From positions 1 through 50,092 of IMG/VR virus record IMGVR_UViG_3300033149_005642: a stretch of 50,092 bases of DNA; one strand, 5' to 3'. This DNA is from a virus. Taxonomy: Duplodnaviria > Caudoviricetes. Below, piece after piece: positions 1 through 50,092 of this stretch; the first letter of the stretch is position 1; each line of letters opens with the position of its first letter. Both the position numbers and the translations under genes were made by a program. The notes beneath the pieces are model-generated. The model saw nothing but the letters and a program-made list of their open reading frames with translations, had not been told where the DNA came from and did no database searches.

Positions 1-114
1 AAGCCCCGCCGGGGAAGACGGATGCCCCCCAAGGCCCCGTCCCCCGTCAAAAGTCGGCGGTCGGACAAACGCGTCAGCACCCCTGCCGCCGTGCCTGACA
101 TGGCATCTGCTATA
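1..114. repeat. Terminal direct repeat, left copy (identical to 49979-50092); indicates a circular/complete assembly
   Basis: AAGCCCCGCC...GCATCTGCTATA occurs at both ends of the window. Confidence 0.95.
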
Positions 115-190
115 GTGGCATACCTGGAAAACAGGAACGAGTCCGGTAATGGCAGCGTCAACGTTGACACCACGGCGAAAACCGCCCGCG

Positions 191-697
191 ATGACGAAAG
201 CGTTTGAGCAGGGCAGACGGACCACGCCCGAACAGGAGGCGTTGCTCTACGAGTACGCCGATCCGTTCACCCTCTCTAAGCAGTTTCAGACGCTCGGATG
301 GTCCTACGCCGAGGAGATAAGCATTCTCGTGGAGCTCGCCAGGAAAGCGGAAAGCGAGAGCGTCCGGCTCTCCGCCCTCAAAGCTCTCCGGGCCATCTGG
401 ACCCAGGCGATGGAGCTCCACGGCCTTATCCAGAAAGTTTCGCGTTCCATCTCCGGGGAGCACGACAGCGTCCAGATCACCGAATCCCGGATGGCTTCTT
501 TCCTCGAAAAGCCATCTCCCCAAACTCTTTCCGACCCCGCTCCCGAAAGTCTTCCCGAAAGTCTTCCCGAAAGTCTTCCCGAAAGTCTTCCCGAAAGTTC
601 TTCCGAGTCGTCAGAGGTTTCCAAGCCCCGTCCCCCGTCAGAGTTTTCCCAGGAGGGATCGAACGATGTCGGTGTCTGCTCGCCGCCCAAGTTATGA
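191..697 (+). CDS. Hypothetical protein with (PESL)n repeat tail; possibly terminase small subunit-like
   Basis: ORF 149..697 with likely ATG at 191; helical N-terminus, low-complexity C-terminus; TerS role is only a guess. Confidence 0.55.
   Translation: MTKAFEQGRRTTPEQEALLYEYADPFTLSKQFQTLGWSYAEEISILVELARKAESESVRLSALKALRAIWTQAMELHGLIQKVSRSISGEHDSVQITESRMASFLEKPSPQTLSDPAPESLPESLPESLPESLPESSSESSEVSKPRPPSEFSQEGSNDVGVCSPPKL
542..597 (+). repeat. Tandem 12-bp repeat CCCGAAAGTCTT, about 4.7 copies (encodes PESL)
   Basis: Directly visible. Confidence 0.9.
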
Positions 698-992
698 ATC
701 CGTGTGGCCTCCGGTACGCCGGAAGATATCGGAGCCGTTGGTTCGCAGCGTCGTTTACAGGGTGATGTCCGCGCCCGACATCCGTACTATCGGATTGTGG
801 CCGCAGGCTTCGGTCAACAAGCTCGTCGGAATCGTGATGGCGAAGGTCTCGGAGGAGCGTTTCTACCGGCGCGTCATTCCTTTTCTCCGCAAGATATATA
901 GGGGTGATACGGGGAATTCGGAGGCTCTGGCTCGAACCGTGTGCCTGATGGCGTTGTGCGAAGCCGTCACGGAATATTACAACTGGACGTGA
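666..992 (+). CDS. Hypothetical protein
   Basis: Fills the gap between neighbouring + strand genes; start uncertain. Confidence 0.55.
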   Translation: MSVSARRPSYESVWPPVRRKISEPLVRSVVYRVMSAPDIRTIGLWPQASVNKLVGIVMAKVSEERFYRRVIPFLRKIYRGDTGNSEALARTVCLMALCEAVTEYYNWT

Positions 993-1004
993 GGGTTGAG
1001 TCCG

Positions 1005-1382
1005 ATGAGTATAGAACACGACGTGAACGCTGCAGAAGCATACGTCAACAAGCTGCGCGACCGTGTTCCTCTGCTTTCCCGGTGGATCATCAAGGTGGAG
1101 GTGGAGGACCTGAAGTGCGCAGCGGCCAATATCACGTATGATTGGCAATTGGAGAAGGCCCTCATTCGTTTGTCCCCCTCGTGGCGAAGTCGGAGTCTGG
1201 GAACGTTGGAAGACTTGATGAATCACGAGATAGGGCACCTGTTCGCCGACGAGGACCAATCCGAGGAGCAACGCGCCAGTCTCGTCGCTGCTTTGCTGGC
1301 GGCCATTGGCGAAGAGGAGGAGCACGATGTCCGAGGGAGAAAAGAAGCGCAGCGGGGGAAAGGAAGAGAAGCACAGGCATAA
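1005..1382 (+). CDS. HExxH zinc metallopeptidase-like protein
   Basis: LMNHEIGHL motif followed by a downstream acidic EE. Confidence 0.6.
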   Translation: MSIEHDVNAAEAYVNKLRDRVPLLSRWIIKVEVEDLKCAAANITYDWQLEKALIRLSPSWRSRSLGTLEDLMNHEIGHLFADEDQSEEQRASLVAALLAAIGEEEEHDVRGRKEAQRGKGREAQA

Positions 1383-2373
1383 GCCTGGAGGAACGCCGAC
1401 GCCCGCCGGTCTTGTAGCGCGGGATTATTGTCTCCGGTTCCCCCGTGCGCCTACTTGGCAACTCGCTCGTATGCTCAGGCGTGATGAACCCCTCTTGTTC
1501 AAGAGCGTCAAGGCGGCGAGGAGGCTGGTCCTGTATTATCGGGGAGCTTCGGGACACAAGGACCGGGGGAAAGCGGAACGGGGAGGTCGATTGGTTCCTC
1601 GTCTTGAGCTCCCCGAACCTGCTCCCTCACGTTTCCGGTTTCACAAGTTGCCTGACGAGGGGTATCGATGGCTTGTAATCGCCGACCTCCACATTCCTTT
1701 CCATTCCAACGAGGCCATCCGGTTGGCTTTGGATTTCGCTAAAGCCCGGAGCACCCGCTGTGACGCCGTTCTCATCCTGGGGGATTTCATCGACAGTTAT
1801 CAGCTCTCCCATTGGCTTCGGGACCCGCGCGAACGCCGGTTCTCCCAGGAAATCGAGGACGCGACGACCGTTCTGGATGTCATCCTCCAGGAACTCAAGC
1901 CCAAAGCCGTCATCTGGAAAGCCGGTAACCACGAGTATCGCCACGATCGCTATCTCATGCAGCACGCCCCGGAGATTTTCGGCATCGAGGAGTTCAGCAT
2001 TCCGAACTATTGCGACCTCGAACGACGGGGCGTCGAGTGGGTGGAACGGGGACATCCTATCGTATACCGCAACCTCTTGATACTGCACGGTGACGAGTAC
2101 AAGGGAGGTGCCACGTCCCCCGTCAATCCTGCCCGGACGTTCTATCTGCGTACCCATGAGTGCACGTTGGCGGCGCATTTGCACAAGACTTCCGAGCATA
2201 CGGAACAGACGGCTCGCGGCGTCACGATCACGTGTTGGAGTATCGGTTGTCTGTGCGATCTCCATCCTGAATGGAGTCCGCTCAACAAGTGGAATCAGGG
2301 TTTCGCGGTGCTCGACACGCGCGACAACTGGCGGATCGAAAACTACCGTATCGTCGAGGGGGAAATAGTATGA
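1327..2373 (+). CDS. Calcineurin-like metallophosphoesterase
   Basis: ADLH, LGDFID, GNHE, HGD and AHLH motifs in canonical order; GAGGAGG RBS upstream. Confidence 0.88.
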   Translation: MSEGEKKRSGGKEEKHRHKPGGTPTPAGLVARDYCLRFPRAPTWQLARMLRRDEPLLFKSVKAARRLVLYYRGASGHKDRGKAERGGRLVPRLELPEPAPSRFRFHKLPDEGYRWLVIADLHIPFHSNEAIRLALDFAKARSTRCDAVLILGDFIDSYQLSHWLRDPRERRFSQEIEDATTVLDVILQELKPKAVIWKAGNHEYRHDRYLMQHAPEIFGIEEFSIPNYCDLERRGVEWVERGHPIVYRNLLILHGDEYKGGATSPVNPARTFYLRTHECTLAAHLHKTSEHTEQTARGVTITCWSIGCLCDLHPEWSPLNKWNQGFAVLDTRDNWRIENYRIVEGEIV

Positions 2374-2411
2374 GAACATGTAAAGTACCAGAACTGGGAG
2401 GAGGATGAATC

Positions 2412-2666
2412 ATGAAAGACAGGCTGGTCCAGTGCAACTGCACGTTAGACCTCAACGTGGTGGTGAACGCATTTCATAGGAACCGGCGGGGTGGGAAGAA
2501 GTTCACTAACTTCAAACCGATAGAGGTGTCCGTCGGGCCTGTGAAGATCAGTCATGATATGCCGTATGACCTGGCTCGGCGTGTAGTCCAGTGGCTTGAG
2601 AGGAAGCGTCTTCTCGACGACGAGGAGTGGCGGGACGAGAACGACCGCATCGTCAACAGGAGGTAG
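2412..2666 (+). CDS. Hypothetical protein
   Basis: GGAGGAGG RBS, operon packing. Confidence 0.6.
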   Translation: MKDRLVQCNCTLDLNVVVNAFHRNRRGGKKFTNFKPIEVSVGPVKISHDMPYDLARRVVQWLERKRLLDDEEWRDENDRIVNRR

Positions 2667-2667
2667 A

Positions 2668-3018
2668 ATGATGAATCCGGAAACGGTGGACAAGTTGCGG
2701 GAACTGCTCGGCGACGCGGCGGACAAGCTCCAACCTCTCGGTGAGGAACTCGTCCGCCAGGTCCAAGCGAGGGCGTTGTTTATGGGGATTGTGGATTCGG
2801 TCTTGGCTGGCGTAGCATTGTTGATTGCCCTTCTTATGGCTGGCCTGATATATAGACACCGGGAGGCGATTTTCTCCGACGACGGTAATGGGCCGCCTGC
2901 CATCATGGGAGGCATAATCTGTCTCATCCTGATGGTTGCTGGTATTGTAGCGCTGGACGCCGCGCTGGGTCAGTTCTGCGTTTATTTCGCTCCTCTCGTA
3001 CATCTCATTGGAAAGTGA
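2668..3018 (+). CDS. Membrane protein with 2 predicted TM helices
   Basis: Two long hydrophobic stretches; AGGAGG RBS. Confidence 0.7.
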   Translation: MMNPETVDKLRELLGDAADKLQPLGEELVRQVQARALFMGIVDSVLAGVALLIALLMAGLIYRHREAIFSDDGNGPPAIMGGIICLILMVAGIVALDAALGQFCVYFAPLVHLIGK

Positions 3019-3027
3019 GGGAATGGG

Positions 3028-3498
3028 ATGAAGATCGCCTACATCAGCGGGCCGTATCGTTCGTCGTCTGGTGACGACGCGGTATGGACGAATATCATGG
3101 AGGCGAGGCGAGTCGCCCGGAAATGGTGGAAGAAGGAAGACATAAGTTTCGTGGTGTGCCCCCATATCAACTCGATGTTCATGGATGGGACCGACATCCC
3201 TTCGGAGAGATTCATCGCGGGGGACATCGCGTTCATTCGTGAACGGATGCAACCAACGGACTTCTTCGTGTTGCTTCCCGGCTGGCAGGGATCGGAGGGA
3301 GCACGGAAAGAATTGGCGGTCGCCCGTGCCGTGGGATGCCAGATCATAGAGGAACCGGCCCTGGACGACCCCATGACCTCCTCGCCGACGATGTCTACGC
3401 GACCTTCGACATCGTTACCGAGCGGTAGCGTCAAGGTGATCTCGAATGATTTCAGGGGATCATATTCCACGGCACCGAAGTTATATATCCGAGAGTGA
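3028..3498 (+). CDS. DUF4406/DUF1937-like (nucleoside deoxyribosyltransferase-fold) protein
   Basis: YISGPY...CPH...LLPGWQGSEGARKE signature. Confidence 0.75.
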   Translation: MKIAYISGPYRSSSGDDAVWTNIMEARRVARKWWKKEDISFVVCPHINSMFMDGTDIPSERFIAGDIAFIRERMQPTDFFVLLPGWQGSEGARKELAVARAVGCQIIEEPALDDPMTSSPTMSTRPSTSLPSGSVKVISNDFRGSYSTAPKLYIRE

Positions 3499-3517
3499 AT
3501 GGGTGAGCGAATCGAGA

Positions 3518-3658
3518 ATGTTGGAGGGACCCGAAGTGATAAGGCTGATTTTGCTGTTCTGGTGCAAGCTGCGTGGGCATCGGATTATGAGACGCTATGA
3601 CAAGTTCGGCAGGTCATACGTGAAATGCCTGCGATGTGGAACCACTTGGAGGAGGTAG
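3518..3658 (+). CDS. Small Cys/His protein (DUF1660-like)
   Basis: CKLRGH...CLRCG pattern. Confidence 0.5.
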   Translation: MLEGPEVIRLILLFWCKLRGHRIMRRYDKFGRSYVKCLRCGTTWRR

Positions 3659-3663
3659 ATGAA

Positions 3664-3924
3664 ATGTTCGTGTCCGTCAATTTCTGTACACGATGCGGGT
3701 ATAAGACGCTTGTGGACCACAATTGCGTGGTATGCGAATTGCGGAAGGCGCTAAAGGACGCCGAGCGTCGACTCCGGTACATTCAGCAAAACCTCAGCGA
3801 TAACGTTGCGATTCGATTCGCTCTGAAGGCTTCTGACTCTGAGCTTGAGCAGGCGATGAGAATCGCCGAGGAGGAAAAACAGGAAGAAGCGTTCAACAAT
3901 GGACAATTCGGCGTAGGTGCTTGA
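3664..3924 (+). CDS. Zinc-ribbon hypothetical protein
   Basis: CTRC...CVVC; GGAGGAGG RBS. Confidence 0.6.
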   Translation: MFVSVNFCTRCGYKTLVDHNCVVCELRKALKDAERRLRYIQQNLSDNVAIRFALKASDSELEQAMRIAEEEKQEEAFNNGQFGVGA

Positions 3925-3937
3925 AAGGAGGAATGAC

Positions 3938-4147
3938 ATGGCCAAGTATCGCAAGAAACCTGTAGTCGTAGAAGCCTATCGCACAAAGGTGAAACGAGTC
4001 ATTCACACGCTGGAAGGTGACATGGTGGCCAATCCAGGCGACTGGATTATTACCGGCGTGAAGGGCGAGGTGTATCCGTGCAAGGACGATGTTTTTCGCG
4101 CCACTTATGAGCCTGTGAAAGATGTTCGGCAGGAAAAAAGGAAATGA
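3938..4147 (+). CDS. Conserved small phage protein (PGDYG-like)
   Basis: YRKKPVVVEA...TLEGDMVANPGDWIITGVKGEVYPCK..VF..TY; AGGAGG RBS. Confidence 0.85.
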   Translation: MAKYRKKPVVVEAYRTKVKRVIHTLEGDMVANPGDWIITGVKGEVYPCKDDVFRATYEPVKDVRQEKRK

Positions 4148-4188
4148 CGACCAATGATTTCGGCGACGGACACGGTGGAGACGGGTAA

Positions 4189-6000
4189 GTGATGAGTCTG
4201 GAACGGGAAGTTCTGGAGTACCTGCCCAGGGATTATGGGGAGTTGACGAAGGACGGGAAGCGGAAGGCCCGCCTCGCCATTCTTCATACTCAGGCTACGC
4301 CCGATGATTACGTGCGCGCCTGGAAGTTCTTCAGGTACGTTTACCTCCTTCAATCGGGCATCTTCTATAAGCGCTTCGTTCCGTCTCCCGCCTACCACGA
4401 ACAAGGAATCAGGGATTTCGCTACGTATCACCTCAACATCTTCGTGGCTCCTCGCGGAGGCGCGAAGTCCACCGTTTTCCTGGAGGAGAACTCGCTGCTC
4501 CTTCTGCTGACCCATCCGCGTATCGTCATCGTGGCAGTTACGTCCACGTTGTCGTTGGTGGAGGAGCGCTTCGATCACCTGATGATCCAGTTGACCGAGA
4601 ATGACTTCATCCTGCACGACTTCGGGAAGCTGCGACCTCCACGGGGTGGGGGCATGTGGAGCCGGAGAAACCTGCGGTTGACGAACCAGGCCCGGATAGT
4701 GGGATTCCCGGTGGAAGGACGGAAGCGGGGAGCGCGTCCCGACGTGGTGTTGTTGGATGACCCGGAGTACGATCCGAAGAATGAGATGTCGGGGACGCGG
4801 CTCCGGGAAGAGTTCGAGGGCATGATGTTCCGGCAGATATTCCCGATGATCGGGACGAGAGGACGACTCTTCTGGAACGGGACATTCATCAGCCGGGCTT
4901 CTTACATTTACCATGCGGCTACGACTCAGGATGACAAGCGGTTCCTGCACTGGAACCGCCGTATCATCCCGGCGGCGGAGGAGCAGGATGACGGAACGTA
5001 CAAGTTGGCGTGGCCGGAATATTGGTCGAGGAAGGACTTGCTGAAGTTGCGGGCGCAAATGGGATACGGGGCCTATGCCGCCGAGATGTTGAACAGGCCG
5101 GTGTCCGACAAGGAGCGGATACTGCGACTCGATCCCGAACTGGATACTTATGCAGTGGATGGGGAGTGGCAGCGTGATCCCTACAACTCGCAGGCTGTCC
5201 TCCATTACGTGGAGACGGATATACGGACGGGAGAGTCTACGCCGGTATCCAGACCGTTCGGGGAGTTCATGCGGAGCCTCTACGTATTGTTTGCGGTGGA
5301 CTACGCGCCGACGGTGGGTCAGTTCTCCGATTTCTCCGTAATTCACGTCATGGGGTTCGACCATCATGATACGTTGTGGTCGCTGGACCTCTGGCAGGGA
5401 AAGGTGTATACGGCGGAACTCATCGCCCGCATCTTCAAGATGGGAGAAATATGGAGGCCGAAGGTGGTGGGGATAGAGGCTGTGGCCGTCCAATACGAGA
5501 TATACGAAAGGGTGAAGGCCGAGTTGCCTCTCTCGATGACGGGGTGGAGTCCCCGTATCCTCCCCGTCCGATATCCTCCTAACGTCTCGAAGGCCGACCG
5601 GTGCGCTTCCCTCCAGTGGCGCTTCAATTGCCATCGCATCAAATATCCGCGAGGCCGCACGGATACTCCCAATTCTGCGTATGCGGCCCTGTTCGCCCAG
5701 ACCGAGAACTTCACGATGGATATGGCGTTGCTGGCCCACGATGACTGCCTGGATACGGTGGCGATGGTACCATATATAGCCAGGGGGAGAGGGAAGAGGC
5801 CGGATGGGCGGGGAGATAGGAAGCCTTCGTTGATGAAGAGGACAAAGGGGGGGTTCAGGCGGCTGGAGGCGATGAATGCCTCGGAACTGACCCCCGAACA
5901 GATACAGGAACTCCTTGACATGGAGGCGGAGGAGGAGTACACTCTCCATAGGGAAGGGGCCGTACCACCTCCCTTGTCGGAAACGACGGTAATGGAATGA
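4189..6000 (+). CDS. terL: Terminase large subunit
   Basis: Walker A APRGGAKST, RGARPDVVLLDDPE Walker B region, C-terminal nuclease VDYA...SDFS...HDDCLD; upstream of portal. Confidence 0.9.
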   Translation: MMSLEREVLEYLPRDYGELTKDGKRKARLAILHTQATPDDYVRAWKFFRYVYLLQSGIFYKRFVPSPAYHEQGIRDFATYHLNIFVAPRGGAKSTVFLEENSLLLLLTHPRIVIVAVTSTLSLVEERFDHLMIQLTENDFILHDFGKLRPPRGGGMWSRRNLRLTNQARIVGFPVEGRKRGARPDVVLLDDPEYDPKNEMSGTRLREEFEGMMFRQIFPMIGTRGRLFWNGTFISRASYIYHAATTQDDKRFLHWNRRIIPAAEEQDDGTYKLAWPEYWSRKDLLKLRAQMGYGAYAAEMLNRPVSDKERILRLDPELDTYAVDGEWQRDPYNSQAVLHYVETDIRTGESTPVSRPFGEFMRSLYVLFAVDYAPTVGQFSDFSVIHVMGFDHHDTLWSLDLWQGKVYTAELIARIFKMGEIWRPKVVGIEAVAVQYEIYERVKAELPLSMTGWSPRILPVRYPPNVSKADRCASLQWRFNCHRIKYPRGRTDTPNSAYAALFAQTENFTMDMALLAHDDCLDTVAMVPYIARGRGKRPDGRGDRKPSLMKRTKGGFRRLEAMNASELTPEQIQELLDMEAEEEYTLHREGAVPPPLSETTVME

Positions 6001-6051
6001 ATTCATCGGTGATGGAATAAATTCATCGGTGATGGAATAAATTCATCGGTG
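5992..6051. repeat. Intergenic tandem 20-bp repeat ATGGAATAAATTCATCGGTG x3 (imperfectly palindromic)
   Basis: Directly visible between terL and the next gene. Confidence 0.9.
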
Positions 6052-6062
6052 GTGACAACGAA

Positions 6063-6437
6063 ATGCTGACTTGGATGTTGGTGCTCCTGATAGTGTCAGT
6101 GACGCTGCAGGGAATCACCCTCTTTGCGTTGGGTTATGGGCTGTGGTTCTTCTCCTCCACACCAGGGGGGCAACCCACCCCGGCGGAGGTTCCCTCGCCC
6201 TCCGTCGAACCACGCTCCACCGAGCGAGTTGCCCCCCGCCCGCCCCCTCCCGTGGCCGCTTCCCGTGTCAGGCAGTTTCTTGAGGACCAGGAACGCGCCG
6301 CCGCCGTAGCCGAGAAGGCGGAATGGGAGGAGGAGTTGAAACGTCCCGGCGTCCTCCTGGACGTAGGATTGGACGGGTTCTCCACGATGAGTGAGACGGG
6401 CGGACCCGACAAGATTGGAGAGTTCATCAGTCAATGA
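6063..6437 (+). CDS. Membrane-anchored hypothetical protein
   Basis: N-terminal hydrophobic segment, Pro-rich linker; stop overlaps portal ATG (ATGA). Confidence 0.65.
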   Translation: MLTWMLVLLIVSVTLQGITLFALGYGLWFFSSTPGGQPTPAEVPSPSVEPRSTERVAPRPPPPVAASRVRQFLEDQERAAAVAEKAEWEEELKRPGVLLDVGLDGFSTMSETGGPDKIGEFISQ

Positions 6438-8482
6438 TTTCCACCTACCTGTTTCCCGAAGACCGGCGAGACGCGGAGAAGGCGCTGGAGGACGCCGCGC
6501 AGGCCGCCATAGCCATTCGTAACGTCCATTCCGTCGGATGGATCATCAACTATCATTATCTCAACGGTATTCGGTCGTTTCCCCTCATCAACTACCGGGA
6601 CGGACGTGTCCAGATAAGGTATTCCAACCAGAAAGGGCAACAGGGTTTCCGCTATGAGGAAGCTCTGGTCCGGTTCACCAACGAACTCGGTCGTCTGTCC
6701 CGTATGGACATCGCGCCGTCCGTAAAACTCCTAGGCATGAGCCTCGACGGCGTTCGGAAGCGTTCCGTAGCTCAAATCGTTCTGTCCAGTCTCTACAATC
6801 CCAGTTACCTCGACACCGTCAAGATTCCGTTCCTGCGGGTGCTCCTCGCTTTCGGCACGGCGGGTATAGCGGGTTGGCGGGTGGAAGGCCCGGACGGCTA
6901 TCCTCGTTACCCCCTCGAAGTGATACCACCTTGGGAGCTTCTGCCCTTTCCCGCCGACCCGGTAGTGCCTGCGGACGAAAAGGGTCTCATTCGGACTCGT
7001 TGGGTTCCGATAGAGTGGCTCAAAACCCATAAGGACGTGTGGAAACGTATCGACCGGTCCCGCCACAACGAGATAAAAGTGATCCGAGTGACTTACGGAA
7101 ACGTGACCACGAGGGAGGCCGGTCCCCAGGCCGGTGCCTCTTCCAACTATCGCTTCTCCGCCGAAATCCGGGAGGGACTCTCGGATGCGATGCTGAAAAG
7201 AGACGGAACGGGGGGCGGTAAGGACATGAGGACGCAGGAGTTCGTAAACCTCCGGGAACTTTGGCTTTACAACGAACTGGGGAAGGTGAGCCAGTACGTG
7301 GTGACGGTGGGAGGCGTGTGTGCCATCAACGATAAGTTCGAGGGCCACGACGCCTATCCTCCCCCCATCGGGATCGCCCGATATCATCATGTCGGCGGGT
7401 TCTGGGGTCGATCCTTCGTCGGACCCCTCATTCCCATCGTGGATGAGACCGAAAAGATGCTGGCGAACCTCTTCACCAACATCCAGGACCTCGACCTCTT
7501 CGGTCTCGTCCTCGTACCTACGACTTCCGGCATCAATCTCAACGCGCTCAACGCCCGCCGGAGGCCCCGTGCCATGCCATACGAGCCGGACGTGGCGGCT
7601 CCCCAACACAAACCCTTCAATCTCACTCCTGCCAATACCGGTACTCTTCCGGGAGAGGTGGCGAAGATGGGGATGGACGTGGTGGAGCGGCTTTCCGGCC
7701 AAACCCAGATGCTCCAGGGCGAGGCTCCGGGCCGTGTAGACTCCGCCAGGGCTCTCGGTCTCCTTATGGAAACCTCGTCCATTCCGCTCGGAGGACCAGC
7801 CGCCACCGTCGCCGCCGCCTTCTCCCTCGTCTATGCCTCCGTCCTGTACGACGCGAGAAAGAGGATGGACGCAAAAGGCGTCGTAAAATATACCTTCCTG
7901 GATGATACGCTTGCGGGAGTAGTCCTCGACCCCGATGGCAACATCTCGCTTGCTGAGAACGCCATTCCCGACCCCGACGAGATCGAGATTTCCATTGCCA
8001 GCCGTTACCCGCAATCCTCCGAGCAGCGGAAAGAGGAACTCTTCCTCCTTCTCAAGGCCGGACTTATCAGCCCCCGGCAATTCCGCATCCAGGCCCGCAT
8101 CCTCGGTCTCGATCTCCCCGTCTCCAACGACGCGGAGTGGGAAAACTATCGACAGGCAGTTCTCAACAACATCCGGCTCTTCAACGACGGCGAAACCCCC
8201 GGCGAGGTGGTGATCGGCGAGCACGAGAACCACGAGATACACCTGGAACGCATCGATGCCTTTATGGCCCGGCCCGAATACCGGCTCGCCAGCGCGGCAG
8301 TCCGGGAAGCCTTCGAGAAGTTGCGGGAAGAGAGACGAGTACGCATGGGCGTATACCCCGATCAGCTTCCTTATCCTGAAGAAATGGCGATGGAGGAAAC
8401 CCAGGGAGGACCTCCGTCTCCTGCAGCGATGGCTGCGCAGGCCGTGCAGCCGTCCCAGGCCCAACAGGTTCCGATAGAATAG
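6434..8482 (+). CDS. Portal protein
   Basis: 682 aa; position between TerL and scaffold; FGTA, FWGRSFVGPLIP, SGQTQMLQG portal-like segments; Q/A-rich tail. Confidence 0.8.
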   Translation: MISTYLFPEDRRDAEKALEDAAQAAIAIRNVHSVGWIINYHYLNGIRSFPLINYRDGRVQIRYSNQKGQQGFRYEEALVRFTNELGRLSRMDIAPSVKLLGMSLDGVRKRSVAQIVLSSLYNPSYLDTVKIPFLRVLLAFGTAGIAGWRVEGPDGYPRYPLEVIPPWELLPFPADPVVPADEKGLIRTRWVPIEWLKTHKDVWKRIDRSRHNEIKVIRVTYGNVTTREAGPQAGASSNYRFSAEIREGLSDAMLKRDGTGGGKDMRTQEFVNLRELWLYNELGKVSQYVVTVGGVCAINDKFEGHDAYPPPIGIARYHHVGGFWGRSFVGPLIPIVDETEKMLANLFTNIQDLDLFGLVLVPTTSGINLNALNARRRPRAMPYEPDVAAPQHKPFNLTPANTGTLPGEVAKMGMDVVERLSGQTQMLQGEAPGRVDSARALGLLMETSSIPLGGPAATVAAAFSLVYASVLYDARKRMDAKGVVKYTFLDDTLAGVVLDPDGNISLAENAIPDPDEIEISIASRYPQSSEQRKEELFLLLKAGLISPRQFRIQARILGLDLPVSNDAEWENYRQAVLNNIRLFNDGETPGEVVIGEHENHEIHLERIDAFMARPEYRLASAAVREAFEKLREERRVRMGVYPDQLPYPEEMAMEETQGGPPSPAAMAAQAVQPSQAQQVPIE

Positions 8483-8492
8483 GAGGCCAATT

Positions 8493-9404
8493 ATGCCGGA
8501 CGAATTGAGAAACGATCAGGACGCAAAGCAGGAGCCGGAACAGGGTGCGGCTCCGGAGACCCCCGCTCCCGCCAAGGAAGAGCCGGACGAGGAGGATGCA
8601 CCACAGACGTTCACTGTCACGGTGAACGGGGAGAAGAGAACGATCACTTTGGAGGAGGCCCTGAAGGCTTACGAGAAGGTGACGGGTGCCGATGAGAAGT
8701 TTCGGGCAGCCGCCGACCTCGCCAAGCAAGCCCAGAAAGGCATACGAATATCCGAACTGTTGGAGAAGGGACGACGGGAGCCGCTCTCCCAATCCGAACT
8801 CATCGAATACGCCAACCTCCTCGGTATTCCACAGGAGGACGTCCTGGCCGCCATGACGGGGGAAGAAGAGGAGGACGAAGGGGAAGAGACGGGGAGCGCC
8901 GCCTCTCCCAGCCTTCCCAAGACCCCGTCCCCCGTCAAGTTCGAGGATTTGGACCCCCAACTGCAACGTGACCTGGAAAAGTTGAGGGAACAGGAGATAG
9001 AACGGGGAAGGGAGGCTATCCGTAAGGAAGTGACGGAGGCTGTTGACAAAGACAAGGTTCTTGGTAAAATGATAGCGGCTTCACCGGACCGCGCCGAAGC
9101 GATCCGGAATCTGGTGCTTATGGAGGTGGAACGGGAAGCGATCGTGTACGGGCAGGAGTACGGACCCGACATGGTGAATAGAGCGATTCAGATCGCTCGG
9201 TCGATAGTCACCTCGCTCGGTACGCCGGAAAGGCCCCAGGAACCCGCACTTCGGGGACTGGGTGTGGCTCCCTCGCTCGGCTCTGAGAGCTTCTATACGG
9301 GGAAACCTCCTAAGCGCGTTCCCGTGACGGACGGTGATTACGAGGACGTGGCAGTACAGCGCTTCTACGCGAGACAGGCGCAACTGCGGGCCGGGTCCCA
9401 ATAA
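8493..9404 (+). CDS. Capsid scaffolding protein
   Basis: Acidic N-terminus, TVTVNGEKRTITLEEALKAY motif, coiled coil; between portal and capsid; AGGAGG RBS. Confidence 0.75.
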   Translation: MPDELRNDQDAKQEPEQGAAPETPAPAKEEPDEEDAPQTFTVTVNGEKRTITLEEALKAYEKVTGADEKFRAAADLAKQAQKGIRISELLEKGRREPLSQSELIEYANLLGIPQEDVLAAMTGEEEEDEGEETGSAASPSLPKTPSPVKFEDLDPQLQRDLEKLREQEIERGREAIRKEVTEAVDKDKVLGKMIAASPDRAEAIRNLVLMEVEREAIVYGQEYGPDMVNRAIQIARSIVTSLGTPERPQEPALRGLGVAPSLGSESFYTGKPPKRVPVTDGDYEDVAVQRFYARQAQLRAGSQ

Positions 9405-9505
9405 ATCCGGCATCAGGCGTTCCTCAGTGAACCGGAACAGAAGGGGACGGCTGTGGGTCTTCGTTTTGGGACATACATCTTAGGTGACGTTTCGGAGGCA
9501 ATGCA

Positions 9506-11011
9506 GTGGCTGCGAATACAAGCACTACGGCTGCAGCCCTGGCCGATCTGGTCAAGGAAGAGTTGCCTCCGGGAATCCGGGAGACCCTACCCGAACTCGA
9601 CCCGGTTTTCACGGAGGTGATTCAAACTTCGCAGGAGGTGGTCCGAGACCTCATTGGCTCGGAATGGAAGATCAGGTACAACCTGGAGACGAGCCTCGCT
9701 GGCGGCGTGAAGTGGGTGTCGCCCGGCGGAGGCACGGTGAACCTCGGTTCGGTCGCCGAGCCTCTCAGGCAGTCTCTGGTGTGGGGAACGCAGCAATCAT
9801 TCCCGACCGCTGCGGAGTCCCCCGCCGTCGGCAACATCCGTCTCACGCTCTCGATGGCGAAACTCTTCGGCAACTTCTACCTGCCGGAGGATGTCTTCGC
9901 GTCCGATGAACTTTCCAGTTCGGTCGTCCGGGAAGTCGTTCGGAACATCAAGGGCGTGGCGAAGCGGGTGGCCCAGCAGAACATCGTCTGGTTCTACCTG
10001 CCTTCCACCGGCGAGCTGTGTACCGTCAGCGGTATCAGTTCGTACAGCGGCAAAGCCGAAATCACGTTCACGCCGGATAACGGGAGAATCCGGTGGTTCT
10101 ACAACGGTATGGTGGTGGACGTTTACAATCAGGACTTCACCACCAACCGCACGTCGGACTTCGCCGTCGTCGTGGACAACGTGGACTACCTGAACAAGAC
10201 GGTCCGGCTCGTTCGTCCCGACGGCACGGCCTTCCCTGCCGGGTTCGTGAATGGGGACAAGGTCGTGGCGAAGGATTGTTACAGCAGCGGGAAACTCGGC
10301 CCTTACGGTCTGGATGACTGGACTAAGAGTTCGGGTGCTCTGTTCGACGCAAGCAGCGGAGTGAACGTGAGCAACTACTCTCAGTTCAAGTCTCTCGTTT
10401 CGGACATTTCGGCCTCTCTGACCGAGTCCACCCTCGCGGAGAAGATGGGCCAGTTCGTGGACGCCTACGGGCTGTACCTCGACACGGTCATCACTACGCG
10501 GGGTGTGACCCAGGGCTTCATGGAGCAACCGACGTTCGGAAAGGGAGAGTTCATCTTCAACCGGCAGGGTGCTCCCCTGAACTTCGTGGGCGGCTGGTCG
10601 AAGGTCGGTTTCGTGTACGACGGGCGGAACTACCAGTGGTTGATTTCGCCCTACATGCGCGAAGAGACCCTCTACGTCGTCAAGCTCGGCGGCAAGAACC
10701 TGAAGCGTTACGTTCCCCCGAACGTTCCGCAGATGGGTTCCCGCGCGGACTTCGGCGGCGAGATTCGGTTCCTTGCCGGTCTCGGAGGCGGATCGGGCAT
10801 CTTCAAGCTCGCTCACACCTCCGCAGGTGCGACTCAGCCGATGGTGGAAGCCCCCTTCATCTCCAGATGCCAGATGGCCCCGGAGATCGTCATGGGGATC
10901 AAACTCACCAGCATCACCGAGTCACCGGCAATCGCCACGACAACCACCACGACAACCAGTACGTCTACGAGCACGACTTCGACGACCACGACTTCCACTA
11001 CGACTCCGTAA
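9506..11011 (+). CDS. Major capsid protein with C-terminal Thr/Ser-rich tail
   Basis: 501 aa, follows scaffold, GGAGG RBS and GTG start, followed by a strong terminator; last 24 residues are almost all T/S. Confidence 0.8.
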   Translation: MAANTSTTAAALADLVKEELPPGIRETLPELDPVFTEVIQTSQEVVRDLIGSEWKIRYNLETSLAGGVKWVSPGGGTVNLGSVAEPLRQSLVWGTQQSFPTAAESPAVGNIRLTLSMAKLFGNFYLPEDVFASDELSSSVVREVVRNIKGVAKRVAQQNIVWFYLPSTGELCTVSGISSYSGKAEITFTPDNGRIRWFYNGMVVDVYNQDFTTNRTSDFAVVVDNVDYLNKTVRLVRPDGTAFPAGFVNGDKVVAKDCYSSGKLGPYGLDDWTKSSGALFDASSGVNVSNYSQFKSLVSDISASLTESTLAEKMGQFVDAYGLYLDTVITTRGVTQGFMEQPTFGKGEFIFNRQGAPLNFVGGWSKVGFVYDGRNYQWLISPYMREETLYVVKLGGKNLKRYVPPNVPQMGSRADFGGEIRFLAGLGGGSGIFKLAHTSAGATQPMVEAPFISRCQMAPEIVMGIKLTSITESPAIATTTTTTTSTSTSTTSTTTTSTTTP

Positions 11012-11063
11012 CGGACGGTGGAAAGTGGTCCCGCTTTACGGCTCGGTTACGTGGCGGGAGGAC

Positions 11064-11100
11064 GGAACGGGGGGGCTTCGGCCTCCCCGTTTCCTTTTTC
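11064..11100 (+). terminator. Rho-independent terminator after the capsid gene
   Basis: GGAACGGGGGGGC-TTCG-GCCTCCCCGTTTCC stem with cUUCGg loop, then TTTTT. Confidence 0.85.
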
Positions 11101-11131
11101 CTATTCCACGTGAAACAATGGGAGTGATGCC

Positions 11132-11521
11132 GTGATAAGAATACGCAACGACCGTCACGAAATCCATGAGATACCTTTTTCCGGGTTCCTCCGCCGAACC
11201 TTTCCGGAATTCCCCGGCCTCTTTGTGTATCGTCATCGCACCTCCGGGAACTGGGTCGTAGCTCGGTGGGTACGGGAACGCGACCGTATCGCCCAGGAAC
11301 TTCTCATTATCGGTCCGTCCCTGGCCCGCCTCTCCCGCGAGTTCGTCTCGGAACTCCGCGCCCTCCTGTACCATCCCGTCACAAAACGGGAATTTCTCCG
11401 GGCCGCGTCCCCCTACGAGACCGCATCCCTTGACGCGGCGGTAGAGGCCAACGACGAACACGACTTCTGGCGTCACCGTTGGGGCAAGAAGACGTTCTCC
11501 GTCCCCCGTCTTTGGAGATAG
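11132..11521 (+). CDS. Hypothetical protein
   Basis: ORF with GGGAG RBS, operon packing. Confidence 0.65.
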   Translation: MIRIRNDRHEIHEIPFSGFLRRTFPEFPGLFVYRHRTSGNWVVARWVRERDRIAQELLIIGPSLARLSREFVSELRALLYHPVTKREFLRAASPYETASLDAAVEANDEHDFWRHRWGKKTFSVPRLWR

Positions 11522-11527
11522 CATATC

Positions 11528-12904
11528 ATGGCGAGTCTCGTCTTCCCGTCCGATCGGCAAACCCCGGAAGACCGCTATCGTTATCTCTATGCCTGCGTCG
11601 AGAAGCTGCGCCTGGAGCATAACAAGTACGCGGGGATAACGACGCCGAAGGCGGAGAGACGTCGCCGCCGTTGTCACGAACTCCAGCACGTCATCTTTCG
11701 TGAGATTCACCGGTTGCGGGCCAAGGTCCAGACGGAGACGTGGAACCCCGCCGACGAAGAACCTCCCCGCTTTATGCGATTGAAGGATGAGGGACTTTCC
11801 CGACACACTGAGGCCGACCCCGAAGCCTTGACCGGGATGTCCCTCGCCGATGAACCCGAATCCCGAACCCTCGATCCTACGGAAGACTTCACGACCTACA
11901 CCGAGGTGGACCCGAACAGTCACCTATCCAGAACATCGAGCGTCATCACGGCCAGTCACCTGAACTGCAACGAAGACGCCTATATCTATGATGATAAGGG
12001 TGCCGGTCACTTCGGAAGCACTTTCACGCACTATTACAAAGTCAACTGGATCGACTCATCCCAGTATAGAGATTGTGCCCTCTGGGCGGTCAGTAACGTA
12101 GTCGATGACGCGAAGAGCTGGCTCGATAACTATAGCGAAGCTGTCTTCCACTATACTTACAGCTATTATACCGGCCATCCTCGCATGTACATTGAAGATG
12201 CAGAAACGAGGACGCTGAGTAGTTACAGGCAATTCCACGACGAAGCGAACCCGGTCTATTATACTGTGGAGCGCACGGATGCCTTCACTATATATCTTCG
12301 GGCATACAGCGACGCCGCCCGCACCAACGAACTGACCGGTTCCCCCCTCAGCATCTCGTTGCAGGGCACTTCTTATCGTTATGTTTTCGGGGTCTGTTCT
12401 TGGAACGATGGTGACTCCGCCGACTTGAATTTTACGATGGAGGACCTCGATCTGAACGAGGGCGGAGGAACAACTACTACCTCGACTACGTCCACCACCT
12501 CGACTACATCTACTACGACATCTACCACTACCACGACTACTCCGGCTCCCACCACCACGACTACTACGTCTACGACTACCACCACCACGTCGTCTACTAC
12601 TTCTACGACCACCACTTCTACAACCACGTCTACTACCACCACGCCACCGCCTACGACTACTACCACGACAAGTTCTACGACGAGTTCGACTACAACCACT
12701 TCGACGACTACGGTGCCTCCCACTACGACTACGACGGCGGCTCCGACGAGCAGCACGAGTTCCACGAGTACGTCTTCGACGACGAGCACGACTACTACCA
12801 CTTCCACCACGACGCCGTATACTCCGGGGGAGGTGGTGCGTGCCAAGTGGGATCGGACGTTGGCGAACGGACAGGTACTATTGACGGGAGGTGTGGTGGG
12901 ATGA
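11528..12904 (+). CDS. Putative virion protein: aromatic beta-rich domain plus ~115-aa mucin-like Thr/Ser/Pro tract
   Basis: T/S/P tract at about 12470-12826; structural operon position. Confidence 0.75.
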   Translation: MASLVFPSDRQTPEDRYRYLYACVEKLRLEHNKYAGITTPKAERRRRRCHELQHVIFREIHRLRAKVQTETWNPADEEPPRFMRLKDEGLSRHTEADPEALTGMSLADEPESRTLDPTEDFTTYTEVDPNSHLSRTSSVITASHLNCNEDAYIYDDKGAGHFGSTFTHYYKVNWIDSSQYRDCALWAVSNVVDDAKSWLDNYSEAVFHYTYSYYTGHPRMYIEDAETRTLSSYRQFHDEANPVYYTVERTDAFTIYLRAYSDAARTNELTGSPLSISLQGTSYRYVFGVCSWNDGDSADLNFTMEDLDLNEGGGTTTTSTTSTTSTTSTTTSTTTTTTPAPTTTTTTSTTTTTTSSTTSTTTTSTTTSTTTTPPPTTTTTTSSTTSSTTTTSTTTVPPTTTTTAAPTSSTSSTSTSSTTSTTTTTSTTTPYTPGEVVRAKWDRTLANGQVLLTGGVVG

Positions 12905-14163
12905 GATATCTCAACGATTACGGACGGGGTGCCACCGTGCGGTTCCGGTGGAGCACCAACGATACGAACGGAGCCTCCGTCACCCGGAGTACCGACGGGG
13001 CCATCCGAGTATACAAGGACGGCGGCACGTCGTATTCCACTACCGGGATCACCGATACGGAGGACTTCAACGGTCTGGCGGGAGTCCACCTCTGCGAGAT
13101 AGATTTGACCGCCGACAGCTTCTACCAGCCGGGTCACGATTACGACGTGGTATTGGCGGGGGCGGTCATCGACGGGCAGACCGTGAACGCGGTCATCGCC
13201 AGCTTCTCGGTGGAGAACCGTTATCCCTTCGCTACGGCGACCTCTTCCTCCACCAGCTCCGGCGGCGTGGCGGGCCTCACGGACGGGTTCCTCTACAAGG
13301 GTATCATGCTGCTCCGTGAACTTCTGGACGAACCCGACGTGAACGCAAAGTACACGGATGCCCGCCTCATCGAGTATCTGGAGTCCGCTTACGGAGACGT
13401 GCTCGGCGAATACAACCGAAACTGTCCCGCGCCGCTCCTCTGCTACTACGACGTGACGCTGGCAAATACCACTTCCCGTCAATGGTATGCCTTACCGCCC
13501 TCCGTGGTCGGCATGATTCGGATGATAGAACTCCTGGATTCCAACGATAACGTTGTGGGGCGGCTTCGAGACAGGCCCATGTTGTCGGCTTCCGGGCAAG
13601 GATGGCGGTTGGAGGGCCACAACTTGTTCGTGGAAGAGGACCGGTTCACCACGGGCTACAAAATGAGGATATACTATATCCCGACGGGGACCGCCCGTCT
13701 TCACGAGGGGACCGCTGCGGCCCTTACCGCCTCCACCATCACGCTCGCGTCGTCTCCCTCGCGTGGGACCCTCGACATGACGCCCAATGCCTACGGGGGT
13801 TCCGTAGTCCGCATCCTCGGAGCCGACACCAATTACGTGATGCAGGAGCGGATTATTACGGATTACGATGCGCAGACCAGGGTGGCAACCGTGCGACCCG
13901 ACTTCGATCCCGTCCCTTCCGGTACCGTCAACTACGAGATAGGTCCCATTCTCGGTGCCATCTTCCAGAAACCGATGATCTGGCGGGCCGCCTCGGCCAT
14001 CGCCGCGATGGAATGGGGTATGGGCGCGAAATATAAGGCCCTCGTGGCGGAAGAACAGCGGCTTCTTCGTACTCTCCGTCTGAACGCCGCCAACACCAAC
14101 ATCTTCAACGGTATCGCTTTCCGACGGGATACGGTGCTGGCCGAGACGGACGACAACGGATGA
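12901..14163 (+). CDS. Putative head-tail adaptor / virion structural protein
   Basis: ATGA overlap with previous gene; LRELLDEPD...YTDARLIEYL...YALP adaptor-like segment. Confidence 0.6.
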   Translation: MRYLNDYGRGATVRFRWSTNDTNGASVTRSTDGAIRVYKDGGTSYSTTGITDTEDFNGLAGVHLCEIDLTADSFYQPGHDYDVVLAGAVIDGQTVNAVIASFSVENRYPFATATSSSTSSGGVAGLTDGFLYKGIMLLRELLDEPDVNAKYTDARLIEYLESAYGDVLGEYNRNCPAPLLCYYDVTLANTTSRQWYALPPSVVGMIRMIELLDSNDNVVGRLRDRPMLSASGQGWRLEGHNLFVEEDRFTTGYKMRIYYIPTGTARLHEGTAAALTASTITLASSPSRGTLDMTPNAYGGSVVRILGADTNYVMQERIITDYDAQTRVATVRPDFDPVPSGTVNYEIGPILGAIFQKPMIWRAASAIAAMEWGMGAKYKALVAEEQRLLRTLRLNAANTNIFNGIAFRRDTVLAETDDNG

Positions 14164-14176
14164 CGGGGGACGGGGC

Positions 14177-14638
14177 ATGTACGTATATCCTTCGATAGGC
14201 GTCCGGGACTCCTTCGCCAGCCTGGTACCGGCAAAACCCCGTCCCCCGTCGATCTCAGGGGGAAAGATTCGATTGGCGGGGGAAGACCGGCGGTCGGAAG
14301 AGGAGATGCTTCAGGCGGCGCTGGAAGACCAAGTGAAGTCCCTTTTTTATAAGCCGCCCCGGTGGGATAATGTCCAGTCGTACCTTTCCGATCCTGTGTT
14401 GCCGGATTTCCGGAGTCCCAGGCCCGTCGGAGCCAACCGTTATCTCACCCTGCTCACCAGCATCGTGAAGCAGGGCAGCAATTATATCGTGGGGAAGAAC
14501 ATCTTCAAGATCACGAAGGGACTCATTCAATATATCGGTTCGACCACGTCCACGCTCGCGGCTCCTACGACTACTACCAGTAGCAGTACGTCGAGCACGA
14601 CCACTTCCACGACTACTACGACCACCACGACCTCGTGA
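14177..14638 (+). CDS. Putative virion protein with C-terminal Thr/Ser tract
   Basis: C-terminal ~32 aa nearly all T/S (14540-14635). Confidence 0.7.
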   Translation: MYVYPSIGVRDSFASLVPAKPRPPSISGGKIRLAGEDRRSEEEMLQAALEDQVKSLFYKPPRWDNVQSYLSDPVLPDFRSPRPVGANRYLTLLTSIVKQGSNYIVGKNIFKITKGLIQYIGSTTSTLAAPTTTTSSSTSSTTTSTTTTTTTTS

Positions 14639-14649
14639 GGTAAGGCGAG

Positions 14650-15501
14650 ATGTATGTGCAGCCGCCGTTGGAGGCGGAGCAGTTGCCGGGTGCTCTTCCT
14701 CCCACGTTCCGGAAGACGTTCCTGGAGGGAGGCTACGTGCGTCTTGTAGATTGGGGAGGTCGTCAAACCAAACTCGAACATTTTCTCACTGCTTCCTCCT
14801 ACGATTTCGACAGCGACGATCCCCAGGGACTTCTCAACCGTTTCCTCGACTATCTGCGCCGCGCCTCCGCCGGATGGTCGATCATCTGGGACATCGTTCG
14901 GGATGACGACGGCCTCCATCCGGCCATCGGTCCCATCTTCACCGGCCCCGGCGGTCTTGACGTACCCCCTAATGTTCCCGGCGGCGTAGGTACCACCACC
15001 GCCACGACCACCGCAACCACTACCGCAACGACTACGCCGACGACCACTGCAACCACGACTGCAACCACTACGCCTACCACCACTTCTTCTTCGTCGTCGT
15101 CATCGTCATCGTCTTCAACCACCTCTTCTTCTTCTTCAACCACTACTACATCTTCATCGACGACGACCACTGCAACCACCACGCCGACGACTACTGCGAC
15201 AACTACCACAACTACTTCCCCGACGACTACAACAACCACGGTTGCGTGGGGTCCGTGCTGCTACGAGTGTGTCTGCGTTGGAGCTGGATACGGGACAACT
15301 ACGAGCGACTGTGTAGAAGGTCCGGGCGATTGCACTAATCAGCCTCCAGACACTTACTGTTACTATAATGAGACGGAGATCACATGTTGGGCGGTTACGC
15401 CCGGAGAGAATCTGCACGGGTGTCATTACTGGCCCCCGAACTGTGATGAAGAATCTCATGGGTGCGTCGTTTACGAATATTCGTCGGAGACATGTGAATG
15501 A
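14650..15501 (+). CDS. Putative virion protein: Thr/Ser-rich stalk plus Cys-rich C-terminal domain
   Basis: ~83-aa T/S/A/P tract (14992-15240) followed by ~85 aa with about 12 Cys. Confidence 0.75.
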   Translation: MYVQPPLEAEQLPGALPPTFRKTFLEGGYVRLVDWGGRQTKLEHFLTASSYDFDSDDPQGLLNRFLDYLRRASAGWSIIWDIVRDDDGLHPAIGPIFTGPGGLDVPPNVPGGVGTTTATTTATTTATTTPTTTATTTATTTPTTTSSSSSSSSSSSTTSSSSSTTTTSSSTTTTATTTPTTTATTTTTTSPTTTTTTVAWGPCCYECVCVGAGYGTTTSDCVEGPGDCTNQPPDTYCYYNETEITCWAVTPGENLHGCHYWPPNCDEESHGCVVYEYSSETCE

Positions 15502-16070
15502 TTGACTGCAAGTTCGCCGATCCGAAACTCCAGACTGAGCCGCTTCCGGTCGGTTCGGTTTGTCCGCGCTGCAACGGAAAGAATCCTGAGTGCGCGCTGT
15601 GTGGCGGTACGGGAAAGACGAAGGTTGAAGTACCGGGCCGCGTAAAATGCTGGAAGCTCACGAATGAGGCCGGGTTCGTGTGCTCGGTCACCACGAGTCA
15701 TTGCCGGGTTTGTGACGCGCGAGTCCCGATGGGAGTGTCGGGGTCCGGCGTCTCCGTCCGGGATTCTACGGTCCTTCTGCCGCTACTCAAGGGTTGTCTC
15801 AAGGCCCGCTTGATAGCCGGTGACTGTCCGAGGTATCAGGCGGCGAATCCGGTGGATGTCGTCGCGGCGGCATCGAAATTCAGGATGTTGTCGAACGCTT
15901 CGGAACGTGCCGATTTGTTCTCGCGTGCATTCTGGAAACAGACGCGACTGACCGAGAAGAACGGCGGCCATCCCCCCGAAGTTCTCGCCGAGAAATTGGG
16001 AGCGTTGGCGACCGCATTGAGCACTACGGAAACGTTACAGGAAATCGTCGATGCGTACACGGCTGATTGA
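15498..16070 (+). CDS. Cys-rich hypothetical protein (CxxCxGxG zinc-binding-like)
   Basis: CPRCNG...CALCGGTG; ATGA overlap. Confidence 0.65.
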   Translation: MIDCKFADPKLQTEPLPVGSVCPRCNGKNPECALCGGTGKTKVEVPGRVKCWKLTNEAGFVCSVTTSHCRVCDARVPMGVSGSGVSVRDSTVLLPLLKGCLKARLIAGDCPRYQAANPVDVVAAASKFRMLSNASERADLFSRAFWKQTRLTEKNGGHPPEVLAEKLGALATALSTTETLQEIVDAYTAD

Positions 16071-16380
16071 GATCATCAAAGTATGCCGCAGCGAGGGTGA
16101 TGCGTTGCGCGAACGAAGACGGGCGCGTTGTGTGGGAGGTGACGACCTGGAACGTTGTCCGAACTATTACGTCAGGACCGATGGCCGACCGGGCTGCAAG
16201 GCTTGTCACTGCGGCGATCCGCTCACAAGGCCGCGTTGCCCCATCGGACGCTGGGGAATAACCCCTCTCTCAAGATGCAGATATCTGTCGGTAGTCCCTT
16301 CTGTCCCCGGCGGTTATCGTTGCATCCTTGGGCACCGGGATTGTTTCCGTTGTACGGACCGGCAGATGGCCGAGGAATGA
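16051..16380 (+). CDS. Cys-rich small protein
   Basis: CKACHC...CPIGRW motif, about 11 Cys. Confidence 0.55.
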   Translation: MRTRLIEIIKVCRSEGDALRERRRARCVGGDDLERCPNYYVRTDGRPGCKACHCGDPLTRPRCPIGRWGITPLSRCRYLSVVPSVPGGYRCILGHRDCFRCTDRQMAEE

Positions 16381-16402
16381 ATACGAATATGAATAGGAAT
16401 AC

Positions 16403-16431
16403 TTGATTTCCGGGGCTTCACGGGATATCAT
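16403..16431 (+). promoter_or_regulatory. Possible sigma70 promoter upstream of the glycosyltransferase block
   Basis: TTGATT-17 bp-TATCAT in an AT-rich intergenic gap. Confidence 0.45.
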
Positions 16432-16487
16432 TATTATTGTGACGGTAAGTGGTCGTTAGCGGTGGGGTTCAAGTGGGAGGTTTTACA

Positions 16488-16781
16488 ATGGGCGCGAATG
16501 CCAACCAGGGTATCTTGCAGGTGACGGGTATTTCGGGGACGGCGAAGGCCGTCCGGGATACGAGCACTCCGTGTACGCGGGTGCTGCTCCAAGCCGAGAA
16601 TGGGAACGCGGGGGTGCTCACGGTGGGCTTCTCTGCTTCTACGTGTTACCTGGAAGTGCCGAAACGGACGGAAGGCGGTTTGGTGTTGCCGGTTCACGAC
16701 CTGGCCGGGTTGTACGTGAAGACGAGTTCGGGAAGTTCCGACAAACTGAACGTCTACTACATCGCCGGTCCCATCGCCTGA
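16488..16781 (+). CDS. Small beta-rich protein (possible capsid decoration or structural protein)
   Basis: GGGAGG RBS, ATG at 16488. Confidence 0.65.
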   Translation: MGANANQGILQVTGISGTAKAVRDTSTPCTRVLLQAENGNAGVLTVGFSASTCYLEVPKRTEGGLVLPVHDLAGLYVKTSSGSSDKLNVYYIAGPIA

Positions 16782-16798
16782 CGGAAAAGGGAGCCGAC

Positions 16799-19288
16799 AT
16801 GCCTCCACCCGAACAGTTCCAGAGCCTGCCGTTGGACCCCAACGTGGGTCGTAAGACTTCCGTCTCCATCATCATCGCCGCCTGCGGAGAGGGGGAAGAG
16901 GTGATAGAGACCGTCAAGTCGGCGAGGGGGCTGGCCGGAGAGGTGGGTTCACTGGAAATAGTGGTCGTGGACGACACAAGGAACGGGACGGTCTGTCGGA
17001 GGTTGCCGGGGGGCGTGAAGCTCATTGAACATCGAGAGCAGCAGGGGGCCGGTCGCTCGAAGAACGAAGGGGCGGGCTTGGCGACGGGGGAGGTGTTGAT
17101 CTTCCCTGATGCCCACATGAGGTTCCCGCCCCATACGTTCCGAGACCTGGCGTCGGCGTGTGTACAATACAGGGGGATAGCCTGTTGCGGCGTTCAGCAT
17201 CGGGACAAGGCAAGAGGTTGTCAGGGGTGGGGGGCGTGGTTCCGGTTCCATCGGCGGGGACGACTGGGGGTGCAGTATAATCGGTTCGAGCCGGGACCGG
17301 GCCAGGCCATCGCGGTGGACATGCCGTTCGGGGGAACATACGCATTCCATCGGAGCGCCTTCAGGGCCATAGGGGGCTGGACCGACTCGGCGGCGAGATG
17401 GGGCTACTGTGAACAGCCTCTGGGCGTGGCTGCCTGGATGCTGGACATGAAAGTGCTGGCGGTGCATCCCATCGTGAAACACCTTTTCAGGAAAGTCAAT
17501 CCGTCAGGTGCGACGGCTGACGACGTATGGATGAACGTGGCCTTCTCCCACTACATCTTTTTCAGTCCCGAAACCAACCGGCACTACTGGACCCCGATTC
17601 TTCGGACCCACCTGGGAGCCCGTCTGAACGAAGTCCTGGGGATGCCCGAATTGGCGAGGCGACGAGCGAACTTCAAGCGATTGCCTGCGAAGAAAGATGA
17701 GGATTTCTTCCGGGAAAAGTTGGGGGTGACGCCGATAGGGGACGGGAAAGGTAATGTAAGGGGTGTGCGCGTCTGCTCGGTGATACTGCCCGCGTACAAC
17801 GAAGGGAAGGAAGTTCTTCTGACGGTGAGGAGCGTTGGACAGGCGACTCGATCGGATGCTGAGATCATTATTGTCGATGATGCATCCACCGACGGTTCGT
17901 GCGATCGGATCGACGCGGCCACGGGCAAGAAACGGTTCCCTGACATCGTGAGAATCTTGAGGAACAAGCAACGTTTCGGGGTCTGCCGCTCCCGGCTGAT
18001 CGGGATAGGAAGGGCGTCGGAGGACGTTCTGATCTTCATGGATGCTCACTCGCGGTGCTCGCCCTTAGCCGTGGACAAGTTGATGGCGGCGGCGTGGGAG
18101 TCGAAGGGTTTCGTGACGGGGGCCATTACGGGGTTGGGTGAAGATAAACCCCATTACGGGGGAAGGTTCTGCGTCAAGCCGGGATGGGGTCTCCGATTGG
18201 CGTACTGGAAAAGGAAACCGGAGAAGGTGCTGAACCGCATCACCGGTCCTATCGGCTCGTGTTACGCGGTGAGGCGGGACGTGTTGAAGCGGTTGAGAAG
18301 TTGGCCTCCTCTGCCGGGGAAGTGGGCGTACTCGGAACAAGCCATCGGGCTAAAGGCATATAACCTGGGCATCCCCATCTTCAATCTGGCCGATATTCTC
18401 ATCCAGCACAAGATGAAGAAAGGGACGATAGACGTTCCGCTGCTGGACGTATTGCTCAACGCTCACTTCATCCATCGGGCTTACTTCGACGAGGACACGT
18501 ACACTGACATCTGGAGACCGATCCTGTTGGAACGCGGTTACGACCCGGCGATAGATGAGCTCCTGAAATCAAAACTGTTGCGGGACGAGATCGAGTGGTT
18601 CCAGGCGAACCGGAGGCGTACCGACGAGGAGTTCTTCAGGCACGTGTTGGCCGCGGAGCCGGAAGACCTGCTCGACCTCGATCTGCGTAAAGGACGAGCG
18701 AAGCCCCGCACCCAGGCTTCTTATATCGCCTATGAATCGCGTCGATCTCCCGGACGGGAATGGCTGGCCGACCGTCCCCGCATGGAGAGGCATCTGAAAG
18801 ATTTACTCGAAATGTTGAGGCCGCCCTACACACGATACGTCCATCTCGACCTGGGCAGCCGGGACGGTTGGATTCTGGACAGGATGGTAGGGTTGGGATT
18901 CAAGAAGGGGCGCGTTCATGGAATGGAACTCGTGCCGTGGACGGCGAAACACGCCCGTAGAATGGGACGTGACGTGGACACGGGAGACATCCACGACCTT
19001 GGGCGATGGAAAGACGGAATCTTCAACCTCCTCACAATCATTCATGCGTTGGAGCACTGTCATACGCCGACGAAAGTTCTATCGGAAGCACAAAGGGTCT
19101 TGAGGCCGGGCGGCCTCCTGATGGTCGTCGTTCCGTTGGAACCGAAGAAGCTATCCGTGAAGGGAGACCACTGCTACGCCATGCGGAACGAGGAGGCGGT
19201 AAAGAAGCTCGTGGCAAAGTGCGGTTTCGAGATATTGAAGACGAAACGCTTCCATGACGAATTGACGCTGTTCGGGAGGCGCAAGTAG
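16799..19288 (+). CDS. Fusion of two GT-A glycosyltransferase domains (polypeptide GalNAc-transferase-like) and a class I SAM methyltransferase
   Basis: Domain 1: VVVDD, FPDAH, WGYCE, HLFRK. Domain 2: SVILPAYNE, IIIVDDASTDGS, FMDAH, WAYSE. C-terminus: LDLGSRDG, HALEH, RVLRPGG. Confidence 0.88.
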   Translation: MPPPEQFQSLPLDPNVGRKTSVSIIIAACGEGEEVIETVKSARGLAGEVGSLEIVVVDDTRNGTVCRRLPGGVKLIEHREQQGAGRSKNEGAGLATGEVLIFPDAHMRFPPHTFRDLASACVQYRGIACCGVQHRDKARGCQGWGAWFRFHRRGRLGVQYNRFEPGPGQAIAVDMPFGGTYAFHRSAFRAIGGWTDSAARWGYCEQPLGVAAWMLDMKVLAVHPIVKHLFRKVNPSGATADDVWMNVAFSHYIFFSPETNRHYWTPILRTHLGARLNEVLGMPELARRRANFKRLPAKKDEDFFREKLGVTPIGDGKGNVRGVRVCSVILPAYNEGKEVLLTVRSVGQATRSDAEIIIVDDASTDGSCDRIDAATGKKRFPDIVRILRNKQRFGVCRSRLIGIGRASEDVLIFMDAHSRCSPLAVDKLMAAAWESKGFVTGAITGLGEDKPHYGGRFCVKPGWGLRLAYWKRKPEKVLNRITGPIGSCYAVRRDVLKRLRSWPPLPGKWAYSEQAIGLKAYNLGIPIFNLADILIQHKMKKGTIDVPLLDVLLNAHFIHRAYFDEDTYTDIWRPILLERGYDPAIDELLKSKLLRDEIEWFQANRRRTDEEFFRHVLAAEPEDLLDLDLRKGRAKPRTQASYIAYESRRSPGREWLADRPRMERHLKDLLEMLRPPYTRYVHLDLGSRDGWILDRMVGLGFKKGRVHGMELVPWTAKHARRMGRDVDTGDIHDLGRWKDGIFNLLTIIHALEHCHTPTKVLSEAQRVLRPGGLLMVVVPLEPKKLSVKGDHCYAMRNEEAVKKLVAKCGFEILKTKRFHDELTLFGRRK

Positions 19289-20242
19289 ATGAAGCTCTCC
19301 GTCATCATCCCCACGTACAACGAGGGCAAGTTTCTGAGGAGCTCTCTCAAGAACCTCCTCGCCCATCTCCCCGAAGACTCCGAGATCGTGGTGGTGGTGG
19401 ACGAGGTGGGCGATATGGCGAAGGAAACCCTCGCCTCCCTCCGACTTCTCAAACGGGTGGCAACCGTTCACCTCGGAGAGCGGATGGGAGTCGCCCGCTC
19501 CCGGAACTTCGGAGTAGCCGCTTCCCAAGGCGACGTGTTGTGTTTCTGTGACGCTCACGTGTGGGTCAAGCGCGGTCACTTGCGGATTCTCATGGAAGAC
19601 GTACTCAACGGAGAGGACGCTTTCTATGCTCCCGCCTTTTCGCATATCCGAATCCACAAGCGCGTCGGCACCGGCAGGCGGCCTCTCCCCATCAACTACG
19701 GGAACGGTCTCGTCTACGCCCACAAGCGCGGGTGGTTCTACCTCTGTGTAGACCGGGTGAATGACGAGATTTTGAAAGAACGCACCGCCGCCAACGCTGC
19801 AGGCATCACTCTTAGCCGCCGCCTCTTTGAGCGGATCGGAGGATGGGTCCACACCCCCGGCTTCTGGGGTTCCAATGATGCGGCCATCGCCATCAAGGCT
19901 TTTCTTCTCGGCATTCCCATCCGATCCGACCCCCGCGTCTGGATGCTTCACGGTATCAAGTCCACCATCAGCCACCAGATTCCCCGTGGCCACGAGACTC
20001 TCAATCGTTTCTACGTCGCCCGTACCCTCTTCTCCGATCGAACCTACGAAACTTTCTGGCGTCCTCTCCTTACTGAACGCTATCCCTGGACCGACGAGGA
20101 AGATAAACAGCTCTATACCCGGCAAGCCGAGATGGAACATCAGGATTTCCGTCGTAAGGTCAAGCGCACCGACGAAGAGTTTCTGGAACGGTTCGTGTAT
20201 CCCCGAATTCAGCAATGGGAGGCGAAACATGGAGGATCATAG
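19289..20242 (+). CDS. GT-A glycosyltransferase (GT2/ppGalNAc-T-like)
   Basis: SVIIPTYNE, GVARSRNFG, FCDAH, FERIGGW, FWGSND. Confidence 0.88.
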   Translation: MKLSVIIPTYNEGKFLRSSLKNLLAHLPEDSEIVVVVDEVGDMAKETLASLRLLKRVATVHLGERMGVARSRNFGVAASQGDVLCFCDAHVWVKRGHLRILMEDVLNGEDAFYAPAFSHIRIHKRVGTGRRPLPINYGNGLVYAHKRGWFYLCVDRVNDEILKERTAANAAGITLSRRLFERIGGWVHTPGFWGSNDAAIAIKAFLLGIPIRSDPRVWMLHGIKSTISHQIPRGHETLNRFYVARTLFSDRTYETFWRPLLTERYPWTDEEDKQLYTRQAEMEHQDFRRKVKRTDEEFLERFVYPRIQQWEAKHGGS

Positions 20243-20567
20243 GCTGCTGCTGTGTGATTGCGCCCGTCCGGGACCGATGACGGGGTACTGCGGAGTATGG
20301 GACGCCCGCCACAAACGAATCTCTCTTATTCTGTGGGCGGTCGAAGGCAACAACACGCGGGTGATTTCCCTGGACGGCGGTATCAAGGGATGTCCCGTGT
20401 GCCTCAAGCCTTACGATCGAAACAACTCAGCCGGACGCGATGCCATCCCCGATCCCGCCCTCAAACACCTGGACCGCGATGTTTCAACCCCGTCCCCCGT
20501 CAATCCGTCGGAACAAGAAGCTGATTCCCCTTCGTTCGACTTCGTGGACGCAGCCGAGGAGAGATGA
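20229..20567 (+). CDS. Hypothetical protein (CDC...CPVC)
   Basis: GGAGG RBS, ATG at 20229, overlaps GT stop. Confidence 0.55.
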   Translation: MEDHRLLLCDCARPGPMTGYCGVWDARHKRISLILWAVEGNNTRVISLDGGIKGCPVCLKPYDRNNSAGRDAIPDPALKHLDRDVSTPSPVNPSEQEADSPSFDFVDAAEER

Positions 20568-20568
20568 A

Positions 20569-20844
20569 ATGGATGTCTGCCGGGAGCACGCGACCCTCGT
20601 ATCGAAGTTGGAAGAGCTGCTGGTAGCTCAAACCCGCAACACGGAACGCCTCAAGGCCACACAGGCGACGGTCAGTGACATCAAGATCGCCGTCGATCGG
20701 CTGGAAAGAAACAGCTATCGACGCAACGGAGTCATGCAGGTGCTCTCGGCGAAGCTCGCATGGATCGTCGGAATCGCGGTGTTCGCAGGAACCGTCATTC
20801 TGGACATCGTGATCCGGTACCTCTTTCCACTAGGAGGAAGATAA
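20569..20844 (+). CDS. Coiled-coil protein with C-terminal TM helix (holin/XhlA-like)
   Basis: Heptad-like N-terminus, WIVGIAVFAGTVILDIVI TM; GAGGAG RBS. Confidence 0.6.
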   Translation: MDVCREHATLVSKLEELLVAQTRNTERLKATQATVSDIKIAVDRLERNSYRRNGVMQVLSAKLAWIVGIAVFAGTVILDIVIRYLFPLGGR

Positions 20845-20846
20845 AG

Positions 20847-21407
20847 ATGAGTGGTTCAACGGCTTGGACTCTCATAATCGTGGCACTGGCGGTTCTCGCC
20901 GTCGGTTGCCAGACCGTGAAGGACGCTTTGCTGCCCGAAGGCCAGGTCGTGGAAGTAACGGACGTGGACGGGGATGGGGCGCCCGACAGCGTGACGAACC
21001 TCGTGACGGGAGAGGTGACTCCCATCCCCGACCTGGAGAACCCGGCGGAACTCCGAATCGTCCTGGAAAAGTTACTTGAAAAGCAGAAAAGAGCGGCTTT
21101 CGATGCCTTGAAGCAAACCGAATGGGGACGCCAACTCCAGAGCCTTGCGGCGAACGCGGCGGCCCTCCTCAGTGCAGCCGTCGGCATCTATTATGGTTTA
21201 CGGAAACGCAAACAAGCCCGAACTACCGCCGTGCAACTTGGAGATGAACAGCGCGTTACACGAGTCATCGTGAACGCTCTCGACCGAGTCCGCAAATCCT
21301 CACCCACCGTGGCCGAGGAGTTCAAAACCGCAATGACCGAAACCATCAAGGCCACGGGGACCGACGAAACCCTCGTGCGCACCGTGGTGGCGAAGCACAA
21401 AGGCTAA
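20847..21407 (+). CDS. Lipoprotein with second internal TM segment (possible spanin)
   Basis: Signal peptide ending LAVG-C lipobox; DVDGDG motif; hydrophobic AALLSAAVGIYYGL followed by RKRK. Confidence 0.6.
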   Translation: MSGSTAWTLIIVALAVLAVGCQTVKDALLPEGQVVEVTDVDGDGAPDSVTNLVTGEVTPIPDLENPAELRIVLEKLLEKQKRAAFDALKQTEWGRQLQSLAANAAALLSAAVGIYYGLRKRKQARTTAVQLGDEQRVTRVIVNALDRVRKSSPTVAEEFKTAMTETIKATGTDETLVRTVVAKHKG

Positions 21408-21517
21408 AGAAAGGTTGATGAGAGATGACGTGACGGGGGACGGGGTACAGCATAGCCGGAAGTTGCGCCCACCCCGTTTCAGCCCCGTCCCCCGTCAGTC
21501 CGTCGGAGGTAAGTCGG

Positions 21518-24082
21518 ATGGTGCGGCATCCTGACGAAGGAATGGTGAGGCAGTCGGTTTCGATACCGATGGCCTTCCCCAATATGGATGCGGGTATGTT
21601 TCCCACCCGGATTCCAGAAGGGACGTTGGTGGAGGCGATTGGGGTAGACGGAAGGTTCCTGGGTTCGCTGAGGAACTTTCCCGGATTTGAGAGGGTGCGG
21701 AACTTGACGTATGGGGGCAGTCCCATCTCGAACGTATCGTTCTTCGAGGTCGTGGATGCACCGCAACCTTCGTACTTGTCGGGAAACTATCGGATTCGTG
21801 GGTTCATCGTGCGGCATGACGTGGGATCGGTCACAACGACTTCCTCGACAAGTAGCTCCACTACGTCTACGTCCAGTTCGTCTACCACCACGACGACCAG
21901 CACTTCGACTACGACCCCGACGACTTCTACGTCCAGCAGTACGACGAGTACGAGCACCTCGACCACGACGACGAGTACGAGCACGTCCACGAGTTCGACG
22001 ACTACCAGCACGGCTCCGCCCACGACGACTACGACGGCTACCTGCACTACTACGTCCACAAGTTCTTCGACGACCAGTACGTCTACCAGTACGAGTACGT
22101 CTACTAGTACTACGACGACCACTACGACCACGACGGAATGGACGGGGACGACGCAGCAATTGACGTTCTTCCGGTACATGGAGAGTACGAGACAATGGGA
22201 TGAGTTGTTGATCTGGAGTACGGTAAGCTCAACTTGCCGGATAGGCGTGGCGGTATTCGGCAGCATGATTATCGTGACGGCGGACGATGCGGCGGGACAT
22301 GCATCCATCTTCCAGAGCAACGCTTCCAGTGTCTCGCGGTTCTCCGCGTCGGAATGGGCGGAGGAGGGACCGGCTTTTGAACATTCATCCAGCGGGGATG
22401 CGGATACGGGCGGGTATTTGTCGTATGGGCGGTATTTGATGGCCTATCGATACGTGAATGATACGGCGGGCGGTCCGAACTCCAAGAGCGCGCTTTCGGA
22501 GCTGTACGTTCACGAGGTGACCGATACGGATGCCAGGAATCATCTGGTGGGGATAAAGAGGCCAGCGGCGGCGACGGTGCCTTCCGGGGCGACGAAGGTG
22601 GAACTGTTCAGGTCCGTCTCGGTGGACGTGGCGGGGACGGTATACGAGGGCGGGGTACTGTATAAGGAGAAGGAAATCAGTACCTCGGTGTGGAATACGT
22701 GGACTACCCATCAGATGGGGACCTTGCCGGACGAGGTGCTGGTACAACAGGCAAGGTATGACCCATTGGTGGATGCGGTAGGAACGGCTCCCCGCACTGC
22801 GACCATTCATACGTACCAGGGAATAGTGTTCATGGAGGGAGAGAACGGGGAGAGCCTGGTATGGTCGAACGTGAGGGCGTTGCAGCCTGAAAACTTCAAT
22901 GCGCTCAACAGTTACCCGTGTCCGAGGGGGACGGGGAGACTCCTGCGTATCATGCAGGCGGAAGACGATATCTACGTGCTGGGCGAGCAGGCCATTCTTC
23001 GGGTGATGCTGGCGGGGAGTCGGGTGCTCATCAAGAAGGTACACTCGACGTTGGGATTGGCGTACTATCGGGCGGTAGAGGCGGTGGGGGCGGACCTCAT
23101 CTTCCTGTCCACGAAGGGACTGGCGATATTGAATGGAACGACTGGACAGGCCCTGGGAGTGGCCGCCGCGTCCCGGGTCGTGGACCTCAAGAAGTGGACC
23201 TCGTCGGACGTGTACGTGGTCACGGACTCGCGGCTGGGAGCCACGTTCGTCGTGGGGGGTGATTATCCGGGGATCACGGTCGATGAGGAGACGGGGGACG
23301 GGGCTATCGTGTTGTGGCACGATAACAAGGTGATGACGATGCTGGTGGGGATGAGCGTGTTTGCGGCGGCGGCGACCGGGCCTCATCCCGTGGACGGCGG
23401 CGGTGATCGGGCGATATTCATTACGTCGGACGGTATTGTAGTCGTTCCCAGCTTGGACCTGGATATCGGGCCGACGATGCTGGGTGTGCTGGGGACGGTG
23501 AACGGGACGACGACGGCGGGCGGTGATACTTATCTGGAGGACTCGACGGCTGCATTCTCGGAAACGGCGGTGGGGTCGAGGGTGTATCTCGTGGACGTGG
23601 ATGGAGCGGAATATACGGTCAGGAAGATTGTGAGCTTCGTAAATTCCACGAAGTTGAAGCTGGCGGACCTGGACGGAAACGACGTGACAGTGAGCGCCGG
23701 AACAGTGTATACGATATCACCGGTACCGTTCCGGGTGACGCCGAGGCCGTTCGGGGGGGACTTCGAGCGGGTGACGTTGAGGAGCCTCGCAGTGCATCCG
23801 ACGTGGACCGATGCGGATACGACGACGGGATACTTTCGGTTGTCGGCGCTGACGGGGAAGGGAGGGCGGAGGTTGTTGCCGGACGTAGGGGACGATGGCG
23901 AGGAGAGGGCGATGGTGGCGATGTCGTCCTTGCCTGAGAGGACCTCCAAGGACCTGCTGATAGGGGGACCGAGGGTGACGGTGCAAGTCGAGGCGGTGTC
24001 GGCGGGAGCGAGATTTGAGTTGACAGGGGCCGAAGCAAGTATTACACTTAGAGTGAGCAAGCGTTCTGCGGGGATATCGTGA
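21518..24082 (+). CDS. Putative tail nozzle/stabilization-type virion protein with ~100-aa mucin-like Thr/Ser insert
   Basis: 854 aa beta-rich (propeller-like, LVWS...PENF); T/S tract 21833-22135; precedes ejection-type proteins. Confidence 0.65.
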   Translation: MVRHPDEGMVRQSVSIPMAFPNMDAGMFPTRIPEGTLVEAIGVDGRFLGSLRNFPGFERVRNLTYGGSPISNVSFFEVVDAPQPSYLSGNYRIRGFIVRHDVGSVTTTSSTSSSTTSTSSSSTTTTTSTSTTTPTTSTSSSTTSTSTSTTTTSTSTSTSSTTTSTAPPTTTTTATCTTTSTSSSTTSTSTSTSTSTSTTTTTTTTTEWTGTTQQLTFFRYMESTRQWDELLIWSTVSSTCRIGVAVFGSMIIVTADDAAGHASIFQSNASSVSRFSASEWAEEGPAFEHSSSGDADTGGYLSYGRYLMAYRYVNDTAGGPNSKSALSELYVHEVTDTDARNHLVGIKRPAAATVPSGATKVELFRSVSVDVAGTVYEGGVLYKEKEISTSVWNTWTTHQMGTLPDEVLVQQARYDPLVDAVGTAPRTATIHTYQGIVFMEGENGESLVWSNVRALQPENFNALNSYPCPRGTGRLLRIMQAEDDIYVLGEQAILRVMLAGSRVLIKKVHSTLGLAYYRAVEAVGADLIFLSTKGLAILNGTTGQALGVAAASRVVDLKKWTSSDVYVVTDSRLGATFVVGGDYPGITVDEETGDGAIVLWHDNKVMTMLVGMSVFAAAATGPHPVDGGGDRAIFITSDGIVVVPSLDLDIGPTMLGVLGTVNGTTTAGGDTYLEDSTAAFSETAVGSRVYLVDVDGAEYTVRKIVSFVNSTKLKLADLDGNDVTVSAGTVYTISPVPFRVTPRPFGGDFERVTLRSLAVHPTWTDADTTTGYFRLSALTGKGGRRLLPDVGDDGEERAMVAMSSLPERTSKDLLIGGPRVTVQVEAVSAGARFELTGAEASITLRVSKRSAGIS

Positions 24083-24118
24083 GGATAGCTCCGGGGACGC
24101 GGAATAGGAGGTCGGACA

Positions 24119-25573
24119 GTGGCGATCAAGCTCCGTACTCCCGCGAAACAGAAAACTCCTTTCGACGCGGAGAGGGCGTTCCCCACCCTGACGGGATACC
24201 TCCCGTCTACTTCACGGGACATTCTCACCAAGGCGTTCCAAGGCGTCTCGTATCGGCAGACGGGGCTTTCCGATAAAGAGGCGTATCAGAAAGCGATTGC
24301 TGATCGGCAAAAGCGCTTGCTGATGTATCAGGGGATGGTACCTGCCCTCCAGATTCCGTGGCCCGAATATAAACCAGGAGAAATGCCGGGTCAGTCCAGG
24401 GAAGCCGTGAATCCCATCTCTCCAATGGACATCTTCAAGGTGGGAATGGCCGAGAGAGAAGCGGAGATGGCGGCGATGGAGGCCATCAAGCAAGCTCGAT
24501 TGAAAGGGCAGGGGATTCTGGCACGGGAAAGCGAGGCGCTGGGAGAAGGATCGCGGGCACGGCAGGTCTCCGAGGAGACACTGGGCCGCCTGAAAGGGGT
24601 TCCGGCGGAAGCCCAGGAACGCCAGCGGGGAGAGTTGGAGAAGAGTAGGGACGTTATACAGGAGCTGTCTCCGCAGGCCGTGGAGTACCGGAAACAAGCT
24701 CTTCGGGAACAGCAGGAACGGGAAGAGAGGACGAGAGAGGAGTTTCGGAACCTCACCGCGCAACAAGTGCAGCTCCAACGGCAGGCCATCGACGAGCAAG
24801 AGAAAGCAGCCATTGACAGCCTCCGTGATGCGGGACTGGTTCCGGGTACGCCCCAGTATGCCGAGGCCGTCCGGCGCATCAAGATGGGAAGCATTGAGCA
24901 GCGGGGCAACATAGCGATGCAGGCGGGCCTGGCGTACAACCAGGCGAAGGCTCAGATGGGACAGGCTTATGATGCCATGCGCTCGGCGATGAGGCTCGAT
25001 TACGACGCCTACGTGACGGGGACGAGGCAAGCGCAGGCCCAGCTGGCGCTACAAGCGGATTCGTTGGGGAAGGCCATAGACGATGCCCGGATGGCCCATG
25101 AGCTGGCATTGCAGGCTTCCTTCACGCAGACGCAGCTTGCCGCCGATAACCTACGGAGTATGGGACGGCAGGCCGAAGCCGATTACCTCCTCAACACGTT
25201 CGAGTGGGTACCCCACATCTCCGACCTGCTCGGCGGACTACAAATGTTCTTCAAGCAGGAAATCGACCGCACCAACCGTCGCATCATGCAGGCTACCTAT
25301 CCTGCCGTCCGTGTCGTACCTTCCCCATTGACGGCAGGACGGGGGACGGGGAGCAGCGGTGGTGGCGGAAATCGACAGGGGGGTGGTGGTCGGAACCCGT
25401 TGGGGGAGGCCATCGACAAGTTCTATCAGAGGCAGAAGTCGAGAGCCCCGTCCCCCGTCAAGAGTTCTTCCAAGACGGGCAGCAGCAAAGAGAAATATAC
25501 GCGGGTATACCCGGACACGTTGAGAAGGATGGGTGTAAATCCGCCGGGTCCGGGACAATCCGTTCTGTATTAG
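24119..25573 (+). CDS. Putative internal virion/DNA ejection protein
   Basis: A/Q/E/R-rich helical protein; AGGAGG RBS with GTG start; position after tail gene. Confidence 0.6.
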   Translation: MAIKLRTPAKQKTPFDAERAFPTLTGYLPSTSRDILTKAFQGVSYRQTGLSDKEAYQKAIADRQKRLLMYQGMVPALQIPWPEYKPGEMPGQSREAVNPISPMDIFKVGMAEREAEMAAMEAIKQARLKGQGILARESEALGEGSRARQVSEETLGRLKGVPAEAQERQRGELEKSRDVIQELSPQAVEYRKQALREQQEREERTREEFRNLTAQQVQLQRQAIDEQEKAAIDSLRDAGLVPGTPQYAEAVRRIKMGSIEQRGNIAMQAGLAYNQAKAQMGQAYDAMRSAMRLDYDAYVTGTRQAQAQLALQADSLGKAIDDARMAHELALQASFTQTQLAADNLRSMGRQAEADYLLNTFEWVPHISDLLGGLQMFFKQEIDRTNRRIMQATYPAVRVVPSPLTAGRGTGSSGGGGNRQGGGGRNPLGEAIDKFYQRQKSRAPSPVKSSSKTGSSKEKYTRVYPDTLRRMGVNPPGPGQSVLY

Positions 25574-25598
25574 CGTGTTGTGATAGGAGGATGGTGGA

Positions 25599-26627
25599 AT
25601 GCCACCGTTGACGAGTAATGCGCCGTCGGGCGTTTGGGGTGCCGGGCAATCGGGGGCCCTCGAAACGTTGAGGGGTCTTGCGGCCATCGGTATGCATCGA
25701 GACGAGTTGAGCCTCCAGCGGGAACAGATGAGGATGCAGCGGGAACAGATGGGGATACAGCGGGAACAGATGGAGATGCAGCGGAGGGAGATGGAGGCGC
25801 AGCGGGAATGGGAGGAGCGGCGATATAGATTCAACGCGCAGCAGACACGGGAATTCTACAAGGAGATGGTGGGTTATCAAAGAGGGTTACTGAAAACCCT
25901 GATGGAGTATCGGGGACAAGAGCAAGCCGCGAAAAAGGAGTTGGTGGGCGACATATTGGAAGGATTGGTGAAGACGACGGATATGACACTGGAGCGGTTG
26001 TCGGGGATGTTGGGGCGGGATGCACGAGAAGAGATAGTCAAGAGGTTGGAGGGACCGCAGTCGGGCGTGGAAGAGGAAGCATCAGGGGCGTCACGGGAGC
26101 TGAGGGAGATCGGGGAGGAGCTTCGTCGGGAGGAGGAGGAACGGAAACGGAAAGAAAAGATGACGGAGACGGAACTGGAGACGCTGTCGCGGGCCGAGGA
26201 GGAGAGCCTGCAAAGACTGGCGCGCTTGACGGGTCGCCAACCGGAAGAGATAAGAGGACTGGTGGCCGGACCGGATGCGTTCCAGAAGGTGGAAAAGGGG
26301 TACGGTCCGACCGTCGCAGCGCGGACGACGGAGAATCTCTTGCTGACCCCGATAGGACTAGGGGCGTTGGGAACGAGAGCTGCGTCCCGAAGACTCCGGG
26401 GTACGCTCGCCGGAAGATGGTACGAGAACATGTATCGCTTCTACGGGAAACTCGCTGGTGGCGTTCGGCGAGTCATGGGAGTGGGGGAGCGGGAGAAGAG
26501 GGTGAGGGACATAAAAGCCGCGCTGTCCCAGTATAAGGCACTGCAACGGAAACGGGAACAGGCAAGGATGAAGTTGGTGGGGGGTACGATGGGGGTGCCA
26601 CCGTCGTTGTTGACGGGCACGAAATAG
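25599..26627 (+). CDS. Putative internal virion protein (coiled coil, QREQM repeats)
   Basis: AGGAGG RBS; 21-bp repeat at about 25716-25810. Confidence 0.65.
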   Translation: MPPLTSNAPSGVWGAGQSGALETLRGLAAIGMHRDELSLQREQMRMQREQMGIQREQMEMQRREMEAQREWEERRYRFNAQQTREFYKEMVGYQRGLLKTLMEYRGQEQAAKKELVGDILEGLVKTTDMTLERLSGMLGRDAREEIVKRLEGPQSGVEEEASGASRELREIGEELRREEEERKRKEKMTETELETLSRAEEESLQRLARLTGRQPEEIRGLVAGPDAFQKVEKGYGPTVAARTTENLLLTPIGLGALGTRAASRRLRGTLAGRWYENMYRFYGKLAGGVRRVMGVGEREKRVRDIKAALSQYKALQRKREQARMKLVGGTMGVPPSLLTGTK

Positions 26628-26652
26628 GGACGGTATAGGAACGGGATGCGCG

Positions 26653-27267
26653 ATGAAGACGGCATTTGAGTACTTTACCACGTCGGAGGAACGTAACCTC
26701 CACAATCAGATGGCGCAGATGCGGGGGAACTTGCGTCTGGGATTGCAACGGCTGTGGGGAGACGGTGCCAGGACGGTTACGCTGGAGGACCTGGCGGGGA
26801 CTAGCGATCCCAGACTGGCGAAGCGGATAGCGAAGTTGAAAGAGGGACTTCAATCGGGGAAGCCCCTGCCGGTCTCGGAATATTCGTTAGGACTGCGGGC
26901 GTTGGAGGAAATAAAAGAGACGCTGGGAGAGACGATGATGGAGGCCACGCCGGAACAGCTTGTGGCCTTGAGAGGTTTGGAGGGAGAGGTGAAGCAGTTG
27001 ATGGAACAAGTGCTGTCCCAAGGGGTCGATCCGGCAACGAAAGAGGTGGTCGAACCGCAGAAATTCATGGCCGCCTACGCGGGGGCCGTCCGAGAACAGT
27101 TGATGGGAATGGAAGAGAAAGATTTGCATGACGTATTGGGAGATACTCCGGCGTGGAAACTGGCCGTAACCGGCGTCGTGGACCCCGATGAGCTGCGGAA
27201 TCAAGTCTTGAACAGCGAGGAGGCCCGACCGATCCAGACCTCTCCCATGCCGGAAGGAGGTGCGTAA
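26653..27267 (+). CDS. Hypothetical helical protein
   Basis: ORF in operon. Confidence 0.6.
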   Translation: MKTAFEYFTTSEERNLHNQMAQMRGNLRLGLQRLWGDGARTVTLEDLAGTSDPRLAKRIAKLKEGLQSGKPLPVSEYSLGLRALEEIKETLGETMMEATPEQLVALRGLEGEVKQLMEQVLSQGVDPATKEVVEPQKFMAAYAGAVREQLMGMEEKDLHDVLGDTPAWKLAVTGVVDPDELRNQVLNSEEARPIQTSPMPEGGA

Positions 27268-27742
27268 GACGATGGCTCTGGGAACGATCGGAACGATACT
27301 GACGGTGCTGGCGGCCAATTATGCCGCCAATTCCCTTGCGAAACTTTTCCTCAACAGCTACTCGTTAGGAAAACAAACGGACATCCAGCGGGAGCAGTTG
27401 CAGTTTCTTGAGCGGGCGTTGAGGGGAAGAGAAGTGGGGGCGCTCGCCGCGTTGGGGGTGGAGAAACGGAAAGTCGCCATGACGAAGGAACTCGCCCTGA
27501 TGATGGCGGCGCTTCAGAAGTACCAGACGGCGGTGGGGGCGAGAACGGCGGAGAAGACCGCGACTATCGGGGCGGAGGCCCAGAAAGAAGTGGCCCGGAC
27601 GCAGACCGCCGGGGCGTTGGGGACGGCTGGCCTGGGCGCGGCGTCACAATTGGGAAGTACCGCCATCGCGGCCATCCTCGGCGGCGACCAGCCGATCCGG
27701 CCTTCCGAAGTTCAACTTCCGCCACCGGTCAGGTTTCAGTAA
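27260..27742 (+). CDS. Putative ejection protein (Ala/Gly-rich, hydrophobic ends)
   Basis: AGGAGG RBS near start; composition. Confidence 0.6.
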   Translation: MRKTMALGTIGTILTVLAANYAANSLAKLFLNSYSLGKQTDIQREQLQFLERALRGREVGALAALGVEKRKVAMTKELALMMAALQKYQTAVGARTAEKTATIGAEAQKEVARTQTAGALGTAGLGAASQLGSTAIAAILGGDQPIRPSEVQLPPPVRFQ

Positions 27743-27769
27743 CGCGACGAGGGGGTAAGGGGATTCAGA

Positions 27770-29578
27770 ATGGCCATCAACGTCGATAAACTTGCTCAGC
27801 GCTTCTTCAAGTTCATCGCCCGCGCCGGGGATTTCAGCTTTACCGATTTGCAAAAGAGAGGAGTACATATAGCCTTCGAGGAATACGCGAAGGGGAGGAT
27901 GAGCCGGAAAGGACTGGTGGAGGTTCTCCATCGGATCGCCGCTAAGTTGGGAGGCCCGTTCGCAGCTGGCGACTTTGCGAAACTGTATTCCGATCTTCCC
28001 GAACAGGTTCCTCCGATCCAGGACGTTCCTCCCGAAAGCGGCGCTGCGGAGGGCAAGGTCGTAGAGAAAGCGAAACGATTGGAAACCCTCAAGCAGCGGG
28101 CGGAGAAGTTGAAAAAAGAGGGGAAATTGAAGGGTCCCTCTCGAAAGAAACCGAAGACAGTCCCGAAAAAGGTAACCCGGAAGAAAGCCCCGGCGGCGAA
28201 AGCGGCGAAAGCGGCGAAGACGGCGAAGGCGACGGAGGAGACGGTCTCCTCTTTCCTGGGGAAAGGTGCAATTCGCGCGGTGTTTCCGAAGGGCCGGTAT
28301 AGGCTGAGGAAAACCGTCACCGGTGGGCCGTTCAAAAAGGGTGCCATCGTTGAAGTAAAGAATCCTGAACTTCACTTTCCGGGCGGCACCGTCGAGGTCT
28401 GGAAGGGCAAGAAGAGGACATGGGTATCCGTCAACGAAGTGGAAGCATTGGAAGGAGGAGAAGCGGGAAAGACGGCGGCCCCTAAGGCCGTGAAAGTACC
28501 CTCAACGGAGGAAGCGGCGGCAGAAGGAGCAGCCAAAGGACAGGAGTTGGCCCGGATCGACCCCGAAAAGGTGATCTCGACGGGAGCCGTTGGGGAGAAC
28601 CAAAAAGGGTTCGCGGCCACGGTAGATGCCGATGCGGTCAAAGCAGTCGAGCGTCCGGGAAAAGTGACGGTCAGGATCGTAGACCGGGCAACCGGACAGA
28701 TCGTTGACGAGGTGGAAGCGGTAGTCCATCCCAAGAGAGTCGCCGAGTCACTTCGGAATACCTTGAAGAAGTGGGAAACCACGCAGCGCGCGACGAAACT
28801 GGCGGCCAAGGCTCCTGGGGCAGCTGGGGCGGCTGGGGCGGCTGGGGCGGAAGCTACGAAGGGCGTTCCGAAAGAGATGAAGACTGCCGTGAGAAATATC
28901 ACGCAACATGCCGAGAAACTGAAGCAGGAAGCGGCGGCGGGTGCGCCCTCGAAGGAAACATTGGTGGGAGCAGAAGCCGCTGCCAAACAAGGTCAGGCCG
29001 TTTTCGGCAAAACGATATCGGGATGGATTCAGGCGGGGCTGAAAGCATTGGGGCTGGAGAGTACGGGAGACAGTACTGCTGACATCGGGAAGATTATCGG
29101 GAAGCCGGTGGAATGGGTGAAAGCCCATCCGACCAGGGCGATGACCCGTGCCAGTATCAAACTTGCGAGGCTCGGCCCCGCCGTCCTCGGTAAGGCTGCA
29201 GGCGAAGTCGAGACGGGAGCAGCGGCGGCGGGTAAGGCAGCGGAGGGGGGTCTTCTCCGATCGCTGAAGAAGGGGGCGAAAGGTCTTGCGGAGAGCAAGA
29301 TGGCGTGGGCCTTCCTGGTTGGGTTCATGGCGATAGACTTGCTGAACAAAGTGCAAGAAGCTCGCGCTCGCGCTCGCCTCGCGCAGGGACAGGACCGCAT
29401 CCGGATGATGATGAATCTGGTATCTCCCGCCGAAGCCCAGGTCCAATACATGGGGATGTTGAGAGGAGGCGGAGGAGGGATGGGAATGGGACCCTCCATG
29501 ATTCCCGGCATGATGGGTGGAATGGCCGGTGCCACGCAGCTTACGCCCGGTGAAGTACCGATCGGAGGGGGGCGATAG
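27770..29578 (+). CDS. Lys/Ala-rich putative internal virion protein
   Basis: Histone H1-like KKAPAAKAAKAAK segment; late hydrophobic segment; Gly/Met tail. Confidence 0.65.
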   Translation: MAINVDKLAQRFFKFIARAGDFSFTDLQKRGVHIAFEEYAKGRMSRKGLVEVLHRIAAKLGGPFAAGDFAKLYSDLPEQVPPIQDVPPESGAAEGKVVEKAKRLETLKQRAEKLKKEGKLKGPSRKKPKTVPKKVTRKKAPAAKAAKAAKTAKATEETVSSFLGKGAIRAVFPKGRYRLRKTVTGGPFKKGAIVEVKNPELHFPGGTVEVWKGKKRTWVSVNEVEALEGGEAGKTAAPKAVKVPSTEEAAAEGAAKGQELARIDPEKVISTGAVGENQKGFAATVDADAVKAVERPGKVTVRIVDRATGQIVDEVEAVVHPKRVAESLRNTLKKWETTQRATKLAAKAPGAAGAAGAAGAEATKGVPKEMKTAVRNITQHAEKLKQEAAAGAPSKETLVGAEAAAKQGQAVFGKTISGWIQAGLKALGLESTGDSTADIGKIIGKPVEWVKAHPTRAMTRASIKLARLGPAVLGKAAGEVETGAAAAGKAAEGGLLRSLKKGAKGLAESKMAWAFLVGFMAIDLLNKVQEARARARLAQGQDRIRMMMNLVSPAEAQVQYMGMLRGGGGGMGMGPSMIPGMMGGMAGATQLTPGEVPIGGGR

Positions 29579-29581
29579 TGA

Positions 29582-32500
29582 ATGGTATTCTTCGCAGGCG
29601 ATACTAAGCCCCGTCCCCCGTCGTCCGCCGTTCCCGAATTCCAACCAGTCACCCTTCTGGATCGACCCAACCTCTTCATTTCCAACCTGTTACGGCTGGA
29701 CCCCCAGGCTGCAGCATTGGCGCTGTTCGCCCCGGACCGGTTGTCTCCCGAAGAGAGGCAAACGGTCTCTCAGAGGATAATGGGGGCGGGACGGAAGAAC
29801 GTCGTTCTGAAGACCCTCCTCGACATCAGCACCCATCCGATGGTTCTCCTGGGGTTGCTGGCTGCCGTGAAGTTTCCCGTGATGCGGGCGGGGGACCTGC
29901 TGAAGATCGCGCCCAAGTTCTCGGCGTACAAACGGGTGTTGCATCCCCTCGTGGCGAAGATCAGTTCATCCTACGTGATATTCGAGGGAACGCCCGTAGC
30001 TCGCATCATGGACAAGATCGTGGTGGCCAGGGCACGGTTCCTGGAGAAGTGGTTGGACAAGTTCGGAGAGGCCATCTCGACGGCGGCGAAGCGGAAAGGT
30101 TCGATAGTTTCTTCGGTCGAATCCTATTTGGTATCGGGGAAAGTAGAAGCGCTGGACAGCAGGGCCAGTTGGCTGTCGAAACGGGCGGGCCTGAAGGGAG
30201 CGTTGCTGAACCGGAAGGTGCTGGATCGGGCGCTGCGCGAGCGCAAACTCGACGCTCTGGCTTCGGGGGTACGGAAGACGTTGGACGAGTTCGTCAAGGA
30301 ATACAGGAAGTTGTCCCCCGATTTGAGAGATCGAGTGGCGAAAGCAATGGAACGTCGTCACAAGGTAGGATTTCCGGGTACGAAGTTGAAGGAACCGTTC
30401 TGGCCCCACGTACTGTCGGAAGATGCCGAGGGGTTGAGAGAAACGCTGTTGCGCAGTATGGAACTGGCGACGGACATGGGCGAGAAGATGCGGCTGAAGA
30501 AGCTGGTAGAAAACGTGGATCGAGTAGCATCGGTCCACTGGGTCACGCGGCGAGGGAAACTGGCAATGGTCCCCAGTCCCCGCGAACTGGATTTATTGGA
30601 GAAAGAATTCCCCGGCATCGTGAACAAAGAGGTGAGGGAGAGGTTATTCGGGAGGTTGAAGGCGAGAGCGGAATGGGGACGATCGGCACTTCGGAGATTG
30701 GTGGATTTCTATGCGGAGCAGCCGGAAGGGGCGGACCGCGAGACTATCAAGAGAGTGATGATCGACCTCCTGGCGGGTCGGAAGTCAGGGTTGAGGCGGG
30801 TGATAAAAGGACAGTCAAGAGAGGCCATCAAGGCATACAACGAGAAACTGAAGAAGAACCCCCTCTACTTCTTCCAGGAAGGTCCGCTGAAAGGAACGAG
30901 CAAATGGGAGGGATTCCGATATCCGAGGGCTATAGCGCGGCAGATCGTGAATGCGGCGGAAGAGGAATTGCTGGCGGGGGACAAAGCGAAGGCCGCCGAG
31001 ATTCTGGAAAACTCCATCTCGGATGCGGCCAACACGTTGCCGTATACCCTCGACATGACGAGGGCACTGGAGCACTACATCAACAGCATGGGCCACGAAT
31101 GGGCCTTCACCGTCGAGACCACTACGGGACGACTGGGCAGAAAGGTAGGTCTGGGTGAAGCCCTGACGGAGTGGCGGAAGGAATTCCTGAACCGGGCGCG
31201 CAAGGCGGAGCCGGAATCTCCTGAACAGATAGCGGCGCTCCAGCGGGCGGAGATGCTGGAAAAGGATTACGTGCCGTTACTGCGGGGGGAGTTGCCCACC
31301 GATGCGAAATGGGCGGGGATGTTCTGGAAAACCCTGAAGTATCGAGCGCACAAATGGTTGACGGGGGACGGGGGCAAGAAACTCGTACCGGAAATCGTGC
31401 GGAAACCTCTCATTCAGAAGTTGCAGAAGTCCATCGTTCACCCGGCGGGGACGATGGGGGCCGACGTGGCGGGGTACCTCTACTTGTCCACGTTGGGGTT
31501 CAATCCCAGCCCCGCCCTCAAGAACATCTTTCAGACGGCCATCACGACGGGACCTCTCCTGGGCCTTGACTCGATGACGCAGGGCATCAACCGATTGTTC
31601 CCCAAGGCGCGGAAATACATACAGTTGCGGGCCAGGGGAATCTCCGACGTGGACGCAATGAAACAGGCGTTCCCCGACTTCATGGAAGCAGGGATGCCGT
31701 TGGACCCTATCACCCGCCTCGCAACTCCGAAGCATCTGGAACGATACGGGTTGCTGGAGAAGTTCAAGAGGGCGGGAATGTTCACGTTCGCCCAGACCGA
31801 GCGTTTCAACCGGCTCCTGACGTGGGAAGCAGCGATGGCCCACGCGGAAAAGGGCGGAATCAAGGCGGGTTCGGAGGCCGCAAAGGCGTTCGCACGGGAC
31901 TTGGTGGGGGCCACTCAGTTCACGGCGGGCGTAGCGGGGACTCCTTACGGGTTGCTGCGGGTCAGTCCCGTCTTCCGACAGTTCGCCCACTTTCCCGTTC
32001 GATTCACTGAGTTCCTCCGTCGTTCCACCGTGATGGGATCGGGGGCAGAGGGACCGGGTTTCGGACGACGCCAGTGGGGAACGATCGGACGGGTTGCAGC
32101 GGTGAGTGCGGGTATCTACGTCGCCGCCCGGAACCTGACCGGCGTGGACATGAGCGGAGCTCTTCTGTCGGGCGCTCTTCCCTTGCCCACGTTCCCGGAG
32201 AGCCCCTTCTATCCGTTGCCGTTCGTTCCCCCCGTCCTCTCAATAGCCGGAACGGGAATAAAGGCGATGGCGACGGGAGAGACGCGGGGGCTGGGGGCGA
32301 CGGCGGCCTTGCTGGTGCCGGGCGGCCTGGCGGCGCGGAGAGTCTATCGAACTTTCCATCCTCGCTTCGCGGACTACAGCATGAGGACTCCCGATGGGCG
32401 TATCCCCGTCTACTCGGACAAGGGGATGCTCATCGGCTATCGTTCGCCACGGGAACTGGTGTTGCGGGGGATGGGCTTCAGAACCGCCGACGCCGAGACC

Positions 32501-32845
32501 GAACGAGAGCTTACTCAATATCTTCTCAAGCAGCGAGACCAGATACGAGAATATCGCCGCGCTTACGTGGAAGCGATGGCAAAGAACGACACCGAGAAGA
32601 TGCAGGAAATCCAGGAGGAGTTCAAACGCCGTTACCCCCAGCTCGGTCCTATCCAACTCAAACGCTCCGACATCACCGCCTTGGAGAACCGCAAGCTCCA
32701 CGTCCGCGTGTCCCGCATCCTCAAGGGCTTCCCGAAAGAGTACCGCTCGACGTTCCAGCAAATCGCCGCCGTTTCTCTCGGACCTTCCGTCTTCGGTCCC
32801 GAAGGCTTCTCCCCCTCCGCCGGTCAATACTACATGCAGTTCTAA
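29582..32845 (+). CDS. Large internal virion/DNA ejection protein
   Basis: 1087 aa, last gene of structural arm; LGFNPSPALKNIFQT, TERFNR and ATQF...FRQFAHFP segments typical of large phage ejection proteins. Confidence 0.65.
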   Translation: MVFFAGDTKPRPPSSAVPEFQPVTLLDRPNLFISNLLRLDPQAAALALFAPDRLSPEERQTVSQRIMGAGRKNVVLKTLLDISTHPMVLLGLLAAVKFPVMRAGDLLKIAPKFSAYKRVLHPLVAKISSSYVIFEGTPVARIMDKIVVARARFLEKWLDKFGEAISTAAKRKGSIVSSVESYLVSGKVEALDSRASWLSKRAGLKGALLNRKVLDRALRERKLDALASGVRKTLDEFVKEYRKLSPDLRDRVAKAMERRHKVGFPGTKLKEPFWPHVLSEDAEGLRETLLRSMELATDMGEKMRLKKLVENVDRVASVHWVTRRGKLAMVPSPRELDLLEKEFPGIVNKEVRERLFGRLKARAEWGRSALRRLVDFYAEQPEGADRETIKRVMIDLLAGRKSGLRRVIKGQSREAIKAYNEKLKKNPLYFFQEGPLKGTSKWEGFRYPRAIARQIVNAAEEELLAGDKAKAAEILENSISDAANTLPYTLDMTRALEHYINSMGHEWAFTVETTTGRLGRKVGLGEALTEWRKEFLNRARKAEPESPEQIAALQRAEMLEKDYVPLLRGELPTDAKWAGMFWKTLKYRAHKWLTGDGGKKLVPEIVRKPLIQKLQKSIVHPAGTMGADVAGYLYLSTLGFNPSPALKNIFQTAITTGPLLGLDSMTQGINRLFPKARKYIQLRARGISDVDAMKQAFPDFMEAGMPLDPITRLATPKHLERYGLLEKFKRAGMFTFAQTERFNRLLTWEAAMAHAEKGGIKAGSEAAKAFARDLVGATQFTAGVAGTPYGLLRVSPVFRQFAHFPVRFTEFLRRSTVMGSGAEGPGFGRRQWGTIGRVAAVSAGIYVAARNLTGVDMSGALLSGALPLPTFPESPFYPLPFVPPVLSIAGTGIKAMATGETRGLGATAALLVPGGLAARRVYRTFHPRFADYSMRTPDGRIPVYSDKGMLIGYRSPRELVLRGMGFRTADAETERELTQYLLKQRDQIREYRRAYVEAMAKNDTEKMQEIQEEFKRRYPQLGPIQLKRSDITALENRKLHVRVSRILKGFPKEYRSTFQQIAAVSLGPSVFGPEGFSPSAGQYYMQF

Positions 32846-32848
32846 TCT

Positions 32849-32911
32849 TGACGGGGGACGGGGTACAAACTCCTGCGACCGTCCTGGATTCAAGAACCCC
32901 GTCCCCCGTCA
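32849..32911. terminator. Putative bidirectional hairpin formed by two inverted copies of the genome-wide motif at the convergence of the structural and replication arms
   Basis: TGACGGGGGACGGGGT...ACCCCGTCCCCCGTCA 16-bp stem; no U-tract. Confidence 0.5.
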
Positions 32912-34045
32912 GTCGTCGAAGAACCTACAGGCGTTGAGCTGGTTGATTACGTCAGGGGCGAGGGCGTAGTAACCGGAGCGGTCCTGCGTGAAGATATGGA
33001 GTTTCTTGTATTGGTTGAGGTAGGCGGAGAGCTTGGCGGGAGAGAGGTGAACTACGCGGGAGAAGTTTTCCATTTTGGCTCGGCGAAGGCGATGGAGTAC
33101 GCGGATCATGAGGAAGAGAAAGGAAGGAAGGGTGTCGCGGGCGATGCGGCGAATGAAGGCCGTGTCGTCGGAAGACCAGACGGTGCGGTCGTCGGCGAGG
33201 GCGCGAATCTTGCCGAGAGTGATGAGCTGTTGGGAAAGGCGGGTTCCGATCTCGCGGGTGGCGACGCCGGGTTGTGGCGTGGAGCGGAAAGACGTGACCA
33301 GGTCGGCGATGTAGAGAAGAGGTTCTTCCTGGTCACCGAGATCGACGATGGTGTCGAGGGTCGGGTTGTTGGAAAGAACGGCGGAGAGCTGGGTATGGAC
33401 GCAGTTCCGCAATTCTCGTCGCCATTCGGCTTTGCCGCGCATGGAGGCGGAGGCGTGTCGTAATCGGGCGATACGGTCTTCGAGGGAGAGGGCGGAAACT
33501 CCGATGCGGCAGGCCAGCATCCGTTCGCCGAGTTCCTGGATTTGTTCCTGGGCGTTTTCGATCTTGGTGGTGACGGCGGCGAGGAACCCGAAACGAGAGT
33601 CGTAACGGCGAAGGCCGACGGTACCGGATTGCTTGGCGTAAGAACCGTCGTAGGCGTCTCGAAGGTCGCCGAGTATCTTGTGGAAGAGGTCGGCCCCGGA
33701 ATCGAGGACGGCGGAGAATTCCTTCACGACGAGAAGTTTACCATCGAGGCGTTTGAGGAGAGAAGGATCGTCGCCGTCTTTCGTCTCGTAACCTGACGCG
33801 AGACCGGATTGGGTGAGAGAAGAAACGAAGAGGGTAGTAGGGTAACCGTCATAGGGGCGGAGGATTTCGCCCTTGCCGCTGCCGGGGGGACCGATGAGCC
33901 AACCCCATAACGGATCGGAAATGCCGCCGAACTGACTGCTGAGACAGACGCAGAAACAATAGTCAACGGCGGGTAACTCTTCGGGGCGGAGCCGAAGAAG
34001 TTTCCGGTACTTTTCTCTTACTAGCGAAAGCGGTGAAGACGGCAT
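32909..34045 (-). CDS. AAA+ ATPase, MCM-like putative replicative helicase
   Basis: Walker A GPPGSGKG, SSLTQSGLASG, Walker B-like LVVKEF, DLRDAYDG, FLAAVT, ER arginine-finger region. Confidence 0.7.
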   Translation of the reverse strand: MPSSPLSLVREKYRKLLRLRPEELPAVDYCFCVCLSSQFGGISDPLWGWLIGPPGSGKGEILRPYDGYPTTLFVSSLTQSGLASGYETKDGDDPSLLKRLDGKLLVVKEFSAVLDSGADLFHKILGDLRDAYDGSYAKQSGTVGLRRYDSRFGFLAAVTTKIENAQEQIQELGERMLACRIGVSALSLEDRIARLRHASASMRGKAEWRRELRNCVHTQLSAVLSNNPTLDTIVDLGDQEEPLLYIADLVTSFRSTPQPGVATREIGTRLSQQLITLGKIRALADDRTVWSSDDTAFIRRIARDTLPSFLFLMIRVLHRLRRAKMENFSRVVHLSPAKLSAYLNQYKKLHIFTQDRSGYYALAPDVINQLNACRFFDD

Positions 34046-34589
34046 CCGTGTAGTCCCCCACGCTGTCTGAGAGATCGGACCTGGCGAAGGGGATGAGGAT
34101 AAAGATGTGGCGACGGTCGCGGAAAGCGTAACCGTGGCGGATGGGAATTTTACCGCTTCGCAACAACCCCTTCGGGAGGTACGCTCTCAAGCCCTTACCT
34201 TGGACAACCATTCGGACGGTGCGATACCAGAAGATAGGTCGTGTATCGTGAGGTATAGGGTAATAGGGACCCGTGAGTCGTTGGACTTCGGGATAGAGCG
34301 TGGAAAGTTGAGCGAAGTCGGGATGGCGCTTGCGGGAAAGAAGGAGGAAGCCGAGGTTGATAGTATCGGCAGTGCCGGGAACGAGGCCGAGAACCGTCCA
34401 GAAGTTCCCGGAACCGGGTATCTTGTAGCGAGCGTTACCAGAGAGGTAGAGGTAGTATCCGCCGATATACTGATTGATGGCATGTTCCCAAAAAGACGCC
34501 TTGACGGGAGAGACGCGACACCGTTCGGGAATCTTGGCGGGACCTCTTGAGGTTGTCATGGCTGAACCTCCTGACGGGGGACGGGGCAT
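33963..34589 (-). CDS. Hypothetical protein
   Basis: Fills the - strand operon; start uncertain. Confidence 0.55.
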   Translation of the reverse strand: MPRPPSGGSAMTTSRGPAKIPERCRVSPVKASFWEHAINQYIGGYYLYLSGNARYKIPGSGNFWTVLGLVPGTADTINLGFLLLSRKRHPDFAQLSTLYPEVQRLTGPYYPIPHDTRPIFWYRTVRMVVQGKGLRAYLPKGLLRSGKIPIRHGYAFRDRRHIFILIPFARSDLSDSVGDYTDAVFTAFASKRKVPETSSAPPRRVTRR

Positions 34590-34664
34590 ATGGAGGTTGG
34601 GAGTGACGGCACTTCACGACGTCTTGTACCCCGTCCCCCGTCGTCGTTGTAGCTGGTTATCTCC

Positions 34665-35189
34665 TCACTTCCCCTTCGGGGTTTCCGGTTCAGCCGGAGT
34701 TTCCGGTTCAGCCGGAGTTTCCGGGGCTTCGGCCTCGACGACGGGATAGTCGGTGATGCGGCCTATCGTGAAGGAGCCGCGTTCGAGGTCGCGGGTTTCC
34801 ACAGTGACTTGCATCACCTTCCCGGCGGGTTCGGCACCCTCCGGCATGTTGTCGAGGTCGCCCCCGAAAGTGGCGACGCACGCTTCGTAGAGTTCGTCGG
34901 TGTTGTTGGGAGTGGTGTTCGTCTTGGGGTGATAGATCGGTCCCATCATCGAAGCGTTGGCGACTGCGATACGACCGAGCCGGAACTTACGGCCTTCCAG
35001 TTCGGGATGAGAGACGATGCGAACGTAGGGGGTGATGCAAGGGGCTTTGTCGCGGTCTCGGATGGAGGTACGGAACCCCGCCCCTACGCAAAGATAGTCG
35101 CCGTCGGGGGGCATCCACCGACTGGCGAGGTTCTCCAGATAAGCCTTGTTGTGTTCTCGTGCGGCTGCCAGGAAAGCGTTTCTGTCCAT
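34665..35189 (-). CDS. Putative ssDNA-binding protein
   Basis: Follows Sak4-like ATPase; OB-fold size; acidic PETPAE-repeat tail; function inferred from synteny. Confidence 0.5.
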   Translation of the reverse strand: MDRNAFLAAAREHNKAYLENLASRWMPPDGDYLCVGAGFRTSIRDRDKAPCITPYVRIVSHPELEGRKFRLGRIAVANASMMGPIYHPKTNTTPNNTDELYEACVATFGGDLDNMPEGAEPAGKVMQVTVETRDLERGSFTIGRITDYPVVEAEAPETPAEPETPAEPETPKGK

Positions 35190-35207
35190 GGTTGTCTCGC
35201 TTCCTTT

Positions 35208-36080
35208 CTACTGGGACCCGGTTTGACCTGATGCCTTGAGATAGACATCCCGAAACAGCTCCCAACCTCCGATCTTCGGGAGCAGGATTTCATCTTCAGG
35301 AAGCTGGATGCGGGCCTTCCCCGGACGCTCGACCGAGCCGATGGTGAGAAGGGAGTAACGGTTTATGGTCTTGGTCTCCGGGGCGTTGATGGTGCGCCCA
35401 TCCGCCAGCTTGACCTGCTTCTGGACTTGGACCGTCTCGGTGTAGAAATAGGCGGTGAGGACGTACTCGGCTCGTGAAGTGATGCGCTCAGCGAGAGAGG
35501 GGGCCATCGATTCACGGATGCGGGTCACTTCCTTGCCGTCTGGGCCGGTTTTGCGTTCCGTCTTGAGGTGGGCGCAGATGAGCCAGGAGTAACCGGCTTG
35601 CTCGAAGAGGTCGAGATCGTGCAGGACGCGGCGACGCAGCATGGAGTAACCGGTTCCTTCGCGTCCGATCTCCTCGATGGCTTCACAGCCCTTTTCACGG
35701 GTGAGGTCTGCGGAGAGCCAATCGGTCCAGGTGTCCACGGTGTCGATGATGATGCGGCGGACTGGACGGTGTTTGTCTTTGGCATCCCGCAGAAGTTTGT
35801 CACGCACCGCTTTGTAGTGTTCCTGGTTGCGCAGACTGATGTAAAAGTTGCGACGTTGCTCGGTGGGAATCTGGGAATGGGCCGCCTCGAAGTCCAGCAC
35901 GATGGAGTTCGGGACGGATGCGGCGAAGGTGGTCTTGCCGCTCCCAGAGAAACCGACCAGTACGATCTTGAGGTCGTCGGGGGCCTTCGGGGCGTAAGCC
36001 GAACTTGCTCCCAACGATGCGTATTCCGTCGGCACCGGAATGGTGTTGGGTTCGACGGAAACGGCCCTTGTTTCAGACAT
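35208..36080 (-). CDS. AAA_24 / Sak4-like ssDNA annealing ATPase
   Basis: VLVGFSGSGKTTFAAS, VLDFE, IIIDTVD, LICAH; GAGGAGG RBS. Confidence 0.82.
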   Translation of the reverse strand: MSETRAVSVEPNTIPVPTEYASLGASSAYAPKAPDDLKIVLVGFSGSGKTTFAASVPNSIVLDFEAAHSQIPTEQRRNFYISLRNQEHYKAVRDKLLRDAKDKHRPVRRIIIDTVDTWTDWLSADLTREKGCEAIEEIGREGTGYSMLRRRVLHDLDLFEQAGYSWLICAHLKTERKTGPDGKEVTRIRESMAPSLAERITSRAEYVLTAYFYTETVQVQKQVKLADGRTINAPETKTINRYSLLTIGSVERPGKARIQLPEDEILLPKIGGWELFRDVYLKASGQTGSQ

Positions 36081-37212
36081 GGGTTTCCTCCTCGCTCTCC
36101 TCCACACTGTCATCGTCTACCGAAACGAAATTCGACGCGTACTCATCTTGCCATGCTTTGCCTCCTATATTGAGGGAACAGAGGGATGAATAGGGGCACA
36201 GGTGCCCGTTGAACACGCAGGACGGTTGGCGGCGGGGAAAGTATTTCGGGATGACGGCGGTAGGATCGCCGCCTTGTTTCTCCAGTTCTCGCTTGGCCGC
36301 CTTGACGGATTGGGCGGGAAGTTGAAGCCGGAGGAGCGCTTCGAGAATGGCGCGGGAACTATCGTTATTGTCCCACGGGATGAATTCGGACCGGAAAGGC
36401 GGCTCCTCCTGGTCGGCATACCATTGATTCACGCGCTCCAGGTAGTCCTCGAAGGTCTTGTCTTTCCGGCAGTAGCGGATGGTGGGGCGGCGAATGAAGT
36501 TGTAGACGACGCCGCCGAGAGGCCGACCGAAATGAACCCCGACGACAAGAGAATAAAAGATGGTCTGGAGAGAGAAGTTCCTGCCGGTAAGCACGAGGTC
36601 GGAAGAGTAGGTGGAGGTCTTGTGGTCCACCACGTAGAGTTTCCCGTCCTTCTGCCATACGCAATCGGGCAGGACGCGGAGCTTGAAAGGGACCTTACCG
36701 GAAGTCGCCACTACTTCGGTAAGGGGCGTCTCGACGAGCAGGATGTCGGACGGGGAGAATTTGGGGGGATAGGTCTTCCACCAAAGTCGAGCCATCGCTG
36801 TCGCTACCGGCCATCCCCGTTCAAGGGACATAATGGCATTCATGCATTTGTCTTGGTCCATCGGGGGCAGCTTTGCCCAGATGGCCTTGTAGTCGGTGAT
36901 GGTGTGGTCGAGCTCTTCGCGGGCGCGCTGGATGCCGTGTTCCAAATCGAGGTTGGTACGGTAAGCATTGCAGATGATCGAGTGGAAGAGAGTGCCCACG
37001 TCTGCGGCGGGCTTGACTTCGGGATAGGGACGGCGAATGCGGAGTATCTGAGAGTAGAAGAATTTCCGGGGACAAGACCACCACGTCTCGATGCTGGAAC
37101 AACGGAAGGTCGGAATCTCGATGGGTGATTCCAGCGGGTCCACGTTCTTTGCGTTCTTTGCGTTCTTTGCGTTCTTTGCGTCTTTCACGTCCTCGACCTT
37201 TTCCTTTCCCAT
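36073..37212 (-). CDS. PD-(D/E)XK Cas4/RecB-like exonuclease
   Basis: SCPRKFFY, GTLFH, PD...VVDHKT, QTIFY, C-terminal C..C..C cluster ligands. Confidence 0.85.
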   Translation of the reverse strand: MGKEKVEDVKDAKNAKNAKNAKNVDPLESPIEIPTFRCSSIETWWSCPRKFFYSQILRIRRPYPEVKPAADVGTLFHSIICNAYRTNLDLEHGIQRAREELDHTITDYKAIWAKLPPMDQDKCMNAIMSLERGWPVATAMARLWWKTYPPKFSPSDILLVETPLTEVVATSGKVPFKLRVLPDCVWQKDGKLYVVDHKTSTYSSDLVLTGRNFSLQTIFYSLVVGVHFGRPLGGVVYNFIRRPTIRYCRKDKTFEDYLERVNQWYADQEEPPFRSEFIPWDNNDSSRAILEALLRLQLPAQSVKAAKRELEKQGGDPTAVIPKYFPRRQPSCVFNGHLCPYSSLCSLNIGGKAWQDEYASNFVSVDDDSVEESEEETHV

Positions 37213-37539
37213 GATGGCGACTCCTCACGAAAGAGAAGGAGAGACGAACGAGACGATGCGGAGGAGAATGACGGAGGGGCGGAAGGCAATGCCAGCCGCC
37301 CCTTTACCCCGTCCCCCGTCAACTATGTCTTTCTGGCTTTGGGTTTGGATTTCCGGCGTCGCCGTCGAGTGCGGGAGGGACGCCAGCCATGACGTTTCAC
37401 GAGGGTGCCGTACACGAATTCTTCGAGGCGTCGTCCCCGGTAACCTCGCTTGCGGCCCGCACGTTCCAGTGCTCGTTCGATATGCTTCGGCACTGATCCG
37501 TCTCCGATGCAGACGTTTTCGACTTGCGCCGGTGATTAT

Positions 37540-37568
37540 AGTGTAGTTCATTTGGAGGTCCTTGTCAA
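37540..37568 (-). promoter_or_regulatory. sigma70-type promoter for the recombination genes
   Basis: TTGACA-17 bp-TACACT on the - strand. Confidence 0.7.
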
Positions 37569-38105
37569 GAGGGGTTCGGCGAGAAATCTTATTACGAGTT
37601 CGCCTACCGCTCTTCGGGAAGAGAGGGCATGAGACCGGGGGACGAGCAGAAGATGAAGGTCCTCCACAAGCGTCAGGGAAATAAGACGTTGGAGCATGTA
37701 CCATAAGCGAGACTGGGCATGGCGTGGGGAATAGTCGGTACTTGACGGGGGACGGAGTAATATGGAGGGGGTGGTTTCGAGGAGGAGAAGTTTGTGGGTG
37801 TAAGCGTTGAGGAAGCGATAGAGGGCGGAGGATTGGCGGGTCCAATCGGCGGTGGTGAAGTTCTGGATAAGTTCGCGGGTGGAGGCTTTGCGCTCGACGC
37901 CGACAAGAGTGGGGGCTTCGAGAAGGCAGTAATCACCGGCATCGAGCTTGCGACGAAGGGTCTTGATGTGGATGCGGTAGGGGCGGGCATTGAGCCAGAA
38001 AGTGACGGTGGATGGAAAGAGGAGAGGCTTTTTCTCACGGGTGTCGAGAAGGACGGTGAGGGTTGTAGGGGGATGAGAGTTCATGGAAAAGTTCCTCGGT
38101 ACCAT
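37548..38105 (-). CDS. ERCC4/XPF-domain nuclease (putative resolvase)
   Basis: LLDTREKKP, LDAGDY, VERKA...EL motifs. Confidence 0.85.
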   Translation of the reverse strand: MVPRNFSMNSHPPTTLTVLLDTREKKPLLFPSTVTFWLNARPYRIHIKTLRRKLDAGDYCLLEAPTLVGVERKASTRELIQNFTTADWTRQSSALYRFLNAYTHKLLLLETTPSILLRPPSSTDYSPRHAQSRLWYMLQRLISLTLVEDLHLLLVPRSHALSSRRAVGELVIRFLAEPLLTRTSK

Positions 38106-38112
38106 AGCTATG

Positions 38113-38742
38113 TCATATTACCATGAGATGGGTTGTGGGGGGATGGACGGCCACGTGCCACACGCAATGCATGTACGCGATGGAGTCCGTCTTCCCGTCG
38201 GGCGTAAAGGATAGGCGGGAAGAGTGGACGAAGGCGTAAAGGGGCATGTGGGCTTTCCAGAAAGGAAGACGTTTACGGGACTCGAAGAAGTTGAGACGGA
38301 GGAGCATGACGACCCAAGCCTCGCTTTCCTGGAGGGCTTTCTCGATGAAGTCCTGGGCAAGGGCAAAGGGAGGATTCGTGATGATGAGGTTATAGAGGAG
38401 ATGGGAAGGAGGTTCCCAAGTAAGGTAATCGGCGATAACGTCGGCGCGGGAATCGGTCCGTATATCGACGGTAGTGAGGGGAGGAGCATATCCTTCTCTC
38501 AGGGTGTACCGGTGGATGGCGTCAGGATAGGCCATAGAAGCGTCGGAGGAGCCTCCCGCAGCGGGGTCGAGGATGGGACCGTAAAGGAGGGCTTGTTTGA
38601 AAGAGGGACCGGGGGGTGTGGGGAGGACGGTTTTGTGTTCTTCGAGGTCGAGGATGGCCTTTAGAAAGTCGAGGATGGCGGAAACGGGGGTTACGTAATA
38701 GTCGCTGACGTGACGTTGACCGCCTCGTTTAGTGCTGCTCAT
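38113..38742 (-). CDS. DNA amino-methyltransferase (N6-A/N4-C)
   Basis: DYYVTP, ILDPAAG (motif I), IITNPPF (motif IV), MLLRLNF. Confidence 0.85.
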   Translation of the reverse strand: MSSTKRGGQRHVSDYYVTPVSAILDFLKAILDLEEHKTVLPTPPGPSFKQALLYGPILDPAAGGSSDASMAYPDAIHRYTLREGYAPPLTTVDIRTDSRADVIADYLTWEPPSHLLYNLIITNPPFALAQDFIEKALQESEAWVVMLLRLNFFESRKRLPFWKAHMPLYAFVHSSRLSFTPDGKTDSIAYMHCVWHVAVHPPTTHLMVI

Positions 38743-41503
38743 TGCTGGGTCCTCCTTTTCGACGGCAATCGATGATCTGGGCATTGTAAGTTATAGGGAC
38801 CGTAGTCCCGTAATGGTGCTCAAGGAAGGGAAGGAGAGGAGGGTGGGTGAAATAGTGGTCTACGAGAGAGAGAACGGGGAGAAGTTCTCCGTCGGGGGGC
38901 ACGTCGAGGAGGAGGGAATCGTAGACCTGGAGAGGGATACGGGTGCGGAAGCGACGGGCGGTGAAGGCGCGAAGAAGGGCGTAGTGGATGCTGTGAAGGA
39001 TTTGAGCGGCGAGAGTTTGAATGGGGAAGTTGCAGATCTCATTGGTGTAGGTTTTGAGGACGGCGAGATCGCCTCCGCTGAAGGTACGGGACCAGCCGGT
39101 GGGAAGTTCGAGATAGCCTTGGTGGATGGCGGTCTCGATGAGAGAGTCTTGCCAACGGATGAGGACGGAGTGACGACGGTCGAAAGCATAGCAGAACCGG
39201 GAGACGTCGGAGAGATGAAGGTCGCCGCTGAAGGTTTCGGAGGTGATGAGGAGATGGTGAAGTTTGGTGGGGGAGGCGCGATAGAGCTTGCCGAAGTTGA
39301 TGGTCTTGGCGATATGGCGGGCGCGGGAATAATCGGGGTGGTCCGGGGTGAGGCCGGGATAGAAGAGTGTAGCGGTCTCGTGGTGGAAGTCGCGGCCTTC
39401 CCGGAAGACGGTGAGAAGAGCGGGATCGCCGGAGCAAAGGGCGGCCACACGAAGTTCGATCTGGGAAAGGTCAACCCAGACGAGGTAACCGTGGTAGCGG
39501 GAGGTGAGACAGTTCTTGATGGAATCCGGGAAGGTTTGCGCTCCCGGATTGGAACAGGTCACGCGGCCCTGTATGGTTCCGCCTCCCGCCTCCCGACCGG
39601 AAGTCTCGGCGCGGCTGTAGGGAACCGGATACCAGGAAGGATAAGCGTAGCCGATGGGGTACTTCTTGCCCCGTCCCCCGTCAGTTTTCGTTATGTGGGT
39701 TATGCCTTTGCGGGGGTTGTGGAGAAGAGGTTTTACATAGGAAGACCAGGCTTTGAAGGCTTCGGTGTGGTCGAGGAGGAAGCGGAGAGCGGGGTGGGAG
39801 TGCCGAGATTGAATGGTAAGGATGTTTTCGCGGCGAGTGCTGAGCTTGTTGGTCTTGGCGGTCCAGAGAAGAGGGAGAGTGGAGAGGTCGCCGGGTTTGA
39901 GGAGGGATTCGAGGAAGTCGCGTTTGGACTTGTCGGAGCCCTTGCCGCGAAGAATGAGATTGTGGGCGGCGGCTTGTTCTTCGAGGGAGGAGAGGGTGGA
40001 GCGGAGGGCGGAGGCGAGGGAGCGGAGCTTGGGGAGATCGAAAGTGATGCCGTTCTCGACGAGATCGAGAGTGATCCAGAGAAGTTCGGAGCGACGGGCG
40101 GCGCAGTGGGCTGAAAGTTTGGGGGAAGAGGAACCGTAGCGAGAGGCGATGGCGGAACGGAGATGGAAGAAGAGCTTGAGGGTGGCTTCGGTGTCGGTAG
40201 CGTTGTAGAGGTGGAGGTTGGGGTCGTCGGGGGAACGGGCCTTGGCGGAGAGGCGTGCGTTGACGGCGAGGTGCTCGTAGTCGGCCACGCCGAGGAGCTG
40301 GGCGAGGGGTTTGAGGGACTTTTCGGGGCGGAGTTCATAGTCGAGGTGGTTCAGGATGGCGATGTCGTCGAGGAGAAGAGGCGGAGAGAGGTAGGGGCGG
40401 AGGAGGGGATCGGCGGCGCGAAGGTAGGAGAGGTCGAAGCAGATGTTCTTGCCGAGAAGGACGGTGTCGGGACTGCGACGGAGGACATGGAGCCAGTTGC
40501 GGAGACGGACGCGGTCGTCGTGGTTGGGCCATAGGAACAGGATTGTGCGGAGGTTCCGGGCGGGGTTGGAAGGGTCGTAGGCGTCGTTGCGGTAGAAGGA
40601 GAGGCAGACGGAAACGACTTGACGGGGGACGGGGCAATGGTCAACGTAACGGGATTTGGTGGGGTGGAAGACGGTCTGGTCGCGGGACTGGAGAATGCCG
40701 TAGGTTTCTATGTCGATGGAGAAGTAGCGGGCGGGAGGCGTGGTGGGGAAGGGGATGGAGGCGGCGGGAGTGGGTGCGGCGGTGGGGGGTGGAAGAGCGC
40801 GGCGACCGGAAACGGTGGATTCGAGAAGATCGAAATGGGCGGCCATCGCTTCGATGTTGGAGGGAGAGCGTCCCGGAAGCGTGGCTGCAGGATGATAGGT
40901 GGCGAAGGTCGGGAAGGCGACGGACTGGAGGGCAAGGTAGGCGGGGTGGGACTGGTGGTTCTTTGACGGGGGACGGAATTTGACGTGGCGGCCTTGGAGA
41001 GTGAAAGCGGAAGCCAGTTTGAGGTTGAGGAGGGATTTGGTGGCGGTGGCCCCACAGCAAAGAACGTAGATGGTGGAGTAGCGGACGGAGAGGAAGTGGA
41101 GGTCGCGGTAAAGGTGGATGCGGCATATGGAAAGTTCGCGCTGGTTGGCGTTGCCCTCGTGGGGGAGGGGACAGCGGAGGGCGTTGGAGAGGAAGATGTC
41201 GCAGTGGTCGGAGAGGGAGGTGGTGGAGAGGAGGCGTTGGAGGAGCTGGCCGGAAGTGCCGACCCAGCAGGCGGATTGGGCGGTTTCTTCGCGGCCCGGC
41301 GCTTCGCCGACGATGAAGAGAGCCGAGGTGTGGGAGTTGTCGCCGGACCAGTGACGGGAAGGAATGGGATTGTGGGTTTGCGGATCGCGGAGCGGACAGG
41401 CTTCGCAGAGAGAAGAATCGAGAGGCGGGAAAGTGAGCTTGCCCGGCCAATCGTGGAGATGGAGAAACGGAAGAGTTTTGGAAAGAGTGTCGAGTCGCGG
41501 CAT
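38729..41503 (-). CDS. polA: Family A DNA polymerase with N-terminal family-4 uracil-DNA glycosylase domain and 3'-5' exonuclease
   Basis: UDG: CEACPL, VGEAPGREE, VGTSG, NALRC, TYHPAA. Exo: IDIET, FDLSYL, YNATD. Pol: GRVTCSNP, DLSQIELR, RHIAKTINFGKLY, NFPIQ, QVYDSL. ATG at 41503 just downstream of a promoter. Confidence 0.92.
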   Translation of the reverse strand: MPRLDTLSKTLPFLHLHDWPGKLTFPPLDSSLCEACPLRDPQTHNPIPSRHWSGDNSHTSALFIVGEAPGREETAQSACWVGTSGQLLQRLLSTTSLSDHCDIFLSNALRCPLPHEGNANQRELSICRIHLYRDLHFLSVRYSTIYVLCCGATATKSLLNLKLASAFTLQGRHVKFRPPSKNHQSHPAYLALQSVAFPTFATYHPAATLPGRSPSNIEAMAAHFDLLESTVSGRRALPPPTAAPTPAASIPFPTTPPARYFSIDIETYGILQSRDQTVFHPTKSRYVDHCPVPRQVVSVCLSFYRNDAYDPSNPARNLRTILFLWPNHDDRVRLRNWLHVLRRSPDTVLLGKNICFDLSYLRAADPLLRPYLSPPLLLDDIAILNHLDYELRPEKSLKPLAQLLGVADYEHLAVNARLSAKARSPDDPNLHLYNATDTEATLKLFFHLRSAIASRYGSSSPKLSAHCAARRSELLWITLDLVENGITFDLPKLRSLASALRSTLSSLEEQAAAHNLILRGKGSDKSKRDFLESLLKPGDLSTLPLLWTAKTNKLSTRRENILTIQSRHSHPALRFLLDHTEAFKAWSSYVKPLLHNPRKGITHITKTDGGRGKKYPIGYAYPSWYPVPYSRAETSGREAGGGTIQGRVTCSNPGAQTFPDSIKNCLTSRYHGYLVWVDLSQIELRVAALCSGDPALLTVFREGRDFHHETATLFYPGLTPDHPDYSRARHIAKTINFGKLYRASPTKLHHLLITSETFSGDLHLSDVSRFCYAFDRRHSVLIRWQDSLIETAIHQGYLELPTGWSRTFSGGDLAVLKTYTNEICNFPIQTLAAQILHSIHYALLRAFTARRFRTRIPLQVYDSLLLDVPPDGELLPVLSLVDHYFTHPPLLPFLEHHYGTTVPITYNAQIIDCRRKGGPSNEQH

Positions 41504-41563
41504 GGCAGTGCTCCACCGAAGAACGGAACGGATTGTTGGGAGTTCTGTGTCCCGTCCCCCGTC

Positions 41564-41592
41564 AGTATAGCGGATGGAAGGGGACGTGTCAA
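41564..41592 (-). promoter_or_regulatory. Near-consensus sigma70 promoter for the DNA polymerase operon
   Basis: TTGACA-17 bp-TATACT on the - strand, with an A/T-rich tract upstream. Confidence 0.85.
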
Positions 41593-41848
41593 GCGAAAAA
41601 AGATAAAATAAGGTAAAATTTTTTTTGGGAAGAGCGAGTGGAAATTTCAATGTAGGGGGGCCTCTCCCCCATGCCTTGATGAACGTCGAGATGGGCTCGT
41701 CGTAACTCTTTGCGGTGCAAGAGGTTATGACTTGCTTCCTCTTTATTGATCGCGCGCGCGCGACCTGGTATGCTGGCGGTGTCGGCGCGCGTCGCGTCGA
41801 GGGAAGGGTAGGTGGGGGTGGTATGGGGTGGTATAGGACGGGAAGGAG

Positions 41849-42115
41849 GTGATGGATGTTGGCACGGTGATAGAGGAGGTGGAGGCGTTCCTGGATGGTA
41901 GGGAGGCCCACCGGGAAGGCCTACGTTCCACCGGTCGGGAGCTATGGAGGGGCCCCACCCTCGTGGCCCGGTGGAACAGAGGGGCAGTCGAGGTCCTTTC
42001 CCCTGTAAGGGGGGAGTCCCCCCAGGTGAGGAAGGACAGGGTGGTGCTGGTGCGGGCGATCGCACTGGCAATGAGGAGAAGACAACATGGACACCATACA
42101 GGTGACGGTCATTGA
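41849..42115 (+). CDS. Hypothetical protein, first gene of the G-rich accessory arm
   Basis: AGGAGGT RBS. Confidence 0.6.
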   Translation: MMDVGTVIEEVEAFLDGREAHREGLRSTGRELWRGPTLVARWNRGAVEVLSPVRGESPQVRKDRVVLVRAIALAMRRRQHGHHTGDGH

Positions 42116-42287
42116 GGGGGTGGAGCGGACCCTCCTCCAGCTCCCCGTGGGGGCTACCCTGGCGGATGTGGCCAGGGGCCGTGTGGCTACACTGAACGGT
42201 AACCCCGTGACGGGGGATTACCGGGAGGCGAAGCTGTCGGACGGTGACCAGGTGGTCCTGACGAAGGCCACGGAGGTCGCCGGGTAG
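42087..42287 (+). CDS. Ubiquitin-like (ThiS/MoaD beta-grasp) protein
   Basis: 66 aa; LPVGATLADV...LNG...LSDGDQVVL, ends in AG; GAGGAG RBS; directly upstream of an E1-like gene. Confidence 0.75.
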   Translation: MDTIQVTVIEGVERTLLQLPVGATLADVARGRVATLNGNPVTGDYREAKLSDGDQVVLTKATEVAG

Positions 42288-42304
42288 TAGTCGTGGTAGG
42301 AGGC

Positions 42305-42337
42305 GGGGGATCGGGGCCACGGGGGCTCCGGTCCCCC
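42305..42337 (+). other. Intergenic stem-loop between the Ubl and E1 genes
   Basis: GGGGGATCGGGGCC-ACGG-GGCTCCGGTCCCCC (with G:U pairs). Confidence 0.6.
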
Positions 42338-42362
42338 ATTCTCCATCGAGGAGGGAGGAGAT

Positions 42363-43085
42363 ATGAGCGAGAAGAGGACGTGGATAATCGTTGGGGCGGG
42401 GGGGCTGCTGTACCATAGCCTGCCAGCCCTGGCGGTGTATGCAGGGGAGCGGGTGCTGACGGTGGACCCCGACATTGTGGAGGAGGGCAACGCGGGGAGA
42501 CAGTGGCCGGGAGGCAGGGGCTGGGGGAAGGCCCTGCTGGCCGGGAAGGCGTTGGGGGAGTTGGCGGGGTGTACGGAGGTTCGTCCCGTCTCGGTGGAGG
42601 CGGAGAAGGATGAGGTGGCGATGTGGTTGGGTATGGAGGGGAGCCGTCCGGGGAAGAAGGTGGGGGTTGTGTGTTTGCCCGACAACGACAAGGCCAGGAT
42701 GGGGTGCGTGGCCGGGTTCAGGAGGGCCGGGGTCCCTGATGCGGTGGCGATCCTGGCGGGGAACAATGTGCAGGGGGGGTGGGTAGCGGGGACGAGGACG
42801 GACGAGAAGGGACGGCTGGTGTGGAACCCGGTGAGGGCACTGGGAATAGGACGCCAGCAGGCAAGGGGAGAGAGGAGGCCCTGCGGGTGGAACCAGCAGA
42901 GTCTGGAGGGGAATGCCAGGACGGCGGGCTTGGTGGCCCAGGCCCTGGCGGCGATGGTGGAGGGAGGAGCCCCATGCTGTTATGGGGAATGGGAGTTGGG
43001 GGAGGAGAAGGAATTGGGTCGTCAGGACAGGTGGCTGTGGCAAGTGGGACCACAGGTGCCGGGTTTCCATAAGGAGGGTGAGTGA
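42363..43085 (+). CDS. ThiF/E1-like adenylyltransferase
   Basis: IIVGAGG, VDPDIVEEGNAGRQ, K, CLPDNDKAR, and candidate catalytic PC followed by Q....N...A. Confidence 0.82.
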   Translation: MSEKRTWIIVGAGGLLYHSLPALAVYAGERVLTVDPDIVEEGNAGRQWPGGRGWGKALLAGKALGELAGCTEVRPVSVEAEKDEVAMWLGMEGSRPGKKVGVVCLPDNDKARMGCVAGFRRAGVPDAVAILAGNNVQGGWVAGTRTDEKGRLVWNPVRALGIGRQQARGERRPCGWNQQSLEGNARTAGLVAQALAAMVEGGAPCCYGEWELGEEKELGRQDRWLWQVGPQVPGFHKEGE

Positions 43086-44095
43086 TGGTAGAGGGACTGT
43101 GGTATCAGGGGGGCAAGATTTGGAGAGTTGCGAGGGGGGAAGGCGTGGAGGCCGTCGTTCCGGTGACGGACCGGTGGCTGGAGTCGGTGCAGGTAGAGGG
43201 GGAGGAGGGGGAGCCCAGGTTGGTGAAACTGAGTGAGGAGTTGATACCTCCCCCACGGGAGGTGGGGACCTGGTTGAGGTTCCTCCGGCCCACCGCCCAG
43301 AGGATGGGGGTGGAGGTGGGGGGGTATGTGTTGAGGAGGAAGAAGAAGGGGGAGGAAGGGGGATGGGAGTGGACGATGTATTGTCCTCCCCAGGAGTGCA
43401 GTGCGGCAGGGTGGTCGGTGACCGAGGTGGACCAGAAGGTCCACCTCCCGCTCGCCCTGAGGATAGATGGGGGTGGATGGCAGAGGATAGGGACGATGCA
43501 CCTGCATCCGGGAGGTGCACGGCACGGGGCACCGGAACCTTCCGGGATTGATGAGCGGGAATGGGAGGACAATCCGGGGGTCTATCTTATAGGGTGGACC
43601 CAGGAGGGGAGTCACGTGTCGGTGAGCGTGGCGGTGATAGGCCATGTATTCCCGTTTGTGGTGGGGATACGGGCCATCATGGGGGGAGACGGGGTCGTAT
43701 GGACCGAGGGGGGCAAACCCCTTGGGGAATTAGTGAGGAAGAGGACGTATTCCTCCTCGTACTTGTGCTCCACCGCGTGGGAGTGGAGTAAGGGAGGTAC
43801 GGGGCGGAGCGCCGAGGAGAACTGGAGGACGGGATACGACCGGGTGTTCGGGTACGGGTACGGGTACGAGGACTACGGGAAGGAGGACATCGGTGGGGGA
43901 GTACAGGGGGATGTCGGGAGTTACAGTTATGTACCGGCATCGCTGGACGAGGCTATCCTGGATGCTGAGGCCAGTGTGAGTGAGGCACTGGACTGGGCCG
44001 AGGTGGCCGGGACGGAGAGGGAGCAGAAGAAGATAAAGAGGGCCCTGCGCCTCATACAGGAGGTGGAGGCCGCCCGCATGGAAAGGGGGGAGTGA
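43082..44095 (+). CDS. JAB/JAMM (MPN+) metalloprotease
   Basis: Upstream E (GVEVGG), PPQECS, GTMHLHP...PSGID (HxH-x-S-x2-D). Confidence 0.75.
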   Translation: MMVEGLWYQGGKIWRVARGEGVEAVVPVTDRWLESVQVEGEEGEPRLVKLSEELIPPPREVGTWLRFLRPTAQRMGVEVGGYVLRRKKKGEEGGWEWTMYCPPQECSAAGWSVTEVDQKVHLPLALRIDGGGWQRIGTMHLHPGGARHGAPEPSGIDEREWEDNPGVYLIGWTQEGSHVSVSVAVIGHVFPFVVGIRAIMGGDGVVWTEGGKPLGELVRKRTYSSSYLCSTAWEWSKGGTGRSAEENWRTGYDRVFGYGYGYEDYGKEDIGGGVQGDVGSYSYVPASLDEAILDAEASVSEALDWAEVAGTEREQKKIKRALRLIQEVEAARMERGE

Positions 44096-44096
44096 G

Positions 44097-45683
44097 ATGA
44101 GTCAGCAGACCAGTAAGACCAGGTGGCCGGGGATGGTGAGTTGTAGGACCAGGAACCCGTTGCATCGTCCTCTAGTGGAAGGGGTCCCGGAGGAGCGCGA
44201 GTGGACGGGGGTCCTGTTGTGGTGGAGGGCCCTGGGGCGGGGAGAGTGTAGGGTGTACTCCCATGGTGGTATGCAGTTCACGAGGACTGGGCGGTTGGCA
44301 CCCACGGTGCTCTTGAGGGATGGGGGGGAGGACCGGGTGTGGGGGAAATATGAGGACGGGATGCTGGAGTTCGGCATACCAGGGGCGATATTGGAGGCCA
44401 TGCGGGGGAGAGCTGAGGAGGGCCTGGACGTGGTGATCCCCCAGATGGCGGATTGTAGGGTGCCCCAGTCGAGTAGTGGAGCGTCCCTGTGCCTGGTGGT
44501 CCTGAATGGGACCGTCATGTATCCATGTACGGGGGTGGATTACGGGGACGTTCGGAGCGGCCAGGTGTTGAAGGGAGTAGTGACCGGGTGGGGGGTGAGT
44601 CCCACGAATGAGCTGGTGAGGAGGGGATGGTGGGCGTACCACCTGGAGGATGAGGTTCTCGACAAGTGGGCCGAGATACTGGGGAGTTGGAAGGAGCAGG
44701 GAATAGGTCAGAGAATGGGGATACTGGAGTGGAGGCCGGGGAAGGGGAGCACCTGGATCGATGCATGGTTGGAGAAGGGGACGACGAGGCGGATTGTGCG
44801 GATGAAGAGGTACGGTCCCGTGAAGGGGTTCCGGATCGGGGAGGAAGAGGAGAGGGAACCGGTCAGCCGGAGGCAGCGGTGGACGGTGGCGCAGAGGTAC
44901 CGGGTGGGACGGTGGTGCCAGGTGTGTGGGAGACTGGTGAAGGATGGGAGAGTGTGGGTACACTCCGACTGTGGTAGGGAGTGGTTGGAGGTGCCGTGTG
45001 ACCAGTGCGGGGAACTCGTCGAGGTCTCCGGGGATGAATACGAGGAGGTTGTGGTCGAGCAAGGACGGTATGTATGTGAGGACTGTAGGGGACCCGTCTA
45101 CTACTGCGCGGGGTGTGGGGAGAGACTGGACGAGGAGGACGTGTATACGCATGATGATGACGTGTACTGCCATTCCTGTTGGGAGGACGTGTTAGGGGAA
45201 TTCCAGCGGGAAGAGGAGAGGGAGTGTGTGGTGTGTGGAAGTAGGGTGACCGGGTATACTGACGCGGAGTGGGACGAGAACAGGGAGTTGTGTGAGGACT
45301 GCTACAGGGAAGCTGAGCGGGCAAGGCACTGCTCCCGGTGTACCAGGACGGAGAGGGGGTACATGGACGAGGAGTGGGAGGAGGGAGGAGAGATATGTAC
45401 CAGGTGCTGGGCGAGGGACCAGGGCATACTGGTATGCGAGTCGTGTGGATTGTGGATGAGGGGGTTCGACGAGAGGGTGTGGAGGCGGTGGGGCAGGAGG
45501 TGCCCGGAGTGTGCGAACGCTTACGGAGGGGTGTGGGAAGGAGAAGTAGAGAGGGAATTGGAGCAGTATGCGGGGTCGCGTAGGATCTCCATAAGGACGA
45601 GGAGCCGGGGAGGGTTCGTCCCCCGCGCCCCGGTTAGGGAATATAGGAGGGCGAGCGTTCCCCCAGGAGGTAACCAGGGATAG
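44097..45683 (+). CDS. Protein with tandem CxxC zinc-finger repeats
   Basis: About 11 CxxC pairs in the C-terminal half; N-terminal half unrecognised. Confidence 0.75.
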   Translation: MSQQTSKTRWPGMVSCRTRNPLHRPLVEGVPEEREWTGVLLWWRALGRGECRVYSHGGMQFTRTGRLAPTVLLRDGGEDRVWGKYEDGMLEFGIPGAILEAMRGRAEEGLDVVIPQMADCRVPQSSSGASLCLVVLNGTVMYPCTGVDYGDVRSGQVLKGVVTGWGVSPTNELVRRGWWAYHLEDEVLDKWAEILGSWKEQGIGQRMGILEWRPGKGSTWIDAWLEKGTTRRIVRMKRYGPVKGFRIGEEEEREPVSRRQRWTVAQRYRVGRWCQVCGRLVKDGRVWVHSDCGREWLEVPCDQCGELVEVSGDEYEEVVVEQGRYVCEDCRGPVYYCAGCGERLDEEDVYTHDDDVYCHSCWEDVLGEFQREEERECVVCGSRVTGYTDAEWDENRELCEDCYREAERARHCSRCTRTERGYMDEEWEEGGEICTRCWARDQGILVCESCGLWMRGFDERVWRRWGRRCPECANAYGGVWEGEVERELEQYAGSRRISIRTRSRGGFVPRAPVREYRRASVPPGGNQG

Positions 45684-45694
45684 GAGGGAGGACA

Positions 45695-45898
45695 ATGAGA
45701 CGGGAAGAGAGTAGTAGGGACGTGGAGAAGAGGGGCAAGAGGAGGAAGAGGGGCATGGAGTACGTAGAGGGACACATCAGGGTAGAGGACTTCTTCCAGT
45801 GCGCGGGGTGCCACCGGGTCCTCCCGGTCGAGGAAGCGGAACAGTATGACCGGGGGAGGTGGTGGTGCTGGAGGTGCTCGCCGGACCCGTTCGAGTAA
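45695..45898 (+). CDS. Small zinc-ribbon protein
   Basis: CAGC...CWRC; GGAGG RBS. Confidence 0.55.
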   Translation: MRREESSRDVEKRGKRRKRGMEYVEGHIRVEDFFQCAGCHRVLPVEEAEQYDRGRWWCWRCSPDPFE

Positions 45899-45929
45899 GG
45901 TGGTATGGGAAGATATGGGAGGACATGGG

Positions 45930-46100
45930 ATGAGAATCGTGATAAGGTTGGAAGGGGGGTACCTGTCGGAAGTGATGGTGCCCCCAGGGTATCCGTGGAG
46001 GGTGATACTATGGGATAGGATGGACGATCGGGAGGATGACGTGGAGTACGATGAGGATACGGAGGGGTTGGTACCCGTGGAATGGGAGGTGAAGCCATGA
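45930..46100 (+). CDS. Small acidic hypothetical protein
   Basis: GGAGG RBS; ATGA overlap with next gene. Confidence 0.55.
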   Translation: MRIVIRLEGGYLSEVMVPPGYPWRVILWDRMDDREDDVEYDEDTEGLVPVEWEVKP

Positions 46101-46309
46101 AGTGCAGGATATGCGGGAAGAAGGGGTTCAAGGCGGCGTGGGAGGTGGCCGCCCACAAGGCCAAGGAACATCCGGGGGCACCGAGCAGGAGGGAAGAACG
46201 GATGACGGGGGACGGGGTAAGGGGGAAGAAGAAGGGGGGAATGGAAGAGTTCGTGTTCCGGCACTGTCCCCACTGTGGGGGCAGGTTGCCGAGGGTAGTA
46301 GGGTTTTAG
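46097..46309 (+). CDS. C2H2-like zinc finger protein
   Basis: CRICGKKGF...AAHKAKEH plus CPHCG. Confidence 0.65.
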   Translation: MKCRICGKKGFKAAWEVAAHKAKEHPGAPSRREERMTGDGVRGKKKGGMEEFVFRHCPHCGGRLPRVVGF

Positions 46310-46326
46310 GTGGGGGACACAGGACG

Positions 46327-46563
46327 ATGAGTAGGACAGTGGACGAGGTTGTGGAAGGGTTGGGGCGATGGGGGATGCACGCCAAGACCATCGCCAGGGT
46401 GACGGGCCTGAGCGAGGGGCAGGTCCGGTACAGGTTGAAGGAGAAGGGGGTGAGACTGAGGGAGTATCGAGATGGAAGGAATAGAGAGGGGAGGGGGGTG
46501 CTGTGGAGAGTAGCCGGGGTGAGGGTCAGGAGGGGAAGGAGAGTGAAGGGGAGGGCAGCATGA
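46327..46563 (+). CDS. Small helix-turn-helix DNA-binding protein
   Basis: GMHAKTIARVTGLSEGQVRYRL. Confidence 0.7.
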   Translation: MSRTVDEVVEGLGRWGMHAKTIARVTGLSEGQVRYRLKEKGVRLREYRDGRNREGRGVLWRVAGVRVRRGRRVKGRAA

Positions 46564-46590
46564 GCGTGATTGTTTGACGGGGGACGGAGA

Positions 46591-46632
46591 GGAACCCCGG
46601 TCGCCGGAAGGGTGGGTGGCCGGGGTTTCTTT
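46591..46632 (+). terminator. Putative Rho-independent terminator
   Basis: GGAACCCCGGTCGCC...GGTGGCCGGGGTTTC then TTT. Confidence 0.55.
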
Positions 46633-46846
46633 GTGGGGATAGGGGAGGGAGTGGAAATTTGAGTGTAGGGGTAGGGGGGGTGTCTGGGGGGGTGGGTGAG
46701 GTGGGTGGGCGTGGGTCGTCGTAAAGCGTTAGGGCGCAATGAGTTACGGAAAGAGTGGACAAAGGGGGGCGGGCATGGTAGGATATGGTAGGCGGTCCAG
46801 ATCGGCTGGACCGGATCGTAAGGTCCCTAGAGGAAAGGGATTAGGG

Positions 46847-47389
46847 ATGAGTAAGGACAAGGGCGAACGCAAGGGCGAACGCAAGGGCGACGCACAAAAG
46901 GACCTGATGGACCGTCTCCATCAGGCGACGGCGGCGGAGATCGCCGCCGTGAAAGAGGCGGGGGGGCTTATTCTTGCCCGCCGCCACGGGCAGGATATCC
47001 GTAGTCTTCGCATTCCTCTGTTGTGGGGGGACATTGAAGCGCCGCAACGGTGGGGTAGTATCCGTATCCTCAAGCGGGCAGGGATACGGGTAGAAGAGGT
47101 GTATCCCGCCATAGAGGCGCTCGATCATGTCTTGCGGCAAGGCGCGGGCGCTGGCGAGTGGCGATACGTCCCCCCCAGTGGCGGAGTGCCCTTAGTGCAG
47201 GCATTCCGCGCCCGTCTCAGTGGCGGCAAGGGCGCAGCGTACATAGAGCCCGCCAGCGGGGCAGGACGCTCTACAGCGTATATCGGTGTTCTGGGCTGGC
47301 TTGCAGAGTCGGAGACGGAGACGGAGTCGGAGACGGAGACGGAGTCGGAGACGGAGACGGAGTCGGACTCGGACTCTGAAGCCGAGTAG
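46847..47389 (+). CDS. Hypothetical protein with acidic (ESETET)n tail
   Basis: ATG at 46847; 18-bp tandem repeat near 47306-47375; possible TGGACA-17-TAGGAT promoter at 46756-46784. Confidence 0.6.
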   Translation: MSKDKGERKGERKGDAQKDLMDRLHQATAAEIAAVKEAGGLILARRHGQDIRSLRIPLLWGDIEAPQRWGSIRILKRAGIRVEEVYPAIEALDHVLRQGAGAGEWRYVPPSGGVPLVQAFRARLSGGKGAAYIEPASGAGRSTAYIGVLGWLAESETETESETETESETETESDSDSEAE

Positions 47390-48410
47390 CATACGGGCGC
47401 GGCGGTCCTGAGGATTGCCGCGCCCTCTTTCCATCCCGCTTATCCCGCCGCGTATCCCGCCTAGTTTCCTCAATCTCCAGATCGCCGCGCGCCCGTTTCG
47501 CCGCTCCAGCGCCATGGAGCGCCCGTATTGCGCCCGGCGCGCCGCTGGAGTGTCTATGCCCCGCCTAGCCCGCCGGGCGCTCTACGGGCGCTCCACGGCC
47601 GCTCTATGGCCGCTCTCCATGTATCCGGCGGTGTCGGGCGCTTTCCGGCGATGTTCGGCGGTGTCGGGCGCGCGAAGCAGTCGGCCCCCTGGAAGCGAGC
47701 GGTGAGAGGGCCAAACACCTCACCCCCATCTCCCCCCTGACCGACCGTTTGAATAACCTCTCGAACTCAACCACCTAGTGCCAATTTCCCTATACTCTTT
47801 CCCCCCAACCCTTTGTGACACGCCTCGAAACCCCCTACGGTACTTTTCCCCACGTGTCTAATCCGCTCAACATGTCTCAAAGTGAGATAGCCTTACTCTC
47901 CCAACGACTTACGACTCGTTCTCAAAATGATATAAACCCGCGTAGACCATCCACCGATGGCTCGATAACGGGTAAATACTTTAGCACTGGCATTACTGAT
48001 CAATCGTTATACGGCCAATTACCCAAATCCTAATTGGTATCACTAACATAACCCTAACTTTATACTATTATATACGGTTATATACATTTCCGCCGCCCCA
48101 ACCCCTTACACCCCAACCACTTACGCCATCCTCTGACCCCGTCCCCCGTCAATGAGCCTCCCGAAATCTGTCTCATTTTGCGACGATCGGCCCCGACCCC
48201 CCGGCCTGCCCCATACCCTCTCTGAGCGAAATCTCATTGAGCCGTCTTTCTCTACTACCTAGTACCTCTTCAGAAGCATACAAAAACTCTTCCCCTAGAT
48301 GGTCTACGAGCACGCAAAGGAAATTGAGATTTGTCATAACTCCTTTCGCTGCAACGATCCCCCATTACCCCCGTTTTCACAAAGGCCCTTTCTTACTCTT
48401 CGCGGGGTGT
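47390..48410. other. Long probably non-coding region with G-to-C skew flip and AT-rich core; candidate origin or physical genome end
   Basis: No convincing ORF; TATACTATTATATACGGTTATATAC at about 48061-48085. Confidence 0.45.
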
Positions 48411-48413
48411 CAC

Positions 48414-48442
48414 TTGACAAAATCGCCCCCATCTGCTACCCT
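48414..48442 (+). promoter_or_regulatory. sigma70-type promoter
   Basis: TTGACA-17 bp-TACCCT with extended TG. Confidence 0.7.
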
Positions 48443-48488
48443 GTTCACAGTCGTCCACACCTCTTTTTCTCTTTTTGGAGGCTCGACC

Positions 48489-49019
48489 ATGACGCAGCCA
48501 CAGCCACAGCCACATACGCCGTTCCGTCCGAAGACTTATGAAAGGTTCACGTGGGGGTGCGGCCACACGACGAATGTTCCCCTCCGCGTCCCCCACCCTC
48601 CGACTTTCCGCACGGCCCTTTGTCCGGACTGCTATTTCCACGCCCATCCGCCTCCTCCCCGACGAGGACGCTACGCCCACCGGATAACCGGCACCTACTA
48701 TTGCGGCCATCCTTTTCGTATACACGTTCCTCGCGGCGACGAAGAACGGCGGCTCGCCTGGTTCGTGGCCGTCAACTCTCTCTGCCCCGCCTGCATCTTC
48801 GAGTGGGAGACCGCAGAGGCTATTCGGCAACGAGGGCTACCTGACGACTCTCCCGCTTACCAGCCTGACGACCGAACCGCCTTCACACTCCACCTCACCA
48901 AGTCGGCCATTTGGAGGCTTGAAACCCTGGCGGCCCGTCACCGCCAGAAACCCTCCGATTTCCTGATGGACCTTCTTCGGTCCCTTCTTCCCGGCCCCGC
49001 AGCGGAGGACTCGAAATGA
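48489..49019 (+). CDS. Duplicated CGH...LCPxC zinc-ribbon protein with possible C-terminal ribbon-helix-helix
   Basis: WGCGH...LCPDC and YYCGH...LCPAC; FTLHLTKSAIWRLETLA; GGAGG RBS. Confidence 0.65.
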   Translation: MTQPQPQPHTPFRPKTYERFTWGCGHTTNVPLRVPHPPTFRTALCPDCYFHAHPPPPRRGRYAHRITGTYYCGHPFRIHVPRGDEERRLAWFVAVNSLCPACIFEWETAEAIRQRGLPDDSPAYQPDDRTAFTLHLTKSAIWRLETLAARHRQKPSDFLMDLLRSLLPGPAAEDSK

Positions 49020-49417
49020 GTATCCCATTCAATACCCGTCGGCCCGACGAATCCATCTTCCATCGCTCCGTCCCCCGTCAAATCGTCGAAGAAATCGCCG
49101 CCCACACCGGCCACCACCTGATCGAGGTAGAGGACATCCTGGCCGCTTATCATCGCGCCATCCTCTACCGTGTCCTTCTGGGCCGCCCCGTCGTCCTGCG
49201 CGGCTTCGGCACCTTCTCGTCCCGCCTCTATCATGCGAGACAGGTCTTCTGCCCTGCCGACGGCACTACCCGTGAAGTCCCGAACCGCCGCATCCTTCAC
49301 TTCAAAATGAGTCCCACTCTCCGCCCCTACATGTCCACAAGCCCGGCAGCCTACAACGATCCCGAAACCCCCGGCACAACCCCCCCGAAAAGCTCCGAGG
49401 ACCCCGAAAAGCCTTGA
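49016..49417 (+). CDS. HU/IHF-family DNA-binding protein
   Basis: VVLRGFGTF...ARQVFCPADG...VPNRRILHFKMSPTLR. Confidence 0.85.
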   Translation: MSIPFNTRRPDESIFHRSVPRQIVEEIAAHTGHHLIEVEDILAAYHRAILYRVLLGRPVVLRGFGTFSSRLYHARQVFCPADGTTREVPNRRILHFKMSPTLRPYMSTSPAAYNDPETPGTTPPKSSEDPEKP

Positions 49418-49442
49418 CAAACTCCCAACCATCTCGTACATT
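49414..49442 (+). promoter_or_regulatory. sigma70-type promoter
   Basis: TTGACA-17 bp-TACATT. Confidence 0.75.
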
Positions 49443-49486
49443 ATTACTGTGTAGGGCGCACGTGAGCCTCGGAGGAGAAGACCCAT

Positions 49487-50092
49487 ATGAGCGCACACGA
49501 GATTCTGAAGGGTGAACGGAACGAAGACGGGGGACGGGGTACTTCTTCCCCCCTTCTTCCTTCTCCGGTCTACAAGGTCCTCAAGCTCGGCAACTCTCTC
49601 GAACTCCGAACCGTCGAGGAGTTGGCGATAGAGTGGGGATTCAAGACCAAATCGACCGCCGTAAAATTTCTCCGCGCCCTGAACGTTCCCCTCCTCCACA
49701 TCAACCGGGATTCCTACTTCTCGGTTCATGCGCTGGAGATGGCGCTCTTCAGCGTGACGGAATGGGGAGCGAAAGGTTTTGCGGCTCCGGGTAGTCACTT
49801 CCGCGACAAGCGCTATCCTTATCTCCGCCACCAACCCAACGTGGAAAAGATACGCCTCGCGCCCAGCGACATGCCGTCTCTGAAAGAACGGGAAGCTCTC
49901 CACAGGAGAATGAGCGAGGCGGCGGCGCGAAGGCTGGATGTTGTAGGGAAGGCCGTCTCTCGACTCCTCCACCAACCCAAGCCCCGCCGGGGAAGACGGA
50001 TGCCCCCCAAGGCCCCGTCCCCCGTCAAAAGTCGGCGGTCGGACAAACGCGTCAGCACCCCTGCCGCCGTGCCTGACATGGCATCTGCTATA
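49487..50092 (+). CDS. Hypothetical (possibly HTH) protein spanning the circular junction, ending at 207
   Basis: GGAGGA RBS, ATG 49487, open to the window end and in frame with ORF 22..207; RTVEELAIEWG helix-turn-helix-like segment. Confidence 0.7.
   Translation, partial: MSAHEILKGERNEDGGRGTSSPLLPSPVYKVLKLGNSLELRTVEELAIEWGFKTKSTAVKFLRALNVPLLHINRDSYFSVHALEMALFSVTEWGAKGFAAPGSHFRDKRYPYLRHQPNVEKIRLAPSDMPSLKEREALHRRMSEAAARRLDVVGKAVSRLLHQPKPRRGRRMPPKAPSPVKSRRSDKRVSTPAAVPDMASAI
49979..50092. repeat. Terminal direct repeat, right copy
   Basis: Identical to 1-114. Confidence 0.95.

Follow-up and report, generated by a model that had tools for sequence, protein, structure and literature searches.

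Known Chi sites are 5–8 nt long. The DNA uptake sequences of Neisseriaceae (DUS) and Pasteurellaceae (USS) have cores of 9–12 nt, occur about once per kilobase on both strands and inside genes, form intergenic inverted pairs, and come in lineage "dialects"; they are features of bacterial chromosomes that are read by a competence pilin. HIP1 is a palindrome. Some phages accumulate Chi recombination hotspots, and in the examples given in PMC12315714, which include LLS and P1 of E. coli and MD8 of Pseudomonas, the asymmetric G-rich word of the RecBCD–Chi system is the top oligomer, lies in genes without regard to frame, occurs about once per 1–2 kb, and differs among host groups (GCTGGTGG versus GCTGGCGC). 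The Chi words cited there are 8-mers. Phage LLS has 23 where 0.85 are expected (about 27-fold), the cos phages described have nearly all of their Chi sites pointing one way (20:3 and 32:0), and published Chi-rich lambdoids are without a recombination module. The stoperators of Cluster A mycobacteriophages, as presented in PMC9283540, are asymmetric 13-mers that occur in more than 20 copies per ~50-kb genome, are read with a high specificity that evolves between lineages, and sit in promoters and short intergenic gaps, oriented with transcription.

The window analyzed here, 50,092 bases long, is the complete genome of an uncultured phage, and it carries a dispersed motif whose closest known likeness appears to be the Chi hotspots of such phages. 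As with Chi in the PMC12315714 examples, the motif is an asymmetric G-rich word that is the commonest oligomer of the window and of every relative examined, it lies in genes in any frame, and across the phage family it recurs every 0.9–2 kb. Several differences count against a Chi-type reading. The cores are 9 nt in the relatives and 12–15 nt in the window rather than 8 nt; enrichment across the family is 60 to >600-fold as against ~27-fold for LLS; orientations are balanced and alternating, unlike the one-way sites of the cos phages in that source; and the family has a recombination module with a PD-(D/E)XK nuclease and an AAA_24 ATPase, unlike the published Chi-rich lambdoids.

The motif shares with stoperators its many asymmetric copies across a ~50-kb genome and its lineage-specific sequence. 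Unlike stoperators, 17 copies in the window point with transcription and 13 against it, copies in the family are mostly inside genes, and Pfam scans of 56 of the 57 curated ORFs (all but ORF 16051–16380) found no repressor, integrase, or partition gene; the analogy drawn in a preliminary description of this DNA thus fails on orientation. Core length, density, presence on both strands and in genes, inverted intergenic pairs, and lineage variants all recall DUS/USS, but here the carrier is a phage family, orientation matters, and a motif-rich host genome was not found in our sample. With HIP1 the motif has in common that a short word lies far above chance genome-wide and that some family members have methyltransferase genes, but the word here is asymmetric in all its forms, and in three relatives rich in it no methyltransferase was detectable.

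Number, sharpness, and gene context of the motif

The window contains 30 exact copies of the 12-mer CCGTCCCCCGTC, 17 on the + strand and 13 on the − strand. Because bases 1–114 are identical to bases 49979–50092, the copy at 37 is the copy at 50015, which leaves 29 unique copies (16 on +, 13 on −), in agreement with the earlier count of about 29. The copies and the sole near-variant of the core are as follows:

37..48, +, motif copy within the junction ORF (PSPV), appearing a second time at 50015..50026 (+)
628..639, +, motif copy 26 nt before ATG 666, at the 3′ end of TerS-like ORF 149–697
2113..2124, +, sole core near-variant, one mismatch; 15-mer CCACGTCCCCCGTCA at 2111–2125
8925..8936, +, motif copy within ORF 8493–9404 (PSPV)
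11499..11510, +, motif copy, followed after 17 nt by ATG 11528
14162..14173, −, motif copy, G-arm of pair 1; TGA 14161–14163 ends ORF 12847/12901–14163
14239..14250, +, motif copy, C-arm of pair 1
20490..20501, +, motif copy, followed after 67 nt by start 20569
21432..21443, −, motif copy, intergenic, G-arm of pair 2
21485..21496, +, motif copy, intergenic, C-arm of pair 2, followed after 21 nt by ATG 21518
23290..23301, −, motif copy within ORF 21518–24082 (TGDG)
25338..25349, −, motif copy within ORF 24119–25573 (GRGTG), G-arm of pair 3
25448..25459, +, motif copy within ORF 24119–25573 (PSPV), C-arm of pair 3
29611..29622, +, motif copy early in ORF 29582–32845 (PRPPS)
31360..31371, −, motif copy within ORF 29582–32845 (TGDG)
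32850..32861, −, motif copy, intergenic between converging + and − gene blocks, G-arm of pair 4
32899..32910, +, motif copy, C-arm of pair 4; TCA 32909–32911 is the stop of minus-strand ORF 32909–34045
34573..34584, −, motif copy, intergenic, G-arm of pair 5, followed after 13 nt by minus-strand ATG 34559
34631..34642, +, motif copy, intergenic, C-arm of pair 5
37309..37320, +, motif copy in gap 37213–37547 (335 nt)
37744..37755, −, motif copy within ERCC4-like nuclease ORF 37548–38084
39671..39682, +, motif copy within the DNA polymerase gene (DGGR)
40621..40632, −, motif copy within the DNA polymerase gene (PVPRQ)
40965..40976, −, motif copy within the DNA polymerase gene (RPPS)
41552..41563, +, motif copy within the DNA polymerase gene (DGGR)
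46204..46215, −, motif copy within ORF 46097–46309 (TGDG)
46576..46587, −, motif copy, intergenic
48139..48150, +, motif copy in the gene-poor stretch 47.4–48.5 kb
49068..49079, +, motif copy within HU-like ORF 49016–49417
49526..49537, −, motif copy within the junction (winged-helix) ORF

Dinucleotide shuffles (n = 100) contained a mean of 0.06 copies of CCGTCCCCCGTC and at most 1, and 30 was reached in 0 of 100. Markov backgrounds of order 0–5 over the unique 49,978 bases predict 0.021–0.46 copies, or 0.034–0.094 with the motif masked, so the overall chance range is 0.02–0.46 and the enrichment claimed earlier holds against a Markov background. Outside the motif, the heptamer CCCCGTC is about as frequent as background predicts (26 observed versus 16–27 expected). 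The motif extends to the 14-mer CCCCGTCCCCCGTC in 24 copies, with none for its reversed-pattern control, and to a 15-mer with a final A in 18. A search with this 15-mer gave 39 matches at up to three mismatches and 31 at up to two, and the 12-mer core is intact in 30 of those 31, the exception being 2111–2125; the eight matches with three mismatches are about what chance would give (7.0 ± 2.7 expected over the full set of matches). With only one near-variant of the core in the window, the motif is sharp. An assembly artefact is very unlikely as the source of the copies, because 29 exact copies lie in unique flanks and the phenomenon is repeated in five independent relatives.

Inside genes, the motif is read in all three frames as PSPV, PRPPS, (S)VPR(L/Q), DGGR, TGDG, and GRGTG, which bears out the earlier statements that it is independent of strand and frame and is not driven by protein sequence. 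Both of the genes said to use its TGA as their stop codon were found to do so, at 14161–14163 and, as TCA for the minus strand, at 32909–32911. Ten of the 30 copies are not entirely within a gene although the coding fraction is 94%. Copies with and against the local gene direction number 13/11, 8/17, 30/19, and 17/12 in four relatives. Promoters and stoperators are a poor fit because the copies do not track gene direction, and the motif is independent of transcription.

Lineage variants in related phages

We compared five whole or nearly whole relatives (G154, G155, G157, G158, and the partial G156). Each has a sharp 9-mer of its own on both strands and mostly in genes, with 52 copies in G154, 29 in G155, 29 in G157, 54 in G158, and 31 in the partial G156. 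Examples of these variants are CCCCGACAG, GCCCCGCAG, CCCCTGCAG, CCTCAGCAG, and CCTCCGCAG, and the G-rich strands of the variants have a common form, as seen in CTGCGGGGC, CTGCAGGGG, CTGCTGAGG, CTGCGGAGG, and CTGTCGGGG. Intergenic copies number 5/29, 4/29, 5/54, 2/31, and ~7/52 in the five relatives.

The motif changes at fixed homologous positions. At the same homologous codons of the polymerase gene, G155, G157, and G158 each have their own variant (L-R-G, L-Q-G, and L-L-R), and across 11 core genes site pairs coincide 11 times where 3.9 are expected (P 0.0025). The sites are mostly in genes and are not insertions.

Even spacing on each strand and a possible Chi-like reading

To analyze spacing, we fixed the observed positions in six genomes and shuffled the strand labels 3000 times. 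Spacing on each strand is more even than in the shuffles (summed CV 8.70 versus 10.57 ± 0.55, with 0 of 3000 as low), and the largest per-strand gaps are below the null (P 0.0017). Same-strand gaps shorter than 500 nt number 25 versus 40 expected (P 0.0003), neighboring sites up to 1 kb apart are on opposite strands in 83 cases and on the same strand in 41, and strand alternations number 135 of 218 versus ~119.5 expected. Mean spacing per strand is ~1.7–5 kb. Orientation therefore matters, and a directional reader is implied because each orientation is evenly spaced and neighbors tend to lie on opposite strands. Avoidance of deletion-prone close direct repeats, with no directional function, could account for the short-range part of this evenness.

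We tentatively propose, at somewhat less than even confidence and by analogy, that the motif may act as a Chi-like signal on a helicase-nuclease that processes the ends of a circularly permuted genome. The motif would be a sharp, asymmetric, genome-wide signal that is read on one strand and in one direction by an enzyme that starts at a free end and moves along the molecule. The reader that we infer would most likely be a RecBCD/AddAB-type helicase-nuclease, which on meeting the motif would stop degrading the DNA and produce a recombinogenic end instead. The assembly is circular and packaging is probably headful, in which case virion ends could fall anywhere and, in both directions, the phage would require a site in the correct orientation no more than a few kilobases from any end. 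We propose that equal orientations, even spacing of each orientation, and indifference to genes and frames would follow because ends may fall anywhere, and permuted ends would also account for an orientation balance unlike that of the cos phages. End overlaps of 114, 114, 127, and 127 bases in four unrelated records look like an assembler's overlap of circular maps, which would fit permuted genomes. The reader could be a host enzyme or the phage's own conserved module:

36073..37212, −, PD-(D/E)XK (RecB/Cas4-like) nuclease, found in 4/5 relatives (tblastn); candidate phage-encoded reader
35208..36080, −, AAA_24 ATPase, found in 5/5 relatives; belongs to the conserved recombination module

The earlier suggestion of a self-marking signal is favored in its Chi-like form by the even per-strand spacing and by the published Chi-rich phages. 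Counting against a Chi-type reading, the motif is at chance level in the sampled bacterial genomes, which cover <1% of the collection's species and were chosen without knowing the host.

Competing explanations

It is possible, although we think it unlikely, that the motifs are sites of a phage-encoded sequence-specific DNA-binding protein co-evolving with its site in each lineage, whether a stoperator-like regulator, a small-terminase or packaging recognition protein, or a nucleoid protein. A sharp asymmetric site of 12–15 bp in ~30 copies matches the size and number of stoperators as PMC9283540 gives them, the variants follow phage lineage and change in place, and a third of the window copies escape full inclusion in genes. 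Four copies lie in 1.6 kb around the winged-helix and TerS-like genes, the TerS-like protein, which is found in 5/5 relatives, is joined in this phage by HU-like and winged-helix proteins, and our IMG/VR search with the 15-mer found no other contig with dispersed copies: 47 of the 48 stretches had a single match, and the only multi-copy contig, 2728369575_000002 (two stretches), has 5 copies, three of them in one overlapping tandem array. On the other side are the orientation of the copies, which for the stoperators of that source follows transcription, the missing repressor, integrase, and partition genes, and the mostly in-gene sites of the relatives. A site read on duplex DNA also offers no cause for even per-strand spacing.

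The proteins named earlier as possible binders fared poorly. The HU-like protein at 49016–49417 is a real Bac_DNA_binding protein, yet no homolog was found among the five relatives. The "RHH-like" ORF at 48489 has no family match, and for the "HTH" at 46327 there are only hints at E 0.02–0.045. The junction ORF is a weak candidate, both as binder and as reader, with a recognition helix that varies among relatives sharing the motif CCTCCGCAG and no detectable homolog in G157:

49487..50092, +, junction ORF (232 aa) with a winged-helix domain, continuing around the circle to base 207

Known primase sites of bacteria and phages span 3–5 nt, and the trinucleotides GTC, GCA, and CTG are known primase sites in T7, SP6, and E. 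coli. The motifs might be strand-specific starts of lagging-strand priming or other replication starts for a primase with an unusually long recognition sequence, which we regard as quite unlikely. Each strand would then need one site per Okazaki-fragment length, as the even per-strand spacing of ~1.7–5 kb would allow, the sites are independent of genes, the C-rich strand of the window motif contains GTC twice and the relatives' variants GCA or CTG, and the phage family encodes a family A polymerase of its own. However, neither Pfam nor PHROGs found a primase in the window, the P-loop helicase-like protein (32909–34045) is common to only 2/5 relatives, and the motif is longer than primase sites. 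Between 16 and 47 kb, wobble positions of the + strand are rich in G regardless of gene direction, which hints at one-way replication there, yet this stretch has 9 copies on + and 11 on −.

That the phage copies a host-genome signature other than Chi, such as a DUS/USS-like uptake sequence or the arm of a host palindromic repeat, seems improbable. Density, strand symmetry, in-gene positions, intergenic inverted pairs, and "dialects" recall DUS/USS, and palindromic elements of one Coriobacteriia MAG (G001; 19 copies in 2.3 Mb) have the 12-mer as their arms, while it also forms heptamer-array palindromes of >120 metagenome contigs, mostly of 65–73% G+C. These bacterial copies, however, lie in discrete palindromes or tandem arrays and are not singly dispersed, and none of 120 heptamer-array contigs encodes relatives of the phage proteins. 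The 250 further genomes of the MAG's class have ≤3 copies of the 12-mer each, and 301 genomes of the order of G261 have ≤6 copies of the G157 11-mer each, so the host signature suggested earlier is at chance in this small sample. The probably host-derived glycosyltransferase block at 16.8–20.2 kb has no copy, and uptake gives no cause for the even per-strand spacing because it works in both orientations.

We consider it very improbable that the motif is an iterated, HIP1-like methyltransferase target, either maintained or multiplied through methylation-linked repair or serving as a methyl mark. A small methyltransferase-like gene adjoins the polymerase gene in the window:

38113..38742, −, N6-adenine DNA methyltransferase-like, small; phrog_799 at E 6e-40, with LDPAAGG and NPPF motifs

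A DPPY-type methyltransferase occurs in G156, where it also adjoins the DNA polymerase gene, and in L191 and L192 (tblastx), and G158 has one at another location. CTGCAG or GCAG lies inside several variants, and the phage fragment G159 has 60 CTGCAG in 16.7 kb and the same DPPY-type methyltransferase. Nevertheless, no counterpart of the window's gene was found in the relatives, PF01555, phrog_799, and PF00145 gave nothing in G154, G155, and G157 despite their 52, 29, and 29 sites, and asymmetric motifs of 9–15 nt are unlike known iterated palindromes.

Least probable of all is that the copies are arms of RNA hairpins acting as terminators or processing sites: the window has five close pairs, every one inverted and led by its G-arm, 4/5 of them at gene boundaries, with predicted stems of 14–17 bp (z −3.5 to −4.5 for the three short intergenic pairs), and next to one G156 pair there is an A-run, read from the coding strand as a U-run, as in an intrinsic terminator, but 19 of the 29 unique copies are single, window loops are 37–98 nt and the stems lack a following U-tract, 2/5 pairs resemble shuffles (z −1.4 and −1.6), Rfam gave no match, and copies in the relatives are mostly single and in genes. 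Probably, sites that settled where the genome tolerates them serve as hairpins only secondarily.

Copy number and placement of the motif in the window

As an IMG/VR virus record the window is complete, and its first 114 bases are repeated at its end. CCGTCCCCCGTC occurs 30 times in it, compared with 0.06 times in shuffled sequence. A preliminary description of this genome had counted about 29 copies, and we likewise find 29 unique copies, with 16 on the + strand and 13 on the − strand. The enrichment, which had been a rough estimate, persists under Markov models of order 0–5, where only 0.02–0.46 copies are expected. By count, the motif ranks first among the 9- to 14-mers of the window, and the corresponding motifs are the most frequent in five relatives. 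It consists of the heptamer CCCCGTC twice in tandem, with an A usually coming next, and the single heptamer is at background (26 observed versus 16–27 expected). When up to three mismatches to the 15-mer are allowed, there are 39 hits, 30 of which have the exact core and one of which (2111) has a core mismatch; the eight hits with three mismatches equal the chance expectation. The sequences flanking the copies are unique, and copies inside genes occur in every frame, giving PSPV, PRPPS, VPR, DGGR, TGDG or GRGTG.

Codon-position composition and family hits define a block of + genes that starts near 41.85 kb and continues through the junction to 32,845, and a block of − genes running from 41,911 down to 32,909. 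A metallophosphoesterase was also found in the window by a family hit. The other assigned genes are as follows.

Assigned genes of the window
149–697: TerS-like protein
4192–6000: large terminase (phrog_38, E 8e-46)
6434–8482: portal-like protein
9506–11011: capsid-like gene
16799–19288: glycosyltransferase-methyltransferase fusion, family-2 glycosyltransferase
19289–20242: second family-2 glycosyltransferase
35208–36080: AAA_24 ATPase
36073–37212: PD-(D/E)XK nuclease
37548–38084: ERCC4-like nuclease
38113–38742: small (209 aa) N6-adenine DNA methyltransferase-like protein (phrog_799, E 6e-40; LDPAAGG and NPPF motifs)
38729–41911: family A DNA polymerase fused to a UDG-like domain
49016–49417: HU-like protein

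The Pfam scan covered 56 of the 57 ORFs in the curated list (ORF 16051–16380 was left out) and found no integrase, repressor, partition, RNA polymerase or primase families, distant forms of which could escape such a scan. The methyltransferase-like protein at 38113–38742 was not detected by Pfam or NCBIfam. A tRNA scan of the window found none, and Rfam gave no match. PDB sequence searches with three window proteins returned nothing useful, and the protein atlas assignment for the phage protein(s) was 'Viruses' only. A 1087-aa protein matches the PLxRFG domain at E 6e-9, which is under the curated cut-off, and is probably a tail protein and not the motif reader.

The curated map of the window is 94% coding, yet 10 of the 30 copies are not fully within a gene and 13 are at gene boundaries, and this non-genic and boundary placement is a clear excess. 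The motif does serve as the stop codon of two genes, as had been noted from the sequence. Relative to local transcription, 17 copies run with it and 13 against it. The three longest copy-free gaps in the window, at 0.6–8.9, 14.3–20.5 and 41.6–46.2 kb, largely coincide with genes that are not common to the relatives.

Lineage-specific variants in related phages

The large terminase has 82 homologs at 25–55% identity in the protein collection, many of them on contigs of 47–59 kb, and an IMG/VR profile search confirmed 365 relatives, of which 80 loci were kept. Among the top 11-mers of the 20 closest loci, most show a different recurrent word. We fetched five relatives whole or nearly so, and each has its own 9-mer on both strands: CCCCGACAG occurs 52 times in G154 (47.1 kb), GCCCCGCAG 29 times in G155, CCCCTGCAG 29 times in G157, CCTCAGCAG 54 times in G158 and CCTCCGCAG 31 times in G156, a 30.9-kb fragment. 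The mean spacing of copies across the genomes is 0.9–2.0 kb. These 9-mers match the window motif in sharpness (in G154, 52 of 53 copies of CCCGACAG are preceded by an extra C); their sharp core measures 9 nt, against 12–15 nt in the window. The variants have in common a loose form, CC(C/T)C..(G/A)CAG(A), which is CTG(C/T).G(G/A)GG on the G-rich strand, and the 3′ half of the window motif, CCCCGTCAa, agrees with it. Copies in the relatives are mostly in genes, with 5/29, 4/29, 5/54, 2/31 and about 7/52 intergenic, and they run with and against gene direction in ratios of 13/11, 8/17, 30/19 and 17/12. The higher intergenic share in the window may arise because a longer motif fits coding sequence less easily.

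From these genomes, we conclude that the phage family carries real, lineage-specific and sharply defined genome-long motifs, with both orientations evenly spread. The preliminary description was thus right that the motif is real and enriched, while its scope, a single genome, has to be widened to a family-wide trait. The finding resembles the known enrichment of Chi in phages, but the motifs are longer, the enrichment is stronger and the orientations are patterned differently. In the literature searched, we found no report of this phage family or of alternating genome-wide phage motifs, and there is a real chance that the finding is novel.

An alignment of six polymerases indicates that the motif sites are not insertions. 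Three genomes differ in their variant at the same polymerase codons, which read QFEIL-RG in G155, -QG in G157 and -LR in G158; the protein therefore alters to fit the DNA word. Across 11 core genes, 11 inter-genome site pairs fall within three alignment columns of each other, compared with 3.9 ± 2.0 in 2000 permutations (P 0.0025), and this coincidence could be partly due to shared amino-acid compatibility. Judged from the alignments, the sites are old and have been rewritten in place. The capsid-like gene at 9506–11011 and its four homologs contain zero sites.

Strand arrangement and candidate readers

When strand is ignored, the spacing of the copies is near Poisson (CV 0.74–1.12), and the non-randomness is confined to the per-strand arrangement. 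With positions fixed and strand labels shuffled 3000 times, the summed per-strand CV was 8.70 versus 10.57 ± 0.55 in the shuffles, none of which was as low (0/3000). The maximum per-strand gaps were below expectation (P 0.0017), same-strand gaps shorter than 500 nt were fewer than expected (25 versus 40, P 0.0003), and neighbours within 1 kb were on opposite strands in 83 cases and on the same strand in 41. If close direct repeats are avoided, that could account for the evenness at short range but not for the shortened largest gaps. The arrangement points to a reader that follows a single strand or travels directionally; because the sites ignore gene direction, this reader is not RNA polymerase. 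Phage RNA polymerase promoters or late promoters were rejected, with 13 of 30 copies antisense, 20 of 30 in genes and no RNA polymerase family found in the ORFs scanned. The per-strand evenness also argues against orientation-blind readers and uptake sequences; DUS/USS act in either orientation, whereas the strand arrangement of the phage motif is non-random. As a statistic, even alternating spacing offers a simple way to tell directional signals from plain binding sites in any phage genome.

Our best, though tentative, reading is that the motif is a Chi-like signal. To our knowledge, Chi sequences are 5–8 nt long, and the motifs here exceed every known Chi in length. A host's own Chi would be over-represented and skewed in its chromosome, with the enzyme nicking or being attenuated there, and in the genomes sampled the motif is at chance level. 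PMC12315714 describes phages in which the host Chi has accumulated to become the most frequent octamer: there are 23 Chi in LLS (one per 1.86 kb), 50 in P1 (one per 1.9 kb) and, in Pseudomonas phage MD8, 32 copies of a Pseudomonas Chi variant. In the cos phages nearly all Chi point one way (LLS 20:3, MD8 32:0), because the enzyme enters at one end (PMC12315714). Chi-rich lambdoids are reported to be without a recombination module of their own. The phage family resembles LLS, P1 and MD8 in how dense and asymmetric its motifs are, in their indifference to genes and in the existence of host-group variants. It differs in that its motifs are longer (9 or 12–15 nt) and more strongly enriched, in that the two orientations are balanced and each evenly spaced whereas Chi is one-way in LLS and MD8, and in that it conserves a PD-(D/E)XK nuclease and an AAA_24 ATPase whereas the Chi-rich lambdoids have no such module.

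The genomes assemble as circles, and the end overlaps of 114, 114, 127 and 127 bases in four records look like assembler overlaps. If packaging is headful, virion ends could lie at any point of the genome, and in each direction the phage would require a properly oriented site at intervals of a few kb. The even alternating spacing would thus supply the oriented sites that permuted ends need. If the motif is Chi-like, its reader would more likely be a host enzyme of the RecBCD/AddAB type, and the phage's own nuclease module is the bolder alternative. This uncultured phage family would then show which sequences end-processing nucleases recognise in hosts without a known Chi, the motif could act as a host-prediction tag, and the family would illustrate how dozens of sites are rewritten by a phage after a change in the recognised sequence.

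A more doubtful reading is phage-encoded self-marking, in which the conserved PD-(D/E)XK and AAA_24 module, or an unrecognised primase, would read the lineage-specific 9–15 nt variant. Each strand of the phage DNA would carry, at intervals of a few kb, a mark by which it is spared or primed, and DNA lacking the mark would be degraded. Reader and motif would co-evolve, with 30–50 sites changing in place when specificity drifts. If the phage does encode the reader, genome self-marking of this type would be new. In tblastn searches, the large terminase, portal-like protein, ERCC4-like nuclease, AAA_24 ATPase and polymerase have matches in all five relatives and the PD-(D/E)XK nuclease in four of five; the TerS-like protein (149–697) has blastp matches in all five. 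Our search among these phages found no universal phage-encoded motif reader.

It is equally doubtful that the motif is the site of a phage DNA-binding protein. One comparison is with the stoperators of Cluster A mycobacteriophages, an asymmetric 13–14 bp site in many copies, much as the window has 29 unique copies of a 12–15-mer. Stoperators are described as following the direction of transcription and lying in promoters or short intergenic gaps (PMC9283540), whereas the motif is split 17/13 in the window and mixed in the relatives, and is non-genic in 10/30 window copies and from 2/31 to 5/29 in the relatives. A stoperator system would also come with a cognate repressor and a temperate lifestyle, marked by integrase or partition genes; Pfam found none of these in the 56 of 57 window ORFs scanned. 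As a reader, the HU-like protein was rejected, with no homolog in the five relatives. The junction ORF (49487–50092, + strand, running on to base 207 of the circle) has a confidently predicted winged-helix domain (pLDDT ~90, residues 40–91) with weak Foldseek matches to ArsR/SmtB, RacA and TubR (E 0.1–0.7), and a homologous-protein search with it returned only the protein itself. It was also rejected: its helix varies among phages with CCTCCGCAG, and no homolog is detectable in G157.

Priming sites are an unlikely reading. They would be strand-specific, and the primase family was among those that Pfam did not find in the ORFs scanned.

Host genomes, look-alike sequences and other features of the window

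It is improbable that the motif is another host signature. The preliminary description had suggested that the motif could identify the host, and this did not succeed: among the genomes sampled, which are a small sample, there was no motif-rich host, and copies elsewhere were only palindromes, arrays or the single hits listed. No dense dispersed excess was found in the genomes searched, the classes and orders sampled were at chance, and the G157 variant was at chance level in an order-level sample of 301 genomes. Among the matches listed, the 15-mer gave single hits per bacterial genome, and many of these, in unrelated genomes (e.g., L053, L057, L060, L063 and L070), occur because its reverse complement encodes the conserved P-type ATPase sequence (M)TGDGVND. 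G001, a Coriobacteriia MAG with 19 copies of the 12-mer, was rejected as host; its copies are arms of a discrete palindromic element, and the genomes sampled from its class lack them. A scan with a 14-mer from G158 found no motif-rich contig, and that 14-mer may itself be rare in G158. Cultured relatives name no host because they are too distant (TerL ~23% identity, polymerase ~26%).

That the motif is a methylation-linked iterated word is slightly more improbable still. Methyltransferases are present in the window, G156 and G158 and were not found in G154, G155 and G157, and a methyltransferase was rejected as reader because it is not universal in motif-carrying phages. G156 has a methyltransferase of a different class at the matching position, adjoining its DNA polymerase gene. 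The phage fragment G159 (L522), with its own TerL and DnaB, has 15 copies of CCCCTGCAG in 18.3 kb. It was rejected as an unrelated phage sharing a family motif: its true enriched word is CTGCAG, with 60 palindromes in 16.7 kb versus about 4 expected, and its 9-mer is not sharp. Its DPPY-type DNA methyltransferase is common to G156, L191 and L192. The CTGCAG enrichment is a separate iterated-palindrome phenomenon and is not counted as evidence on the motif.

All five close pairs (<150 nt) in the window are inverted with the G-rich arm first. Gene boundaries hold four of them, one (32850/32899) at the meeting point of the two gene blocks. Folded as RNA, the pairs form stems of 14–17 bp (z −3.5 to −4.5 for the three short pairs) with loops of 37–98 nt and no U-tract after the stems, and hairpins are very improbable as the motif's primary role.

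A metagenome scan for inverted 12-mer pairs returned more than 120 contigs, with only heptamer-array or G001-type palindromes, and none of these contigs encoded relatives of the phage proteins. In G001 (L177–L182) and metagenome contigs L314, L345, L396 and L401, the 12-mer forms the outer arms of a perfect palindrome of about 70 bp (GTGACGGGGGACGG...CCGTCCCCCGTCAC). In L301, L305, L311, L315, L378 and other contigs of 65–73% G+C, the arms are (GGGGACG)n ... (CGTCCCC)n with 2–5 tandem heptamers, and there are several palindromes per 10 kb; these resemble repetitive extragenic elements of one family. A prophage-like IMG/VR contig, L163/L167 (G002), has four tandem CCCCGTC at 14066–14091 that give overlapping 12-mer hits.

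Several other features of the window were observed. The accessory cluster at 42363–45683, with a weak ThiF-like hit, a Prok-JAB domain barely above cut-off and a double-zinc-ribbon protein, is similar to ubiquitin-like conjugation modules and contains no motif copies. Between about 16000 and 47000, third codon positions are rich in G on the + strand for + and − genes alike (G3 0.43–0.50 in + genes, C3 0.46–0.61 in − genes), an asymmetry that is independent of transcription, and the skew turns round at 48–50 kb. Several ORFs of the virion region contain long coding repeats rich in Thr and Ser (repeats at 10938–11008, 12477–12817 and 14562–15200). These neighbour the two family-2 glycosyltransferase genes, which suggests that virion proteins are glycosylated. 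In the 3′ part of the TerS-like ORF (149–697), a 12-nt tandem repeat (TCCCGAAAGTCT-like, about five copies, 517–600) encodes LPES repeats and adjoins the densest motif cluster, near the assembly junction. A 20-nt repeat occurs three times in tandem at 5987–6054, at the 3′ end of the large terminase gene and just beyond. Finally, the gene-poor stretch at 47.4–48.5 kb contains an inverted repeat at 47511–47599 (32 nt, 88% complementary, 25-nt spacer), a possible origin or regulatory element.

Follow-up and report, generated by a model that had tools for sequence, protein, structure and literature searches.

The analysed window, 50,092 nucleotides long, covers an entire phage genome, which has terminal repeats and a large terminase gene. 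It encodes three GT-A glycosyltransferase (GT) domains whose best solved matches, by sequence and by model, are the eukaryotic polypeptide GalNAc-transferases (GALNTs or ppGalNAc-Ts, CAZy GT27). Together with a methyltransferase domain they probably form (roughly 70% in our estimate) a portable cassette with which the phage O-glycosylates and methylates mucin-like tracts in its own virion proteins. Among non-eukaryotic relatives of the GalNAc-transferases that initiate mucin glycosylation, the phage family of these domains, referred to here by its DxH motif, is the closest known. A literature search turned up neither GALNT-like enzymes nor mucin-like tracts described for phages.

Gene arrangement and domain layout

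The three domains are encoded by two adjoining genes:

16799 to 19288, + strand: gene of an 829-aa fusion protein containing GT-A domain 1, GT-A domain 2 and a SAM methyltransferase (ORF translation)
16856 to 17755, + strand: GT-A domain 1 (FPDAH; WGYCE; VKHLFRK; KKDEDFF), family HMM E 7e-85, positions 3–298
17771 to 18685, + strand: GT-A domain 2 (FMDAH; WAYSE; IQHKMKK; RTDEEFF), family HMM E 1e-98
18782 to 19237, + strand: class I SAM-dependent methyltransferase domain, residues ~662–813 of 829 (Methyltransf_11 E 7e-12, Methyltransf_23 E 5e-11)
19289 to 20242, + strand: GT3 gene, a 317-aa single GT-A domain (FCDAH; WGSND; H221; RTDEEFL) (ORF, AlphaFold model)

The ORF upstream of the fusion gene stops at 16781, and a Shine-Dalgarno sequence (AAGGGAG, 16787–16793) precedes the ATG at 16799. 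The GT3 ATG at 19289 directly abuts the TAG stop of the fusion gene (19286–19288). Pfam assigns Glycos_transf_2 twice and Methyltransf_11/23/25 to the fusion protein. The methyltransferase, which went unmentioned in the earlier note, is fused in the same layout in homologue P0005, and homologues P0006 and P0009 carry an additional rhamnosyl-O-methyltransferase-like domain. No hydrophobic segment is present in the GT proteins (maximum KD19 of the fusion protein 1.49), which thus have no membrane anchor. The Pfam scan also finds no Ricin_B_lectin domain in the GT proteins, as the earlier note had observed, or in 10 multi-domain homologues (0/10).

The motif strings quoted in that note are all present at their + strand positions in the translation, including FPDAH, FMDAH and FCDAH, the domain 2 string SVILPAYNE..LLTVRSV..EIIIVDDAS..RILRNKQRFGVCRSRLIG..LIFMDAH and the domain 1 string GGTYAFHRSAFRAIGGW..WGYCE..VKHLFRK. 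A C-terminal DE(E/D)F helix is indeed shared by all three domains (KKDEDFF, RTDEEFF and RTDEEFL), and the proposed paralogous duplication holds: the domains are full-length paralogues, 20–31% identical. In the family they fall into three orthologous clades, d1, d2 and GT3 (support 92/91, 87/79 and 100/99, respectively), with domain 1 of the fusion protein in the d1 clade and domain 2 in the d2 clade. This pattern would fit a division of labour among the paralogues.

The only genes common to this phage and four other viral loci (L005, L006, L048 and L052) are the GT and methyltransferase genes, which suggests from gene content that the cassette may be portable among otherwise unrelated phages. 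The terminase and polymerase of the phage are at most 31% identical to those of any cultured phage, with matches spread across mixed hosts; the genome has no tRNA genes, and neither result assigns a host. A tblastn search of deposited phages returned just two short unannotated records (E 1e-6), and viral contigs scanned with GT3, P0005 or P0006 as the single query protein gave no match. A pattern-limited scan of cellular genomes (one genome per species) yielded 39 loci and no full-length family member, which is weak evidence of absence.

Likeness to polypeptide GalNAc-transferases

Sequence searches with single domains retrieve GALNTs from the PDB: all eight matches of domain 1, the 12 best distinct sequences for domain 2 and the five best matches of GT3. 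A family profile built from 26 sequences (306 positions) has GALNTs as its 14 best distinct PDB sequences, with E values of 4e-33 to 2e-27 over positions 3–252/294 of 306. Ordinary GT2 enzymes reach E 1e-19 at best against the same profile, mostly over the first 100–120 positions, and two ordinary GT2 controls had no GALNT among their matches (0/26 and 0/4). The identity of the phage domains to GALNTs is 17–20%. A word-indexed search of longer proteins with the family profile returned 30 proteins, none a GALNT, and the best 150 from an exhaustive search were family members and multi-GT2 proteins only.

The AlphaFold model of GT3 (pLDDT 93.5) superposes on GalNAc-T1 with a Z score of 27.6 over 298 of 317 residues and on TgGalNAc-T3 with a Z of 26.4, while the best GT2 enzymes score at most 19.4. 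In Foldseek, listed ranks 1 to 50 for this model are all GALNTs (TMq 0.70–0.77); the best viral structure in BFVD has a lower TMq of 0.66. The alignment of the catalytic domains starts at the first strand and extends as far as the last helix ahead of the GALNT lectin linker. These comparisons, made with single domains, the family profile and the predicted model, support the earlier note in reading the phage domains as GALNT-like and not as ordinary GT2; neither sequence nor structure grouped them with the usual GT2 enzymes of polysaccharide or LPS synthesis. The phage proteins differ from GALNTs in having neither a ricin-type lectin domain nor a membrane anchor, in their tandem arrangement and fusion to a methyltransferase, and in a phage/cytoplasm rather than Golgi setting.

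Ordinary GT2 enzymes such as SpsA, TarS/TarP, GtrB, ArnC and DPMS share the PF00535 match and the N-terminal nucleotide-binding half with the phage domains, but align mostly over ~100–120 residues (Z 14–19) and typically carry DxD. The gathering score of PF00535 (Glycos_transf_2) is passed with E values of 8.5e-42 and 1.5e-21; this match does not discriminate GT2 from GALNT because the model also covers GALNT catalytic domains. The next-best group after GALNTs contains E. coli K4 chondroitin polymerase and other GT2-CHS/GT7 enzymes (profile E 1.3e-26, Z 19.4), which have polysaccharide acceptors and align over 238 residues rather than the 298 for GALNT.

Many phage GT2 genes are annotated as O-antigen or envelope modification. 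In an infected host the enzymes could accordingly alter the cell envelope, whether O-antigen, teichoic acid or capsule, to block superinfection or the re-adsorption of released particles, the Ser/Thr tracts then being unrelated flexible linkers. We regard this as unlikely. The N-terminal halves do match phrog_841, 'GtrB-like O-antigen conversion', in PHROGs (E 6.5e-11 and 2.4e-6) and, weakly, exopolysaccharide and teichuronic acid GT2 enzymes in NCBIfam; however, these matches span ~100 N-terminal residues, and the NCBIfam scores (at most 61 bits) lie far under the curated cut-offs of 182–529. The nearest full-length relatives are protein O-glycosyltransferases, and the phage GTs are free of membrane segments. 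Pfam scans of 30 other ORFs found no Gtr-type flippase or integrase. The GT genes lie within the block of virion genes, and their presence goes together with that of Ser/Thr tracts (see below).

All three domains have DxH instead of DxD, as the earlier note had pointed out. Asp-88, His-90 and His-221 (GT3 numbering) are invariant in the 26-sequence family alignment, so DxH is a family trait and not a chance occurrence. Among the viral control loci, 77 of 86 non-DxH GT domains read DxD. Asp-88/His-90 and His-221 align with the DxH and GHV/IFRK motifs of GALNTs, respectively, and the metal site of mouse GALNT1 is formed by Asp209, His211 and His344 (PMC4202792). Each phage GT-A domain would therefore be predicted, from this alignment, to bind a nucleotide sugar via a metal held by the Asp and His of DxH plus the distal His, a site equivalent to that of the polypeptide GalNAc-transferases. 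A GT-A phylogeny describes the DxD-to-DxH replacement as specific to GT27 and GT60, both families of polypeptide Ser/Thr glycosyltransferases, and groups with GT27 the GT60 protist polypeptide GlcNAc-transferases, which have DxH and Ser/Thr or hydroxyproline acceptors (PMC7185993). GT60, compared by description only, shares DxH with the phage domains; no GT60 enzyme was among the search results, and the phage domains might be equally near to both GT60 and GT27.

The parallel to GALNT motifs drawn in the earlier note extends to DxH and the distal His, while the Gal/GalNAc-T motif, DxxxxxWGGENLE in GALNTs (PMC3825155), is kept only in part. Just its W and G are retained: the W in 24 of 26 family sequences, the G in most. 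The upstream Asp of DxxxxxWGGENxE is not kept, and N, S, C, T or Q occupies the position of the GALNT Glu. HMMER alignment places an invariant D/E (26/26) opposite the Asn of WGGEN, one residue later than the GALNT acid. The 'WGxE-type' motif proposed before thus stands for its W and G, with the spacing corrected to W-G-x-x-[E/D]. Since the motif is not exactly kept, donor and mechanism may differ from those of GALNTs. In the same GT-A phylogeny the xED-Asp position is the base of inverting enzymes, and GT2-CHS/GT7 enzymes, placed in clade 5, carry DxD (PMC7185993). The phage domains share with the latter an acid at the xED-Asp position, which leaves inverting chemistry possible for them, but have DxH where those enzymes have DxD. 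GT27 enzymes transfer GalNAc from UDP-GalNAc to peptide Ser/Thr by a retaining mechanism.

Ser/Thr tracts in the virion region

The only Ser/Thr tracts of the genome are five, of 35–132 residues, whose ORFs all lie on the + strand at 9.5–24.1 kb and flank the GT genes (tract scan):

9506 to 11011, + strand: 501-aa ORF, likely major capsid protein, C-terminal Ser/Thr tail at nt 10904–11008
11528 to 12904, + strand: 458-aa ORF, Thr/Ser/Pro tract of about 130 aa (nt 12449–12838)
14177 to 14638, + strand: 153-aa ORF, C-terminal Ser/Thr tail at nt 14531–14635
14650 to 15501, + strand: 283-aa ORF, 89-aa Thr/Ser/Ala/Pro tract (nt 14986–15252), then a Cys-rich end
21518 to 24082, + strand: 854-aa ORF, likely tail protein, 120-aa Ser/Thr tract (nt 21809–22168)

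Gene order, together with an atlas cluster in which 15% carry SU10_MCP, provides a lead towards the 501-aa ORF being the major capsid protein. Homologues that are 68–70% identical to it keep the Ser/Thr tail, and distant homologues stop before the tail. An AlphaFold model from nine sequences has a pLDDT of 41, none of nine homologues matched Pfam at E values up to 5, and a PDB profile search gave a single chance match (E 5.9). The 854-aa ORF has an atlas look-alike cluster, 'Putative tail protein' (TM 0.67 over 663 residues, 99% viral), a model-based lead to a tail protein. PHROGs and Pfam matched only the terminase among 10 virion-region ORFs (9/10 without a match) and gave nothing for the tract proteins; the remaining atlas leads hint weakly at a virion identity. 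The lead-in LDLNEGGGTTTT of the tract in the 458-aa ORF recurs in one ORF of record G001.

Co-occurrence was assessed in 80 viral loci from one scan, counting tracts in ORFs of at least 100 aa. A tract is present in six of nine loci with DxH domains and in three of 71 without (Fisher p 2.1e-5). These loci do not all count as independent: one record appears as both L005 and L110, and L175 seems to duplicate L180. The tracts in the three non-DxH loci are all of 28 residues or fewer. In L113, L116, L117 and L178 the tract ORF lies 35–1,540 bases upstream of the GT ORF (35 to ~420 in three of them), and in L114 tract and GT are in one ORF. Record G002 has six tracts and record G001 seven (locus-wide count, one within a 62-aa ORF), the latter 20–45 kb away from the GT cassette. 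The available sequence of DxH loci L111, L112 and L118 (3/9) contains no tract, nor does that of seven short family fragments (43 kb in total). In the background, tracts of at least 40 aa number zero in 39 genome loci (634 kb), and no such tract was found in 46 metagenome loci (395 kb) or in five further viral loci (136 kb), Che8 and Corndog among them.

GT-A enzymes are versatile and their acceptor is not readable from sequence, so host proteins, other proteins of the phage or small molecules could instead be the targets (host takeover), or a free oligosaccharide could be built; any glycosylation of the virion tracts would in that case be the work of host enzymes. The three DxH loci with no tract in the available sequence agree with such targets. 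We nevertheless consider this quite unlikely: it leaves unexplained both the enrichment of tracts (p 2e-5) and their position, which in four loci is 35–1,540 bases upstream of the GT ORF and in a fifth is within it, and cytoplasmic virion assembly would bring particles to soluble GTs.

A candidate pathway for virion glycosylation

Glycosylation of the phage's own virion proteins, our preferred reading, might proceed as follows, with the tracts proposed as substrates from co-occurrence only and the step order, sugars, linkage and benefit inferred. Two translationally coupled late genes would give rise to soluble cytoplasmic enzymes, the GT-GT-methyltransferase fusion and the single GT. These would add sugars to hydroxyls of the presumably disordered Ser/Thr(/Pro/Ala) tracts in the five virion-region ORFs, including the likely capsid and likely tail proteins. 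The probable acceptors, Ser/Thr-rich and punctuated by Pro, resemble those of GALNTs. One paralogue probably initiates the chain on the peptide, with elongation left to the remaining two, and a sugar may be O-methylated by the methyltransferase domain. The outcome would be a mucin-like glycan brush on the phage particle, possibly serving in shielding, stability or adhesion.

To our knowledge, glycosylated phage particles have so far been shown for mycobacteriophages alone. Freeman et al. in 2023 reportedly described such virion glycosylation, with Che8 gp108–110 and Corndog gp35–38. The systems are alike in combining phage-encoded GTs with an O-methyltransferase and in that the phage glycosylates its own particle, which for the present phage is proposed from genes alone. 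The mycobacteriophages encode a GT2 that is either adjacent to an O-methyltransferase or, as in Che8 gp108, fused to one, and the GT/O-methyltransferase genes of Corndog lie between the portal and protease genes. The mycobacteriophage enzymes are unrelated, however, with GT2-like, GT25-like and TylF-type domains that score at most 8 bits against the family HMM. At the C-terminus their capsid and tail proteins finish in ..GS or ..DS, and there is no Ser/Thr tract in ~104 kb of Che8 and Corndog. Mycobacteriophage capsid and tail-tube subunits carry glycans at their C-termini, according to two studies (PMC12619734, PMC11256854).

Glycosylation of modified bases in phage DNA, as a means of evading restriction, is very improbable. 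DNA-hypermodifying viral glycosyltransferases are known (cited in PMC12619734), and a family A polymerase with a fused UDG-like domain is encoded by the phage itself. Yet no hydroxymethylase or other base-modifying enzyme was found among the ORFs scanned, the GT genes are in the virion block rather than the replication block, and their closest relatives act on polypeptides.

The proposed virion glycosylation would use an enzyme family different from that of the mycobacteriophages, present as a three-paralogue cassette in otherwise unrelated uncultivated phages and accompanied by virion-region tract proteins with hundreds of potential O-glycosylation sites. A more far-reaching idea, which we find doubtful, places the phage DxH family in GT-A clade 5 as a lineage of prokaryotic viruses that is sister to eukaryotic GT27/GT60. 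It would join the DxH and C-His metal site with the acid used as base by inverting GT7/GT2-CHS enzymes, as a living intermediate between mechanisms, and travel with its own mucin-like substrates, so that mucin-type glycosylation in bacteriophages may predate or have seeded the eukaryotic system. If the preferred reading is true, phages would repeatedly rely on dense glycan coats of a mucin-like kind, which would bear on particle stability, adsorption, immune recognition and phage therapy. Glycoengineering would gain GALNT-like enzymes that are soluble, lectin-free and bacterially expressible, along with their natural tract substrates, and the family would offer an experimentally tractable outgroup for the origin of GT27/GT60 and for the inverting/retaining switch in the GT-A clade.

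Cassette layout and likeness to the GALNTs

The window spans an entire virus record (50,092 bases) bounded by direct terminal repeats; no tRNA genes were found in it. The glycosyltransferase (GT) cassette, a two-domain GT-methyltransferase gene and a single GT gene, sits in a long plus-strand gene run downstream of the terminase, and the ORF preceding it ends with its stop codon at 16781.

4189-5997: large terminase (phrog_38, E 8e-46)
16799-19288, + strand: GT-GT-methyltransferase gene, ATG five bases after AAGGGAG
19289-20242, + strand: GT3 gene, start directly after the TAG stop of the preceding gene

The minus-strand replication block contains a family A polymerase-UDG-like fusion, a PD-(D/E)XK nuclease, and an AAA_24 ATPase; the terminase and the polymerase share at most 31% identity with any deposited phage. 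In the fusion, the family A DNA polymerase (PF00476, E 8e-31) and an N-terminal uracil-DNA-glycosylase-superfamily domain (PF03167, E 2e-13) form one 1,059-residue protein (38729-41911, minus strand). GC skew is strongly positive (0.38-0.46) at 38000-46000, and GC reaches 0.62-0.65 over the minus-strand replication genes. Short tandem repeats with 95-100% matches, all outside the Ser/Thr tracts, occur at 541-604 (12 bp x 5.2), at 5987-6051 (20 bp x 3.2), located at the terminase gene's end, and at 47306-47367 (18 bp x 3.4).

The first cassette gene encodes an 829-residue protein with two GT-A domains (d1 and d2) followed by a class I SAM methyltransferase (Methyltransf_11, E 7e-12) that was absent from the earlier note. 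GT3, of 317 residues, is one GT-A domain. The three domains can be aligned end to end at 20-31% identity; each contains a DxH motif (FPDAH, FMDAH, and FCDAH) and a later histidine (VKHLFRK, IQHKMKK, and MLHGIK), and all share a terminal K/R-x-DE(E/D)F helix. The observation made in the earlier note is confirmed: every motif string it quoted is present in the translation, the three DxH motifs can be read there, the C-terminal helix is common to d1, d2, and GT3, and Pfam gave no match to a ricin lectin domain in either protein. No hydrophobic segment was found in the 829-residue protein or GT3, which are thus without a membrane anchor.

Searched individually, the domains found the eukaryotic polypeptide GalNAc-transferases (GALNTs or ppGalNAc-Ts; CAZy GT27) as all eight PDB matches of d1, the top 12 distinct PDB sequences of d2, and the top five PDB matches of GT3. 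For a family profile built from 26 single-domain sequences, the first 14 distinct PDB sequences were all GALNTs (E 4e-33 to 2e-27, positions 3-252/294 of 306). The E. coli K4 chondroitin polymerase (K4CP) came next at E 1e-26, and ordinary GT2 enzymes scored E 1e-19 or worse, mostly over the first 100-120 positions only. As a control, two ordinary GT2 proteins matched no GALNT among 26 and four matches, respectively. Matches from NCBIfam and PHROGs were confined to the first 100 residues and scored far under the curated cut-offs. The profile-GALNT12 alignment extends through the terminal helix, which equates the DE(E/D)F helix with the C-K-D-F-K-W-F-L stretch of GALNT12.

The predicted GT3 model (pLDDT 93.5, pTM 0.92) agrees with this picture. 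GALNTs occupied every Foldseek match listed (ranks 1-50; TM 0.69-0.77 over about 320 columns), and the best viral structure in BFVD reached TM 0.66. An aligner independent of Foldseek gave Z 27.6 for GalNAc-T1 (298 of 317 residues) and Z 26.4 for T. gondii GalNAc-T3, with a gap down to K4CP and other GT2 enzymes (Z 19.4 or less, 187-247 residues aligned). The superposition on GalNAc-T1 that the earlier note had proposed as a check thus places that enzyme well ahead of the GT2 enzymes. With GALNTs as the best PDB matches of each domain, of the profile, and of the GT3 model, the GALNT-like rather than ordinary GT2 character of the three domains is supported at the level of sequence comparison and predicted structure.

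The DxH family and its catalytic site

Among 1.84 billion representatives searched exhaustively with the profile, 1,011 proteins reached E 1e-30 or lower. From the best 150 of these, 68 were chosen whose best stretch covers at least about 250 profile positions; a regular expression found the DxH pattern in 64, and two of the four misses have D-A-H in the alignment. Six residues (E32, D88, H90, W186, H221, and F248 in GT3 numbering) are invariant in the 26 single-domain members. Members with two domains in tandem are frequent, and one homologue (P0005) shares the GT-GT-methyltransferase fusion. Two others (P0006 and P0009) carry an additional second methyltransferase whose likeness to rhamnosyl O-methyltransferases points to sugar methylation as its probable role. 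Another member (P0010, 1,122 residues) has an N-terminal radical SAM domain (PF04055, E 1e-6), so that some cassettes may tailor the sugar or peptide further.

When 25 domains were placed in a maximum-likelihood tree, each of the window's three (d1, d2, and GT3) clustered with its counterparts from three other loci (L005, L006, and L048), with clade support of 92/91, 87/79, and 100/99, respectively. Three orthologous clades imply that the paralogues diverged before the cassette spread and that each was retained, a pattern that would fit three different steps better than redundancy. These three loci and L052 show no resemblance to the window at E 1e-6 beyond the GT and methyltransferase genes.

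The catalytic site departs from that of the GALNTs. In ppGalNAc-Ts the sequence DxxxxxWGGENLE is conserved (PMC3825155). The phage family keeps the W and usually the G, lacks the upstream Asp, and has N, S, C, T, or Q at the position of the GALNT Glu; an invariant Asp or Glu (26/26) follows one residue later, opposite the Asn of WGGEN. The WGxE-type motif claimed earlier therefore holds for its W and, usually, G, with the acid displaced by one residue. From the ungapped alignments and by comparison with beta-4-GalT1, we take this displaced acid to lie at the xED-Asp position. According to Taujale et al. [quoted passage not shown] The phage family, we infer, combines a GT27/GT60 metal site with an acid at the putative xED-Asp position. 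GALNTs also have a lectin domain and a membrane anchor, both absent from the phage proteins. Because of these two absences, the displaced acid, and the missing upstream Asp, the family is not filed as GT27; it is the nearest GT27 relative found and likely functions in the GT27 manner.

Ser/Thr-rich tracts in the window

A six-frame scan for 25-residue windows with 68-70% or more Ser plus Thr found exactly five tracts, all in long plus-strand ORFs at 9.5-24.1 kb.

9506-11011, + strand: ORF with C-terminal Ser/Thr tail
11528-12904, + strand: ORF with 130-residue tract
14177-14638, + strand: ORF with C-terminal Ser/Thr tail
14650-15501, + strand: ORF with 89-residue tract
21518-24082, + strand: ORF with 120-residue tract

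The tracts total 331 Ser or Thr residues interspersed with Pro and Ala. Their DNA uses mixed codons and imperfect repeats (61-82% matches), a sign that composition has been selected and not of recent slippage. The tail of ORF 9506-11011 is kept in homologues at 68-70% identity and is shorter in one at about 50%; four more distant homologues stop just short of it, which makes the tail an addition to a conserved core. An atlas cluster with SU10_MCP in 15%, together with gene order, suggests, as a lead only, that this ORF encodes a capsid protein; attempts at confirming a capsid fold were without success. For ORF 21518-24082, a similar cluster (TM 0.67) with the automatic name 'Putative tail protein' is likewise only a lead to a possible tail protein.

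Just upstream of the GT genes runs a series of Cys-rich plus-strand ORFs (14650-15501, 15498-16070, and 16051-16380) for which no family match was found. The first has a Cys-rich C-terminal domain besides its tract, and the next carries CPRCNGKNPECALCGGTGK, resembling DnaJ-type CxxCxGxG zinc motifs. Directly after GT3, ORFs 20440-20844 and 20760-21407 (plus strand) contain one strongly hydrophobic stretch apiece (KD19 2.39 and 2.14), and the latter has an N-terminal segment ending ..LAVGC, lipobox-like. The pair, placed between the GT genes and the possible tail gene, may form a holin- or spanin-like lysis cassette.

Co-occurrence of tracts and enzymes, and probable virion glycosylation

The same cassette occurs in two IMG/VR records. 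One (G002; 36 kb, 54% complete) combines the two-domain gene and the single GT with six tract ORFs, several of the tracts being C-terminal tails ending TAP. In the other (G001; 103 kb, 84% complete), long tracts lie 20-45 kb from the cassette, with seven tracts locus-wide, one in a 62-residue ORF; the LDLNEGGGTTTT lead-in of window ORF 11528-12904 recurs in one of its ORFs. Tails ending ..T(T/S)AP lie at 4853-5479, 10329-10700, and 12118-12519 in G002 and at 13202-14182 in G001, and the capsid-like tail of the window ends ..TTTP. Such endings might represent a common terminal signal or mark where the glycosylating enzymes stop.

In 80 viral loci from one scan, most with ordinary GT2 genes, every GT domain was typed by its residues at the positions of D88 and H90. 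A tract in an ORF of at least 100 residues was present in six of the nine DxH loci and in 3 of the 71 without a DxH domain, all three of 28 residues or fewer (Fisher's exact p 2.1e-5 over 80 loci that are not independent events, L110 and L005 being one record). In four loci (L113, L116, L117, and L178) the tract ORF precedes the GT ORF by 35-1,540 bases (35 to about 420 in three), and L114 has both within one ORF. In background sequence, 39 genome loci (634 kb) held 15 tracts, none of at least 40 residues, 46 metagenome loci (395 kb) held one, and 136 kb of other viral sequence, including mycobacteriophages Che8 and Corndog, held none. Against a tract-DxH link stand the non-independence of the loci, three DxH loci (L111, L112, and L118) with no tract within the sequence scanned, and seven short tract-less family fragments (43 kb).

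More divergent DxH GT-A domains, without the C-terminal helical tail and covered by the family HMM to near position 250, occur at 9380-10981 of L114 and 9989-12235 of L178. One of them carries a Ser/Thr tract on its own chain and may therefore glycosylate itself.

Taken together, we put at roughly 70% the reading that the phage carries a portable three-paralogue cassette for O-glycosylating and methylating the mucin-like tracts of its own virion proteins: the GT enzymes would add sugars to the Ser/Thr tracts, and the methyltransferase would O-methylate a sugar. That the cassette instead modifies the envelope is unlikely, action on other acceptors is marginally less probable again, and glycosylation of DNA is very improbable.

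In mycobacteriophages, for which Freeman et al. 2023 is the primary study, the capsid and tail-tube subunits are glycosylated at their C-terminal ends (PMC12619734, PMC11256854). The Che8 and Corndog enzymes, which include a GT2-like domain fused to or beside a TylF-type O-methyltransferase and a GT25-like protein, reach no more than 8 bits with the family model, and their capsid and tail proteins end ..GS or ..DS without a tract. The putative system of the window phage thus resembles that of the mycobacteriophages in the concept of virion glycosylation and the GT-methyltransferase pairing but differs in the enzymes and the substrate design. No report of GALNT-like enzymes or mucin-like tracts in phages was found in the open-access literature searched. 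Phage virion glycosylation is already known; the GALNT-like enzymes and mucin-like tracts described here would represent a new form of it.
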